Source: Amphiscolops sp. MND2022 (lineage: Eukaryota). From it: a stretch of DNA of 64,000 nt. The position numbers were made by a program, and so were the translations under genes. The notes under the pieces are model-generated. The model had not been told where the DNA came from. It made no database searches and was given only the letters and a program-made list of their open reading frames with translations. Positions within the stretch are counted from its first letter, which is position 1. Each line of letters starts with the position of its first letter. Positions 1 through 64,000 of the stretch are shown one piece after another. Location: assembly GCA_964187785.1 (NCBI GenBank), contig OZ076417.1, positions 20,770,001-20,834,000 of the forward strand. The letters are read 5' to 3'.

Positions 1-2503
1 TTTCTCAGATTCAGATTTTCTGGGGAAAATCTTCTCTGCACCATGTATCAAAGTTTTGTGCGTACTTCCACAGCCATCTTTCGTGCATTTGCGTGGCTGT
101 GGGCAATTGCGGAAAGAGTGTTGTCCATTAAAGCATGAGAAACAAAGTTTGTTCTCGGCAACAACTTCCGCTCGTTCTGTTGGAGTCTTCTTTCCGAACA
201 CTTGACATCGCCACGGCGGATGCTTATCTTTGCAAACTACACAATTAACTTGGAATTTCTGGGTTGACACCTTGGTTGCGATGGTATTTTTAGTGGAAGT
301 TGTTGTTGCAGCGAACACTTTAGAATTGGTCTTGGTTTTCGTTACGTTTCCGGTTGGAGTTTCTTCAACTTTTGGTTTTCCAGTGGTAGATTTCATCCTC
401 TCGTGAGCTTCAGCTTTGTCCTTCAGCCAATCATTGAAGTCAATCAGAGTCGGTCGGTTCAAATCCCGCTTCACTGTATGCACTGACTACCCTTCTTTCA
501 AGTTCGGGGGAAGCATTTGAACCGCTTGGCCGAGCAGTGAAGCACTGGAAAGATCTTGAACGTAGTTCAGAGATCGGAAAACACCAACCAAGGAGCAAAT
601 TGTAGCTGCATTACTTATGATGCTTTGGCTGTTATGCATTTTCACTGGAGGAACATTCGCTAATTTGTCCAAGTAGGCACTGCCCAGTCTGTGGTTGGCC
701 GAATTTCTGTTCGAGGGTCTTCATTGCGTCCTTGTACATTGTCCCGCAATATGCAAACTCAGCAATCGCCGTTTTGGCTTTTCCAGGAACAAGTGTTTGC
801 AGGTAAGTAAGCTTCACGTCGCCTGTAAGTGAAGACGAGTCAATGGCACTCTTGAACTGGCCAAACCATTCATGCCATTGAAGAGGGTCGCCACTAAACT
901 GTGCCAGTTTCCACTCAGGGTGATGGTCTTTCTTCGTCGAAGTCAAAATCTGTGCAAGGTCTTGCAATGTGAAACTATTTGCAGACGGTTGTGGCAAAGT
1001 AAACAAAATTGCAGGTACAAAAGGAGGGGCAGTAACACTGGGAAACGTTGTTGCAGTTTGAGGTACACTACAGTTTGTTGTCGATGTTACCACGGCAGTC
1101 GGCTGCACGAAGTAAACAGTTCCTCCATTCGTTATTGAGAAAACTTGTGCTGTAGATAAGACACTATTGTTGGATGGAATGACTGTGGATAAGCCGGGGG
1201 TGGCACTACAAAGGTGACTGCTGATTGTTGGAAGGATTTGGAAACTGGGAAACTCCAGACTGACAAGTTAGGTAAAATGTGATTTACTGGAAGTGTGGCT
1301 ATCGGATTAGGTCGAGGCTGAGCTATTGTCGGTGCTGAAGCGATACTTACTGAAGGACAAGGATGTTGCAAAGTGCTAGCATTGTTCAAAAACAAACCAG
1401 TAGCAGCGGAGTTAGTAGCGGTTAAACTAGTTTGACCGGGGAAACGCGGAAGCTGGCCAGGTAAACCAGCAAACGTGTTGGTGGGGTGGTTCAAAGATTC
1501 AGTTGTTGTGAGCGACAGTGGAGCTGTACCTGTGGTGTTTTCCGTCTGGGGCGGAACGTTATTTTGCACCGTAGCAAATGTAGGCGCTGATACAGTTGCG
1601 TTTTCATTTGATTAAGATACAGCTAAGGGTAATGGTTGCGTACCAACGGTCTGTTCCTGATTCGATTCAAAAACGGGTGCTTCAGGGGCACGTTGATTGG
1701 TAGCAGATATCAAAGTGGGAGAATTATTAACCCAGTTGTTAACTGGGGTTTACTGATGTTCGTGGCTCTCCTCACTCAACAGTGATAGCGTCTCCTGGAA
1801 TTCTTCATTTGTCGCCGATAGATCATCTTGAAGTTCTAATTCAATCAGTGTTGCCTCAGCCAGTTTTTTGCGGTTCTCTTCCTGCACCTCGGCGACTCTA
1901 AGTGCAAGTTCTTCCTTGAGACGCTCTTGTTATTGCTGCATTCGTTTGATTTCAAGATCTTGCTTTCGCTGAGTCAGTCGGAGTGCAGCTTCATTTTGCT
2001 TCTCAATTACTTCACGCCTGTGTTTTGCAAGAAGTAGCTCTTTCTGCCGTTGACTTGACGTCTTTGATCGAAGAGAGCTTGAAACTTTACTGGACTTTGT
2101 CTTGTTCGTCGATGGAACTATTGAAGTTTGCGAAGCGTTGTCGGTTTGCAGACATTTCTCCAGATAATCGCGAGCTTTCGTCAGTATTTCATTGTTTCTG
2201 ACAGCAACGTCGTTTAAACACTTGTCCCAGTCTGTCTTCACTGACTCTGGGTTGGTTGATTTGTTGGCTAAGTCTAGGAGTTGTTCGTTTTTTTTTTGCA
2301 TAAGCTTTAGTCATAGCTTCCTCACACGAGGTGATTAATCGATCAACGCGAACACGTCGTCCGGCATTTCCAATGGCGTCATTGAGCTTTTGTTGGATCT
2401 TGTTGAGCTGCGCTTCGGCTTTAGCGCGACTATCATGTTGTTTGGAGACTTTCTTTTGCATCGTCTCAGCTATTATAATTGTCTTCTTAACTTTTTGGAT
2501 CAA
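1..2503 (-). mobile_element. Decayed BEL/Pao LTR-retrotransposon gag region (continues beyond the window start)
   Basis: Minus-strand pieces join into a gag: coiled N-terminus (1930-2503), low-complexity linker, DUF1759-like core (LAQFSGDPLQWHEWFGQFKSAID...KLTYLQTLVPGKAK, 632-1108), then three Cys/His knuckles typical of BEL/Pao (CVVCKDKHPPWRC, CFSCFNGQHSFRNC, CTKDGCGSTHKTLIH, about 40-250). Broken by frameshifts and in-frame stops; no LTR or PBS could be delimited. Confidence 0.9.
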
Positions 2504-2888
2504 TATAGTGTGTTATTAGGACACGGATTGTAGTGTTTTTAGCACTAATTTATGTTCAAAACAGCAGAATCACTTACAGAACATCAACCAGACAACTAAA
2601 TCCGGACACAGTTCTGAAAATTAACTATGCTGTTGTCAATTAATGAAAATTCTACAGTGACAGTTCAAAAGAAGATACTAGTACAAAATGTTGTGGAGGA
2701 TGTTGCGGTGGAAAGACGGTTAATTTGTTTGTTTTGGGTTAAATGTAGGCGCTAAGGAACTACGAGGACGGTATAAGACAAGAGTAGTGAAGAAGACGCA
2801 GTTATGTTATTGAAAAGGTCCTTTTGAACGTCAACCGGACAATCAAGTCCGGAAACAGTCCAAAACTTAGAGGAAAGTTGTTGCGACT

Positions 2889-3547
2889 TCAACCTGACAA
2901 TGAAGTCTGGACACTGTCACAACAACAGTCCTTTGGGGAGGAAGAAACTTCACTCTGATTTGAAGCAGCGTTCTTCAAAGCCTTACGGCCACGTTTACTT
3001 GGTCGCTTAGGGCGACTTTCGGCTGTAATCTTCGCTAGATCATATTCTTTTCGGAGAATGATGTCCAAATATTTGAGCTCAAACTCAGGTCCTTGGTGTA
3101 TTGCCTTCAGTTCGTTCAAAACTTTTGGATCATTTTGTTTTCTTGTTGAAAAGAAATCGATTTCAATTCGGAAAACAGGAATGCTTTGCGTTTTCAGGAT
3201 ATCAGAAATGTCGGGCGTTCGAATTCGGTGGCAATACACAAGAGCACGGAGTTTGTTTTCTAGAGATTTCAAAATTTCTAATTACTCACAAACGGGCAGC
3301 GCTCGAAAATTGTTGCTTTTGTGATGGGAAATACTGCTATTTAGCACGTCGTGCCAAATAATGATATCAGTTTTTCGGCAAGATCTTTAGAGAGCAAGTT
3401 TTGCACAATTTTTCGAGGATTTTTCGTGTTAGGGTTAAGGCTCAGGCCCGGGATAGAGTAGATTTTCTCGTTATAGTTTTTTCGGTTTTCGGGGGTTAAG
3501 GTGTCAAGGGCATGATCAACGGAACTTGCTGCTACAATGAATACCAT
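2889..3547 (-). pseudogene. Disrupted ORF with SGNH/GDSL-hydrolase-like motifs upstream of the gag
   Basis: ORFs 3341-3547 and 2889-3272 join via a 1-nt frameshift in an A run near 3370 and one in-frame stop: MVFIVAASSV...IPGLSLNP...DIIIWHDVLNSSISHH...LRALVYCHR. Motif spacing resembles SGNH blocks I-III; fold assignment is inference. Confidence 0.45.
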
Positions 3548-5920
3548 TAGAATTTATCATTACCTTTTTCTTCAATATTCAATCAGCCGTTAGATACTCG
3601 TTAGATTTTTCGTTCAAAGTTTTCGATTTTTTAAACTACGGCGGGGGGGGGGGGCTAATTTTGTATCTTCAGTACTCTTTGAAGGCCTTGCTATATACGA
3701 AGCACAAGTACGAAAAAGGGAAATATATCACAAATTTTCACAGTTTAGTGTGATGATTTCATACCCAGTTTTCGTAGCGAAAGTTCTCGGGTTCAGTAAA
3801 ATTTGAAAATTTGGGGTTACTTTCCTAGTCTCTGATATCGGCTTGCGAATTCGTTGTGTCGAAAGAACTTGACCTTGCATGTGATCATCTAGCCAGCCAC
3901 GGTTTGATTAAGTTATGCATACCTTCTATTGTTGGTCCCCTCTTGATATTGTAGTCGGACACTTCTGAGGGGGTCTTTCAGAAAACCTCTGCTGATCATG
4001 AGTAATGGCCTCCGTTTTGAAGATCAGGATTAATCTGCTCGGCAGTTGAATAGCTTAGTGGCTCAGAAATAATACCGAAAGATTTGAGATCAAGAGGCCT
4101 TGGAGAGATAAAGAGAATGTGTGCAGGTATAAGAGATAAAGAGAATGTGTGCAGGTATAAATGCAATGAAGTCAAACCGAATTCCAGAAAATTCTGCTAT
4201 GAAATGAAAGAGGATAATTCGGTATTTTCGAGGAGTAATTCGACGACACATTGTTTGAATGCAAAGAGAGTTACTTGAAATTGAAGGTTGTACTGTCTCT
4301 CTATGGCCACCATGAAAATCTTTAGAGAACTGAAGTTTGTATTGTTAATCAAAATTAAAATAACAATGAAAGTTGAGGAAAATTATTATTAACCGCCAAG
4401 TCAAAACTTGATCACACAAACATTAAAAATGACTCATGATATGAATAACCAGGCCTTTTCGAGAGTATTTTTACCGAAATCGGAGAAATATTTCCAGAAT
4501 ATAAAATATTTTACATGTCCGGGAATCGAACCTGCGATCTCAATAATGCCCATAGCGAACTGAATTAACCATCGGCCAAGCGGACTTAACATTTGTTTGT
4601 TTTAATTTAACGATATTGCTACTGCAACATCCTCCGGGCCCAAGAAGGTGAGAAATGTTTTACTATCAAAGAAACAAACTTTTTTAAAAATTTTTTTTCA
4701 TTTTTTCGGAAATGTTTTTACATGAAATTTATTTTTTTTTCATACATGTCCATGCAAGAAGCTTAAAGGAAGTCGAGGAAACAAAACGTTGTTTATTCGG
4801 GAAGTGGAAGGACGGGTGCGAGTTTGATTATTGGGCGAACAAGGTTACCAGATGCTGTTCGCACTTCGGCGGACCTGGCAACGGCATCTGTGCCGAAGTT
4901 AAGCTTTACAACACGAGCTTTTTGGAAAACAGGCGATGTTCTTATTTATATAACTTTCAATTAAACATACTTTTCTTTACTTCCGCGGTTAGTAGAGGGG
5001 CATGTGTATGTGAAAGGGTTGGGGAATTAAATTTGAGAAAGCAATGTAGGAAAAATGCTGGGATGGACAAAAAACAGATTTGCGTTTTTACTGCCACTTC
5101 TCGGCCAAATTCTCAACGAGATCAACTTGTCAAAGAGTGCCTCGCATATTACTTCAGAGTGAAACGTGTCGTTTCAAGGCTGAAATGAAATGTTCACTAT
5201 AGTTTCAAGAAAGATCTTCTGTGGAGGCATTTCAACTTCAGAACTCATCCTAACTCTTTGATGCTTCAGCAGTTGTAGATGGTAAAAATTATTATTTTCC
5301 AATTTTGCAGCAGCATATAAAATTAGGTATCACGTTTGAACACTTTTACACCAGCAAATGCGGAATGATATTGTTCATACTATAAAAGAATCTTTCGAGC
5401 GGAAGTTTGAATAGGTATGTAGCTAATTGTATGAAATGACGTCATCAAAGTAAAGTGAACAAGTTTTTAGGAATTATCATGTAGCTATTTCAACTCTGAA
5501 CAAGCGAAACAGTTCTAGTGTCTCACTAACTACCTTTCGAACAGATCCATTGAAAAGAATTCACACAAAAATGTTTGATAAATTGATTTACACTCTTAAT
5601 TATAACAGCAGGATTTTAGTTACCAAATACTCATTAACAACTCTATGGAAAGTTAGCAAACGACAATATTCAAAGATTTCTTTTCCATCAAAGTTTAGAA
5701 ACATTATAGCATTAGAATTGAGCCGAACATATGACTACCGATATGGCTTTTTAAAATTTTTTAAAGGTAACAATATATCCGTGAAAAAAACCGCTATTAA
5801 ATATTTCGTCCGAACAATTATTTCGTGCCACCAAAAGAATTTGAAGTTTTGGACTCAACGTGGATTTTTGGCTCAATTGTACACTTCAAATGCGTTTCAC
5901 ATTCCAATTGGTGAAGCCAT

Positions 5921-6044
5921 TCATAGCCTGCTTTTGATGCTCTCCGGCACGAACAATAAGTCTTTGAATTCTTGTGAAACTGTGCCTTCTCTGAAAATGA
6001 CTCGGAACAATTCAGTCACTATCTGGCTGTGGTCGGCGTATAAT
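5921..6044 (-). CDS. ANK-NUDT9 gene, alternative (distal) terminal exon 16b
   Basis: Acceptor gggacag|A TTA TAC; phase-2 start; (R)LYADHSQIVTELFRVIFREGTVSQEFKDLLFVPESIKSRL*. LYADHSQ matches the NUDT9 C-terminal LYASHSQ motif. Confidence 0.6.
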
Positions 6045-7125
6045 CTGTCCCGGAATGACCAATTACAATCAATTTTCCAAAAAACTACACTTAACATCAC
6101 TTTAGTTACAAAAAGTTACCAAAAATGTCCATTTTGGGAAAGGCTTCACAATAGATTTTTAAATCTAACAAAAGCTAAGCAATGCTTGATTGACTTTAGG
6201 CCTATTAAAAGGTAAAATGTTCAGCAAATGACGATGAAGAGGACTGCGAAAATGTAACCGTGAGGGTATTTCTTGGCGTAACTCGTTCTTTTGGAGATCC
6301 AATAGCGGGAAACTTTCTTCAATTTCATAAACTGACCAACTCAAGACAAGTATGATTCATTGAAACCACATTAACAGACGTATTTCAATCAATGGTGTGA
6401 TTCATAAGTCATTTTCATTATGAGTAATGCAATTTAAGATTTTTACCCCATCCCCTCTCGCACGCATAATTGAGATAACATTGAAAAATTGGCATAGGTA
6501 GGTAGCTGATTGTACGTAGTGACTTCATCAGAATAGAGTGAACTAGAGTTTCTTTAGGAATTATCAAAATGTTATATTATTATTCATTGAGAAAAAATTC
6601 AGTTCTTAAAGAAGTTGGAAGGAGGAGCCACGAATTTTTCCACAGGTAGAGCTATTTTCTCTGGAAAATCTGAACAAGCAAAACAGTTCAAGTATTTCAA
6701 TAACTGCCTTTCACACACATCCAATAAAAATAATTCACACAAAAATGTTTTCGATAAATTGATTTACAGTCTGAATTATAACAGCAGGATTTTATTTACC
6801 GAATACTTCATTAACAGCTTTATGGAAAGTTGGCAAACGACAACACGCATTCAAATATTCTTTTCCATCAAGTTTCAAGAAAAATATATAACATTAGTAG
6901 AATTGAGCCGAACATAACTACCGATATGGCCTGATTTTGAAAAGTCTGAAGAAAACTGAATCTATCTGTAAAAAAGCCATTTAATTTTTCGTCTCAAAAA
7001 ATTATTTCGTTCCACCAACAGAATTACCGGAAATTTCACCCTTTTAAAAAAACTCGACGTGGATTTTATTCGGCTCAATTGTACAATTCAAACTATTTGC
7101 TTGACAGTCCAAATTGCGAAGCCAT

Positions 7126-7246
7126 TCATAGCTTACTTTTGATGCTCTCCGGCACGAATAGATCTTTGAATTCTTGTGAAACTGCGCTTTCTCTGGAAAT
7201 GACTCGGAACAATTCAGTCACTATCTGGCTGTGGTCGGCGTATAAT
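7126..7246 (-). CDS. ANK-NUDT9 gene, proximal terminal exon 16a
   Basis: Acceptor gggacag|A TTA TAC; phase 2 fits the AG|GC donor at 9219; (R)LYADHSQIVTELFRVISRESAVSQEFKDLFVPESIKSKL*. Confidence 0.75.
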
Positions 7247-8267
7247 CTGTCCCGGAATGACCAATTACAATCAACCTTCGGAGAAACTACAGTTCATAAG
7301 CACATCACCGTGACTTAAAGGCTGCTAATCCCTAACTAAGGATCGCAAAATAGGATAATTGCGACGGATGGTATTGATCAGTTCATACTGGCTCTCGACA
7401 GGGACCAAAAAAAACCAGTTCAATAACTCGACGACCGATTAATCATTTGTGATAATATTGCTAACCACTTGCTAGGTATATTATTCAGCTATTTGCACAT
7501 CTATTGCATGAACAAAATACACTCATACACGTGCGCAATGCAGTTTATACAATAGTTTAAGGAGAGAACTGAACCTCTATTTGCAAGAAATGGAAAGAAT
7601 TGAACTTTAATTTGCAAGAAATAATTTTTTAGCTTTTAAATAAGCTGCATGTAAACTAAGCTAGCATTTAACAAGGTGATTCCTTTCATTCTTTTTTTTC
7701 TCATGCGTTTAAGGGACTGGAAAGACAAATTGAGTGTTTAATATAATGGTTACAATCGCCTTAATTAGCAGACTTCCTGATATTAACCGAAAACCGAGTC
7801 CCCAACCTTTGCTAGAAATGGATGTCTCGCGTATTAAGATAAATGAATAGAAATAATAGAAACTCCCTTATCAAAATTATATAATTATATTGATGTAAAA
7901 CTGTTGAATGTCTTCAGGAAAGGAAGAAGTGCCCCTGCCAAATGAACAAAAGTTACAAATTATCTGCCAAATGTTACTAATTGTCTAAAATGAAGTTTCA
8001 CATTGCAATTCAGTAGTAAATACATTCAAAGAAAAATGAAATAAGGAAATTTCTTCATTATTTGTAAACCTGCATTTCAAATGCCAACAAAATTGTAAAA
8101 CGTTTGTTTAGTCGATTTTCAAATAACCTGGATGATAGCAGAATTCAGAGCTGTTTTTGTTTTGGTCCATGTTTTTACAAATAAAGGTTGTTTATTTCTT
8201 ACCCTATTTTTCATACTACATACGGAACTGCTTAGTAATATTAGCTAGTTATTAATTGAATCATTGT

Positions 8268-8508
8268 TATTTTCCGACCCCTCATTTTAAAATGGGGGAG
8301 GAAAATCGTCATCTGTGTTGCGTTTTTTTCCAAATTCTGCCAAATTTGACTCACCACCTCAGGTGGTGAGTCAAGTAACTATAGTCAAGTAACTTGACTC
8401 ACCACCTCAGGTGGTGAGTTAAGTAACTATAGTATAACTATAACTATATGTCTAGTGGGACAGCAGAAAAGGGAGGAAAATATCCCGGTGCTTAGCGGGC
8501 GTCTTGTT
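8268..8508 (+). mobile_element. HINE-like element family D with internal palindromes
   Basis: 5' ttattttccgacc and 3' gggaggaaaata (imperfect inverted pair), then hairpin cccg-gtgcttag-cggg and cgtcttgtt; internal 29-nt palindrome at 8346-8374 repeated at 8394-8422. Confidence 0.5.
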
Positions 8509-9218
8509 TAAATTCATTGTTTCACCATTGATGTGGTGGTATTATTTGGAATTGAAATGAACACCGAATATTGAATGCATATAAGTGGTGTAAGTTAGTG
8601 AAATTCTGACATTCCACTTATTGCAAATTGTGGATCGCAATACTTGTGATAAGTGGAAATTTGAAAAAATGACGGAATCGTGGAAAAGTGCATTTTTGGA
8701 CCAACTTCCAGTTCTCACTTAATTACGCGCCTTGACTAGTTTACACTATTTTCCATTCCACTCATTGACACAGCTCCACCTTCCAGTAGACCATCTTGTC
8801 CGATTTACGATGAATGACAATTTTACGTATTACACAGATTACGCTGCGTGACTGAAATCTATTTTAACGGGATGTGTATCTTAATGCTTTAGTTCCAAAA
8901 AACTATTAAAAATTTGTACTTTTTTGGGTTCAAGTATGTTTTCCAAAAATGAACGGAAAATGGCATTTTTATTAAATTTCCAAAGAATTTCTAAATGTCA
9001 CTTTCGAGCTTCCATCCACATTTTGATTATTATGAAAAACTCGTTTTAGGTGCTATTGAAGTCTTAATGTCATTGATTTCTTTGATTGCTTCAACTGATG
9101 ACATAATAATCCGAACTTTTACTGTCAAAAATATTCATTTTTTGTTTCAAAATGAGCCGAAACTCCGTATTAGAGGCTCAGAATGTTTTCAAAGCGTATG
9201 TGTGTGCGTTGGTCATGC

Positions 9219-9391
9219 CTGTTGGCGTCGAAAGAGGCGTCTAGGGTGACCCAAGCGGCCCCCACGGCATCGTCGCCTGCCTGCAACTTGCGGCCCAGGT
9301 CTTCCTCGCTGTGGAAGTGGAACCAGAAGGCTTGTGTCTCCATCCACGCGTTGTCTGTGTTTCTAGGGTCGTTCACTACCATCGAGACTAT
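9219..9391 (-). CDS. NUDT9: ANK-NUDT9 gene exon 15 (NUDT9 domain)
   Basis: Acceptor atccag|ATA; IVSMVVNDPRNTDNAWMETQAFWFH...LQAGDDAVGAAWVTLD matches NUDT9 DDPRNTDNAWMET and AGDDA motifs. Donor is non-canonical AG|GCATGA (phase 2); otherwise reads through to a stop at 9170. Confidence 0.9.
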
Positions 9392-9460
9392 CTGGATAAG
9401 TAGAGACCACAACTACTACACAATTTAGATTGCGAATATAAAAGCATCATATAAAAGATC

Positions 9461-10397
9461 AAAAATATGCCCCTGCGGGGCACAGTATTATTTCTGCTTT
9501 AGGCTTTCATGTTCCATAATAGAAGCATATCTGGAATACCAATACACTCCTGTTTATTCATTATATAGCGCAAAATTAATCACTGTACAAGTTTATACTG
9601 CGTTTAAATCATATCGGACTAAAGCAAACATAACTACCAAGCGTATAGGAAGTTTCGCATTCGCATTTTGGAACTTTTTCCTTTCCCCCCCCCCCACACT
9701 TTTCAAGATGATGTTTTTGCAATTAATTATACCTCAATTGCGTTTCCAATGAAACAGTTCAGTTTTAAATTTATTCTCAAGGTGATAGTTTAGGATTCAG
9801 ATACAAACTTTGTTCACACTTTTTCCCTATGTAGTTACGCATTTTTGATGAAGAAATCAACAGCTTCCTGTTTTGAGTCATCAATAAACACTCAATACGA
9901 ACATAATTAGTCAAATTGTGTGAACAATGTTTTGTTCAAGCGGAAAACTACTCTAACAGTGTGGAGACAACAAAACAAAGGAAAAGATTTATTCGAAGAA
10001 ATATTGAATGATATAGTCAAATATAATCTTTTATGTTGAGTTTGTTTTCTTTAAAAAGTGTGGGGGGGGGAAGGAAAAAGAGCCCGCATTTTAATTCAGG
10101 CCAAGCTCTCGGCGAACGAATAATTAACACTCGTTCGTTTCATCTCAGTAACTCGGCGTACGAATAATTAACATTCGTTCGCTTCATCTCAATAACTCGG
10201 CGTACGAAAGCACAAATATCACTCGCTCGCTTCATCGCACGAGAATCGAATCATCGTCGGCAGCTTGAAATTTAAATCTCACGCTTACACTCACTGCCGA
10301 ACAAAATATCTGAATTTTTCAGTAGATACAAAAATTTTACTGAAAAAGTGACTTTCAGATTTCAATATTATTCCCGCGTTGCAGAAATAATAAAAAC
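9461..10397 (-). mobile_element. HINE-like element family B (other copies about 18815-19250, 36970-37500, 37822-38240, 38950-39660)
   Basis: Perfect 12-bp subterminal inverted repeat (tattatttctgc 9486-9497 / gcagaaataata 10381-10392), terminal hairpin gcccc-tgc-ggggc (9469-9481), internal roughly 40-bp tandem units (aactcggcgtacgaataattaacattcgttcgcttcatctcaat). Confidence 0.65.
9670..10084. mobile_element. MITE with GG-starting poly-C/G TIRs and 8-bp TSD, nested in family B
   Basis: TSD cgcatttt at 9662-9669 and 10085-10092; roughly 33-bp imperfect TIRs; empty site visible in the copy near 37185. Confidence 0.85.
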
Positions 10398-10690
10398 TGA
10401 TAACTTGGGCCTAAAAGCAGCACTAAAAACCGGAAACTTTTGCAAGTGAAGGACTAATTTTCAAAACAAAACACCGAATCGCAAAATGGATGCTCGTCTG
10501 TTAATACAGTATCGTGATCTTATTAATTTTTCCATTCAATTAATTTTTTCAACGCATGTATTGTTATTTAAATATTCAAATTTGACAAATAGAGGAGAGC
10601 TTACCCCTATTCTGCATTAGGGCTCAAAGAATAATATTCTTTATAATCAAAACTTTTAATTTTTCAAATCAAGAGTCGTTCGTGACTAAC

Positions 10691-10858
10691 GGGAGCGTCT
10701 ATTTTCTTGTGTTCCACGAAGCGCTTCACCATCTCGTCTCTGTGCTGCTTCCTCTCCTCTGGGGTGAGTTTGCTGTGGTCGTTGCCCTCTAGCGCCTCTT
10801 CGCAGAACTCTCGGATGGCTGTGCCCGACAACTCATTCTCGCCTGGGTCCACCATGCC
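10691..10858 (-). CDS. NUDT9: ANK-NUDT9 gene exon 14 (Nudix box)
   Basis: tgtcag|GGC ATG GTG...GCT CCC|GTTAGT; 168 nt, phase 0-0; GMVDPGENELSGTAIREFCEEAL. Confidence 0.92.
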
Positions 10859-11199
10859 CTGACACACACACACATGAAACATTTCTTGCTTCACTAGGGC
10901 TACCATTAGTGCAAGTTTTCTATGTTCTTGAAAATGAAATTTGAAGAATTTTTTCATAAATTGGTAGAAAACAATGCCTGCACATAATACCGGCGCGAAA
11001 GTTGCAAACTACATTTGTACTGCAACATTTGAAAAACTTTGGTTTTCTTTCTGAAAGAACGTTCCTACCATTGGCAATAAGATGAGATATTCAACATGAT
11101 GGCAACTATTCAAAGGCGGTCAGAAACGGAAACAAGATTTTCGTTACTCTTCAAATTTGTCATGCATTAGTGCATGGAATAAAAACTGTTTTCTTAATA

Positions 11200-11371
11200 C
11201 AGTGGAAATCGCTTAAATGGGACACGCGTATAAGAGACAACGCTTAATTGGCAAACATTTCGGTCCCGGCTGAAATAAAGCAGATAGCGCCCGCAACTGA
11301 TATAAGAGACAACGGATATAGTAGACAAGAATACCCAGTCCTGAGGCGTCCCATATAAGCGGCTTTCACTG
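11200..11371. mobile_element. Tc1/mariner (pogo-like) MITE
   Basis: TA-flanked; imperfect TIRs cagtggaaatcgcttaaatgggac / gtcccatataagcggctttcactg. Confidence 0.7.
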
Positions 11372-11426
11372 TATAGATTTTTCGAAAGATATATTTTTTC
11401 GAAAATACTTTATGTAGTTATCTTAC

Positions 11427-11502
11427 CCCCGGTAGTGCATACTGGCCAGTATCTGATCGCTTGATGAGGGCCAATTTTAGCACATTCTTCTCTGTTGACC
11501 AA
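11427..11502 (-). CDS. NUDT9: ANK-NUDT9 gene exon 13
   Basis: ttgcag|T TGG...CCG GGG|GTAAGA; 76 nt, phase 2-0; WSTEKNVLKLALIKRSDTGQYALPG, equivalent to the NUDT9 LQFVAI..RxDxxEWAIPG segment. Confidence 0.88.
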
Positions 11503-12400
11503 CTGCAACACAACAAACAACGCATCAAGAGGCACTTCAAAATTCCGTCTCGTTTAAAAGAACAACATTTACATATAAAACTCTTTGAGACCCGTATTAT
11601 CGAACAAAAGTCAAAAGGTAGAAAACCTTCAGATGATGCGAACTCCTCGATTGAAACTACGAGCAGAATAAAGATGTCTGTGTTGATTGGTTAATGTCTC
11701 ATTTCAACTCAGTACAAACTACATTTCAAACCGATATCAAACTGTGCTGTTTAAAGAAATTTTAAGCTGTTTTAAAAAAACTAGATTATTTAAACTCATT
11801 CGGTGATTTTTTGGTCAGATACTAGTTAACATAAAGCGTGTAGTTTTCAATTTCAGTTCAAACTCTGGTACTCCAGTTTTTTGTTCAAACGAAGGTCGAA
11901 ATTGTTTAACCGGTCAACCAGTGCGTGCTGCCTGAACCAGCGTGAACCATCGAAGTCGCGAAGAGACGCGCGCCCTGAACCATGTCAAGTACGCATAAAA
12001 AATCTGGTAATTTAGGAAACGAGTTTTAGTATTAGTCCTATTTCTGTGCGGTTTTCATTTTTTTAAAAAAATTAGTTCATTCATCTTTTAGAATAATAAA
12101 TATTGTACACTTTCAATATTATTCTGGGTTTTTGGTGCCCTTGTTAGTTCGCCACATATAAGTTAGTCCGTAAAACTTAGCCACATTTAAGTTAGCCACC
12201 ATATAAGTTCGCCATTAAAACATAAATTCAATTTCCATTGGCTGAAATGTGGGGAAGATGAACGTGGCGAACTTATTATATGGTGGCTAACATAAACGGA
12301 CACGGGGTTGGTTTTTAACTATTTCTGATAGTATTGAGCATAGTGTTTCCTCCCTCTCTCACTAATAGTGAACAAACTAGTGAATTATGTAGTGACAAAC

Positions 12401-12564
12401 CAGGTGACGATGGGGTCGGCGGCGTGATTGGGTCCGTACTTGCCCAGCAGACCCCTGCCTATCATGCCCGTGCGGCCGTTGGGGTTCAGGGGCACTCCTG
12501 TCACGGGGTGCAGCTGGTAGTCGCCCAGATACGACACCCTGTTGATCTCCACTGCTTTGTCCGG
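12401..12564 (-). CDS. NUDT9: ANK-NUDT9 gene exon 12
   Basis: ttgtag|CCG GAC...ACC TG|GTTTGT; 164 nt, phase 0-2; PLNPNGRTGMIGRGLLGKYGPNHAADPIVT matches NUDT9 NPxGRTGxxGRGLLGRWGPNHAADPI. Confidence 0.95.
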
Positions 12565-13144
12565 CTACAAACATCAACTCAACATAATTTGAGAATAATT
12601 TTAGATTGCCTGATGATATTGTCCCGAAGATATTAAATAGTCAATGGCCGTGAAATTCGCCTACCGTCATTTAGGTAATTTGCATCGCTGAGAATCGAAT
12701 AAAAGGCAGCGAATAATGACACATACGAATTACCCAAATGATTATGCATGTCTTCGGATCTCACAAATGAGGTCTCGCATACATTTGAAAAAAATCCAAA
12801 TTATCCGGATACGAATCAACCTGAGTCAACCGTATATAAAATAAGATATCTTTAAAGAGATATGAAATAAGATAACCGTATATAAAATGAAATGGACTGA
12901 AAGCGCCTGGTGACTTATAGGACAAAGTTACAAATCAGAATAATAAAGTAGAGACTCTTCACAACTCTTCACACATGTCTATAGATTCTTGATGTTTTCC
13001 CTGCTAGATATTTCAGTATCTTCAAAACTACGGGGTCGAGGAGGCTAAGAAAAAGAGTTGTGCTCAATCGAAATCTTGTATCCATTTGCAGAGCTAGGAA
13101 CACCCTTTTCACTTCCTTAAAAGAAAGTAGTCACAAGTACTAAC

Positions 13145-13250
13145 CCCGTGGTTGGGGTGATAGTTGTGAGAAGCCACTTTGTTGAACTGGAAATAATGTT
13201 CTCGGTCTTCTCTGAAACAGCATGAACGTAAAGCTGAACTTCGAGGTACG
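13145..13250 (-). CDS. NUDT9: ANK-NUDT9 gene exon 11
   Basis: catcag|C GTA...CAC GGG|GTTAGT; 106 nt, phase 2-0 bridges its neighbours; VPRSSALRSCCFREDREHYFQFNKVASHNYHPNHG contains the FN expected in NUDT9. Confidence 0.75.
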
Positions 13251-13597
13251 CTGATGCTATTAGATAGGTGTTGTTACAGTACGAAAAAGGAATACAAAAG
13301 GATGTTTTCAAGACAGGCTGATGTTTTCAGACGCTTAGACCGCTGATTTCAAAATCGCTATTTCGCTGAAAAAGGTTTTCAACTTTTTTTGCGAGAATTT
13401 TTCATACTGTGTGGGTTTTACAAAGGTAAGGTTGGAATTTCCGTGTATACTAAGAGGAATTTTTGAATTTGGAGAATCTATTAGTTGCAGCTAATTTGAA
13501 TCGTTGAAAAAAATTCTGCGCGGGCGCTAAATCGCTAATTAGCGGTGTCAAAACTGTTTTTGAAAAGACATCAAAGTGGCAAAAGGGGTAAAATATT

Positions 13598-13905
13598 ACA
13601 AGAAGCCCGCTAAGCACTGGGGTATTTTCCGCCTTGTTCTTCTTATTCTGTTTTTCTCCGCCAATTGCATTGTTTTCTGCATTATACCACCACATACCAC
13701 TGAGGTAGGTATGAAGGACTTGATGACTCATTTTCTCATTTGCCTCATGAAATATCTAATGATGATTTAACCCGATCTGCATCCACTACTTGACTATTTT
13801 AGTTACTTGACTATTTATGGAGATCGTGGAGATTTGAAAGGATTTAGAAAAACGCAACACAGATTATGATTTTCCTCCCTCATTATATGTGGGCGGAAAA
13901 TGAAA
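13598..13905 (-). mobile_element. HINE-like element family D
   Basis: acaagaagcccgctaagcactgggg end with tattttccgcc; inverted partner gggcggaaaa at 13891-13900. Confidence 0.5.
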
Positions 13906-13941
13906 AATATATAAACGTTCAACAAAAAGAGAGGAGCTAAC

Positions 13942-14123
13942 GCAGTCATGCCGTATATTTCGGGGTCTGCCCAAATGGGTGGGTAGTAGCACATGTTCTT
14001 CTCGTAGCCCCCGTCCTGTTCCACTCGATCAGCCAACTTCTTTGCGTTCTGCTCACCTTCTCTGCTCATCGTGTACAGCTCCAGGGCACTGAACATTATG
14101 GGTGCATAGCCTTCTAAAGGAAC
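13942..14123 (-). CDS. NUDT9: ANK-NUDT9 gene exon 10
   Basis: ctgcag|GTT CCT...ACT GC|GTTAGC; 182 nt, phase 0-2; ends YYPPIWADPEI (NUDT9 WADP motif). Confidence 0.85.
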
Positions 14124-14937
14124 CTGCAGAGAAACGAGAACGTGAGGCCCAAAAGGCTTCTTGACGCCAATAATTTTCCATTAAAATCTATTCATTATTA
14201 AAAAAATTATTCATGGCATTTTTGTTCTTCCAGTAAAACTTCGGAATCCTATGGAGAGCTTTTGGTCTTGATTTCATTCGCAATTTGAAAATCTAGTCGA
14301 TGTTATTGATACTTTGTAGTTGCTTAGATAATCTTAGAACGGATAGGTATTTAGCAGAAATCAAAGTGAAAAACAATAAACGAACACGCAACTTAGCACT
14401 CAAACTGAGCGTGGGCTCTCAGATAAATATGCTACGGATTGGTTTCCAAGAAAATTGCGAAAAACGTCACAAGACTGAAAACTCTCCAAGACTTTTAGAC
14501 TCAAAACTGAAAACAAAAAAACAATGGGAGGAAGCAATAGGGTGAAAAGTCGCACATTGCCAAAACAATATCAAAGGAGAGACCCATTGGTCTCACAGCT
14601 TTGTAACTTAGGTAGGGGTAACATGATGAAGAGGGACCCTTTGGTCGCTTTGAATGCACTTTAGATCTTGGGCGAAAATTAGAAATTTGCAGAACTATTT
14701 CGGTCACTTCGAGAGACTTGAAAAAAATATTTAAAAACCGAAGAACAGTCACTACAATAGTAGAGTTTTCATAGTAGGCGGTATTTAATACAGCACCGAC
14801 TAAGTACTTTTCTTAAGTAGTTGCAATACATAAAAGTTTGTTCGAAAAATATGAGATTGTAGCAATGCCACTACGCTGTATGATTCTAAAAGGACTCAAA
14901 GAAGACAGAGGAACTCTTAAAAAGTAGCAACACTTAC

Positions 14938-15107
14938 ATTCCAGGGTCGTTTATCGTGGGGCACGGGAAACCGGGCAAGGTATTTGCTGTTTTTTAGCAA
15001 GACAGGCACCTCGCAAGCAGGGCCAGTAGATTGAGATGCTCCTTTCGTTGATTCCTTTTTCTTCTTCGAATCCTTTCTCCCAGCCGTGGGCGAGTCTGTC
15101 ACCATAC
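14938..15107 (-). CDS. NUDT9: ANK-NUDT9 gene exon 9 (start of NUDT9 domain)
   Basis: ttacag|GT ATG GTG...TGG AAT|GTAAGT; 170 nt, phase 1-0; RFPVPHDKRPW resembles the NUDT9 N-terminal RxxVPxxKxxW segment. Confidence 0.88.
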
Positions 15108-18100
15108 CTGTAACACATGCATCTTCAGTTATACTCATTAATGACATGTTATGACTCATTATAACAAGCCGGCTACGGCCCAAGTTCGCGCCCCGCTCAA
15201 TCTTCAAAAGGGTAACGTTTCTTGAATATGCAAGGGACACTTTTGTCAAAAGTATATTAAATTCACAGTGCCCAAAAAGACCAAAAAGGATATGCATAAG
15301 ACTCGAACACAGTTTTTCTCTGACTTGAAACATCAAATAGATTTTTGGAAAAAAAATTCGAGAAACTTTTTTCTTCGGGCAAAAGTCTCATAGTGCCGAA
15401 AAAGCTTTACGCTCGCCAAACGCTTTTTTCAGGCCGAAAACATTCATCAAAGTACCCTTTGACCGAGTGAAAATTGTACCGAAAAAAATGCACTGTCGAA
15501 AAAAACGTAGATCTCTGTTCCGCAATCATTGACAAAACTCATCAGTTCCACAGGATCAAAAAAATTCCAAGAAAGTCTCACTGCGCCGACTAAAAACAGG
15601 GAACTAAGCACAATTCAACACTTCGTCGGCTGGAACTGGAACAAGACCATCGCTAAGTATCTGGATATTTTCGACCCTGGATTGTTTGAGCAACATGCAT
15701 TTATCAAAATTGTTCGAATCTTGCACAAAAAGTTCAAAATTGCCAATTCACTTCAGTGAAGTGAAATTTTTTTCTTCAAAAATTTCAGATTTAGCCATGA
15801 ACATAAAATTTTTAGCGTAAAATCATAAGTAATGAAACACTACCATAGAGCTCTTTACAAGCTTCCGAAAACTAGGAGAACGCAACGCGGAATTGAGCAA
15901 GTGTGCATTTGAAAATTCTAAATACTAAAATTCTAAAACACTGTAAAAAAAACTTCAATAAGAAGCGGCAGTTGCAATAAAGTACAACTTTATAACAATG
16001 ACTGCGTAAAAAGTATTGAAAAACAACAATTTTTCTTAAAGTAGAAGTTTCTTCGACTTTCATTGAGATTTTTGCTTCAAATTCCTGTGAGCAGTATTTG
16101 AAAATATGGAAAATCCCAATTTAGGCCTAGATAATTCAAATAGCATTTTTTTTCTAAATTTTGACAAAGTTTCAACGCAAAAACAAAAAAATCTCATTCA
16201 GGGAAATTTTGAGCGTATTTTTTTTCCGAAATTACCCTAAAAACCTAAAAGAAATGATTTTTGGATGTGATCGAGGCAATAAAATTTGAGAATCAATGTC
16301 TAATCAGCCAATGAGATTTTAGAATCGCTGTGACTTCGCGCTGCTCGGTCGCATTCTTTTAGAAGACAACTGTAGATATAATAAAGATCAACTAGATCAA
16401 CTGTCTCAGTTAGAATCAAGTCCGAAAAAAAAGAATTGCTGCTCACGCGGGAGTTTTGAGACATGGCGGCTAGTACAGCAAGTGTCAGTAAACATCCACA
16501 CTTCAGTATGGCAAGTATACACATGGGCGGAAAAACTGCTCCGTTATTCCGAAACGTCAGTGTCCCGAAAATGAATTCACGTTCCATTTCGAAAAAAATG
16601 AAAATCAATTTATAGCCTAATTTTACATTGTTTAGGGCGTAATTTTACACAAAACCAAACCTTGCCAAGCTTTACCAGCTGATGAACTGTAAATTTATCT
16701 AAAATTTGCCGAAAAATACAAGAAACTTCCCGCAACTATCTCAATGAATGATACGTTTGACTTATGTTCTTCCTTTTTGTTACAGTTTATAAGCTTTGAT
16801 TTCAAGGCAAGAGACCTAATAATTAACCTCTTCTTCTGTTGATTGACTGAAATTCGATATACAGTTAGATTGAATCTAATTGTGAATTCACTTTCGGACT
16901 AATGAACAGCAAGCAGTCGGAAAAATTATCAAACGGAATTCCTGTTCGAGCGTGTGATCAGCAGTTGTTCCAGGTGACTTGATGTGGATGAAAAACTTGA
17001 TATTCATTGGCCCAAAAATTTTCAAAAATCCAAATAACTCTGAGCAGACATTGATTTCTTTTGCCTTTAAAGCGCCCATGGTATCCGAAAAAGCGTCGTT
17101 TTAGAAAAGCAGAACTGCGGCGTCCACCCCGTGGAATTGGGGACATTAACTTTCTTCTTTAAGTTAGAGGTAACAAAAGTTGGGCCCGAATTCAAACATA
17201 CTCCTCAATCAATGACTTGACACATATCACTTGAAGAAGTTTCAAATTCTCGGGTTCCGGAAGTTTAATGAAACAATTACGGATGAAACATGGATCAACT
17301 TTTTCTTTTGTGAAAAACTGAAAGCTGCAAAAGTCGGGTCGTGGAGCGAAATTGCGAAGTAGTCAGATAATGCAGACAGGCTCGAAAACAGTAAATACGT
17401 TGTACTTGCAGTCTCGTATATATTCAATTTTGGTTCAGCTGTCGTTTGAAAAACAGCAGTATTTTTACTTAGAAAATTTTTAAAGTTGCAAGTTTGCAAA
17501 AAGTCCCCAATGAAAAACAATTGAAATGATTTGAATACCTTCAGATATGAGTGATTCTGTAAAGCAATGAACAGATCAAATTTCAAAAAGGTTATCACTT
17601 AAACACAGATCAGAGGATTAGGCATTAGTAATTGGTTAACATGCTTTTAAGTGAATGAAGGTAGTGATTCGAAATCAATTACGAAACCATACAAACATTT
17701 AGGTCTTCATTAGAGATAGCACACATTACACAATAGGTCGAAGTGTTCAGTCTTTCAGTATTTGACCACAAAACTGCTTATCAGTACACATCAGAACGAA
17801 ACCAAAGCAAAACGGTCAAATTTGATATGATTAATGCCAGCGAAAAACAAACTTTTCTGCCTATATTTTAACAAATAGTGAATATTTATTCTCAGCCACC
17901 GGGTTTTTATTCACAGGAATTAGGAGTATTTTCCCTAGCCAGTAACCCTGACGATAGCCATGTTTATTGTTGTAATGAAACAAATTGCCGTCTATCTTAT
18001 GCTTATAACTAGCCCATATGCTTATAATTCACTTTCACAAATGATTTACACAATACCCCTGTGCTCCTACCAATACCCATGTGTTTCCCATTCAAACCGA

Positions 18101-18217
18101 GTCTGTTGAAAGTCTTACATGCCCCAGACGTCTGTCTAAAAAGTTCTCATGGTCTGCAAAACTACCAATTACCAAGAGCTAGAACGTGCAAAACAAGTTG
18201 ACTGAAGTTACAATTTA

Positions 18218-18816
18218 AACAAGACGGGAACGTCTAAAGTCGGCGCTATATCTAAGCATCAAAAAGTGCAGCTTTTAAAATGTGCGAAGGACGTTCTCAT
18301 GAAAAACTCTTCTTCGAACCTCCTCCTTAGTAAAACGCAATAAAGTTCGGATATAACGTCAGAAACTCGGATATACCGCTTTATTCCGTCAAAATTTCGG
18401 ATAGTATTGAAAAAATATTTGTGGGTATATATTGAGAATACTAAACCAATTTCAGATTAAAAAAGAATTTTGAAACAGTCTCGTACTGGCGAAAAACTTG
18501 AAAGGGGAGACCCTTTGTGCTTTTTGAAACTCCAGTTTGCTGCACAAGATCAAAAAAATTGAAGGGAGGACCATTTGAAGACAAAAAAATTCAAAAGGGT
18601 TGACCCTATAATCTCGCCCGGTTTTGTATTTTACGTTGAAAATGGAATAAATGAAAGGGACCCTTTGCACTAACTTAGATGCGTTTCCGCTTGCCGGTCC
18701 AGTAGTTTAGTAGTTCTGTCAAACGTGTCAACTACGCATACATTCTGTAGTTTGACGGAAAAAACTAGTCACTGCAATAGTCGGGCTTTTTTTCTTAAAA
18801 ATGCGCCGACTGAAAA
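18218..18816 (-). mobile_element. HINE-like element family A (many more copies, e.g. about 28470-28950, 29579-30222, 41540-42192, 50264-50884, 51325-51663, 53744-54433)
   Basis: Subterminal inverted repeat agtcggcgc/gcgccgact, T-run at the 5' end, 3' hairpin agacg-ttcc-cgtct then ttgtt; internal modules aaaggg..ccctttgg and tcgcatagtgccgaaaa. Confidence 0.7.
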
Positions 18817-21800
18817 TAGCCCCTGCGGGTATAGCATTATTTCTGCTTTTAGGCATTCATGTTCAATAATAGAATCATATTTGGAATAACTAAACACTCC
18901 TGTTTAATCATTATATAGCGCACAATTAATCACTGTACCAGTTTACACCGCCTTTAATTCTTCTCGGACTAAAGAAAATATAACTACTAAGCGTAGACAA
19001 GTTTCGTATTCGCATTTGAATGCAGGCGAAGCTCTCGGCGGACGAATAATTACCACTCGTTCGCTACATCGCACGAGAAACGAATTGTAGTCGGCAGCTT
19101 GAGAAATGTAAAACTCACGCTTACACTCACTGCCGAACAAAATATCTGAATTTTTCAGTAGGTACTCGTATCGCTAACAAGAGGTGACTGAAAAAAAAGT
19201 TGCATAGTTCAGATTTCTATATTATTCCTGCTATCACAGAAATTTAAAAAAACGATGAGGGAACGGCCCAAGTCAGTGCCCGCTCAAGGCTGAAAAACAG
19301 CAGTCTGTTGAACATGCAAAGGAAAACTACTGTAAAATTCTCATCAATCTTACAGTGCCGAAAACGTCCGCAAGGATCACCCGTTGGTCTCGTTCACGCA
19401 TGAGAAAACGTTGTACATCCCGGGATTCAATCCACGAACCCCGGCTTCGCAGTCATGCACTCTATCCTTAAGAACAGGTGACGTGGAACCGACATGAAGT
19501 GAAATTAAAGAATGTTCAATAGAATCTGTCAGTTTACTGGTCTTTTAAAAAGCCACTACTATGATCTGCGTTTAACAGAAGCGCCGACTACAAATCGGAG
19601 TTTAAAAGAATGACCCTTTTCAAAAAAGACCCTTTCAGAAAATTTTCAAACCGTTCTACCTATCAACAAGCTGAGAGCACTTCAAAGTCGGCTCAAACAA
19701 TGTATGAAATTTTCATATCTGCCGATTTTTCCATTTCGTCGCATTTTAGTCTGTTTTGTGTTTGGAATATACGAATGTTTAATCTTTATGAAGGTGGGTA
19801 CTCAATGATCTAGTTTCAAAGAAGTGCCAAAAAATATAGAGGAAACAGTTCAAATTACTCTAAACTAAAATAAAAACACTGCACACTAAGTACCAAAATC
19901 AGTCTTTGATCGATTAAAGAAACTATCAAGATAATTTTGAGCCCCATGACGGCCTGTTACAGTGCTTGGAAGAAACAGATCGTGACAAAATTAACACAGA
20001 GGCGAAACCGTGCTTCGCAAACACTTGCGAAGAAAGTTGCGAACTTTTGAAGAAACCCAAATAAGCAATATCATACGGAGAGCCAAGGGTAAAAGGACAT
20101 TATTGTTAAAATTTCATCAATTTTACGCCAAAAAATCCCGAAGGGATACACATAAATCTCGAAAACAATTCTTCTCCAACTGGAAACAACAGAAAACCCA
20201 TCTTTCTCAACCGTAAACCTTAAAAAAAAAACAGAAAATTGAGGGAAAAAAATTTCGAATTTTTTTATGAAGGTCTCCGGCAAGTCGCATAGTGCCGAAA
20301 ACCTTTAGTAGTGCTTTATGCTCGCAAAACGTTTCGTTTCTAGTAAAAATGGAGAAGGCTTCGATGAAAACAAATTAGAAAAAAAGTCGCATAGAAAAAA
20401 CAGCGGTCTTTAAAAAAAATCGGATATAGCGTGCTGGGCCTGAGAAAATCTAATTTTAAGACAAAAATTATTCGATTTGAAAAATCTCACAATGCCGAAA
20501 ACTGTAAAAGGGGGCACTTTGAGATTTTTTTAACATCCATTCTGTTGCAAAATTTCAAAAAAAATTGAAGCGAGACTTGAAAAATTTTCAAAAAAAACAA
20601 AATGAGAATTTTCAACAGTCTCAGTGCCGAAAAATCTGAAAGAAGGGACCCTTTGGGATTTTTTAACATTCGTTCTGTTGCAAAATACCAAAAAAATGAA
20701 GGGAGGAATCTTTGGTGACATGAAATAAAATGCGAAAAAAAGTCACAAAGCCGAAATAACATGCACAAAAAATTTTGGTCAAGGGCGAGACTCGAACCCA
20801 CGTCCTTCTGCTTGGCAGACCTCAAAAAATCCTAATTAACCTTATGACAAGTGCCAGAAGTTGCGACTTGCACGGCCACAAATTCAGACTATGCGACTTG
20901 CAGTCTGAAACGAGAGAGTTGTCGCGCGGAAAAAAAAGCACCCGCACTTTCCCATAACACTTGCTTATCGCAAGTGTAATGAAAGTAAGTAAAATTGAGG
21001 AAGTATCATTATGAAGTTTTATTGATTTTTAGGAAGCTACTGATGGTAAAGATTGCGCCATTTTGAGCCAATGATTTTCAATGGAAGGGAGAACTACTAT
21101 AAACAAAGGTTCGCAAAAGCAGCACTTGACGAAGTGTGGAAAATGTATTGAAGAAGAGCTATGCGAAGCAGGTGTAAACGTGTTCACATTGCTGGAACTC
21201 TCCTAAGTTCAAATATATACAAAATTAGAACATTATAACGAATCTCAAACTAAGCCAAAATGATGCTGAAACTACGGCTGCACCAGAACTGGAATATTCT
21301 TCGACGTACCTATTCTCAGTTCCGAGAAACAAATCCAAAATATAAGAAAATCGATTTTTTTTTCAATTTTCAAAGTTATGTCTGTCGTCAAAAAATTCAT
21401 TTTTCAAAATTTTTTAAACCAAAGCCAGGAAGATTTCAAGGCGGTGACCTTTTTCAGTAGCCAGGGATTCAGTAACTCGATCGAACCAAGGTTTGAGACA
21501 TTTGGCGGAGGAGAACAATTGATTTTAAAAAGTCTGACAATGAGAAGAAATGTAAACGAATGGTACTTATCGCAGCGCAGCACTTATGGTAACAAAAATC
21601 AAATTACTGAGAAGGAGTTACACTTTTTGGCACATGGACATTTTGCAAAGATTGCTCGAAAATGCGTAAGTACGTTTCTCTTCCTCATTTCTAAATTAAC
21701 CTCAAACAAACTAGAGTAATGAAACGAAGTCGCCTGGATGCGTTGTAAATGAATTACGATGTTGCGAAAATACTGGAAAAATACGCAGAGAGTCGAGTCT

Positions 21801-22266
21801 AGAGAAAAGCTAGTGACTGTAAAGGCTGAAACTTTTTCAAGTTGAAAACGTAAAGAGTAAAGGAGTGAAGAATCAGAAACTGTGAGAGGTTCAAAAAAAC
21901 CTCAGATCAGTTTGTTTTTTACTCTCTGATCACCAAAAACAGCAGGAATGAATTTTTCAAGGAATGAATCAAGCAAATGGATCATGCACTATTGATACTG
22001 TGAGTTACGGAGTCCTTTTCCAAAAAACCGGTTTCAAAAACAAACGGGGTTCAACAGAATCAACTTGGAAATCGCTATCACCCCCAGAAGCAGAGCTGAA
22101 CAAAAGAATAGACTAATTCACAGCTCAAAGTACAGGAAACGCTCCAAATCTGAACGTTGTTGAGCCAAAAACACGAAGATTTTCGAATATTCAGTCGCCG
22201 AAAAGAGAAAAATCTTTCGCAAGTTTACAGAATATAATTTACTAACGTCTTCGGCGCATTGTTGAA

Positions 22267-22320
22267 GTACTGCCAGAGAGGTCTCTACTGTAGGTACTGC
22301 CAGAGAGGTCTCTACTGTAG
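22267..22320. repeat. 27-bp perfect tandem duplication
   Basis: gtactgccagagaggtctctactgtag twice with no spacer. Confidence 0.9.
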
Positions 22321-25300
22321 GTACAGCTACAATTTGGTTGCATCAACGCACTATTTGCGCCCAATATACACCCACTGTGATTGCTGAAGTATCTTATTTG
22401 TACGTAGGGCAATATGTGCGATGTGTTAGTAATGACTAAGCGAGAGGCATGTCTGTAGACTATAGATGAGGAGAAAGAGCGAAAGCACAAATATTTGTTC
22501 AAGGGTTCGAATCCGCGAAACGTCAACTTTGTTTCAGTGTTTAGAGAGGTTGCAATAAGTTTGTGGTGAAATCGGTACATCAATTGATTTGCGTTGAGCT
22601 ACGGGTGATTCAACAGCGAGTTCTCAATTATCCGGTAGGGGGCTACTCTAACTTTTACTGTCTTCTCTGATATTACCAAATTCAACAAAACTTCTAGGCA
22701 ACTGACATAGACTTGGAAACTTGGATAAAAAAATCATGACAAAAAGAGTTTCTGACAACGTCAGTTTCAAGCAATTCTGATGAAAGATTTGTTGAATAAA
22801 AGCAGATTTCGATAACTTGGTAAATATTTCTAGAAGCAAAAATTTGGAAAATCGAGAACTGACTGGGTAATTGGACGAAATTAGTTACCAATGTTACTTT
22901 GTAGGCTCAATTTCAAGACATTTCCAGTCTGAAAATAATAAGAATCTTCAATTCATTGCTTACAACGAGCACTTAATTTATTTGATTCAATGGCATTTCG
23001 TGGATTCGAGTTAGCGCAAAACGAAAACCGAATGCTAACAAAATAAGCAGAATTGAGGCTTCGTGAACATAATACAATGGTTCACATATGCAAAGTCCCG
23101 AAAAAAATTGAGGCAATATCGAGCCGAAAACGCACCGAAATAAATCAAGAGAAAGATTTTCCGATTAACATACTATTACTGAGAACTTTTTTGGAAACGG
23201 TTGTCAACTTTACCTACAAAAAAACGTACAACATAGAACATTCCGGGACCGGCCCAAGTCGGCGACCGAGCAAGGCTCGAAATGCCAAAAGGTCTTTGAA
23301 AAAAGGTCTTTGTTGTTTTTCCTGAATTTTCCCTCAAAAACCTCACTGTCCGGAAAAAAATTCAGAAATGAAAGGTTTGGATTCTTTCCGATGCCATATG
23401 AGTGCAAAATATTTAACTTCTCGAAAGTTTCTCGGAAAAAACATTGTGATGTCAAGAAGGAACCAAATGGTTTTCAGGATTTTTTGGCCAGGTCCACACT
23501 ATGGTTTTATTCAAAATTTTTAGTTAGAGGCCGACTTTAGACATTCCGTCTTCTTTGTTGCTCAGATACATTGCTTTACGTATATAAAAAGCCGGGGGAC
23601 CGGACAAAGTCGGCGCTCCGATCAAGTTTCAAAAACCAAGATTTTTAAATATGCAAAGGACACTATTGTTGAAATTTAATGAATTTTTCAGTGCCAAAAA
23701 ACACCCGAAGGGATACGCATATGATTCGAAAACCATTTTCCCCAACTGGAAACAAAAACATTTTTCAAAAATTCGTTTTTCCGGAAAAGTCTGTGCCGGA
23801 AAATGAAATTTCATCTCCAAAAACTACCTTTTCTCGGGTCGAAAGCCGCTATGAAAGCGGGAGGGTTTGACCAAATGAAAGTTTCTGGAAAAACGCACAG
23901 AGCCAAAAAAGCGCTAGCAATTTTTTCCGAACTTTTCGTTTGGAAAAGTCTCATTGCCGAAAACAGACCTTCCAGCTCGCAAAACTCTTTTCAAGCCGAA
24001 ATTAGCTATGAAGGCGAGGGTGTCCCCTTCGACCAAATGAAAGCTTCGGGAAAAAAGCCGCACAGATCCGAAAAAAGGTGAAAAAAGCCTTTTCCACAAT
24101 TATTAAAGAAACTTATCAAATCCACAGGATCAAAAAGTTACCCTCAAGACTCGGGAAAATTTTTTATTCACAGAACCCCTCAAAAAACCAAAAATTGTGC
24201 AAAAGCATTTCAATTTTTTACCTCCTTAAGTAGCATTGTGCCGAAAAACCCAAAGTGGCCATCTATCCTCGCAAAACGCAAATCGCATAGTGCCGAAAAC
24301 AATTCTAAATGAGGGACCCTTTGGTCAACTTTTGCGAACATAAAAAAAATTCGTTCAGAGCAAGACTCGAACCCACGCACTCCTGCTTCTTCTAGGCAGG
24401 CCAAGGGGCAGTGAGAAGTTACTAACTTTAAAGTTTAACTTGTAGAACTATTTTGGCTGGTTCAGGTGTATCGAAAAAAAACTAACGAAAAGTCATGACT
24501 ATAGTCGACTAAAAACGGGAGTATTTGTTTCAAGTCTTAGAGCAGGAAAACATTCTACGTGCTTAACTGCATACCAAATAGAAACAATGTGTGATTCAGT
24601 AACAACTATAGCCTCGGACGGGTCGCAACGATGATGTTCTATTCCGAAGGACGCTAAAAGCGAAAAACTATATGCCCTTCTAATACAATGGGGCTGATCG
24701 ATGGCTGACTTTGATAAGCGCGTTGCCATCACAAATGGCCTACCCTGTATAACAACCAGAGCCGCATGTGCGGTAAAGGAGTTGAAAAGAGATTACGATA
24801 CACAAAAACAAATTATGTATTTGTCTTTTGGCCATTTTTGGACAACTTTTGGCTGTTTCTCAGATTCCAGTAATACGATTACGGATCCATTGCACACGCA
24901 GGAGCACCTTTGGATGTCGAATGACTGTGCTAATAATTTAAAAAAATCGAATGGACAGTTTGAGAAAATTGAAATTTTTATTGAAAGGTCATAAGGTACT
25001 AAGAAAAGGTAAGAGTGCATAAGTAGTCGAAAATTTTTCGAACTCCTTAAAACGCTAACAAAAGGGCTTGGCCAATTCTGTTATATTTGAAAATTTAATG
25101 ATTAAGCATCTCAAGATACCAACAACAGAAAAATTTCGCAACAATTTAACCATAGAGTTCCTCATCTTAACAACGGAAAGCAAAGTCGGAAATTAAGGAA
25201 ATTTTAAAATGAAAATGAAAGATTAAGAATATTGCAATATTGTTATTGCTGTGAAACCTTGGAAAATTTGGAATCATAAGAATTACACCATTCAAATTAA

Positions 25301-26776
25301 TGACAGTAAACTGATGAGCAGAAAAAAACTAGCTTAATTATTTGAATTTTAATTTCTCAAAATTATAGACATCACACAAAAAATAATCGTAAGCATGCAC
25401 ATTACACGAAGGAAGTGAAAGTACATTTAACTTCGGTGTTCTTAAATTTCATTGTATACGTTCTTCACCTTTCAAAACATGACGAAATAATGAAGTTAGT
25501 GGCTATTAATCAGGGTTGGCTTTTCATCGGATCAAAAATTTTTAATCCTGTTAAAATTATTATATTAGGCAAGATCAAATTGACTAAATCAGCACGCAGA
25601 ATACAGATTTTTGAAAAAAAATAAATGCAAAAGTTGGATCAGAAAACAAGTTTTGGAATTTTTCAACATCGCATTGATTTTTAGTCTTCGAATGAACAAA
25701 ATTTAAAGCGATGAGAATGGAACGAAAGTATGAAACTGCGGATTCGTAGATCAAATAACTCATCCGTGTCAAAAAACTGGACTATTTTGACCAAGTTTAA
25801 TCAAAGATGATTAGAACATTTTTAATAAGAAAGATTGTAATCAGCCAACTATTGGCTATCAAAACTTTCTATCAACATCGGCAGTAGAATTAGGTCTCAA
25901 AAATTGTAAAATCTCCTGCTTAAATTTGGAAATTCATCATCAGCATGTATCGATTATAATTCTTTCAACAGATATCTGGATATTATTCTCACAAATAAAT
26001 TATCCGGCAACGTCGAAAAAAAAAACAGCTTCGATTTTTGCTTTTCACTTTCCCAATCATCACAGTTTCTACAAAACTTTGCATCTATTCTACTACATTC
26101 GCATCCCTCTTTTCCGGGGGTTACGTTGAATAACTTGAAACCGTGCAACAAGGTTTTAACAAGGGAGGGGGACTGTACCTTCACAATTCTTATACAGCCA
26201 AAACAAGTGGAGGTCAATTTTATTGTTAGTTGGGGGTCCTCATTACAAGGGGTAGACAATATTGAAAGTCCAAAGTTCCACGGGATTCCTTCGGGAGACC
26301 AAATAGGGGGTGAGCGGGTTATGTTTGAAATGGATGCACCACAAAATGGTCAATTTATTCTAACTTTCTTACATGCCGGTTTAAAGAGACTAAATTGGCA
26401 GTCGGGGTAAAAGATACGCATTGACTATAAGCGGTTTCTTATATTCGGAATCCACTGTATGGCCGATTTTGAAATGTAACAAAATTACCAATCTATAAAG
26501 TAGGTATCATTTTGATCGAGTCAGTCATCTCAATTACTTTTGTTGGCTGTGTATGTCTCAGCCTTCCTCCTTCCGGAGCACTTGGCGTCCTGCCAGGTTT
26601 ACATTAGTCAAAGCATCGGATGCGCCGCTAGTCAAGTAATGGCACATCGCTCCGCTTCGCTTCCGCATGTGGGGCACCATACGTACTGTGTCTCCACAGC
26701 TGATCACATCTTTTTGTAACGCTTTAAAAATCGACCCTTTGTGTTACGTTTTTCATATCGGCCGTTTTGTTATGCC

Positions 26777-27213
26777 CAGGGGTGTTCAATAAATAATTAT
26801 GGGTAAAAATAATTATAATAAAAACATATTTATTTTTACACTCAAATGAATAAAAATTATTTTTGGATCTGTTAAAATGAAAATAATTATTCTTGAGATA
26901 ACTAAAACTAAGAGCGTTTAATTCAACATATCGTCAGCCAATTAAATTCGAAAATACAGACATCTTGAGCTTAATTCTAGAAATACCTTTGCCCAGTACC
27001 TTGGGCTACTGACTCAAAAGGTCGAAGAGTCCATTAAAAAAGCCCCGTCGCCGCGTTTTTGGGCTGAAATTTAACTTTTTGTTGATACTCGTTTTTCGCT
27101 GAGATTAAAAATAATTAAGAAAAATATTAAATTATTCATTTTTTCCACCCTGAAAATGAAATAATTCATTTTTATGCAATAATAATATCCGAATAAAATA
27201 TTGAACACCCTTG
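26777..27213. mobile_element. Non-autonomous hAT (MITE)
   Basis: TIRs caggggtgttcaata / tattgaacacccttg; 8-bp TSD gttatgcc / gtcatgcc (7 of 8 match). Confidence 0.75.
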
Positions 27214-27296
27214 GTCATGCCTAATAATCTTGTTGTTGTCATTTTGTGGCGTCCCCGTTCAAAATAAGAGTCTAGATGAATTTGATTTTCACTTAC

Positions 27297-27342
27297 CCAA
27301 TCTCTGCTTGATCGTCTTCATTTCGTCTTGGAGGTTAACAAT
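27297..27342 (-). CDS. ANK-NUDT9 gene exon 8 (coiled-coil bridge)
   Basis: Strong polypyrimidine acceptor cttcag|ATT and donor TTG G|GTAAGT; 46 nt, phase 0-1, exactly what links exon 7 to exon 9; IVNLQDEMKTIKQRL continues the heptad begun in exon 7. Confidence 0.8.
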
Positions 27343-30043
27343 CTGAAGCAGTAACAAGAGGAGAATGAAAGATATTCTAAGCATTGCAACTTACGTGGTG
27401 TCTCCGCCGAGAAACATTGGGCTAAACTTTGGATCCAACTCAACATAATTACGAATGTGCCCTCAATTACTACTCAAACATCTATCTATCAACCGACCAA
27501 CTCACTTCTACGTGATTATAAGTGAATGTATGAGTAGTATATGTTTTAAGTATACGTTTCCACTAGTATATCCGAAACACATTAACTGAAACATGAATTT
27601 GATGACGCAACCAAGCGATCAAGATCAATTGACGTAGACAAAAGCATATAGGCTCAACAACAGGGTAAACCTCCCAGCTTGTCAAAGTTCGAGATGTTTG
27701 CTTTTCTAAGTTTGAGATCGCAAAAGACGTTCGTTTTACGTCATGTACCTCTCTTGTCATGAAATGAATTGCGAAAACACAAATTGTTATAGGCACAGTG
27801 ATGAATTTTCAGTGATTCAAGTTTAGATGAAAGTTTAACAGGCAAATCAACATCATTTCGATCTACGTCAATGGATACCTGAATTTTTACGAATTACGCC
27901 CATTTATAACTAAATAAAGTAAGTTATAACCAAGTTAACAGGTGGTTGATCAAAAGGGGTGACCAAATAAGACAGATAAACACGCGAAGATGTCGATTAG
28001 GCGGTTCAAAGTTTCAACGTTTTTGACAGCTGAGTACAGCAATAGTGACGCTATTCACATCATACTTGGTTGTAGGTAAGCGATTGCAACATTTTTAGTC
28101 ATGCCTTGATTAGTCATGAGTCAATCAATCTCAGGTGAACTCGAGTCAAATTACCTGAAGTTATCAAACCATTAAGTAATCGAAGTAGACAATTTTTTAA
28201 AAAATTAAATAGATACGAATCATCTTTTTTTATTGCAACATATCTGTGCTTACTTTGCAAAAAGCATAATTGGCGGTTCAACTTTAATGAAGTTGTCCCG
28301 TTCAAAAAAGAATGCGTTTTGAGACACGTTTAGTTGTATCTCATATCTCAAAGACAAGCTCCGCTGAAAATGCTCTATACTGTCGTATCGGCTATTTTCT
28401 GTCCCCCCACCATCAAATTTTTAGAAAATTTACAGATATTTTTCAAAGTGGCCGAAGTAAAAATGACCTTTTTAGTCGGCGCTTCATGAAGTGAAACGCG
28501 ACTATTATAGTGACTCTTTTTTCAATCCACACGAACTGAACAAAATAGTTCTTGAAAGTTCTACGAAATTTTATGGTGCCAAATTGAAACATTTGGCTTA
28601 GTGAACTGAACCAAAAAGGTTTTTTATGTTTTTCCGCGTAACATACAAAATCAGGTCCCCCCTTTCAGATTTTTTCGGCATTGTGAGACTTTTTTCGAGA
28701 AAAATTTCATCATGAAAGGGTCCCCTTCAATTTTTAGATGTTTTGCAACGATGGATGTTGAACATCCGAAAGGATCCCCATTTAGCGCACGGGGGGCCCG
28801 CGCTAGCGGGCACCTGGCGCGCCATTTCCGTCGTTTGGGTTTTTTCGCGAGTTTGATACTCTTTTGTGAGTTTGATACTTCGAGTTTTTGTCACTTTCAT
28901 GTCCTTTTGCTAATTTTGAGCCTTAGATATGGCGCCGACTTAGGTTTTCAATCCGGTGACTGTTTCATTCGGTCAAACTTCTTGGGTTTTTCAGGTACTG
29001 AATACTTGTAAAGTAAGGAATACTTGACAGTTTGAAGTCCTTTCGCTATATCTGAGCCTTAGATCCTTAGATATGGCGTCAACTTATGCCGTTCCCGGCT
29101 TGTTTTCCATAACAGGGAGTTAACTTCTATTGGAATAGTTTTTCGTTTGAACAAAAAATTTTTTCACACATTTTGACTGTGATTATGTTGAAATGTAACT
29201 GATTTTGTGACTCAAAAAATGAAACTGTTGATTTCCTAATCAAAAATGCGTGAACTCATAAGGAGAGAAAGTGTGAACAAAATTTGAATTCAAGTTCTAA
29301 ACAGTCATCTTACAATGAACTTAAAACTGGATATTTCTGATTTAGTTCCAAGTCTTTGTTCTAATATTTTCATCAATTTTTCCATTTACAGAAAAGAGCT
29401 GTCGTATCTTCAAAACGTCAGTGAAAGCGCCGATTTGAAGAGAATTTAACGAACACAAAGACTACCAATTCATGGCATGTAACAAAATAGTTTTTGGTGC
29501 CAGTAAGAACTTGATTACCGAAAATAACAAGAGACGCTAAACGTGGCTGCGATTATAAACTGTACAGTTCAGTGGCAAACAAGCCGGGAACGGTCCAAGT
29601 CGGCGCCATTTCTAAGGCTCAAAAAGAGCAAAACGACTTCAAAGTATTCTCTTCTACAGTACACGCATGAAGATAAATTTGAAAAAATCCCGAAATTTTT
29701 TTGGTCTCCAGTTATCGCATAGTGTCAAAAATGTAAAAAGGGGGTCCTTGGGGAGTTTTTGAACATCCATTCTTTTGCAAAATTAAAAAAAAATTGAAGG
29801 GGGACCCTTCGGAGACATTAAACAAGACGAGAACGTCTAAAGTCGGCGCCATATCTAAGGTTCAAAAAGCGTAAAACACTTTTGAAAAAAAATTGAAATT
29901 TTTGAAAAAAAAATTTCTTTCAGAAGAAGTCGCATAGTGCCGAAAATGTAAAAGGGGGGACCCTTCTGGATTTATTAACAAACATTCCGTTGCAAAATAT
30001 CAAAAAACTCAAAGGGGGGACCCTTTGGGCACGTCCGGTTTTG

Positions 30044-33000
30044 TATGTTTCCTTTGGGGGACCCTTTGGAGTAGAGTTTGCATTGGGCGGACTTGGCCAG
30101 GTGCTCTGCGCAGAATTGTAAAAAGTGGACCGATCAGTGTGAGGATTGTAGTCTGAAGAAAAAAAAAAGGTCACTGCTATAGTCGGGCATTTTTCCTTAA
30201 AAGGAAAACGCGCCGACTAAAAAATGCGAAAAAAAGTCTCACAAAGCCGAAATAATCTGCACAAAAAATTTTGGTCAATGGCGGGACTCGAACCCACGTC
30301 CTTCTGCTTAGCAGATCTCAAAAAAGCCTAATTAACCTCTATACCAAGTGCCTGTAGGAGTAGTGTGGCGATCATTGTTAGTGCAAGTCCGCTTCTAAAA
30401 TAAAGCTTATTAAATCTGTCACTTCGTTGGTCTTAAAAAAAAAGAAACAAGCTGGGAACGGCCGAAGTCGACGCCATATCTAAGGCTCAAAAATAGCAAA
30501 AGGACTTCAAAGTGTCAAGTATTCTCTTCTACAGTACCCGCATGAGGAAAAAATTGAAAAAAGCCCATTTTTTTCGAAGTTTTTTTTCAATTTTTTTGGT
30601 CTCCGATAAGTCGCATAGTGCCGAAAATTGTAGAGGGGACCTCAAAAAAGCCTAATTATCCTCTATCTCAAGTGCCAGTAGAAGTAGTGTTGCATTTAGT
30701 GTTAGTTCAAGTCAGCTTATAAAGCTTATAAAATCTGTCACTTCGTTGGTCTTAAAAAAGAAAAGTCACTACTATAGTCTGCGTTTTTCTACGAAAAACG
30801 CTGACTAAAAATAAAACCCCTTATTAATATGAATGTTTGGATCACTCCTTTTGTCTGCTAATATCTCAAACTATTGATTATAAGGAGAAATATCTTTGAT
30901 TAAAGTTTCTTAAAAACGTTGCCGGCAAAAACTTTTCAGCTACTTAGCAAAAGGCTTGCGACATCTTCGGGTAGTACAAGTAGTACAAACCATGCTCTGG
31001 GTTTCTTTTACAGACAGAGGAAAAGCATTGCGAAAAACTGTCGAAGAAAGTTAGTTTCCACATTATCGCGGGGTGGACGCTGAACAAGCAATTCTGCTTT
31101 CTGAGTCGGCGCACTTTCGGATACTTTTTTTCGGAGAAAATTCGTCTTTGACAAGCCAGTTGATTTTTCCATTTTGGATCTTTTTCACATAGGTAATCTT
31201 CTTGATGCCCAGTCAAGTTAGAAAAGTTTGAAAAAGATTGAATATCAAAAGTTGCAACTTCATAATTTTAGGTTCTCATTTCAAGTTTTGTGTAAAAGCT
31301 AAATGCATTTATCACTTCTGATGTCACGAGTTTGTGCGCGTTTGCATTTGGATATGTTCTTCTAAGAATTCAGCCACAAATATGGGCTTTTCAACGTTTT
31401 GCAATACTTCTGTAACAAATACCAAAATTAAAAACCAGTTTCATTGTACGGTTTCCTGGGCCCAACATTCAGTAAAAACAATCAGAACCTGGTACTCATT
31501 AGAAGCAACAACCTAACACCTGAAATTGATTCATAAATCGGAAAACTTCTGAAACATTATACACAATTCTCAATACCAATTTCTTTTTTATTGCCAAGAA
31601 TTTCCATTTTATTTCAGAGGATGCAAAGTTTGCATCTATGTGAACGGAAACAATCAAGAATGAGGGTACTACTATACTCACAATTTGCAAGGAGCTCGAT
31701 GAGATAAAACGGAATTTCAGTCTTTAACCAGTCCAAATTGGCATACAAAGGGTGTTGGTAACAGTTAGACCCCACGATATCGTAAACACAGTAAAAGAGC
31801 ACACAAGAAAGAGTAGAAGTCTGAAGTTGAAACTCAGTGGATTTTAAAAGAGCAATTGTTTCACCGGCAGACAAACAAAACTTCTTTGCATTGAGAATGT
31901 TCTTGGTTCCCAGTTGAATGGTCGGCTGTCTGTCTTAACTCTTTCTCTTTGACGTAGTGCTTGGTACTATTAACTCTTACTGCAGCGTTTAATGGTGGTA
32001 GTAGAATTCAGTGTTTGTTATCTGTTAGCATGCTCTTATAACCACCAATTTATAACCATGCCAATGGCCAACTATTACAAACTTTACAATACTAGTATAA
32101 GCACCAAGGCTGAGGAAGGCAGGCAACCGCTTATTCAAACGAGGCCCAAGACTTCGTTATATCTCGGGTTAGTCCGCCAGAAACTATGTGAAAAGTTGCA
32201 ACCAATGGTTCTGTTTACTCAAAACTACCTTTCGTGTTCAGCGTTCAGTCTGTAACATCGTTTTGCAAGTTCTTCGAAAATAGCTCGGAAATGGGCCACG
32301 GCTTGGGGGTTACATTTTGTACATAGCTGAATAATAATCTAAGGCATAGCTCTTCTGGGGGACCCTATGTTTCCTTTGGGGGACCCTTTGGAGTAGAGTT
32401 TGCATTGGGCGGACTTGGCCAGGTGCTCTGCGCAGAATTGTAAAAAGTGGACCGATCAGTGTGAGGATTGTAGTCTGAAGAAAAAAAAGGTCACTGCTAT
32501 AGTCGGGCATTTTTCCTTAAAAGGAAAACGCGCCGACTAAAAAATGCGAAAAAAAGTCTCACAAAGCCGAAATAATCTGCACAAAAAATTTTGGTCAAGG
32601 GCGGGACTCGAACCCACGTCCTTCTGCTTAGCAGATCCCAAAAAAGCCTAATTAACCTCTATACCAAGTGCCTGTAGGAGTAGTGTGGCGATCATTGTTA
32701 GTGCAAGTCCGCTTCTAAAATAAAGCTTATTAAATCTGTCACTTCGTTGGTCTTAAAAAAAAAGAAACAAGCTGGGAACGGCCGAAGTCGGCGCCATATC
32801 TAAGGCTCAAAAATAGCAAAAGGACTTCAAAGTGTCAAGTATTCTCTTCTACAGTACCCGCATGAGGAAAAAATTGAAAAAAGCCCATTTTTTTCGAAGT
32901 TTTTTTTCAATTTTTTTTGGTCTCCGATAAGTTGCATAGTGCCGAAAATTGTAGAGGGGACCTCAAAAAAGCCTAATTATCCTCTATCTCAAGTGCCAGT

Positions 33001-34676
33001 AGAAGTAGTGTTGCATTTAGTGTTAGTTCAAGTCAGCTTATAAAGCTTATAAAATCTGTCACTTCGTTGGTCTTAAAAAAGAAAAGTCACTACTATAGTC
33101 TGCGTTTTTCTACGAAAAACGCTGACTAAAAATAAAACCCCTTATTAATATGAATGTTTGGATCACTCCTTTTGTCTGCTAATATCTCAAACTATTGATT
33201 ATAAGGAGAAATATCTTTGATTAAAGTTTCTTAAAAACGTTGCCGGCAAAAACTTTTCAGCTACTTAGCAAAAGGCTTGCGACATCTTCGGGTAGTACAA
33301 GTAGTACAAACCATGCTCTGGGTTTCTTTTACAGACAGAGGAAAAGCATTGCGAAAAACTGTCGAAGAAAGTTAGTTTCCACATTATCGCGGGGTGGACG
33401 CTGAACAAGCAATTCTGCTTTCTGAGTCGGCGCACTTTCGGATACTTTTTTTCGGAGAAAATTCGTCTTTGACAAGCCAGTTGATTTTTCCATTTTGGAT
33501 CTTTTTCACATAGGTAATCTTCTTGATGCCCAGTCAAGTTAGAAAAGTTTGAAAAAGATTGAATATCAAAAGTTGCAACTTCATAATTTTAGGTTCTCAT
33601 TTCAAGTTTTGTGTAAAAGCTAAATGCATTTATCACTTCTGATGTCACGAGTTTGTGCGCGTTTGCATTTGGATATGTTCTTCTAAGAATTCAGCCACAA
33701 ATATGGGCTTTTCAACGTTTTGCAATACTTCTGTAACAAATACCAAAATTAAAAACCAGTTTCATTGTACGGTTTCCTGGGCCCAACATTCAGTAAAAAC
33801 AATCAGAACCTGGTACTCATTAGAAGCAACAACCTAACACCTGAAATTGATTCATAAATCGGAAAACTTCTGAAACATTATACACAATTCTCAATACCAA
33901 TTTCTTTTTTATTGCCAAGAATTTCCATTTTATTTCAGAGGATGCAAAGTTTGCATCTATGTGAACGGAAACAATCAAGAATGAGGGTACTACTATACTC
34001 ACAATTTGCAAGGAGCTCGATGAGATAAAACGGAATTTCAGTCTTTAACCAGTCCAAATTGGCATACAAAGGGTGTTGGTAACAGTTAGACCCCACGATA
34101 TCGTAAACACAGTAAAAGAGCACACAAGAAAGAGTAGAAGTCTGAAGTTGAAACTCAGTGGATTTTAAAAGAGCAATTGTTTCACCGGCAGACAAACAAA
34201 ACTTCTTTGCATTGAGAATGTTCTTGGTTCCCAGTTGAATGGTCGGCTGTCTGTCTTAACTCTTTCTCTTTGACGTAGTGCTTGGTACTATTAACTCTTA
34301 CTGCAGCGTTTAATGGTGGTAGTAGAATTCAGTGTTTGTTATCTGCTAGCATGCTCTTATAACCACCAATTTATAACCATGCCAATGGCCAACTATTACA
34401 AACTTTACAATACTAGTATAAGCACCAAGGCTGAGGAAGGCAGGCAACCGCTTATTCAAACGAGGCACAAGACTTCGTTATATCTCGGGTTAGTCCGCCA
34501 GAAACTATGTGAAAAGTTGCAACCAATGGTTCTGTTTACTCAAAACTACCTTTCGTGTTCAGCGTTCAGTCTGTAACATCGTTTTGCAAGTTCTTCGAAA
34601 ATAGCTCGGAAATGGGCCACGGCTTGGGGGTTACATTTTGTACATAGCTGAATAATAATCTAAGGCATAGCTCTTC
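30044..34676. repeat. Recent 2.3-kb tandem duplication (30044-32355 and 32366-34676)
   Basis: ORF-track entries recur at offset 2321; at least 6 substitutions and 2 homopolymer indels seen between copies; 10-nt junction insert tgggggaccc at 32356-32365. Confidence 0.95.
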
Positions 34677-35344
34677 GAACTTTAACCCGGTGTCATAGAT
34701 GTTCTAACCAGAATGGAATCTTGAACTCATTCATCTTTAAAAGCCTCAAATGATTTACTTAGAAATAGACCAGAAACTCCGATTTTTCCAAATACCTTCT
34801 ATTGTGTTCTTATCCAAAAAAAGACCTAGAGGGACCACTGAAAGCTCAAACTACAAGGTCTTTCAAAAATTATGTCAACTTTAATTTCAAATATCTCAAT
34901 GCCTATTATTCAGAACGCAATGGTTTTCATATTTTCAAGATATGTAACTTTTGTTTTTGATACATTAAAAACTTATTCATCTATATTAGGTGCTGGAAAT
35001 GACCTCCATTCTGATCTTCACACAGCTGTAATCGCTTCCCAATATTGAATAATTTGCTTCATGACCCCCGGAAAGAAAAGGTAAAGAAAATTGAAATTTC
35101 CACAAAATTGACCGAAACAAAAAAAATCAATCAAAAGTTCCGATCTTTTTCTTTAAAACCTAAAAAAAAACATTTCTGTTAAATTTCTCTTCATTTTTCT
35201 CTTCAAGATAGTTTTGGCACACAATTTCTGAAAGACCCTGTAAAATGATGATAGCAATCTTTTCAAGACGGACACTATCAATAACAATAGCGGCGGGCAG
35301 GTGGTTCACCTGAAGATCTCAAACCAAATGACGAACAAACTGAC

Positions 35345-35574
35345 CTCGGTTGCCATTTCCTTTATGACCTCTTCGTCAACCCCTGTAGTGCTCTTGCCGG
35401 CAGTAGTAGCCGCAGCATCGTCATTGGCCGCCCATCTGTCGCTGTCACCAAGTAGTCCATATTTGGTACTCTTTCTCTCTCCGCTGAACTTGAGATTGCC
35501 AGAATCGTCTAGATTTTTGGTCCGGCTGCTGTACTTCTCGTGGTATGATGGCGGCGTGTATCTTTTGTTGTCAT
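35345..35574 (-). CDS. ANK-NUDT9 gene exon 7 (linker, start of coiled coil)
   Basis: tttcag|AT GAC...ACC GAG|GTCAGT; 230 nt, phase 1-0; DNKRYTPPSY...VDEEVIKEMATE. Confidence 0.8.
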
Positions 35575-37850
35575 CTGAAAAAGTTCAAAATTAATTATTA
35601 GTTTTCTAACTAGTTAACAAGGCGAACTTTGTCAGATGCAATCGAAGTTAAGCAGAAATTCTAATACCAGCTGGTTTAATGAAAACTTGGGAAATAAGCC
35701 TAGTGCAAAAACAACCTTTTGTTTTCAAGTGGAGAAATCAGTATCCGCTTTAAAAAAACTGTTTAGCCTATTTTGATGTTGAGCAACAATTGTCATATCA
35801 TGGTCTTGAATGGAGTCTATAAAGGTCATTGTATCTATTGTAGAATGAGTCTTGTTAATTAGATCTGAGGTTATATCTAAGTTGTATCTCGAGTTTTATC
35901 CATAAGGTGAGCGAGAGCCATAGTATAGTCGTTACAAGGGTAAGCTAAGCACCAGACATTTTTGCTTCTGAAATCGGCAATACGCCCCTAAAGGCTCGCT
36001 CAATTAGCGAATAATGCTTCAAAGTGAAGATCCAAAACATGAAGTCATCGTTTTGTTTGGATTTCCGTAAATTATCGAAGTAAATAGTGCTGTTAAGTAC
36101 AACAGTATAAATCATACCACGTGATTTCGTAGAGGTCGATGTGTTAGGTTTCGTTTTTTCCCGTTGAGTAAATGTTACCGCCAGCAAAAAACAAAACTTT
36201 TCTGCCTTCATTTAGACTTTCAGTCGCCAAAAATTCTCTGCCATCCATGTAGTAACATACATTTTTCTTGACTAGTAAAAATATGACGGCAAAGGCCGTT
36301 ATTTATTTTTGCATCAAAGAGATGCTATCTATCTAATTAAACTACCGGTTGTTTAATTCACTCCACAAGTTATTTACTAAATACACCTGTGCTCCTCGAT
36401 GGTAATTGAACCAAGTGAGCTGAACCAAGACGTCTAAAAATTTTTCAGTCTGCAAAACTACCACTGGCCGAGAGCTACATCTTGCAAAACCAGTTGACTT
36501 CAAGTGAATCGAAAGGCCACTAAAATTATGGCCTTTCTAGAATACTTTTCATTCATGTCACATTTATGAACGACTAAGTTTGAAATATACGAAACTGTAT
36601 TCTCGGTTACCAAATAAAACTATTGCAGTGAAAAAATATCAAGGACTGTCAACCGAATGATAGAATACTGCAAACTGAGTTAAAAATTTCACTTCTAGCT
36701 GAGTCAAAATAGAGTACTGTGATTAAGAAATCGTCCCCCTATGCGCTGAGCGTCGTTATCAACCAATTAGAATTGCGTATTTGCTCTCACTTTCGATTCC
36801 GATTGGCACATCAAGTGAAATCTCCTGCGCAGAAAGAACACTTCTGCTATTTTCCCAGTTTTGGGCAGGTTTTTGGAATACTTTTCTGAAAATTATAATT
36901 TCATCGAATTCTGCAGATTGTATAGAATTCAAAGATATATTTTTTGTTTCAAAAACATTCTAAATGAAAAAATAGGCCCCTCCGGGGCTCAGTACTATTT
37001 CTGCTTTAATCTTTATTTTTTTAAAACAAAAAATCATTAATAAAAGAATCATATCTGGAATACCAATACACTCCTGTTTAATCATTACTTAGAGCACAAT
37101 TAATCACTGTACAAGTTTACACCGCCTTTAATTCTTCTCGGACTAAAGAAAATATAACTAAGCGTAGACGAAGTTTCGCATTCGCATTTGAATGCAGGCG
37201 AAGCTCTCAACGAACGAATAATTAACACTCATTCGCTTCATCTCAATAACTCGGGGCAAAGAAGGCACAATTACGAACATTCGCTCGCTTCATCTCAATG
37301 ACGTCAGCATACGAATGGTTAATTACCACTCGCTCGTTCTATCGCACTAGAATTGAATTGTTGTCGGCAGCTTTCCCACGCTTACACTCACTGCCGAACA
37401 AAATATCTGAATTATTCAGTAGGACGAAATTTGACGACTGAAAAAAAAAAGGACCAACTTTGAGGTTACAATAACATTCCTGCTAAAGCAGAAATATTAA
37501 AAATAATCTTATTTATTTCCTATCTTAATACATGTAAATCGATGAAATTTTACCTTTCGAGCATGATATTTCGAAAACGGTTGAGAAATTCTCAACAGAT
37601 TTCGAGAAAATCGAGCCTAAAATTGTCCGGGGACGTTTTCTTAATCACAATACTGTACCTTGTAACAACAATTAAAAGAACCAAAAGAAGAACCAGGTCT
37701 CCTTTCGTAATGCCAGGCAGAAACAGTGAAAACTAATCCAACCAATAGAGGGACGCTATTTGTCAAACAAAATCCTCAAAAGGAACCAGTTTAACGAGTG
37801 ACACATATACGCGAGCCTATTAAAATAGGCCCCAGTGGGGGTCAGTAATA

Positions 37851-37994
37851 CAGTATGGTTCCAAAATGTTGAATACGGCAAACCTGTTTTTAAAAAACGG
37901 AAAATTCAACATGAACTAAACATAAGACAAAGAAATCATATCAAAGCAACTATTTCAAAATCGGGGCCGTATTCAACATTTTGGAACCATACTG
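37851..37994. mobile_element. 144-bp Tc1/mariner-type MITE nested in family B
   Basis: Perfect 29-bp TIR cagtatggttccaaaatgttgaatacggc; TA TSD. Confidence 0.9.
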
Positions 37995-38476
37995 TATTTC
38001 TGCTTCAGCCCACAAGAACCAATAACTTCAAAGTTCAATGATAAAAACATTTGAAATAACTACAATAAATCACTGTACCAGTTTACACCGCCGTAGATTT
38101 TTCTCGGATCATAAGCTTTCTTACTTGAACAAAGGAAAGTACACGACGTTTCGCATTCGTATTTTAATACAGGCGAAGCTCTCGGTGTACGAAAGTTAAA
38201 TACTCGTTCACTTATCTCAACAAAAGCGCTGCCTCGCTTCTACGAGAAATAAACAAAGTAGCTAAAGACTTGGAGTAGCGCTGCCTCACAGATACCAGAA
38301 TCGACGACTAAACGGGACGATAGAAGTCTGGAAAAACAGGCGTAGCCAATTCTATAAGATTTCAGCTCACGCAGAAAAAACAGACGACAAGTTGCTCGCG
38401 TTTTCTGAAACCTTAGAAACTTCTCAAATTTCAATGAAAACAACAATTTTACAAAGATTTAGAGCCCAAACTTTAC

Positions 38477-38695
38477 CCGAACATTTCAAGAACTGCTCTA
38501 TGATAGGACTGGCCGAGAAAGAGGTTAGTGAAGAAATAACAGGAACGTCTTCAGCATTGTGACCGGAGGAAGTCTTTTCGTCTTGGGCTGCTTGCGATTT
38601 CGTGACGTCATTAGCGGAAGCAAGAGAAGCCCGAGAAACAGGATTGAGAAGCGAAGAGTAGAGTGGAGAAGATTCACGCAGGTTAGTTTCAAAAA
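38477..38695 (-). CDS. ANK-NUDT9 gene exon 6 (Ser-rich linker)
   Basis: ttgcag|TT TTT GAA...TCG G|GTAAAG; 219 nt, phase 1-1, open only in this frame. Confidence 0.75.
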
Positions 38696-39146
38696 CTGCA
38701 AACAAAAAGCAAAGTAGTCAAGAAAAGAAACAACCGAATCAGGTTAATTCTTTTGACCCCTATTTCATACGAGGAGAAAAGTACTGATGTATGGTTTATT
38801 AATAATTTTTACGATTCGCGTACATTTTAGGGTCGATAGCAAACGACTTAACCTCAATTCCATTCATACCAAGAGACGTTGAAAATGAAAGCGAATGCCG
38901 TCAAAAGGGTAATGAAATTTCGAAAAACTAGCCATGAAGAGCAATTGAGCAAAATAGGCCTCTGCGGGACACAGTATCATTTCTGCTTTTGAGGCTTTCA
39001 TGTTCATTAGTAGAAACATATCTGGAAAATCTAAACACTCATGTTTAATGATTATATAGCACACAATTATCACTTTACCAATTTACACAGCTTTTAATTC
39101 TCGGACTAAAGAAAATATAACTACTAAGCTTAGACGAAGTTTCGTA

Positions 39147-39319
39147 CACTCAACTCTCTTCATAACGATTGCCCGGGGACCGGCGTTTTTAAATCGTTAT
39201 ATCCGAATATTGGTATAGGCGAAAATCGTTATGTACTGGCATTGTGTCCGGGACCGTGGAAATATCGCTATAAACCGGAATATCGTTATAAACGTAATCG
39301 TTATAAACGGAGCTGAGTG
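39147..39319. mobile_element. 173-bp Tc1/mariner-type MITE nested in family B
   Basis: 24-bp imperfect TIR (cactca...ataacgatt); TA TSD; empty site ttcgTAttcgc seen in the copy near 19005. Confidence 0.85.
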
Positions 39320-40124
39320 TATTCGCATTTGAATGCACGCAAAGCTCTCGGCGAACGAATTATTAACACTCGTTCGCTTCATTTCAATAACTCGGCGTAC
39401 GAAAGCATAATTACGTACATTTGCTCGCTTCATATCAATGAATTCGGCGTATGAATGCATAATAACCACTCGCTCGTTTCATCGCACGAGAAACGGATTG
39501 TCGCCGGCAGCTTGAGAAATTTAAATCTCACGCTTATACGCACTGTCGAGAAATCATCTGAATTTTTCAGTAGGTACTTGAATCGCTCAGAAAAGTTGAC
39601 TGAAAAAGTTGCCAAGTTCAGATTTCAATATTATTCCTGTCATCGCAGAAATAATATTGAATCGCGCAAAATTCTTTTACTCCATTCTGTTCCGTGGATA
39701 AGAACGTCTTCGGAAACTTTCGTTTGACTGCCGAAAACGAGCAATGAGATGGTCAATTTTTCATTTGAACTTGCACTACTATGGATTACCACAGCCCATA
39801 ATACAAAATGCTCAAATCAAATTCATCAAACGAGACTTAATTGTGAGAAGTAGAGAAGTTAGCTCCCATTGAAAACTTTTTTTTTTCAGATAATTACGTC
39901 ATAGCCCTTCTGAACTTGTGCTCAATGTCACTATTCAACTTCCAGTTGCATCTTCGTTGCAGACTCGATTTATGCGCACAAATGTTTCGAAAAATAAGCA
40001 CTTAATTTTGAATTGTAAACATTATAATTTGCCCTTTCTAGTTTCTTTCAAGGAATCTTGAAATAAAAGGCTGGGCGTGCCAAATGGAACTCCGAAACAT
40101 TGCATAAAATTTATGATAATGGAG

Positions 40125-40814
40125 AACAAGCCGGGACCGGCCCAAGTCGGCGCCATATCCAAGGCTCAAAAATAGCAAAAAGACTTCCAAGTGTCAAGTA
40201 CTCTTTTACAGTACTGGAAAATCGAAATTTTTTGAAAAATTTTTTTGAAAAAATTACATACTAAAAAAATTGGACCGAGTGGCGCGCCGGGGCTCGCTAC
40301 CGCGAGCCCCTGGCGCGCTAACGTCTCACAATGCCGAAAAACTGAAAGGGGGGACCCTTTGAGGTTTTTCAACATCCATTCTGTCGCAAAGCATGAAAAA
40401 ATTGAAGAAAATTTTTTTTTTATTTTCGGGAAAAAATCTCACAATGCCGAAAAAAACTGAAAGGAGGAATCCTTTGGGATTTTCCAACATCCATTCTGTC
40501 GCAAAACATCAAAAAAAATGCAGGGGGGACCCTTTGAGGGAAAAAAAATTCGAAAAAAAAATTCCGAAAAAAAATGTCTCGCAGTGCCGAAAAAAATTGA
40601 AAGGGGGGACTCTTTGGTCTCTCCCGGTATGGTATGTTACGCGGAAAAACAGGTAAAACCATTTTGGTCCAGTTCGCTAGGCCAAATGGTGCAATTTGAC
40701 ACCATAATATTTTGTAGAACTTTTAAGAACTATTTTGGTCAGTTCGTGTGGATAGAAAAAAAAAAGAGTCACTATAATAGTCGCGTTTCACTTCATGAAG
40801 CGCCGACTAAAAAA
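40125..40814 (-). mobile_element. HINE-like element family A, complete copy
   Basis: Ends aacaagccgggaccggcccaagtcggcgcc and gcgccgactaaaaaa; hairpin variant gccg-gtcc-cggc. Confidence 0.7.
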
Positions 40815-41291
40815 CAGGGATGAGAACCCTCAGGGTATACTATCAGGAAGACAGGTAAAATGAAAGATAACACATTGCGCTTGAAGAAATTACACACACA
40901 CAATCAATCCACACGAAATCACTGACATGAAACTTTCGCTATTGAACAGTTGTTCTCAAAACTCGCTAGATTATCAGCAGTTATTAAGGAGAAAGATAAA
41001 ACTGGCAAGCCACACAGACGAGATAATTAAAACGGTTGGAAAAGAAACTTTAACGGATGTGGGAAACATTCTTCATAAAAAAGGAAACCATTTGGTTCTC
41101 ATTTGAAAAAAAAACACTGATAGAATTCAAACAGTAGTTGGTAAGTGATAGAAGTTTTAAAGGTATCAACTTGGTGATAAAAAAACAGCTGGTGTTCTGA
41201 AACTAGATGATGATTCTCTATCAGCTATAATCAGACAGGACTCTAGAAATGTGAATGAAGTACACCAAAGGTCTGCTGCGTGGTGCCTTAC

Positions 41292-41328
41292 CAATGTCAT
41301 CAAGGCCGGAATACTTCGCTTTCTCACG
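41292..41328 (-). CDS. ANK-NUDT9 gene exon 5
   Basis: tttcag|CGT GAG...ATT G|GTAAGG; 37 nt, phase 0-1 bridges exon 4 and exon 6; REKAKYSGLDDI. Confidence 0.75.
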
Positions 41329-43369
41329 CTGAAAATATTTCATACCTTCAGTCGCAAAAAAAATAAAATGCTGGTAAGTTTATAAGACTTTGAAGTTTGT
41401 TTGAAAATTAAAAAAAACTTCGACAAACCAAATGTTATAACGCCCGAAAAACGGGCCTAAATTGATTATACTGAGTTTTTTAGTCGTCGCGTTTTGTAAG
41501 AAAAGTGCCCGACTATACGACTATTACTACGTGTCTAATTTTTAGTCGGCGCTTTTCCATTAAGGGAAAAATGCCCGACTATAGCAGTGACTGTTTTTAG
41601 TCGGCGCCTTTTCCTTTAAGGAAAAAAGCCCGACTATTACAGTGCTAGTTTTTTTTCGTCAGACCACAGAGCTCATCGCGTATGTACCACTTTTTACAGA
41701 AACTGATAAGACTACTCAGGCCAATGGAAACTTAGTGCAAAGGGTTCCCCCTTTCATTTTTTACCTTTTTTACGTAACCTACAAAACCGGAAGAGACCAA
41801 AGGGTCCCCCTTTCAATTTTTTTTCGGCACTGTGCGAAATTTTTTTCGAAAATTTTTTAAGGTCTCAAAAGAGTCCCCCCTTCGAGTTTTTTGATATTTT
41901 GCAACAGAATGTATGTTAATGAATCCCGAAGGGTCCCCCTTTTTCATTTTTCGGCACTATGCGACATTTTCGAAGTTTTTTTCAAAAAATTTTTCAAAAA
42001 AAAATTCAAATTTTATTTTGTTCCCAGTCGGGAAACAGTGATTTTCCAGTCATATCGAGCATGAAGGGCACACTTTGGGTGTCTCGAAAGTGTTTTTAAA
42101 GCTTTTCATGAATACATCCTGGGCATATTTAGAAAACTCTGCGCTTTTTGAGCCTTAGATATAGCGCCGACTTTAGACGTTCCCGTCTTGTTTTTTCTTC
42201 AGACTACAATCCTCACACTGATCGGTCCACTTTTTAGAAACAATCCTGAAACCAATTGAGGCCAAGTCCGGCCCAGGCAAACTTAGTCCACAGGGTCCCA
42301 CCTTTCATTTTTTACATTTTCAAGGTAACCTACAAAACCGGACGGGACTAAAGAGTCCAGTCCCCCCTTTCGATTTTTTTTCGGCACTGTGCGACTTTTT
42401 TCCGAAATTTTTTTTGTCTCCAAAGGGTCCCCCCTTTCATTTTTTTTACTTTTTTAACGTAACCTACAAAACCGGCCGAGGCAAAAGGGTCCCCCTTTTG
42501 ATTTTTTTTTCGACACTGTGCGACTTTTTTTCGAAAGAAAAAATTTTTCGAAAATTACAAGTTTTTTTCAAAAAAAATGTTTTGCGCTTTTTGAGCCTTA
42601 GATATAGCGCCGACTTTAGACGTTCCCGTCTTGTTTCTAAGATCATAAGGTATGGGAATGTTCCACTTGTCAATGGAATGTGTTCACGCCGCCAGTAGTT
42701 AGGATGGGCGCTTCCAGTAGGTAGACGGCCGTCGGTTTGATGTCTGCAGAGAACTAAATATCTTTGTTTGCAAACTTTGACTTGTCAAAGGGTTCACCTT
42801 TGTGTTTTTTCGGCACTGTGCGACTTTTTCGAAAAAAAATTGCATTTCACAAAAAGGTCCCCTTGGGTTTTTGTATATTTCATCTTCCAAAAAGGCGTTT
42901 TTCAAGACTAAAGGGTTCCATCTTGACGTTTTCCAGCACTGTGCAATTTTTTTTGAAATGGGGTTTTTTGACACATTTGAAAATCTGTGCGTTTCGAGCC
43001 TTAAGCGGGGCGCCGGAATTAGACGTTCGCGCCTGCTTAGTCTTAGTCGCAATGTAAGAATCAGACAGCCACATTGGGCGATTCTGACAATGTATGAGGA
43101 AAGGCCACTTCAAAAGAATTGAGAAAAACACAGGTTGAACGCCTCAAAACTGCTTCAGTGAACAGGAACGAACGATGGTGGAAATATTGAACAATTTTTC
43201 CGTAACATACAGATGGGAGATACCTGCTGCTTGCAAAGTTTTCCATGTTTTTTTCCGTCAGGATACTTCAAGATTCGTGTTTTCCCCGTCACTTTTATAC
43301 ATTTCAACTTAATTTTCTGTGTTTTCATTGGATAAAAACATGATGGTAAAAGGTAAGCTCGTAACTAAC

Positions 43370-43570
43370 CTCCTCAAGCCAAGCATCCCTGGAACTGTGG
43401 CTGTGACGTAACGAGTAGTCCAGGTCAGCGGAGGAAGTAAAAGTAGAGGGGCCGTTCTTCTTAGTCCCCCCACTGCTTAGAATGGGGGGTCTGGCTAAGG
43501 CCTCGAGGAGAACTTCAAGCACGACTGTATTTCTTTCTAGACGGGCTATGTCCATACAGGTTCTTCCGTC
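43370..43570 (-). CDS. ANK-NUDT9 gene exon 4 (last ankyrin repeat plus linker)
   Basis: ttccag|GAC GGA...GAG GAG|GTTAGT; 201 nt, phase 0-0; DGRTCMDIARLERNTVVLEVLL. Confidence 0.85.
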
Positions 43571-44143
43571 CTGGAAATAATGTGATGTGAAAAACTTTGA
43601 TTTTTGATTTCATTCACGCTTTATTGTATAAATGTTTTCATGTTTATTTCTGATGGGACCGTTTTTGACACTGCAAGGCCTGCAGCTTGCAGCGTAATTG
43701 ACACCTTTTCATGACATGTTCCGGACTTTGCCCCTACAGATTCCAAAATTCACATCATGATTATTGACACTATTTTTCACCGAAAAAAAAACATGAAAAA
43801 CCTATCTTAAAAAACAGCAAAAAAGAGCGAGTGTTTTTGGTGCCCAATGCGTTTTTTTTTCAAAGTTCTTTGAGCAGCTAAAATGCCGTTGAAATTGCAG
43901 ACGCAGACACAAAAAGTTGCAATTAGCATTTATTCTAATTCTCAACCAAGTCAGTTTGTACTGGAAAGGCGGTCATGTAGAGGAATATACAACTTCTTGA
44001 AACGAGGGGTTATCAGATCGATGGCCCCCTAACTGACTGAGGTCATGAGGTCAGTTATAATGCACCAACATTTCAATGGAAAAAAACATAGTTGAATCCC
44101 CTACATACAGAATATTTCGTATCGCCAGGCGCCGAACTAAAAA

Positions 44144-44425
44144 CAGTCAACCCCGGTTAATTCGGATCTTCGTTTAATTCGTATGTATCTGAGACCCAGA
44201 TTTCGCGCCGACCAAAGGAATATCATCCGGTTAATTCGTATTTCTCACTATTCGTACTATTTTATTTGGTCCCTAGCGATACGAATTGAACGGATTCCAC
44301 TGTAGTACTAATAATGAGGAATACGAACTAACCGGATGTTATTACTTTGATCGTCGCGAAACGGGGTTCTCGGGTCTCGGGTACATACGAATTAAACGAA
44401 GATCCGAATAAACCGGAGTTGCCTG
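44144..44425. mobile_element. pogo-like MITE plus inverted partial copy; full relative at 56149-56306
   Basis: cagtcaaccccggttaattcggatcttcgtttaattcgtatg...ccactg (44144-44302) followed by its reverse complement (about 44324-44425). Confidence 0.7.
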
Positions 44426-44535
44426 TTATAGTGAGCATACAGTTGATAGCAAACACAGAATCGCCGACGACGGCGGAAACACAGTTGGTTGGGAACAAAC
44501 AAACAAACAAAAGTAGCAGGCAGTTGTACTCACGA

Positions 44536-46375
44536 CAGGGCCCGGATTTATATGAGAAGTTCATAACGCATGTTTTTACGCATATTTGGCCTAAATTTAT
44601 TTTTGCGCATATTTTCATGAACTTAACGCATATTTAGCCAAAATTGACAAGGAATTGGACTGCAGTGACAATTTACTTTCAGGAATGTGTATGTGAGTGT
44701 GACAGATTTCAGTGAGCAAACATTGCGGTTATGTGGTGCCTGTCTGTCTGGCACTGCTTTATTCGTTCTCAGTGTTTACAGTATTGTATTGCCATTTGAT
44801 CTTGCTTACTGTGCATTTGTCCAAGATGCCAAAACACAAATTGCACGGTTCTGACTATGTGAAGACATTGCCTGGTGGTATGCAAAACTGGAATTACGAG
44901 CAATCGAGTAACAAAATTGTTTGCAAGTTATGTGTTAATGGCTTCGATTATTCAGCTTCGAACATTAATTTTCGAGTACACCAGCATATAGATAGCGACA
45001 GGCATAAAAGGCAGTTATCATTAAATGCAAAGAGACAGGATGCGCTTAAGTTTTCGGATGAAACTTCTAACAAATTCTTTGATCATATTACTGAAGCATT
45101 TACCTCAGCAGCTATTCCATTTCACAAACTTCAATGTCGAAAAGTAAAATCCCTGTTGGAGACATGGTCGGGCCAGGCAGCTCCAGACGAGTCTACACTT
45201 CGAAAGAATTATTTGCCGAAACAGTTCAATAAAGTTATATCAGCAATTAAAGAGGCGGTTACTGGGAAAAATTACTACATTATGGTAGACGAAGCGACAG
45301 ACCCCGCAGGTAGATTTTTGGTTGGTGTTTTAATTGGAGTTTTAGACAACGAATTAAAGCCACCAATGCTTTTTAATCTTGCTGAGACTGAGAAAACGGA
45401 TGCTGTAGCCATAAACCAAATAGTTAATTCGAGTCTTTGCTCGATTTTTGACGAGATGGACTATTCAAAATTTCGTTTATTTGTATCAGATGGTGCCAGT
45501 TACATGCTTAAAGCAGGCAAGCTGTTAAAAGGCTTATTCCCGAAACTGCTACACATTACCTGTCTAGCCCACGGTTTAAATCGGCTTGCAGAAAATGTTC
45601 GATCCACAAATTCTGCTACTGATTTTTTCATATCGAAGGTGGCAAAATTATTCTGCAATTGTAGTCGCAGACAACGATTATTCCGAGAATTGACAGGGTT
45701 GCCCTTACCGCCTGTGCCTGTTATCACCAGATGGTCTTCGTGGCTAATTGCAGTGTTTTATTACGCCAAGTATTTTGCCGAATTTCAACAATTTCTGATT
45801 CACTTGGGAAGTGAAGAACCCAATAATTCAGAAATCACGAAAATTTTGGACCTCATGGACAACGCGCTCATGCAAGAAATGGCATTTTTAGTTGCATCTT
45901 TCGATTTTTTACCAGAGGCCATTACGAAGTTACAGGGACGACTGTCGTTGTGTGATCAGTTTGTTATTTTGGAGAAAGTTATTGTCAACGTACAAGGCGA
46001 CAACTATAAAGAGAAACTCGATGCTGTTTTAACCCGAAATCCTGATTTTAAAATTTTGCAAGATTTTGCAAAAATTCTGAGAGGAGAGAGAGTCAGTTCG
46101 GATGTGCCACCACTAGATGCTCCAATTTACCGATATGCACCCCTGGTTTCTGCCGATATAGAGAGAGTTTTCTCAGAAATGGGACAAATTCAAACTCCAC
46201 AAAGAATGTCACTTACCATTGAAAACTTGAAACACCATTTATGTGTCTATTGGTATAATACTGTGTATGAAAACCAATAAATTTTTACGCATATTTTTAC
46301 GCATATTTTAGGATTTTTTACGCATGTTTTTACGCATATTTGGCATATTTTTTACGCATGAAAATCCGGGCCCTG
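44536..46375 (+). mobile_element. Intact 1840-bp autonomous-type hAT transposon (element 1)
   Basis: Perfect 14-bp TIR cagggcccggattt; perfect 8-bp TSD actcacga (44528-44535, 46376-46383); subterminal acgcat(a/g)ttt arrays at both ends. Confidence 0.95.
44826..46280 (+). CDS. hAT transposase, 484 aa, CGGBP-like N-terminal zinc finger
   Basis: CKLC...HIDSDRH zinc finger; catalytic DEATD, SDGASYM, SADIERVFS; CLAH and RW motifs; uninterrupted ORF. Confidence 0.92.
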   Translation: MPKHKLHGSDYVKTLPGGMQNWNYEQSSNKIVCKLCVNGFDYSASNINFRVHQHIDSDRHKRQLSLNAKRQDALKFSDETSNKFFDHITEAFTSAAIPFHKLQCRKVKSLLETWSGQAAPDESTLRKNYLPKQFNKVISAIKEAVTGKNYYIMVDEATDPAGRFLVGVLIGVLDNELKPPMLFNLAETEKTDAVAINQIVNSSLCSIFDEMDYSKFRLFVSDGASYMLKAGKLLKGLFPKLLHITCLAHGLNRLAENVRSTNSATDFFISKVAKLFCNCSRRQRLFRELTGLPLPPVPVITRWSSWLIAVFYYAKYFAEFQQFLIHLGSEEPNNSEITKILDLMDNALMQEMAFLVASFDFLPEAITKLQGRLSLCDQFVILEKVIVNVQGDNYKEKLDAVLTRNPDFKILQDFAKILRGERVSSDVPPLDAPIYRYAPLVSADIERVFSEMGQIQTPQRMSLTIENLKHHLCVYWYNTVYENQ

Positions 46376-46381
46376 ACTCAC

Positions 46382-46483
46382 GAAGTCTCTGATCATGGGA
46401 TCGGCGCCCCCCTTGAGCAGCATGTCTATGATGAGGAGGTTGCCCATCGCCACTGCATCGTGCAAGGCCGTGCGCCCGTCGTC
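46382..46483 (-). CDS. ANK-NUDT9 gene exon 3 (ankyrin repeat)
   Basis: ttccag|GAC GAC...GAC TTC|GTGAGT; 102 nt; DDGRTALHDAVAMGNLLIIDMLLKGGADPMIRD is a canonical ankyrin repeat. Confidence 0.95.
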
Positions 46484-47216
46484 CTGGAATGCAAACCAGT
46501 TAGTTATGAAGAATTTCATGAGGACTCAGGGTTGTTAAATTTTTGAATCAATTTTAAAAAGTTCGAATAATTTGAGTTAATGAATTACTAGGATATTCAA
46601 AGTATAGATTCGCAGTAGCAACATATTCAGCATGCAATTTGAAAATCACGTGATTACATTAGTTAGTTAGTTGGGAAACTTAAGCGTGGAAACAAAGTGA
46701 TCGAGAAGGTGAAGAAGTGGAAATGTTTTGTTTCGATTGTAATTCCAGACGATGCATTGTAATTCTACCAAGTTTTTCCAAGCAGGTCCCAGAATTTCCC
46801 ATATTTTGAAGAAAATTAGCTGTGCACAATATAGTTTTTTGAAATCGCTGATTTTCGCGAATCGCGCTAAACCCCTAATTTCAAAATCGCTATTTCGCTC
46901 AAAAAATTTTGCTTCAAACTATTAAATGTTTGAATTCCAGAATGTTTTAAATGTAAACAATAACTTGATTCAATTTTGCAAGAAAAAAAAACGAGAATTC
47001 TTATACTGTGTGGGTTTGGGTTTTACAGAAGAAGAGTTGGTATTTTTCGAAATCGTCTTAAAACCCCGTGCATTTTCCCAGGAAATTTCGAATTTGCACA
47101 ATATATTAATTGCCTCTAATTTGAATCGTTAATAGAATCGCTGAAAAAATTCTGTGCATCTGCTAATTCGCTAATTAGTGGTGTGAAAACTCTGGTATAT
47201 ATGATACTGTACTCAC

Positions 47217-47351
47217 CAGACTGATTCTATTGGTGTCGACTGAGCCCAGTTCCAGCAGAAACTGCAGCACCCTGTACTGGGAGAACTTGGCGGCTACTCT
47301 GACGGGGGGCCATCCACTGATCGAGTGCTTACCCCCTCGCACGTACACTGC
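47217..47351 (-). CDS. ANK-NUDT9 gene exon 2 (ankyrin repeat)
   Basis: ttctag|GCA GTG...AGT CTG|GTGAGT; 135 nt; GWPPVRVAAKFSQYRVLQFLLELGSVDTN. Confidence 0.88.
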
Positions 47352-48891
47352 CTAGAAGACAAAATTTGCAAAGTGACGGAAACAAAAGTGGAAACACTGA
47401 GCTTGGAACTTGAATGTGCGTGCAGTAGTGAAATTATTAAAAGCAACATAAGGCAAATTTTTTTAATAAAAAGTGATTTTTAACTTAGTGATACAGTTTA
47501 CAATATTTTCGGGAAAAAATATTTGTCAGATTTGAAAAGTGTTCGGGACTGTCATAATTATTTCGAAATCAAGTTAAAGTGGGTCAAAAATTCAAAAAAC
47601 TAAAAATGTTTTCTAAATTGTTCTCGACTAATGAAATGAGTGCGTGAGACCTTATTCAGCCTATGAGATGTGTTTATTTGCTCTTTTTCCGCGTGCAATT
47701 TGTTTTTAGTATAAGCTAAATTAAATTGTATAATAAATGATTTTTCAATGCACCCTAAAGTTTTTCAAGGTAAAGAAAGCACTGTCTTTCATAGTAATTG
47801 TTCGTACGAACAACTAGCTTGATCTTCACTCAGGGTTCGGAAAAAACAAGATACTGAAAAAATCGTGTTTAAAACGTTTAAAACATTAAAATTTTTTGTT
47901 TAAAACATGTTCAAAACTCTAGATCTATCAGAAATACTTTTAACACTAAACAACCTAAAAACTGAGTTTACTCCAGGAAGCGAAAACAGAAAACAAGTTT
48001 GCTGTCGATTTCGTGTTTTGTTGTGGACGAAACCCAGGGTGCTGAAAGCCCAGGGTGTGGACAAAGCTTGGGGAACTTGGAATAAGAACCGGAAGCGCAT
48101 CGGCAATTTTCGTGGTCTTCCGCCAAATTGCACAAGATTACTTGAGTTTTTTTTAGCGATTTTAGGAACTTGAAAATACCTATAACCAAAATAAAAACAA
48201 TTGAACAAAATGAAGGTTTTTGTCGTGTTTAAAACTGTTTAAAACATGTTTAAAACGCGTTTAAAACACGGCATGTTTTAAACATGCGAACCCTGTCTTC
48301 ACTTGCACTTAGCGCAGCAGCTACCTACCACTTTTCGGATTATCGCTACCGCTAGTTACACCTCATATTCAAAAAAATTCCCCATATTTCGCTTTACTTT
48401 TGTTGGATAAAAATTCAGCTTTTCTGAATACCAATAGGTGAACAAAACGCTTCCGCCTGTTTTTCATGAGTTCAGGAACAGCATGAGAGTTTCTTGAATT
48501 TTCGAGCTGCGAACGCTTTTATTCCTTTCACACCATCTGGTTTCACCAACTTCTCAGTTGCCAAATTGAAATGAAAACATGAAAATTTTGTGATTTTACT
48601 GCGGCGATAGCTGAGTTTCGCTTGGCGGTCAAACCACTGGTACAAACAACAAACGCGCATTCTTCAAAATTTGTTACATAGCAGCTTTCGTTGAAGATTT
48701 TGGGATCGGAGAATTGTCCCGAAACCAATCCCCTAAACATGAGCAAAAAACGGATAATGGGGTGGGTAGACATTTTAAATCCACCTTTCATGGTTCTGAT
48801 GCAAAAGTCAAGCATCAAAAAACACCGCATTTTGATCTTCAAATTAAACCCAAATATCCAATAACCTCACAAATGACCTCAAAGGAAAAAA

Positions 48892-49847
48892 AACAAGACG
48901 CCCGCGGACCAGCGGGATATTTTCCGCCCCAAATCTCTTCGAAAAAGACTACTGAACAACAAATTTGTTCCTTGTTGACTCTTTTCAACATTCCAATCTA
49001 CGAAGTCTGTCGAAAATTTGACAAAAATTGCATAAAAAACTTTGAAAATTGGAAAGTTTTGGGTTTTTTGTCATTTTCGGTTTCAATTTGATATATTTTT
49101 CATTTAGAAAACAGTCATTATCTCTTCGGAAAAGCATACTGGACAACGAATTCCTGCCATTCCTGTCACGTTAAGCGTTTTCAACATTCTAATCCACGAA
49201 GTCTATCGAAAATTTGACAAAAATTGCATAAAAACGTTAAAAATCGAAAAATTTTGGAATTTTTAATCATTTTTTTGGTAATTTTTCTTTTAAAAAACCG
49301 CATTTATCTCTTCAGAATACTATTGGACAACGAATTCGTGCCTTGTTGAACGTTTTCAACATTCTAATCCACGATGTTTATCGAAAAAATGACAAAAATT
49401 GCATTAAAACGTTAAAAGTCGAAAAAATTTGGAATTTTTGTCATTTTTTTGGTAATTTTTCTTTTAAAAAACCGCATTTATCTCTTCAGAATACTATTGG
49501 ACAACGAATTCGTGCCTTGTTGAACGTTTTCAACATTCTAATTGACGATGTTTATAGAAAAAATGGCAAAAAATGCATGAAAACGGTGAAAATTGGGAAA
49601 GTTTTGAATTTTTGTCATTTTCGGGGTCATTTTTGGGTCATTATGGGGTCATTTCCGTCATTCCCAAAAAAGTCCAAAAATCTTTACAAATACATATCGC
49701 ATGGAACTAAATTTATGTCAGTTGAATTCTGTGAATGTACTTCTTCATATTACGTAAACAATAATTCTTGGCAAATTTTGTAAAAAAAAACCCGTTTGAT
49801 TTAAATATTTTCCTTTCCCATATGAAATATGGGCGGAAAATAATAAA
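48892..49847 (-). mobile_element. HINE-like element family D with about 173-185-bp internal tandem repeats
   Basis: Perfect 12-bp inverted pair tattttccgccc (48918-48929) / gggcggaaaata (49831-49842); hairpin cccgc-ggacca-gcggg; units start ggacaacgaattc at 49141, 49326, 49499. Confidence 0.65.
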
Positions 49848-49853
49848 ACAAAC

Positions 49854-49987
49854 CTGACAAAGTGCGTCAACAGGTGCACCTCTGGACACGAGAATCTTGA
49901 CTAGGGTCAGGTCGCCATCCGCAGTGGCCCTGCACACATCTGACACGGAGGGAAAGGTCATGTCGCCACAGGTCAAAAGGTCAAGCA
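49854..49987 (-). CDS. ANK-NUDT9 gene first recognisable coding exon (ankyrin repeat)
   Basis: tattag|TG CTT...TGT CAG|GTTTGT; 134 nt; in-frame ATG at 49961; VCRATADGDLTLVKILVSRGAPVD. True 5' end unresolved. Confidence 0.85.
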
Positions 49988-52900
49988 CTAATAGTCAAAC
50001 TAGGAAAGAGATCATAGTCTTCTGAAATTTCACAACATTCTCATATAGGACCAGTTAATTTCGGTCAACAAAACTATTTAATTATATTTTCAAAACTTTG
50101 TGGTGGTCCTCTAGGAAACCCACTCTATAAATTTAATCACAAGTGCATGGAATGTTTACCTGATGAAATCTAAGAAGTCGACGAACAACACAAATTTCAA
50201 AGCTTTGGTCTATTTTTAGTAGACAGTTTAGGGCATAAAACGCGACTATTATTGTGACTTTGGTTTTTAGTCGGCGCTTCATGAAGTGAAACGCGACTAT
50301 TATAGTGACTCTTTTTTTCAATCTACACGAACTGACCAAAATAGTTCTTAAAAGTTCTACAAAATATTATGGTGCCAAATTGAAACATTTGGCTAAGCGA
50401 ACTGAACCAAAAAGGTTTTTTAAATGTTTTTCCGCGTAACATACAATACCAGGAGAGACTGAAGGGTCCTCCCTTTCAGATTTTTTCGGCAAAGTGACTT
50501 TTTTTTCGAAAAAAAATTTCCCCTTCAATTTTTTGATGTTCTGCGACGAAATTATGTTGAAAAGTCTCAAAGGGACCCCCCTTTCAGTTTTTTCGGCATT
50601 GTGAGACTTTTTTCAGAAATTTTTTTCGCCAATTTTTTTCACCCTTCAATTTTTTGATGTTTTGCAACAATGGATGTTAAAAAATGTGAAAGGATCCCCT
50701 TTTTAGCGCGCCAGGGGCCCGCGCTAGCAGGCACCTGGCGCGCCATTTCCATCGTTTGGGTTTTTCGCGAGTTTGATACTCTTTTGTGAGTTTGATACTT
50801 TGAGTTTTGACACTTTCATGTCCTTTTGCTAATTTTGAGCCTTAGATATGGCGCCGACTTATGCCGTGCCGTTCCCGGCTTGTTTTCGATCCGGTGACTG
50901 TTTCATGCAGAATGCCAAAATTCTACAAACTGGCAAATTGGTCGGACGGCTTTAGTTTGACTTAAAGCAGAGATGGTCATAGCTCGAAAGCTGTGCTATA
51001 TTAAACGCTATGTTATTAAAACGGCAGCAATTATTATGAACGGCAATTATTATGAATTTCTATAATAGAATTTTATAAGTGCCGCTATTATTGACTAATC
51101 ATACCTCTCGATGAGTTTGGGTACCTCTCGATGAATAGAAGAATGAGAATGTTGCCTCGAAATTTGAAAACTAGACTCATCGTTGAATGTTATAATAATT
51201 ATTAGTTCATGGTCTTCAAAAAAAATCAATTGTTTTCTTAGCTGACTAGATGGGCGCAAGGATGGATTGAAGCTATAATCATACTATTGACAAAAATTGG
51301 ATCTATAATAGAATTATTTGTATTTTTAGTCGGCGCTTTTATTATTAAAAGAGCCCGACTATTACAGTCATTCGTTCTTTTTCTTTTTTTAAAGACAGAC
51401 TCGAAGCGACGAACGCTAACGTTCAGCTAAAGGAAACTAAACGAATACCCGGGAAACGGATCTAAGTTATTCCAAAGGGTCCCCCTTTGGTTTTTTACTT
51501 TTTAAACGTAGCCTACAAAACCGGATGAGTGTAAAGGGTCCCCCTTACGGTTTTTTCGGCACAGTGCGACTTTTTCTCTAATTCTTTTTTGTCTCCAAAG
51601 GGCCCCCCTTCGATTTTATTTGAGCCTTAGATATAGCGCCGACTTGAGACGTTCCCGTCTTGTTAATTAATAGCAATTCTGTATTTCTGGTAAGAATAAA
51701 AGCAAAAAAGCCGTTTTAATCCCAAAGAGACTATGAGAATTTTCCAAAATAGAATCAATGATACTTTGAAGTACTTATGCCGTTCCCGGCTTGGTTGAAA
51801 CACGATACACACTATGAATTTTGGAAACCGAACTCTTGCAAATTGCAGGCCCTAACGGGAAGAAATATGCAACTCATAATTCCATTCCAGATATCGACAA
51901 GGTATTTTTGGATGCTCCTGGATTTCCATGTTCCAAATAACCAACTGTAATCAATTCAAACGTAGTAAACGTTGGAGATTGGAGGTGCTTGAGACTGTAA
52001 ACTTTCCGTTTGGTCGAGCAACCGGGCAGGAAAGATTTCAGCCAGATACCGGTCGGATAGAACAATATGCCTCAACTTCGAGCGACGAAACACTTTCTAA
52101 AATTGGACAGAGTGTATGACGGAAAATGAAGTAACTTTGTTTTGAAACGATGGAAAACTATATTTCGTTCATCGTAACTAGTCAAAACGCAGAGACGAAT
52201 CAGTGCTCCGCTTACACTTGGGCAAGGCGCATGGAATTGCAATTTTCCAGTATAATTATTAGAATTTGTAAAACACTAACATATAGCTTTATAAGTTTCC
52301 CAGGACTATTCAAGCAAAAACTATTTGAAAAGTCAAGTAAAATGATGAATCAGAAGACGCGGCTAGTATTTCACAAACAGTTACTGCTATGCGCTAATAA
52401 TTCAGTAACAACAACTGCGGCTAATAAGATACATGTAGATTGGTTGTCGGTAACTGTTTCAGCAAAAAATCCGTAATTGAACAATTGCGAAGCAAAGTGT
52501 AATTTTTTTCTGAAATCCGACACGATACTGAACCGGACATTTTTCGAAATCCGGTCGGATACTAGAATGGAAGCTTTTTAAATTCCAGCAGTATGCCGGA
52601 CCGGACTTGAAGTCCAGTACACTCTTATTGGAGACTAATATGAAATGAGGGAATTAATTTTTCAAGGGGGAAATGGAAAACAGGTGTAAATCAACATTCA
52701 AAGCGTTCAAAAAACGATCATTTCATTTCTGCTCCAAGAACGACTGGAAGAATTCTCATTTGTAAAATGGAGACGTCAAAAAACGACAATTCAGGGCTAA
52801 CTAGTATTCCAACAATTTCAAATACTTTCCTATGGAATTTCAGAACTATTTCGATATCTTTCACATAAAATGCTCGAAAAAATCACATTCTATAGATTTT

Positions 52901-54634
52901 TCCATGAAATTTTTCAAATTCATACAGTTCTTGAACAATATTTTTTTAAACTTCACAAAAAAAGCAAACCTTGCAAGTTTTACTGTAATAATGCAAATCT
53001 TTGACTTGAAGCTTTGTTACTTTAAAAAAATGTGTACTTGAACGGAAGACCTTTACATCATGATGAGCTTTCGCATTCACTCTTTTGAATGCTGTCAAAA
53101 CTCTCAACTAACGATTGTCGAAAACGGTTAATTGATTTGCTTTCAGTCAAAAAAATCGATCATAAAAACGCTGTTAGAACTGTCGATGGCTCAAAATTTC
53201 ACAACTGAAAATAATTGTCGTTCCAAAATCGGCCTTCTTAGGGCTCAATTATATCTCTGCAACTGTGAAAAAATCCAACACATTGCGGAAAAAATCAGTT
53301 ATCATTTCCAATTCCACAGAGTTCAATTTTTGAATTTCAAGAAAGGGCAAGCTGAGTAATTTTGACTGAAAGCATCCAAATGTGACATTCAGCTTTGTTA
53401 CTTGAATTGTAAGCGGAAACAACCTCTTTTCTTATTCGGATGCAAGCAAAGCTCCGTGCCAACAATGAACTTTTTTGGCGATGAAAATGTCCGCTTTGCT
53501 AAGCGACCAAATAATATGAGGAAAAAAATAGTTGATATTTTGGTGAGAAAAAGTTGACAAGATTGACTTACGCAGAATCGTTATAGAAGTTCCAGCTAAC
53601 GCTGAAATTCAACATTCCACTTGACGCAGAAAAGTTACCCCGACTTAAAAAGTAGTTAGTTAACCTGAGCAAAGCTTCCTGATAACGATAAATGATGTCA
53701 GAAACAAGTTGACTCATTTATCCATATATGCGTGAAGCGGTTTTTAGTCGGCGCTTTTGAAGATAAGTGCCCGACTTTTACAATGGGTAGTTTTTTTAGA
53801 CCTGCATTGTCAACTTTTTTGTTTATTTGTTCAACTTGAAATTACGGATGTCCAAAACATACTCGAAACGTCAGAACCTCGTCCAAAACAAAACCGACGT
53901 CCAGAACCGCTAAAACAAACTAAGGATCCCCCTTTGGCTATCTTGATTTTAACTTGGATTTTTTTCGGCACTGAGACTTTTTTCGAAAATTTTTTGACTG
54001 CACCAAAGGGCCCCCTGCAATTGTTTGATATTTTTGCAATGAATGGATGTTAAAAAATTCCCAAAGGTCCCTCTTTTACATTTTTCGGCACTGAGATTTT
54101 TCTAAAGTCTCATTTTTCGTCTGATATTAAGTTTTCTCACTGAATATCCACTGATAACTTTTTTCAATACTATCCGAATTTTGTCATTATATCCGAACTA
54201 TATTGCGTTTTACTAAGGAGGAGGCAGAGGCTCAAAAACAAGCGCTCCCATTTTTCCCAACACGCTATATCCGAACATCTGAGGAGTTATCTCATCCGAG
54301 CACTAAAGATACCCTTTGGGTGTTTCGAAACTTTTTTGTGAGTTTGTCATGAAAACGTCCTGAGCATATTTTAAAATATTTGCTCTTTTTGAGCCTCAAG
54401 TATCGCGCCGACTTGAGACGTTTCCGTCTTGTTAATGGAAAAGAAGTTGTGCCCTTAATATTCCAAAAGCAAGGCTGAGGCTGACCTGGGTCTGTTGTGA
54501 AGAAGAATTTATTTATTCATTTGTAGGCCATTACATAAGTAATAAACTATACAAACAAAAGTATGACCTCGAATCGCAGATTGTCGGCTATTGAACCTAA
54601 TTGATACAACGAAGTTGCAAAACTAACGTGCAGC

Positions 54635-55036
54635 GGCTCTTTTCTGTCCCCCCCCCAACCACAATTTTTTTTGGAAAATTAGTGCAAATTTTATAACAAA
54701 TAGACTTGAATACAAACCAGAAAGGTTCAGTTTTAAATTTATTCTAAGGGTGATAGCTTAGGATTTAGATACAAACTTTGTTGACACTTTTTCCCTATGT
54801 AGTTACGCATTTTTGATGAAGAAATCAACAGCTTCCTGTTGAGTCACCAATAAACACTTAATACGAACATAATTATAGTCAAAATACGTGAACAATGTTT
54901 TGTTCAAGCGGAAAACTACTCTAATAGAAGTTAACTTCCTGTAATGAAAGAAGGTTTTACTTTTAATTAGGCTAGTCTGAAGTTTTTAAGGAAAGTTATT
55001 TCAAAAATTTTGGTGGTGGGGGGGCAGAAAAGAGCC
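54635..55036. mobile_element. Second copy of the GG-TIR MITE family
   Basis: TIR ggctcttttctg-poly-C; perfect 8-bp TSD cgtgcagc (54627-54634, 55037-55044); interior matches 9670-10084. Confidence 0.88.
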
Positions 55037-55946
55037 CGTGCAGCAAGTAATTAAGTTATTCCAACATCGGATAAGATTTTCGAAACAACTTTGTGAGGCA
55101 ATCTCCGCATGATAAAGGTATGAAAAGTTGGAATTATTCATCGTAAATTTGAAGAAACCATTCTTTATAACAAAAATTCTAAATTCAACAATGTACACGC
55201 CATCAAAAAATGAGATCAAACTATAATACAACAACTGTATACAAAATGCACCAAGCAATTGCACGGATTAAAAACTCAACCAAAACAAGTCTTACAAGAG
55301 GCTTTCTAATTTTACTCATTAAAGCTTGAAAATTCAGATTATAGATCTATTACAGCAGCGTGAAACAGTTCATAAAGAAAAGTGTGTGCAAAATTTAGAG
55401 CAACCACCAAGGGTGACAATTAATTGACCGAAACAAGAGGTAATCAAATTACCGTGGTCATAAACGCCACTATATACAACCAGTGACATTTTTACATCGG
55501 TAAGCTCAAATTGCGAACATGCACAAAATTCAATGCACAAAAAATCCTTGGATTCAGAGGAAAATGAAATGGTTGAAATACGGCACCATAAATGTAGATC
55601 AGTCAATTATAATAGAAACTCTTATGAGTCAAATATTCAAACATTCACAATTCAATGAAAAAAGGAAACTGTGAATTGAAAAAAACATGGTTGTAATTTG
55701 TCAGAAAAAGTTTCATATTGCGTTTGTTTGTTACAAGGTTACACCTTGATCTCGAGATGAACGCTTTCTTTTCTCGGCAATCAAAATTCGGAAAAACTGT
55801 AGCAGCTCAAAATCATTTCACACCGTCTTCAATGACGTCATCGCATCTGCACCCGAATTTCGACATTTTTCACTAGCTGATCTGATACTACAAAGCCTTT
55901 CCATGACGTCATCAGTAGTTGCAGTGACGTCATTTCGTTCACGTGG

Positions 55947-56057
55947 CTATTTTTCAGCTTTCTTGATGATGTCAGCCGCCACAGAGTCCGACTGAGGGTC
56001 TACGTTGGAGGGTAGCCACAGTTCATCGCCTGTCTTGTTGACGTTATGGGTGTAGAA
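55947..56057 (-). CDS. TTC39: TTC39-family gene, terminal exon
   Basis: tttcag|TTC TAC...AAA TAG; 111 nt, phase 0; FYTHNVNKTGDELWLPSNVDPQSDSVAADIIKKAEK*; strongly C/G-ending codons. Confidence 0.7.
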   Translation of the reverse strand, partial: FYTHNVNKTGDELWLPSNVDPQSDSVAADIIKKAEK

Positions 56058-56777
56058 CTGAAACGAAAACAAAATAAAAACATCCAGATTATACCGAAAA
56101 ATTATCAATAGGTGAAAAAAATATATACAAAATTATCTTGTCAATATACAGTCAACTCCGTTTAATTCGTATCCGGATAATTCGTATCTTCGTTTAATTC
56201 GTATGTATCTGAGACCCACATTTCGCGCCAGCCAGAGTAATATCACCCGGTTAATTCGTACGATTTTATTCGGTCCCTAGCGATACGAATTAGGCGGATT
56301 CAACAGTAGTGTAAAAACTTCGCTGAAGATGTTGGCTGGGAAAACACCCGACGGGAAGGACTATCAGGAAAATACGATAACGTAGACAGCTATGGTCACA
56401 TTATGATAGGATGATGCCCTGAAAGAAGGAGCAAAGCGAATCGGAGTCAAACTGATGGTTTCCACGAAGGCCAACCTGGAGGGGCGCAATCCATTCTTCA
56501 TTATATCCACTCAGCTTTTTCTTTTCTCGGCCACACAAAGCCTCTCACCCGTAAACAGAATTTCTCAGTCATTTCCAAGACGCCAAAATGTTTTCAAAAA
56601 ATCAATTCAATTCAAAACCAATTCTCCATTTTTTAAACACAAAATTGAAAGTGTGCGTCAAAGGGAAAATGATAATTTAATACAATTGTTAGCCTTGTGC
56701 TTAGATACAGGGTAATCCTGGCATAATCACGGCCTATTGTTGGTCGGAATTATGACGTTATATACGAAGGACATATA

Positions 56778-57278
56778 CAGAATGGCTCTAGAAATATCGC
56801 AACCTCTGCTTAAATGGCAAAATTCAAAACCAAATATCTTGAAAACTGTCACAAATACGAAAAGGTACAAAAGTTTCTTAGAAGTTTATTTAGTTTTAAA
56901 AAATGTTTGAAATTTCTGCGACCCATACTGAAAAAGTTATAAAATGCAAATTTTAGAAAATTTTAACTGAAATTTGAGTTTTTCGAAAATAGAGTAGCTT
57001 AGAAATGAAATTTCATTCTGAGAGTCCCTATATTCTCCCCAACCTACTGAATAGTTTTGATAGAAAATTTGTTTCGAAACAGAAAAAATGCACTATATTT
57101 TGTGTCTATCAGCACTGGAGAACATGATAGATTTAAAAAAAAAACATTTTGTAAACTAGATAAAATTCTTAGAAACCTTTGTAGCTGACAATTTTTCGTA
57201 TTTGTGAGTTTTCAAGATATTTGAATTTGAAATTTGCCATTTTAAGCAATGGAGTTGCGACATTTTAAAACGCTACTG
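56778..57278. mobile_element. Long-TIR (foldback) MITE, TA-flanked
   Basis: Roughly 100-bp imperfect inverted ends (gcaac..gcttaaatggcaaaattcaaa..atatcttgaaaact and its reverse complement). Confidence 0.65.
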
Positions 57279-57337
57279 TACAATCCTATGACGTGACCTA
57301 TAAACAGCTTACAAAGTATCATTCAAAGAGTACTTGC

Positions 57338-57561
57338 CAGGACCCGTTGCTCGAAGTCGTATCCGGACCTGTACTTCTTGGCTTCCTGCAGATAACCGAT
57401 GACCTCTTTGCCATTGGTGATGGCATTGTTCTTGTTCGCATCCAGGTCTTTGCGCTCCTCTCTCTGGACGATGAGTCCGGCTAGCTCCAGACATGCAAAC
57501 GGTGGAACCAGCTTCAGTCTTTTGTTGTTCAGCTTCGTGTGTTTGCTCGCCATTAGATAAC
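57338..57561 (-). CDS. TTC39: TTC39-family gene, penultimate exon
   Basis: tgtcag|GT TAT; VPPFACLELAGL...YLQEAKKYRSGYDFEQRVL matches TTC39C-type PYACYELG...AKEDFSGYDFENRL; donor CTG|GCAAGT (GC). Confidence 0.88.
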
Positions 57562-58094
57562 CTGACAACAAGGGTTACGAAAGAAGTTACGAAATGCTGA
57601 AAAGGTGGAAACAGTTGTCTTCCGATAAAACCAGAATTTGAAAACTTAAAAGCTGAATTTCAGCAAGTATTCTGAGGGCAGCATCTGTGACAGTCCTAAA
57701 TTTGACCCATTAGCATGACAATGGCCCCGATGATGTGAACAGAAAAAATTAAGACAGCGAAACGTCAAATGTTGGATGAAATCATCAATTATTGGACACA
57801 CGCAAAGTGGCCATAGAACCGTATGGACATCACCATGTTTGTGTCCAAAACCCTAATACAAGCTCGAGCTCGGAAGTCGCCTTATAATGAAGTTACAGGA
57901 ACAATGAAAAGTCAAAAATGCGCCTGACTATTATTCCAAGTTTTCATTTCGCTACATTTCGGTATACTTCATAGCGTAAAATTTCCTGTCCAAGACTTGA
58001 AACGTCGCTTTTGGTTGTTTTTGGTACTGAAAAAAACTTCCCTCAAATGTAACAAATTCCCTTCAACAACGATTTTGTTGTGAAGAAAGACAAT

Positions 58095-58290
58095 TCGGAC
58101 CAAAGACAGATTCGGACAAAAGACAAATTCGGACCAGAAGCAGATTCGGACCAATGTATAAATTCGGCAGCTAAGTAATTCCGGAGGCGATGCTAATTAT
58201 AGATTAAACAATAATTTGGTCCGAATATATAAATTTGGTCCGAAAATATAAATTTGGTCCGAATCTGTCTTGGGTCCAAATTCGGCGCGT
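58095..58290. repeat. Small foldback of about 18-nt attcggacc repeats
   Basis: Four attcggac(c/a) units followed by three to four ggtcc(g/a)aa units in the opposite orientation. Confidence 0.6.
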
Positions 58291-58345
58291 GGTCCGAGTT
58301 GTCGCATCAGCGTAAAGAAAGAGGGAGTTTCATTTTTACTTAAAC

Positions 58346-58553
58346 CTTGTGCTTCTTGGAAATAGTTCTTCTGCTTCAGAACCACTCCTTGTAAGAACTT
58401 GGACAAGGCATCTAAGTCTTTATTGCCCTCTATCTTCTTCAAGCACGCCATCACAGGTCCGTCCAGATCCTTTGGCGCCACCGAACGAGGCAACACTCCC
58501 CAATGGTACATGCACTCGTATGTCAGGGTCTCACAGATTAGCTGCAGGAACTC
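58346..58553 (-). CDS. TTC39: TTC39-family gene exon
   Basis: cgacag|GAG TTC...CAA G|GTTTAA; 208 nt, phase 0-1; YECMYHWGVLP aligns with TTC39 EVLYLWxALP. Confidence 0.88.
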
Positions 58554-59789
58554 CTGTCGAAATGATACAGTTAATTTAACTCTCATTTATTGGGTCAAAA
58601 TTGAATAATAATGGGCAAATATTATATATAATTTATTCCATTGTACCATGTATCGGTATCATTTTTCTCAGTGATGATCATTTTTGTAAAACAATTTAAC
58701 TTTTTTCTCTTCTATGTATAAAAAATAAGGACTTGTGTATAACTCTCTTCTATGTAAAATATTTTTAAAAAATATTTAATAAGGACCGCGCGTAATGAAA
58801 CCACAAACTAGTTTTTGAGCTTGCATGTGCCCACAGTGCAGAGAGGGCGTGTCGGTAACGAGAAATGAAAAAAAAACAGCAAGATCAGTTGTCAAAACGG
58901 TGCAAGCTGCAGAGCCTCCTTAAAGTGTCAGTAACGGTCCCATAAAAAAACAAATTCTGAAAACATCGGCAAGGGGAGGATGATTTATAAAAAAGGTCTT
59001 TGTATCTCAATATTATTGATCGTCCAAAGAAAAGAAAATTATTAACTTAATTCAATGATTCTACAATTTCTAGTGAAAGAAATCATTTCTTGAGCGCGTG
59101 AGTTCCTAACTTTTCCTGATATCATATTCTCGGCAGGTTTGCTGAACCCCTGTCCAAGTTGCAGAAATGTGATGAATTGAAAAAAAAACAGAGAGTATTA
59201 TCTAAAACATCAAAGAAGCATTTTTTGCTATGAAAAAACGTTCGATTTTGCAGAACTGATTTGAAAAGAGTATGGTTCAACAGAGTATTCTGAGATAATG
59301 ATGAAGTAATTTAAGTTTTACTAATAATTTTTGAGAAATAAAAACGATCATAACTGATTTTTCGAGTGTCAGGACATTTCATCCTATGCAATTTCAACCG
59401 CTTACAATTTCAACCTATTGCCTTTCAACTTTTAGCAATTTCGACCTCCACTAATTTGAATCGGCTAATTGGTCCTCATGAGTTATATAATTATTTTAGG
59501 CTGTTTTCATTTTCATACATTTCTGAAACCAAATATGCTTTTACGCAAGCTTTGATGTTTTGGTTTCTTAATGGATAAGTACCATTAAGTTAGCCGCTTT
59601 GATTCCTTATCAACTATTGTAACGGCGGAAGGTTGAAAATGCATATGACTTTTCCATGCCTAGAAAGAACATTCAATAGGTATTTCAAGAGATAAACGTA
59701 ATGTTGCCGTTTTCGCTTTAGGTCATTCTGTATTCAGAATTGTTTTGGTATGAATACCCCAGTCGAACTCCCATACATTTCTTGCAAGA

Positions 59790-60000
59790 AGCTTGCAGAA
59801 GTGGTATAAATCAGACACTATCTCAAAGAATCCTGCAAGTATCTTACATTTCAGACAAGCCTGTCAGATTCTGGCAGATCAGACATTTCTTGCAGATTCA
59901 GACATCTCTTGCAAGATTCTTGCAGGTCAAGACGTTTCTTGAACGAATCTTGCAAGACAACGTCTGAAACCTGAAAAAAATTCTGCAAGAAAATGTTTGG
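59790..60000. repeat. Degenerate short tandem array (cttgcaaga / cagacatt motifs)
   Basis: Recurrent tcttgca(a)ga and cagatt/cagaca motifs at about 20-nt spacing. Confidence 0.55.
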
Positions 60001-60163
60001 AATGTACGGAAAACGTTTTTTTTTTTTCAATTTTAAACCCCAGAATATATTCAAAATGAATGTAAACATGTAAATGTCCGGTATACGGAGTGAGATATGA
60101 CGGAGTGAGAAAACAATAATTCTAAAAAGATTTATAAATTTGTTTCATGTCCAACAACCGTAC

Positions 60164-60275
60164 CTTCTTATCGGGAAAGTTGGTGTCCTTGGTCTTGGGT
60201 TTGTCCTGGTGCTGCATCATCTCCAGAACCAAGTTAGCACGTGACTGGCAGTACACTTCCACTTGGTTGCCGGCC
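60164..60275 (-). CDS. TTC39: TTC39-family gene exon (upstream exons not found in window)
   Basis: tgtcag|G GCC...AAG AAG|GTACGG; 112 nt, phase 2-0; GNQVEVYCQSRA resembles TTC39C NNQIEQFSVKKA. Confidence 0.85.
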
Positions 60276-61223
60276 CTGACAAAGATTACAACCTGACCTC
60301 ACCTAACTCTGGATAAGGTCAAGGGTCAAGACACCTCAAATACTAAATACATCGGGTCACTTCAAATAATGCACGCGATAGTAGCCCGAGTACCTACCCC
60401 GAGGAAACTAACTTTGAAAAATTTGATTCAAAAAACATTTGTTAAAACGACCATTGCAACTTAAAGCAGAACGCAACCGGGATAACTCCTACAAACTGGG
60501 CATTACTACGGAAAGAGCGACCAGACAAACAACAGTAGCGTTTCAAAAGATAATGAGTTATATATAGAACGTTGACGTTTGTTTCTCAACCTATCAGAAC
60601 GCTCTATTTGCTGAGATTCTGCAATGTGATTGGCTGTTACGGGATCGGAAAACTTCAAACTATCAAAATTATCAGATTCAAAAAAAAATATCAGATGTCC
60701 TCGATACAATTTAATTAAGTTAACAAAAAATCTATAATGAACTTTAAAATAAGCAAATTCAACTTTCACGATAGAAAACTGTAAATATCATTCCACGGAC
60801 AACTTTTACGGTGTTCTCACTATTTTTAACAAGATACGTCAATTTTGAAACACTTTCAAACGGAGCTCACGGATGCAAAAAACTGTCAATTGAAAAAATT
60901 CAGCAAATCAAGCAGTTCAGCGAAAATAATTATAAACGATAGGAAAGACTTTCAACAAGAAATTTGAAACAAACCTGAACAATTTTCTGAAATATTAGTA
61001 ATGAACGATTCAGAACCTAACTAACAAGAATTTATATCAACATTTGCTGGGGATGCCAACTGCAGGATGTGTGATGGGAGAATTTAAGGCAAAATGGGGT
61101 GTGTTGATGCTTATACATATGACGTCACAAGTCAATGTCAGATACAATTAATAAGGTGTCTTAGTCTATTAATAAGGAGCTAATCTAACAAGCAGACCAA
61201 CCAATAAGAAGACCAACCAATAT

Positions 61224-63401
61224 CAGGGACCACAGATTTATGCCGGCCGCATTAGAAAGCATAAATAGCATAACTAGACGACTGTAGCATAATTTTCCGA
61301 GTAATGCCGCGAGAGCACAATAGGAAATAAAATCGTCCAATCACAAGTAATGATTCATTACAGAGTAGAATACGAAGTCAACTGAAAGCAAATAAAAACT
61401 GATATTTCTCAGAAATACAAAATTGTTCAGAAAGTGTATTGCGTGTGTATTAGTTTGCATTGAGAACATTGAACTCTTTTGCCAAAGAAGCATCTGATAC
61501 AATTCAAGCTTGAAAATGCCGTCGCCCGCAACAACTAATGTGACTCCAATATCAAGAGCGCAAGAATTCCCAAGTGATTTTTATTCAGAAAAAGGGCATC
61601 TCCGCTGTAAATTTTGCTCAAGTCAGCGAATTTCTTTAAAATTGAGTACCATTAAAAATCATATTAACTCAGCTCAACATACCAGAAGAAAACGAGAATT
61701 GGAACATCAAAAACCAATTCTTCGACAAGTATCTCTAGAAACGTCTATTAAAGGCAACGAAGAACGCTCTATTTATATTAAAAACTTCGTTGCAATGTGT
61801 CTCGCGACAAATACACCTTTAGAAAGAGCTCCAAAAATGCAACACTTTTTAACCAAATACTGCCGCATTGGGGGAATTATACCAAGTCCAAATCGATTGA
61901 GAGAACACTATCTCCCCCTTGTTTCGAAAGAACTCAAAATGAAAATAATGCAACTAATTGAACAATGCATTTCTGACTCTTGGCTGTTTACAATTAACGT
62001 CGACGAAACATGCGACGACCGCGAACAATACATTGTTCATGTGATTTTAAAGTTTCGAGAGCATTGTGTTTTACTTGAAAGCGTATTTCTGGATAATGCT
62101 GCCAACTTTCATTCCCTGAGTAAAATTGTTAATGAGACGCTAGTAAGTTATAATCTGTCTCAAAATTCTGTTGTTTATTTGACCGACAATACAGCTTATT
62201 GTGTGAAATCGTTCACCGATGTACTTTCACGAATGTACCCGCAGCTAGTCTGGGTGGGCTGTTGGGCCCATATTGTGGATTTATGCGGAGATTGTTGGCA
62301 AAGTCATTTCAAATTAAGCAATAAATTTTGTTCTTTGATGAAACAGTTTTTCAAGAAAAAGTCTTCGGCCGGGAGGAAGAAGCGTTGGATCAGCCATTTG
62401 AAAAATAACGGAGTTGTTCGTCCATGTTTACCGCCCACGGCTAATTTTACACGTTGGACTTCTTGGCTGAAAGTTACTCAGTATCATGCAAAATACATAG
62501 AATTTTACCCCGCTTTTATTCCTGCTGAACTTGATATCGCCGATGCTGCCTACCTTTCCGAGTTACAAGAAAAACTGTCCTCCAGTTTTGAAATTCTGAG
62601 GTTACACCTGACTTTCTTATCGGAGCATGGTGAAAAACTTATTTCTATGATAGAGTTCTTTGAAATTCAGGACAAACCCGTCGGTCATTGTGTATACAAT
62701 GCAATAATTGACTTTAATGCTATTCTGGAGGGCGGTACAGCTAGCGTTCATTTCATGCCAAAAACCGATGCTTTACTAAATTCAGTTGACACTGCAGTTG
62801 TTGCTTCATCTATTGAGCTTTTCATGGAAGCATTTCGCTTGGCTCGGGATAAACTTCGCAAACATATAGATTCACAAACATCTTCATTAGAAATGTTCAA
62901 AAGCATTCGTGTTTTCGACCCCCGGCAGTTGTCTACTTTATCCCGTGATATTACTTCTTTTTCTAACCTGCATGGTTTCTCACTTTCGAAAAACGGAATA
63001 CTTGGAGAATGGGCAATTTACCGCAACGCAGTTTACGTCCTCGATGAAAGTTTTGATATTGCCGGGTTTTGGAAAGAAAAACAAAGCTCCCTACCAATTT
63101 TATCGACCTTGGCTTTGAATTATTTATGGGTTCCGCCCGGCGCTGCTGGTGTGGAACGTTCCTTCAGCCTCCTCAAACAGCTGGAGTCTGCTCAAAGACT
63201 GACGATGTCCAATGAAACCCTTAAAGACTCTGTTTTCTGTTATTGTAATTCAAAGTATTTCAGTTTGTTGCAGTAATTTTTTGAATAAACTTTACATTTC
63301 CAAACAATTCTGCCTTTTGTTTTATAGGGCATAAAAAGCATAAATTAATGAGTGTGGCAGCATAAAATTCAGTTTAAGGCAGCATGAATCTGTGGCCCCT
63401 G
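61224..63401 (+). mobile_element. Intact 2178-bp autonomous-type hAT transposon (element 2)
   Basis: 20-bp TIR with 2 mismatches (cagggaccacagatttatgc / caggggccacagattcatgc); perfect 8-bp TSD accaatat (61216-61223, 63402-63409); subterminal gcataa repeats. Confidence 0.95.
61516..63276 (+). CDS. hAT transposase, 586 aa, CGGBP1-like N-terminus
   Basis: VTPISRAQEF...LRCKFC...IKNHINSAQHTRRK...FVAMCLATNTPLE...GGIIPSPNRLREHYLP parallels vertebrate CGGBP1; catalytic DETCD, TDNTAY, VERSFS; CWAH and RW motifs. Confidence 0.93.
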   Translation: MPSPATTNVTPISRAQEFPSDFYSEKGHLRCKFCSSQRISLKLSTIKNHINSAQHTRRKRELEHQKPILRQVSLETSIKGNEERSIYIKNFVAMCLATNTPLERAPKMQHFLTKYCRIGGIIPSPNRLREHYLPLVSKELKMKIMQLIEQCISDSWLFTINVDETCDDREQYIVHVILKFREHCVLLESVFLDNAANFHSLSKIVNETLVSYNLSQNSVVYLTDNTAYCVKSFTDVLSRMYPQLVWVGCWAHIVDLCGDCWQSHFKLSNKFCSLMKQFFKKKSSAGRKKRWISHLKNNGVVRPCLPPTANFTRWTSWLKVTQYHAKYIEFYPAFIPAELDIADAAYLSELQEKLSSSFEILRLHLTFLSEHGEKLISMIEFFEIQDKPVGHCVYNAIIDFNAILEGGTASVHFMPKTDALLNSVDTAVVASSIELFMEAFRLARDKLRKHIDSQTSSLEMFKSIRVFDPRQLSTLSRDITSFSNLHGFSLSKNGILGEWAIYRNAVYVLDESFDIAGFWKEKQSSLPILSTLALNYLWVPPGAAGVERSFSLLKQLESAQRLTMSNETLKDSVFCYCNSKYFSLLQ

Positions 63402-63869
63402 ACCAATATGCAGACCAGTGAATTAATGCATTGTCCCTGATCTTAATTTCAGCCGCATACATGTACTTTAATTCTCTGTGAACACGATTTTGACCAATCA
63501 AATTAATCGAGTCTGCTCATTAGCACGAATAATACTTTTATGCTATTTGACTGGTCTGCTTGTTAGACGCACTCCGTCTTAGTCAGACGGGGTAGATATT
63601 TTTGCATACATGTTTTTATGCTCAATTTAGTAATGTTAAAACAGTAATTCTACGCTACCACTATGTTTTCGTCACGAAAAAGCTAAGCTAAGAGATTTCG
63701 GAGTTCCGAATATGGAACGTATAATTTTTAAAAGAAAAAAAAACGATTTTATCATAGGAAATATGGTACTCCTGACTAAGTGTGGTCCCAAGCGATTTCT
63801 CCTTACTAAGTGTAGTCCCTATTTTATAGTGTGGTCCCTGCATAGTTTGTCGGAAATTTTATATTACAT

Positions 63870-64000
63870 CGTCAGCTATGTTCACATACCCCTAGTGCCC
63901 TAAATGCAGGAGCGAAGCGAAGCGGAACGACGTGCCATGTGGCCATGCCTCAATGTTGCTACTTGGCGAAGGGAGCGAAGCGACCGAGCCATACAACAAA
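63870..64000 (+). repeat. Dispersed repeat related to 26560-26700 (opposite strand)
   Basis: Shared cagct...gtgccc...atgc...gaagcgaagcgga(a/g)cga(c/t)gtgccat. Confidence 0.55.

What the first reader, a model, noticed from the sequence alone, without database searches (positions are those of the whole stretch)
5921..49987. Hidden 16-exon gene fusing ankyrin repeats, a coiled coil and a NUDT9 ADP-ribose hydrolase
Seen: exons 49854-49987, 47217-47351, 46382-46483, 43370-43570, 41292-41328, 38477-38695, 35345-35574, 27297-27342, 14938-15107, 13942-14123, 13145-13250, 12401-12564, 11427-11502, 10691-10858, 9219-9391 and 7126-7246 join with matching phases and no stop (about 745 aa from ATG 49961). 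The ANK half and the NUDT9 half are 20 kb apart. They are linked by a 46-nt exon whose splice yields an unbroken heptad, VIKEMATE|IVNLQDEMKTIKQRL (hydrophobic residues at 3-4-3-4-3-4 spacing). Established: NUDT9 domains are known as stand-alone enzymes or as TRPM2 tails behind a coiled coil. I know of no characterised soluble ANK-coiled-coil-NUDT9 protein, but could not search. Inference: an oligomeric, ankyrin-targeted ADP-ribose eraser or sensor, an eraser-side analogue of tankyrase's ANK-SAM-PARP layout. No transmembrane exons were seen.
Basis: partly seen in the sequence, partly recalled or inferred. Interest (0 to 1): 0.85.

Follow-up and report, generated by a model that had tools for sequence, protein, structure and literature searches.

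The report
Acoel ankyrin–coiled-coil–NUDT9 fusion gene
The 16 exons do form one gene joining ankyrin repeats and a short coiled coil to an ADP-ribose-splitting NUDT9 enzyme domain; the layout is shared by other acoel flatworms, is already auto-annotated in one of them as "uncharacterized protein", and has never been studied.

Summary
All 16 minus-strand exons have AG acceptors, and all donors are GT except a GC donor on exon 15. They join into one open frame. Exons 2-3 are ankyrin repeats. Exons 9-16 are a NUDT9-type Nudix domain with a canonical REFCEE box.

The 46-nt bridging exon is real. It is conserved in length, phase and isolation inside long introns in Convolutriloba macropyga, and its peptide lies equally isolated in Symsagittifera roscoffensis. 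A 2,597-nt transcript contig encodes an intact 727-aa ortholog that aligns end to end with the model. RefSeq lists the same architecture in C. macropyga as LOC142352232, isoforms X1-X3.

Two corrections are needed. The exon 11 acceptor is probably 13211, not 13250, which gives 732 aa. The exon 15/16 junction is uncertain.

No RNA data exist for this genome; all five runs found are DNA (four were laid). Orthologs also have shorter isoforms from internal first exons that lack the ankyrin part.

The architecture was found only in acoels. Elsewhere NUDT9 is fused to coiled coils, PH, SLOG or peptidase domains. The origin of the domain (NUDT9 or TRPM2) could not be resolved, because the acoel branch is very long.

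The most likely function is a soluble, probably oligomeric ADP-ribose pyrophosphatase targeted by its ankyrin repeats. The tankyrase analogy is untested. This is a new variant of a known kind, of moderate interest.

The parts
49854..49987 (-). Exon 1. The coding sequence starts at ATG 49961. It encodes the N-terminus and the first ankyrin helices.
   Evidence: tblastn gives 65-77% identity to the three acoel orthologs searched.
47217..47351 (-). Exon 2, ankyrin repeat.
   Evidence: Pfam Ank_4/Ank weak match. 75-77% identity to orthologs.
46382..46483 (-). Exon 3, canonical ankyrin repeat.
   Evidence: Pfam Ank E=3.6e-9. 74-76% identity to orthologs.
43370..43570 (-). Exon 4, the last ankyrin repeat followed by the start of a poorly conserved linker.
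   Evidence: 61% identity over the ankyrin part.
41292..41328 (-). Exon 5, a 37-nt exon. Its end, together with the start of exon 6, encodes the conserved LDDIVFETNLRES motif.
   Evidence: Alignment.
38477..38695 (-). Exon 6, linker. The FETNLRES motif is conserved; the rest has diverged.
35345..35574 (-). Exon 7, a low-complexity linker. Its last ~10 codons begin the heptad helix.
27297..27342 (-). Exon 8, the 46-nt microexon. It holds the core of the coiled-coil heptads and bridges the two halves of the gene.
   Evidence: Strong splice sites. A 46-nt exon in the same phase sits in the C. macropyga locus (L002 45106-45151), and the homologous peptide lies in S. roscoffensis (L003 23905-23955). 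tblastn hit.
14938..15107 (-). Exon 9. It begins with an in-frame Met, then a basic linker, then the start of the NUDT9 N-terminal domain.
13942..14123 (-). Exon 10, NUDT9 N-terminal domain with an acoel-specific insert of about 29 aa.
13145..13211 (-). Exon 11, revised.
12401..12564 (-). Exon 12, the most conserved NUDT9 segment (GRTG..GRGLLG..GPNHAADP).
   Evidence: 6co7 at 4.4e-15, 1q33 at 1.6e-12.
11427..11502 (-). Exon 13, a Nudix core strand.
10691..10858 (-). Exon 14, the Nudix motif. REFCEE is preceded by a one-residue insertion (GX5EX8 instead of X7).
9219..9391 (-). Exon 15, Nudix core (DPRNTDNAWMET). The donor is uncertain: GC at 9218, or GT at 9250.
7126..7246 (-). Exon 16, the C-terminal helix and the stop codon. 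The alternative acceptor gives a start at 7275.
5921..6092 (-). Second tandem copy of the last-exon segment, a possible alternative terminal exon. Spacing is 1,202 nt and identity 92%.

Best explanation
The window holds the ortholog of an acoel-specific multi-isoform gene. The species is a third acoel, not named to me.

The longest product is about 732-745 aa and has four parts:
- about four ankyrin repeats (aa ~8-143);
- a ~190-aa largely disordered linker with one conserved motif (LDDIVFETNLRES);
- a ~25-residue heptad helix, split between exon 7 and a 46-nt microexon;
- a complete two-domain NUDT9-type Nudix hydrolase.

Shown:
- the exon structure;
- domain identities;
- conservation of the fused reading frame, of the microexon, and of exon order in three acoel genomes plus one assembled transcript;
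- a canonical REFCEE Nudix box.

Inferred:
- The NUDT9 part is an active Mg2+-dependent ADP-ribose pyrophosphatase (ADPR to AMP plus ribose-5-phosphate).
- The long isoform has no N-terminal leader, so it would be cytosolic or nuclear rather than mitochondrial.
- The heptad helix makes the protein a dimer or higher oligomer.
- The ankyrin repeats dock it on a partner protein, so that free ADPR (or possibly poly-ADPR ends) is removed locally.
- Shorter isoforms from internal first exons, seen in the orthologs, would supply untargeted enzyme.
For: Gene model.

Domains:
- In the window.
- In orthologs: Pfam Ank_2 at 7e-16 and 1.1e-14, plus NUDIX. Precomputed NUDT9_N (PF25969) hits appear.
- The AlphaFold model of ortholog P0285 best matches human NUDT9 (1qvj, E=2.5e-16, TM 0.55 by target), then the TRPM2 chanzyme.

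The fusion is real:
- P0285 (727 aa) lies uninterrupted on a 2,597-nt contig (L001 63-2246). It aligns with the model over aa 2-745 at 50% identity.
- C. macropyga isoform X3 (734 aa) does the same.
- The 46-nt exon, in the same phase and between long introns, is present in C. macropyga, and its peptide lies equally isolated in S. roscoffensis. Intact ankyrin exons lie 3-7 kb upstream on the same strand in S. roscoffensis.

Constraint:
- The ankyrin part is 73-77% identical between species, more than the NUDT9 part at 56%.
- Four of six exon SNPs between individuals are synonymous.

Catalysis: REFCEE is present in all four acoel sequences. REUXEE is the box needed for ADPRase activity, and RILGEE or REFGKK mutants are inactive (PMC6461439).

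Heptads. The segment is predicted as a helix at residues 334-357 of P0285.
Against: - No RNA from this species. The five runs found (four laid) are genomic DNA, so the 7>8>9 and 15>16 joins are inferred from orthologs only.
- Orthologs have isoforms without ankyrin repeats (C. macropyga X4; S. roscoffensis X1-X3; short contigs P0282, P0284 and P0006). The relative abundance of the long form is unknown.
- The Nudix motif carries an acoel-only one-residue insertion, and the N-domain carries a ~29-aa insert, on a very long branch. Activity or substrate may therefore have changed.
- The heptad stretch is short (3.5 heptads). The AlphaFold model is poor outside the Nudix core (mean pLDDT 57; ankyrin part below 50).
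- The linker of this species differs strongly from its relatives, so exons 6-7 are the least secure.
Confidence: 0.6

Rival explanations
1. In practice these are two transcription units. The NUDT9 exons are expressed mainly from internal promoters as a stand-alone enzyme that starts at the Met of exon 9 or in exon 8. The ankyrin-containing mRNA is a rare read-through form of little functional weight.
For: - Exon 9 opens with an in-frame ATG, and exon 8 also holds one.
- Orthologs have several ankyrin-less isoforms from alternative first exons. The S. roscoffensis annotation has no ankyrin isoform at all.
- Transcript P0006 starts in the sequence just upstream of the exon 9 equivalent.
- There is no RNA for this genome.
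Against: - A complete 727-aa fused ORF sits on one assembled transcript, and RefSeq has isoforms X1-X3.
- The ankyrin exons stay intact, collinear and 73-90% identical across three genomes.
- The microexon keeps its length and phase, which is pointless if it were only 5' UTR.
- Read-through of exon 7 into its intron stops after 14 codons without any conserved tail.
Confidence: 0.15
2. The NUDT9 part no longer hydrolyses ADP-ribose. It serves as a nucleotide-binding sensor module, as in vertebrate TRPM2, that regulates whatever the ankyrin repeats bind.
For: - One-residue insertion inside the Nudix motif, seen in none of the other sampled sequences that show the motif.
- A ~29-aa insert in the N-domain.
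- Branch length of 1.8-2.8 changes per site.
Against: - The REFCEE box and all other near-invariant family residues are kept in four species.
- Vertebrate TRPM2 lost activity through REF>RIL and EE>QE changes, which are absent here (PMC6461439).
Confidence: 0.2
3. The NUDT9 exons are the 3' end of a TRPM2-like channel gene, or a decayed remnant of one.
For: - The best PDB match of exon 12 is Nematostella TRPM2.
- NCBI names S. roscoffensis isoform X1 'TRPM-like 2'.
- An AU test does not reject a clade of the acoel sequences with TRPM2 (p=0.45).
Against: - No SLOG, TRPM2 or ion-transport domain in any ortholog.
- No coding-like ORFs in the 20 kb between exons 7 and 9.
- No hydrophobic segment in the model.
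- The apparent similarity of the helix to TRPM2 is not significant.
Confidence: 0.02

Closest known systems
Convolutriloba macropyga LOC142352232 (XP_075260804/806; 'uncharacterized protein', isoforms X1-X4), and the 727-aa metatranscriptome ORF P0285
   Same: Same order of ankyrin repeats, linker with the FETNLRES motif, heptad helix on a 46-nt exon, and NUDT9 domain with the X8 Nudix insertion. About 50% identity end to end and 73-77% in the ankyrin part.
   Different: The linker exons differ; C. macropyga has an extra cassette exon. Its last exon is unsplit, whereas here it is split and its 3' piece is duplicated. It is an automatic annotation only, with no study.
Human NUDT9 (PDB 1Q33/1QVJ), a mitochondrial ADP-ribose pyrophosphatase
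   Same: Two-domain NUDT9 fold and REFxEE box. It is the best structural match of the ortholog model.
   Different: NUDT9 is a ~350-aa stand-alone enzyme with a mitochondrial leader. Here there is no leader on the long form, about 390 extra N-terminal residues (ankyrin, linker, helix), a one-residue Nudix-motif insertion, and a ~29-aa N-domain insert.
TRPM2 NUDT9-H domain of invertebrate channel-enzymes (Nematostella 6CO7; choanoflagellate 8SR7)
   Same: A NUDT9-type domain with a canonical Nudix box placed behind a coiled-coil helix. Sequence similarity is equal to or better than that to NUDT9.
   Different: No SLOG/MHR, TRP or pore domains, so the protein is soluble. Homology of the helices is not demonstrable, and the tree position is unresolved.
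Cnidarian coiled-coil-NUDT9 proteins (Hydractinia XP_057295406, named 'UACA-like'; P0050)
   Same: Soluble proteins with a long coiled-coil N-terminal region fused to NUDT9.
   Different: Pfam finds no ankyrin repeats in the Hydractinia protein (P0269) or in P0050. Their coiled coils are hundreds of residues long. Their NUDT9 domains form a separate, well-supported clade (96/94).
   Same: Ankyrin repeats plus an oligomerising element plus an ADP-ribose-handling catalytic domain, in the same order.
   Different: No SAM domain, no PARP domain, and no evidence for ARC-type peptide binding. The resemblance is only in layout and was not tested.

Membership tests
NUDT9 family (ADP-ribose pyrophosphatase, Nudix superfamily) | Nudix box REUXEE within GX5EX7REUXEEXGU | tested here: inconclusive
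   REFCEE is intact in the window and in three orthologs. The spacer before it is 8 residues, not 7, a feature seen only in the acoel sequences. The functional meaning of the box is taken from PMC6461439.
NUDT9 family (ADP-ribose pyrophosphatase, Nudix superfamily) | NUDT9-specific N-terminal domain preceding the Nudix core | tested here: met
   Precomputed PF25969 NUDT9_N hits on orthologs. Exon 12 aligns to 1q33 residues 73-118. The ortholog model matches 1qvj over 347 columns.
NUDT9 family (ADP-ribose pyrophosphatase, Nudix superfamily) | Mg2+-dependent hydrolysis of ADP-ribose to AMP and ribose-5-phosphate | not testable with these tools
   Needs an enzyme assay.
Ankyrin-repeat proteins | Tandem 33-residue ANK repeats recognised by profile | tested here: met
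   Window exon 3 gives Ank E=3.6e-9. Orthologs give Ank_2 at 7e-16 and 1.1e-14. The best PDB hits are ankyrins and DARPins over residues 47-142.
TRPM2 channel | SLOG/MHR N-terminal domains and a six-helix pore domain upstream of NUDT9-H | tested here: not met
   No LSDAT, TRPM2 or Ion_trans hits in orthologs, whereas true TRPM2 controls (P0125, P0117) show them. No hydrophobic segment in the model. No such ORFs in the introns.
Coiled-coil oligomer | Several uninterrupted heptads with hydrophobic a/d positions, and oligomerisation | tested here: inconclusive
   3.5 heptads, with 29 of 32 a/d positions hydrophobic in four species. The segment is predicted helical with pLDDT about 60. The oligomeric state was not testable.

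The most novel reading that the evidence does not exclude
Acoels have built a targeted, oligomeric ADP-ribose-degrading enzyme. Ankyrin repeats would dock a NUDT9 hydrolase on specific partner proteins, to extinguish local ADPR or poly-ADPR signals or to sense them. This would be a soluble counterpart of the coiled-coil-NUDT9H tail of TRPM2. It may be the only NUDT9 gene of these animals, with alternative promoters choosing between targeted and free enzyme.
Probability: 0.2. Interest if true: 0.6.

Novelty: new variant of a known kind. Interest (0 to 1): 0.42.

Why it matters
NUDT9 domains are known as a free mitochondrial enzyme and as the ligand-handling tail of TRPM2 channels. A conserved soluble form tethered to ankyrin repeats through a short coiled coil would be a third way of deploying the domain.

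It suggests spatially targeted removal of ADP-ribose, a second messenger and PARP/PARG product, in a lineage used for regeneration and symbiosis research. The ankyrin part is more conserved than the enzyme part, which points to a specific and still unknown binding partner.

On the practical side, the result corrects gene models. The S. roscoffensis annotation misses the ankyrin exons. It also shows that a 46-nt microexon buried in 8-17 kb introns is the linchpin of the reading frame.

Tried and rejected
- **RNA evidence in this genome.** Both run searches returned only runs of one organism. Laying four of them showed flat, intron-covering contigs, which means genomic DNA, and no splice joints.
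- **Own-genome annotation.** No protein flagged as the window's own appeared in three database searches.
- **Hydrophobic leader.** The leader of P0006 and the ORF extension upstream of exon 8 (MLRISFILLLLLLQ...) were considered as a conserved signal peptide. This was rejected: both are translations of polypyrimidine or acceptor-side intron sequence, and the peptide is not conserved.
- **Alternative 'MDNY...' first exon.** tblastn did not find this ortholog exon in the window.
- **Phylogenetic origin.** Two trees placed the acoel clade differently, once with protist and bacterial sequences and once with an insect NUDT9. The AU test could not exclude TRPM2 affinity, so no origin is claimed.
- **Homology of the helix with the TRPM2 coiled coil.** The alignment is not meaningful.
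- **AlphaFold model of the ortholog.** It is too poor outside the Nudix core to count ankyrin repeats or see domain contacts.
- **Specific relatives of the N-terminal half outside acoels.** Only generic ankyrin hits were found.
- **Full-length searches with the window's own protein.** The spliced protein of the window has no reference form, so no full-length database, Pfam or structure search was run with it. Exon-wise references and orthologs were used instead.

Full report

Every one of the 16 minus-strand exons is preceded by AG. Each is followed by GT, except exon 15, whose donor is GC. The joined sequence reads open for 745 codons from ATG 49961 to a stop in exon 16.

Profile and structure-database searches were run exon by exon, because a spliced protein has no reference form.
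- Exon 3 contains an ankyrin repeat (Pfam Ank, 3.6e-9), and exon 2 has a weaker one.
- Exon 14 contains a Nudix motif.
- Exons 12 and 15 give strong matches to human NUDT9 (1q33) and to the NUDT9-H domains of the Nematostella and choanoflagellate TRPM2 channel-enzymes.
- The 20 kb between exons 7 and 9 holds no coding-like ORF other than repeats.
- The model has no transmembrane-like segment.

**2. Is it one gene?**

This was the critical point, because the two halves are joined only through a 46-nt exon. Exon 9 also begins with an in-frame Met.

A search of 1.8 billion representative proteins with exon 12 returned a 393-aa stand-alone relative, P0006. Searching with that protein uncovered Convolutriloba macropyga LOC142352232, an 'uncharacterized protein' carrying Pfam ankyrin, NUDT9_N and NUDIX domains. 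It also uncovered Symsagittifera roscoffensis 'ADP-ribose pyrophosphatase, mitochondrial-like'. The window therefore comes from an acoel.

Cluster members include C. macropyga isoform X3 (734 aa) and P0285, a 727-aa ORF. P0285 lies uninterrupted on a 2,597-nt JGI contig, so it is a spliced mRNA (L001 63-2246). Both align with the window's model from residue 2 to the last residue at about 50% identity. The ankyrin part is 73-77% identical and the NUDT9 part 56%.

The microexon is conserved.
- In the C. macropyga genome it is again 46 nt, in the same phase. It has the boundaries cttcag|ATT...TTGA|gttagt and sits between introns of 7 and 17.5 kb.
- In S. roscoffensis the microexon peptide lies 4.4 and 12.3 kb from its neighbours.
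- In S. roscoffensis, intact ankyrin exons (90% identical to C. macropyga) lie 3-7 kb upstream on the same strand, although the annotated isoforms do not include them.

So the fused reading frame, the exon order and the microexon are conserved in three genomes and in one assembled transcript. I could not test splicing in this species itself. The only runs holding the sequence are genomic DNA, with flat depth, contigs running through introns, and no exon-exon joints.

**3. Corrections to the model**

- **Exon 11.** All orthologs lack 13 residues at its start. A much better acceptor (tgctgtttcag|A) lies 39 nt downstream at 13211 and keeps the frame. The likely product is therefore 732 aa.
- **Exons 15/16.** The last coding exon is unsplit in both other acoels. 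Here it is interrupted after the DASFDAN codons, and its 3' piece occurs twice, with 1,202-nt spacing and 92% identity. A GT-AG alternative (exon 15 ending at 9251, exon 16 starting at 7275) is also open and one residue shorter.
- **Exons 6-7.** They encode a linker that has diverged strongly from the relatives apart from the LDDIVFETNLRES motif. They are the least secure exons.

**4. Isoforms**

The orthologous loci are multi-promoter genes.
- C. macropyga X4 and S. roscoffensis X1 start at an alternative first exon (MDNY...) that splices into the exon 6 equivalent.
- S. roscoffensis X3 uses yet another first exon, joined to the exon 9 equivalent.
- Several short transcript contigs start at or just upstream of the exon 9 Met.

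I did not find the MDNY exon in the window.

**5. What the parts look like**

- **Ankyrin part.** It is a generic four-repeat stack. The best PDB matches are ankyrins and DARPins, and there is no specific relative outside acoels.
- **Heptad helix.** It spans about 25 residues. In the best register, 29 of 32 a/d positions are hydrophobic across four species, with seven fully hydrophobic columns at 3-4-3-4 spacing. AlphaFold predicts a helix there with modest confidence.
- **NUDT9 part.** It keeps REFCEE and the family's near-invariant residues. REUXEE is the catalytic box. RILGEE and REFGKK mutants and human TRPM2 (RILRQE) are inactive, whereas invertebrate NUDT9-H domains with canonical boxes are active (PMC6461439).
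- **Acoel-only features.** There is one extra residue between the GX5E glutamate and the box, and a ~29-aa insert in the N-terminal domain.
- **Structure.** The ortholog model's best structural match is human NUDT9 (1qvj, E=2.5e-16), followed by TRPM2 chanzymes.

**6. Origin**

Trees of the domain put the four acoel sequences on a branch of 1.8-2.8 changes per site, and its attachment moves with taxon sampling. An AU test does not reject a clade with TRPM2 NUDT9-H (p=0.45). I make no claim on whether the domain derives from NUDT9 or from a TRPM2 tail.

The same searches show that NUDT9 domains are fused to many partners elsewhere:
- long coiled coils in cnidarians (Hydractinia 'UACA-like', P0050);
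- PH domains;
- SLOG domains;
- a prolyl-oligopeptidase domain.

The ankyrin combination was seen only in acoels.

**7. Mechanism and comparison**

My best reading, at 0.6 overall, has three elements:
- The gene encodes a soluble ADP-ribose pyrophosphatase.
- Its long isoform is oligomerised by the short coiled coil.
- The ankyrin repeats position it on a partner protein.

One gene with a fused isoform I put at about 0.9. An active enzyme I put at about 0.65.

A review lists NUDT9 among phosphodiesterases able to process poly-ADP-ribose partially (PMC6414514).

No paper linking NUDT9 with acoels or describing ankyrin-NUDT9 proteins was found.

**Verdict**

The finding is correct and well read. 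It is a lineage-restricted new domain architecture of a known enzyme family. It is already present in automatic annotation but unstudied, and is of moderate interest.

Noticed in passing
window 5921-9391 (-): The terminal coding exon is one piece in C. macropyga and S. roscoffensis. Here it is split by a ~2-kb intron with a GC donor, and its 3' piece is tandemly duplicated (5955-6092 and 7157-7294, 92% identity). The sequence just upstream of each copy still encodes a relic of the exon 15 tail (VDCNWSFRDR against VTLDASFDANR). This looks like a recent, lineage-specific intron created by duplication or insertion.
   Followed up: partly
L003 2676-6650 (S. roscoffensis OY783238.1): Intact ankyrin exons homologous to exons 1-4 lie upstream of the annotated NUDT9-like gene on the same strand. 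They are in no listed gene model, so the public annotation probably misses the long isoform. Exons 1 and 2 are fused there (intron 1 absent).
   Followed up: partly
window 30944-34576: A ~2.3-kb tandem duplication inside intron 7. Identical ORF sets repeat at 30944-32255 and 33265-34576.
   Followed up: no
window 9419-10418, 11219-11418, 12019-12218, 13219-14018: Intron segments with word depth of 10^4-10^5 in all four DNA runs, against about 10-100 elsewhere. These are very high-copy repeats, with many internal joints.
   Followed up: no
window 44712-46280 (+) and 61510-63276 (+): Long ORFs with DUF659, and in the second also the hAT C-terminal dimerisation domain. These are hAT-type transposase genes. 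The first sits in intron 3 of the gene, on the opposite strand.
   Followed up: partly
window 632-1108 (-): A 158-aa ORF with a DUF1759 match (1.4e-8), probably part of a retroelement downstream of the gene.
   Followed up: no
P0007, P0013, P0021; P0023, P0036; P0266: Other NUDT9 fusions turned up among the exon 12 hits. SLOG (TRPM N-terminal) domains occur without a pore: NUDIX was confirmed by Pfam for P0007 only, while P0013 and P0021 have just the exon 12 match. PH-NUDT9 and NUDT9-prolyl-oligopeptidase fusions were also seen. The domain is a frequent fusion partner outside animals' canonical NUDT9.
   Followed up: no
P0275 (S. roscoffensis isoform X3), residues 1-85: The alternative first exon spliced to the exon 9 equivalent has a W-x-C...C...H-x-H pattern. 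From memory this is reminiscent of a FLYWCH-type zinc finger, possibly an exonised transposon fragment. Not tested.
   Followed up: no
window 9313, 12513 (exons 15, 12): Two nonsynonymous (H675Y, L530V) and four synonymous differences between the window and other sequenced individuals of the same organism.
   Followed up: partly

What the first reader, a model, noticed from the sequence alone, without database searches (positions are those of the whole stretch)
5921..7246. Tandemly duplicated last exon gives the NUDT9 domain two possible C-termini
Seen: two copies of the LYADH exon, both with intact acceptor, open frame and stop. The first 16 codons are identical; the rest differ by 7 substitutions (4 non-synonymous) and one in-frame 3-nt indel, while the flanks are much more diverged. 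Inference: better conservation of exon than flank suggests both are used as alternative last exons with different 3' UTRs. Recent gene conversion could give the same pattern.
Basis: partly seen in the sequence, partly recalled or inferred. Interest (0 to 1): 0.7.

Follow-up and report, generated by a model that had tools for sequence, protein, structure and literature searches.

The report
Duplicated last exon of an acoel gene
An acoel worm gene that joins ankyrin repeats to an ADP-ribose-cleaving NUDT9 domain carries two tandem copies of its last coding exon, and both copies have been kept intact by selection, so they most likely serve as alternative protein ends; this is an ordinary though well-preserved case of a known way to make gene variants.

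Summary
On the minus strand the last coding exon occurs twice: B at 7246-7126 and A at 6044-5921. Both have the same acceptor, the same phase, an open frame and a stop. The first 16 codons are identical. The rest differs by 7 substitutions (4 non-synonymous) and one 3-nt indel, and the 3' flanks are about 80% alike.

It is not a mis-assembly. Short-read contigs bridge A to B, and a second, diverged copy of the locus (contig C1475) has the same A/B pair.

That second locus gives the main new evidence:
- The A/B-specific differences are shared by both loci.
- Each exon differs between loci by only 3-4 of about 120 nt, against 19-22% in the flanks. Non-synonymous changes number 1-2 where about 15 are expected.
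- Gene conversion cannot explain this in the 3' half of the exon.

Both copies therefore look translated, most simply as alternative last exons spliced from the GC donor at 9219. Both ends finish in a peroxisome-type tripeptide (SKL, SRL). Only B keeps AATAAA signals.

No RNA data could be reached, so use of either junction is inferred, not shown. Three other acoel genomes have no intron here and a single end. This is a new member of a known kind, of modest interest.

The parts
5921..49958 (-). Whole gene: ankyrin repeats plus a NUDT9-type Nudix domain (about 16 exons)
   Evidence: tblastn of the Convolutriloba macropyga protein P0151 and S. roscoffensis P0153 finds collinear exons from 49958 to 5924. 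Pfam Ank scores 36 bits on 46483-46373, and the NUDIX box lies on 10858-10688. The homologue P0002 matches human NUDT9 1Q33 at E 1.6e-40.
9219..9391 (-). Penultimate coding exon (IVSMVVNDPRNTDNAWMET...DASFDAN + 2 nt)
   Evidence: It is 94% identical to the C1475 copy.
9217..9218 (-). GC donor of the last intron (CAACAG|GCATGA)
   Evidence: No GT lies within about 60 nt. The same GC is present on C1475 (GCATGG). The read-through frame is not conserved between the loci.
7126..7246 (-). Proximal last exon B: R-LYADHSQIVTELFRVISRESAVSQEFKDLFVPESIKSKL, then stop
   Evidence: It differs from the C1475 copy B2 by 3/121 nt.
5921..6044 (-). Distal last exon A: R-LYADHSQIVTELFRVIFREGTVSQEFKDLLFVPESIKSRL, then stop
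   Evidence: It differs from the C1475 copy A2 by 4/124 nt, 3 of them synonymous.
7247..7291 (-). Duplicated intron tail upstream of acceptor B; the last 28 nt (7247-7274) are identical to those before A
   Evidence: Nearly invariant in all four copies.
6045..6089 (-). Duplicated intron tail upstream of acceptor A
6494..7125 (-). 3' flank of B (duplicated unit), probable 3' UTR
   Evidence: It holds blocks that are invariant in all four copies.
5411..5920 (-). 3' flank of A (duplicated unit)
6090..6493 (-). Unique 404-nt spacer between the two units
   Evidence: No second match in the window. It is present in the C1475 locus too.
7065..7070 (-). AATAAA 56 nt after stop B, kept in B2 and absent from A1 and A2
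6791..6796 (-). Second AATAAA, 330 nt after stop B, kept in B2 and absent from A1 and A2
7064..7084 (-). Arm 1 of an inverted repeat in the B flank; it pairs with 6897-6917
   Evidence: I4. Both arms are conserved in all four copies.
5864..5881 (-). Arm 1 of the same inverted repeat in the A flank; it pairs with 5713-5730
   Evidence: I8.

Best explanation
The terminal coding exon of an acoel ANK-NUDT9 gene, with about 45 nt of intron and about 700 nt of 3' flank, was duplicated in tandem. This happened before the locus itself was duplicated (C9 and C1475).

Both exon copies have since been kept as protein-coding sequence. The penultimate exon's single GC donor (9219) is most likely spliced either to the proximal acceptor (7246) or to the distal acceptor (6044).
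- Splicing to exon B gives a C-terminus ending ...SKL and uses B's own AATAAA sites.
- Splicing to exon A gives a C-terminus ending ...SRL, with B skipped as intron and a longer or unconventional 3' end.

The two proteins share the conserved C-terminal helix of the Nudix fold and a PTS1-like tripeptide. They differ at four residues plus one extra Leu. The main difference between isoforms is therefore probably the 3' UTR and its regulation, not catalysis.

Shown: the duplication, its age relative to the locus split, and coding-type constraint on both copies. Inferred: splicing to both acceptors, B as the default, and peroxisomal targeting.
For: Structure.

Real in DNA: in four runs of one sample, the contigs 4890-5984, 6043-7196 and 7250-7772 break only at the shared identical core. 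The middle contig joins A's upstream side to B's exon.

Second locus: G000:C1475 carries A2 and B2 with the same spacing, about 1,201 nt.

Order of events: 31 informative sites group A1 with A2 and B1 with B2, against 10 grouping by locus and 2 crossed. Every informative site in the exon and in the first 150 nt of the flank groups by copy (A1 with A2, B1 with B2), and the 3-nt indel is shared.

Constraint between loci:
- The other coding blocks give dS 0.186 and dN 0.010.
- Exon A has 3 synonymous and 1 non-synonymous change (dS 0.13, dN 0.011).
- Exon B has 1 synonymous and 2 conservative non-synonymous changes.
- About 15 non-synonymous changes are expected if neutral (Poisson p = 2.5e-6 for A and 3e-5 for B).
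- Exon versus flank: 4/124 against 89/397 for A, and 3/121 against 83/440 for B (Fisher p = 4.5e-8 and 4.8e-7).
- Neither exon has an indel, where 3.8 and 2.8 are expected.

All four copies keep a stop and an [S][KR]L end. Tandemly duplicated terminal exons chosen mutually exclusively are documented in Drosophila pip and PGRP-LC (PMC9013439).
Against: - There is no RNA evidence at all. No RNA run holds the stretch, and no protein of this species is in the protein databases.
- Exon A has no AATAAA or ATTAAA for about 1,100 nt in the window and about 490 nt on C1475, whereas B keeps two.
- Both acceptors are identical and B is transcribed first, so A could be used rarely.
- The two predicted proteins are nearly the same, which gives no obvious reason to keep both.
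- The counts per exon are small (3-4 differences).
- C1475 comes from the same individual and is of unknown status (paralogue or very divergent haplotype).
Confidence: 0.65

Rival explanations
1. Only the proximal exon B is used. Exon A is an untranslated relic lying downstream of the gene, and its good state is due to past gene conversion from B or to chance.
For: B alone keeps the two AATAAA signals in both loci. B has the ancestral length and the SKL end seen in the nearest relative, L015. The first 84 nt are identical between A and B, as conversion would give. Some sites in the distal flank group by locus, which hints at conversion there.
Against: The A-specific residues and the extra codon are shared by A1 and A2, so no B-to-A conversion has touched the 3' half since the loci split. 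Yet that half shows 3 synonymous and only 1 non-synonymous change between loci. Over the whole exon about 15.7 non-synonymous changes are expected if neutral, against 1 seen. The stop, the frame and the S[KR]L end are kept in both A copies.
Confidence: 0.17
2. The two loci have divided the work. One locus uses exon A and the other uses exon B, so within the window's gene only one copy is functional.
For: Two intact gene copies exist. Duplicated genes often partition isoforms.
Against: If each exon were free in one lineage, about 7.8 non-synonymous changes would be expected in each. Only 1 and 2 are seen (p = 0.003 and 0.019). No copy has an indel or a stop.
Confidence: 0.1
3. Exon A is used, but as a non-coding 3' UTR exon or as part of a long 3' UTR of B transcripts. 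Its conservation would then reflect RNA-level signals rather than translation.
For: Several blocks of the 3' flank are invariant in all four copies, so RNA-level constraint exists here. The inverted repeat is conserved.
Against: The changes in A between loci are mostly synonymous, with dN/dS about 0.08, like the rest of the coding sequence. That is the mark of translation. No phase-compatible donor was seen in B by eye.
Confidence: 0.06
4. The two blocks are alleles, or a collapsed or expanded repeat, wrongly joined by the assembler.
For: None found.
Against: An independent short-read contig runs from 6043 to 7196 without a difference in all four runs. The only linear path through the contigs is the tandem one. 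The same tandem pair sits on C1475.
Confidence: 0.02

Closest known systems
Tandemly duplicated, mutually exclusive terminal exons (Drosophila pip; PGRP-LC 3' variable regions), reviewed in PMC9013439
   Same: Homologous last exons lie in tandem. Each has its own acceptor, stop and 3' flank, all served by one upstream donor. The copies are better kept than the sequence around them.
   Different: There are only two copies, and the encoded ends are almost the same. Use of both is not shown by RNA. The competing RNA structures known for PGRP-LC were looked for here and not supported. The distal copy lacks a canonical poly(A) signal.
Tandem exon duplication giving mutually exclusive internal exons (about 10% of animal genes; PMC9013439, PMC9741552)
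   Same: Origin by local tandem duplication of an exon with its flanks. The frame and splice phase are kept. Both copies are under purifying selection.
   Different: This is a terminal exon, so the choice is tied to 3'-end formation rather than to a downstream splice.
Human NUDT9 ADP-ribose pyrophosphatase (PDB 1Q33) and the NUDT9-H domain of TRPM2
   Same: The same Nudix fold. The duplicated exon starts at the family's conserved LYA[SD]HS C-terminal helix.
   Different: The acoel protein has an N-terminal ankyrin-repeat region, one extra residue in the Nudix box, and an S[KR]L end. From my own knowledge, human NUDT9 is mitochondrial. No PTS1-bearing NUDT9 was found in the literature search.

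Membership tests
Alternative last exons made by tandem exon duplication | Two homologous exons in tandem, in the same orientation, inside one gene | tested here: met
   Supported by read contigs and by a second locus.
Alternative last exons made by tandem exon duplication | Each copy has an acceptor, the same phase, an open frame and a stop | tested here: met
   True of all four copies in the genome.
Alternative last exons made by tandem exon duplication | Both copies are under purifying selection | tested here: met
   Between loci: 1 and 2 non-synonymous changes against about 15 expected, and exon versus flank Fisher p below 1e-6.
Alternative last exons made by tandem exon duplication | Each copy has its own cleavage and polyadenylation signal | tested here: inconclusive
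   B has AATAAA at +56 and +330, conserved on C1475. A has none within about 490-1,100 nt. Acoel poly(A) signals have not been characterised here.
Alternative last exons made by tandem exon duplication | Transcripts exist with each junction, and never with both exons | not testable with these tools
   No RNA run holds the stretch. No protein of this species is in the databases.
NUDT9-type Nudix hydrolase | Nudix box with the REx2EE catalytic motif | tested here: met
   Exon 10858-10688 reads GMVDPGENELSGTAIREFCEEA. Pfam NUDIX scores 20.1 bits on the fragment, just under the 21.1 cut-off for a whole protein. It has one extra residue compared with human NUDT9.
NUDT9-type Nudix hydrolase | Full-length similarity to NUDT9, including its N-terminal domain | tested here: met
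   The exons are collinear with P0153, P0151 and P0002, which carry PF25969 and PF00293. P0002 matches 1Q33 at E 1.6e-40. The enzyme activity was not tested.
PTS1 peroxisomal targeting signal | C-terminal tripeptide [SAC][KRH][LM] | tested here: met
   B1, B2 and A2 end in SKL, and A1 in SRL. L015 ends in SKL and S. roscoffensis in AKL, but Convolutriloba has no such end.
PTS1 peroxisomal targeting signal | Import into peroxisomes | not testable with these tools
   This needs a localisation experiment.

The most novel reading that the evidence does not exclude
The last intron and the pair of terminal exons arose together in this lineage. A partial tandem duplication of a formerly single terminal exon would have created a new GC-AG intron. 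The choice between the two identical acceptors would then be governed by the conserved inverted repeats in the 3' flanks, acting as competing RNA structures that also cover B's poly(A) signal. The evidence does not exclude this, because the intron is absent from three other acoels and from the same position in Lingula. However, every direct test for a relic copy or for docking-type pairing was negative.
Probability: 0.08. Interest if true: 0.55.

Novelty: new member of a known kind. Interest (0 to 1): 0.3.

Why it matters
It is a clean natural example of how a kilobase-scale tandem duplication, which is common in this genome, can be recruited as a second gene end and then kept by selection. 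The ANK-NUDT9 fusion protein of acoels is unstudied. Two ends that differ mainly in their 3' UTRs would point to post-transcriptional control of an ADP-ribose hydrolase that may be peroxisomal. For annotation, it warns that the gene has two valid last exons and a GC donor, which gene finders tend to miss.

Tried and rejected
1. Relic third copy. I asked whether the 5' end of the last intron is a decayed original copy of the LYADH segment. The local alignment of 9218-8900 against units A and B is no better than shuffles.

2. Vestige of the old exon upstream of the acceptors. This failed at the DNA level. It also failed at the protein level, with the in-frame KVDCNWSFRDR compared to six relatives. 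Neither score is above shuffles.

3. Docking/selector pairing. The donor-side ATGACCAA is complementary to TTGGTCAT upstream of both acceptors, and the A>G change on C1475 would keep a G-U pair. But the duplex energy is reached by 66 of 1000 shuffles, and other intron windows score better.

4. RNA evidence. The look-up of sequencing runs returned only four DNA-like runs of one sample. Three protein searches found no product of this species.

5. TE origin of the unit. The flank 5420-5900 has only the four copies, plus two short partial hits on C1475, so it is not a repeat family.

6. Counterpart of the 404-nt spacer. None was found in the window.

7. The look-up of encoding contigs had no record for P0153, P0151 or P0233.

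Full report
**What is there**

Reading the minus strand shows a coding exon ending at 9219 (...WVTLDASFDAN plus two bases). Two copies of a short terminal exon follow.
- Exon B runs 7246-7126 and exon A runs 6044-5921.
- Each copy is preceded by the same 28 nt ending GGGACAG. Each starts with one base that completes an Arg codon, continues LYADHSQIVTELFRVI, and ends in a stop.
- After the 16 identical codons there are 7 substitutions (4 non-synonymous) and one TTG indel.
- The repeat is larger than the exon. Unit B is 6494-7291 and unit A is 5411-6089, 81.5% identical over 638 columns. A 404-nt spacer without a counterpart lies between them.
- Within the window, the exon is better kept than the 3' flank: 7/121 against 71/412, p = 0.0007.

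**The gene**

- tblastn with proteins found through the penultimate exon lays out a collinear gene from 49958 to 5921. It has ankyrin-repeat exons matching the 685-aa Convolutriloba macropyga protein P0151, followed by a NUDT9-type Nudix domain.
- Pfam sees Ank and the NUDIX box on single exons. The homologue P0002 matches human NUDT9 (1Q33) at E 1.6e-40 and also matches TRPM2 NUDT9-H domains.
- The duplicated exon begins exactly at the family's C-terminal LYA[SD]HS helix.
- The nearest named proteins are from acoels, so the genome is an acoel's. It is not S. roscoffensis itself, because the best exon identity to P0153 is only 73-82%.

**Splice sites**

- Only a junction after ...AACAG restores the D-x-N-x-LYADH spacing of all relatives.
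- The donor there is GC (CAACAG|GCATGA), and no GT lies nearby.
- The second locus has the same GC donor. The read-through frame is not conserved between loci, so a read-through C-terminus is unlikely.

**Not an assembly error**

- Four runs of one sample hold the stretch. All are kept as short-read contigs, and none is on record as RNA.
- Laid on 4500-9500, the contigs 4890-5984, 6043-7196 and 7250-7772 match without a difference in all four runs (in X4 the first is shorter, 4890-5761). They break only at the core that A and B share.
- The middle contig joins the sequence upstream of A to the 3' flank and 3' half of exon B. The tandem order is therefore the only linear path.
- No variants are listed between 5200 and 7700.

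**A second locus gives the key comparison**

- Searching the whole assembly found a 114.6-kb contig, C1475, with a collinear copy of the NUDT9 half of the gene. It carries both exon copies, A2 and B2, about 1,201 nt apart.
- Its version of the penultimate exon is also present in the reads, at about the same depth as the window's (places 9269-9332).
- Non-coding identity between the loci is about 79-85%, and coding identity is 93-97%.
- Over 882 nt of other coding blocks, dS is 0.186 and dN is 0.010. The two loci are therefore old copies, either paralogues or very divergent haplotypes, and both are under selection.

**What the four copies say**

Order of events:
- In a four-way alignment, 31 informative sites group A1 with A2 and B1 with B2. 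Ten group by locus, and 2 are crossed.
- All informative sites in the exon and in the first 150 nt of flank group by copy (A1 with A2, B1 with B2), as does the 3-nt indel.
- The exon duplication is therefore older than the locus split. Since that split, no A-to-B conversion has touched the 3' half of the exon.
- A minority of locus-grouping sites in the distal flank, and the low A1-B1 distance there (12.5%), hint at some conversion further downstream.

Constraint between loci:
- Exon A differs at 4/124 nt (3 synonymous, 1 Arg/Lys).
- Exon B differs at 3/121 nt (1 synonymous, Ser/Asn, Lys/Arg).
- The aligned 3' flanks differ at 89/397 and 83/440 (Fisher p = 4.5e-8 and 4.8e-7).
- At the neutral rate seen at synonymous sites of the rest of the gene, about 15 non-synonymous changes per exon are expected. 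Only 1 and 2 are seen (p = 2.5e-6 and 3e-5).
- Even if an exon were free in one of the two lineages, the deficit remains (p = 0.003 and 0.019).
- Neither exon has an indel, where 3.8 and 2.8 events are expected.
- Exon A in particular has dS 0.13 and dN 0.011, the same pattern as the undoubted coding exons.

All four copies end in S-K-L or S-R-L, a PTS1-type tripeptide.

**Relatives**

- Contigs of three other acoels were checked: L015 (an unnamed species nearest to this one), L016 (S. roscoffensis-like) and L017 (Convolutriloba-like). In all three the penultimate and last exons form one uninterrupted exon, and there is a single C-terminal segment within 10 kb on either side.
- In Lingula the nearest intron lies 16 codons upstream.
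- The intron before LYADH and the duplication are thus specific to this lineage. Whether the intron was gained here or lost elsewhere cannot be decided.

**How it most likely works**

- One weak GC donor faces two identical, pyrimidine-poor acceptors.
- Splicing to B, followed by cleavage after one of B's two AATAAA signals, gives the ...SKL isoform. Those signals lie at +56 and +330 and are conserved on C1475.
- Skipping B and splicing to A gives the ...SRL isoform, which has four other residues and an extra Leu.
- A lacks AATAAA or ATTAAA for about 1,100 nt (about 490 nt on C1475). Its mRNA would therefore have a long or unconventional 3' end.
- B is transcribed first, has the ancestral length and keeps the signals, so I take B as the default. 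This is inference.
- The two proteins keep the same helix and the same targeting-type end, so the isoforms probably differ mainly in 3' UTR-borne regulation.
- Blocks of the 3' flank are invariant in all four copies, including an inverted repeat whose first arm abuts B's first AATAAA. This fits functional UTRs, but there is no compensatory change to support a structure.

**Comparison with what is known**

- Tandem exon duplication followed by mutually exclusive use is common.
- Clusters of duplicated terminal exons chosen one at a time are described for Drosophila pip and PGRP-LC (PMC9013439).
- This case fits that kind on structure and on selection. The defining transcript evidence is missing, and the poly(A) criterion is met only for B.
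- Kilobase-scale tandem duplications are frequent in this genome. Besides the exon pair, the window has a 2.3-kb head-to-tail duplication and a 196-nt-period repeat. A second NUDT9 gene on C8 has a very young duplication of its own last exon.
- The raw event is therefore ordinary. What is notable is only its retention.

**Verdict**

There is strong indirect evidence that both copies are translated, but no direct evidence of use.
- It is a new member of a known kind, with interest 0.3.

Noticed in passing
L019:3260-7176 (G000:C8:9955259-9959175): A more distant, canonical NUDT9 paralogue also has its last exon (...LELYASHVTFIQRVCEMRSAYWPYSS, then stop) twice. The copies sit in a head-to-tail 1,957-bp duplication that is 98.6% identical. 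The distal acceptor reads TTTGAG instead of TTTCAG. This may be very young, or an assembly artefact.
   Followed up: partly
window 30044-34676: A head-to-tail 2.3-kb duplication (30044-32355 / 32366-34676, 99.6% identical) inside the large intron of the ANK-NUDT9 gene. A 196-nt-period repeat lies at 48982-49634. Kilobase-scale tandem duplications seem common in this genome.
   Followed up: no
window 9217-9218 (minus strand): The last intron uses a GC donor (CAACAG|GCATGA), conserved on C1475 as GCATGG. The intron is absent from three other acoel genomes, and Lingula has no intron at this position.
   Followed up: partly
window 7064-7084 / 6897-6917 and 5864-5881 / 5713-5730: An inverted repeat (GTACAATTGAGCCGAA ... 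TTCGGCTCAATTCTAC) is kept in the 3' flank of all four exon copies. Arms of different copies can also pair with each other. In the B copies, arm 1 abuts the first AATAAA. No compensatory change was seen, and B2 has one unpaired change.
   Followed up: partly
window 7551-8533: An insert of about 1 kb in the last intron is missing from the C1475 locus. It is built of very high-copy repeats (contig depth 10^3 to 10^5 times that of neighbours) and includes a near-perfect hairpin at 8346-8436.
   Followed up: no
G000:C1475:97800-111300: A second intact copy of the NUDT9 half of the gene (dS 0.19, dN 0.01 against the window). It lies on a 114.6-kb unplaced contig that ends before the ankyrin exons would be expected. 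Whether it is a paralogue or a very divergent haplotype is undecided.
   Followed up: partly
L018:5332-7074 (Lingula anatina LFEI02000399.1): The Lingula NUDT9-like gene has two internal exons duplicated in tandem. Both copies are included in the annotated 387-aa protein P0222, which therefore carries the Nudix box twice.
   Followed up: no
window 10688-10858 (minus strand): The acoel proteins of this family have one extra residue inside the Nudix box compared with human NUDT9 (GMVDPGENELSGTAIREFCEEA against [21 protein letters not shown]).
   Followed up: no
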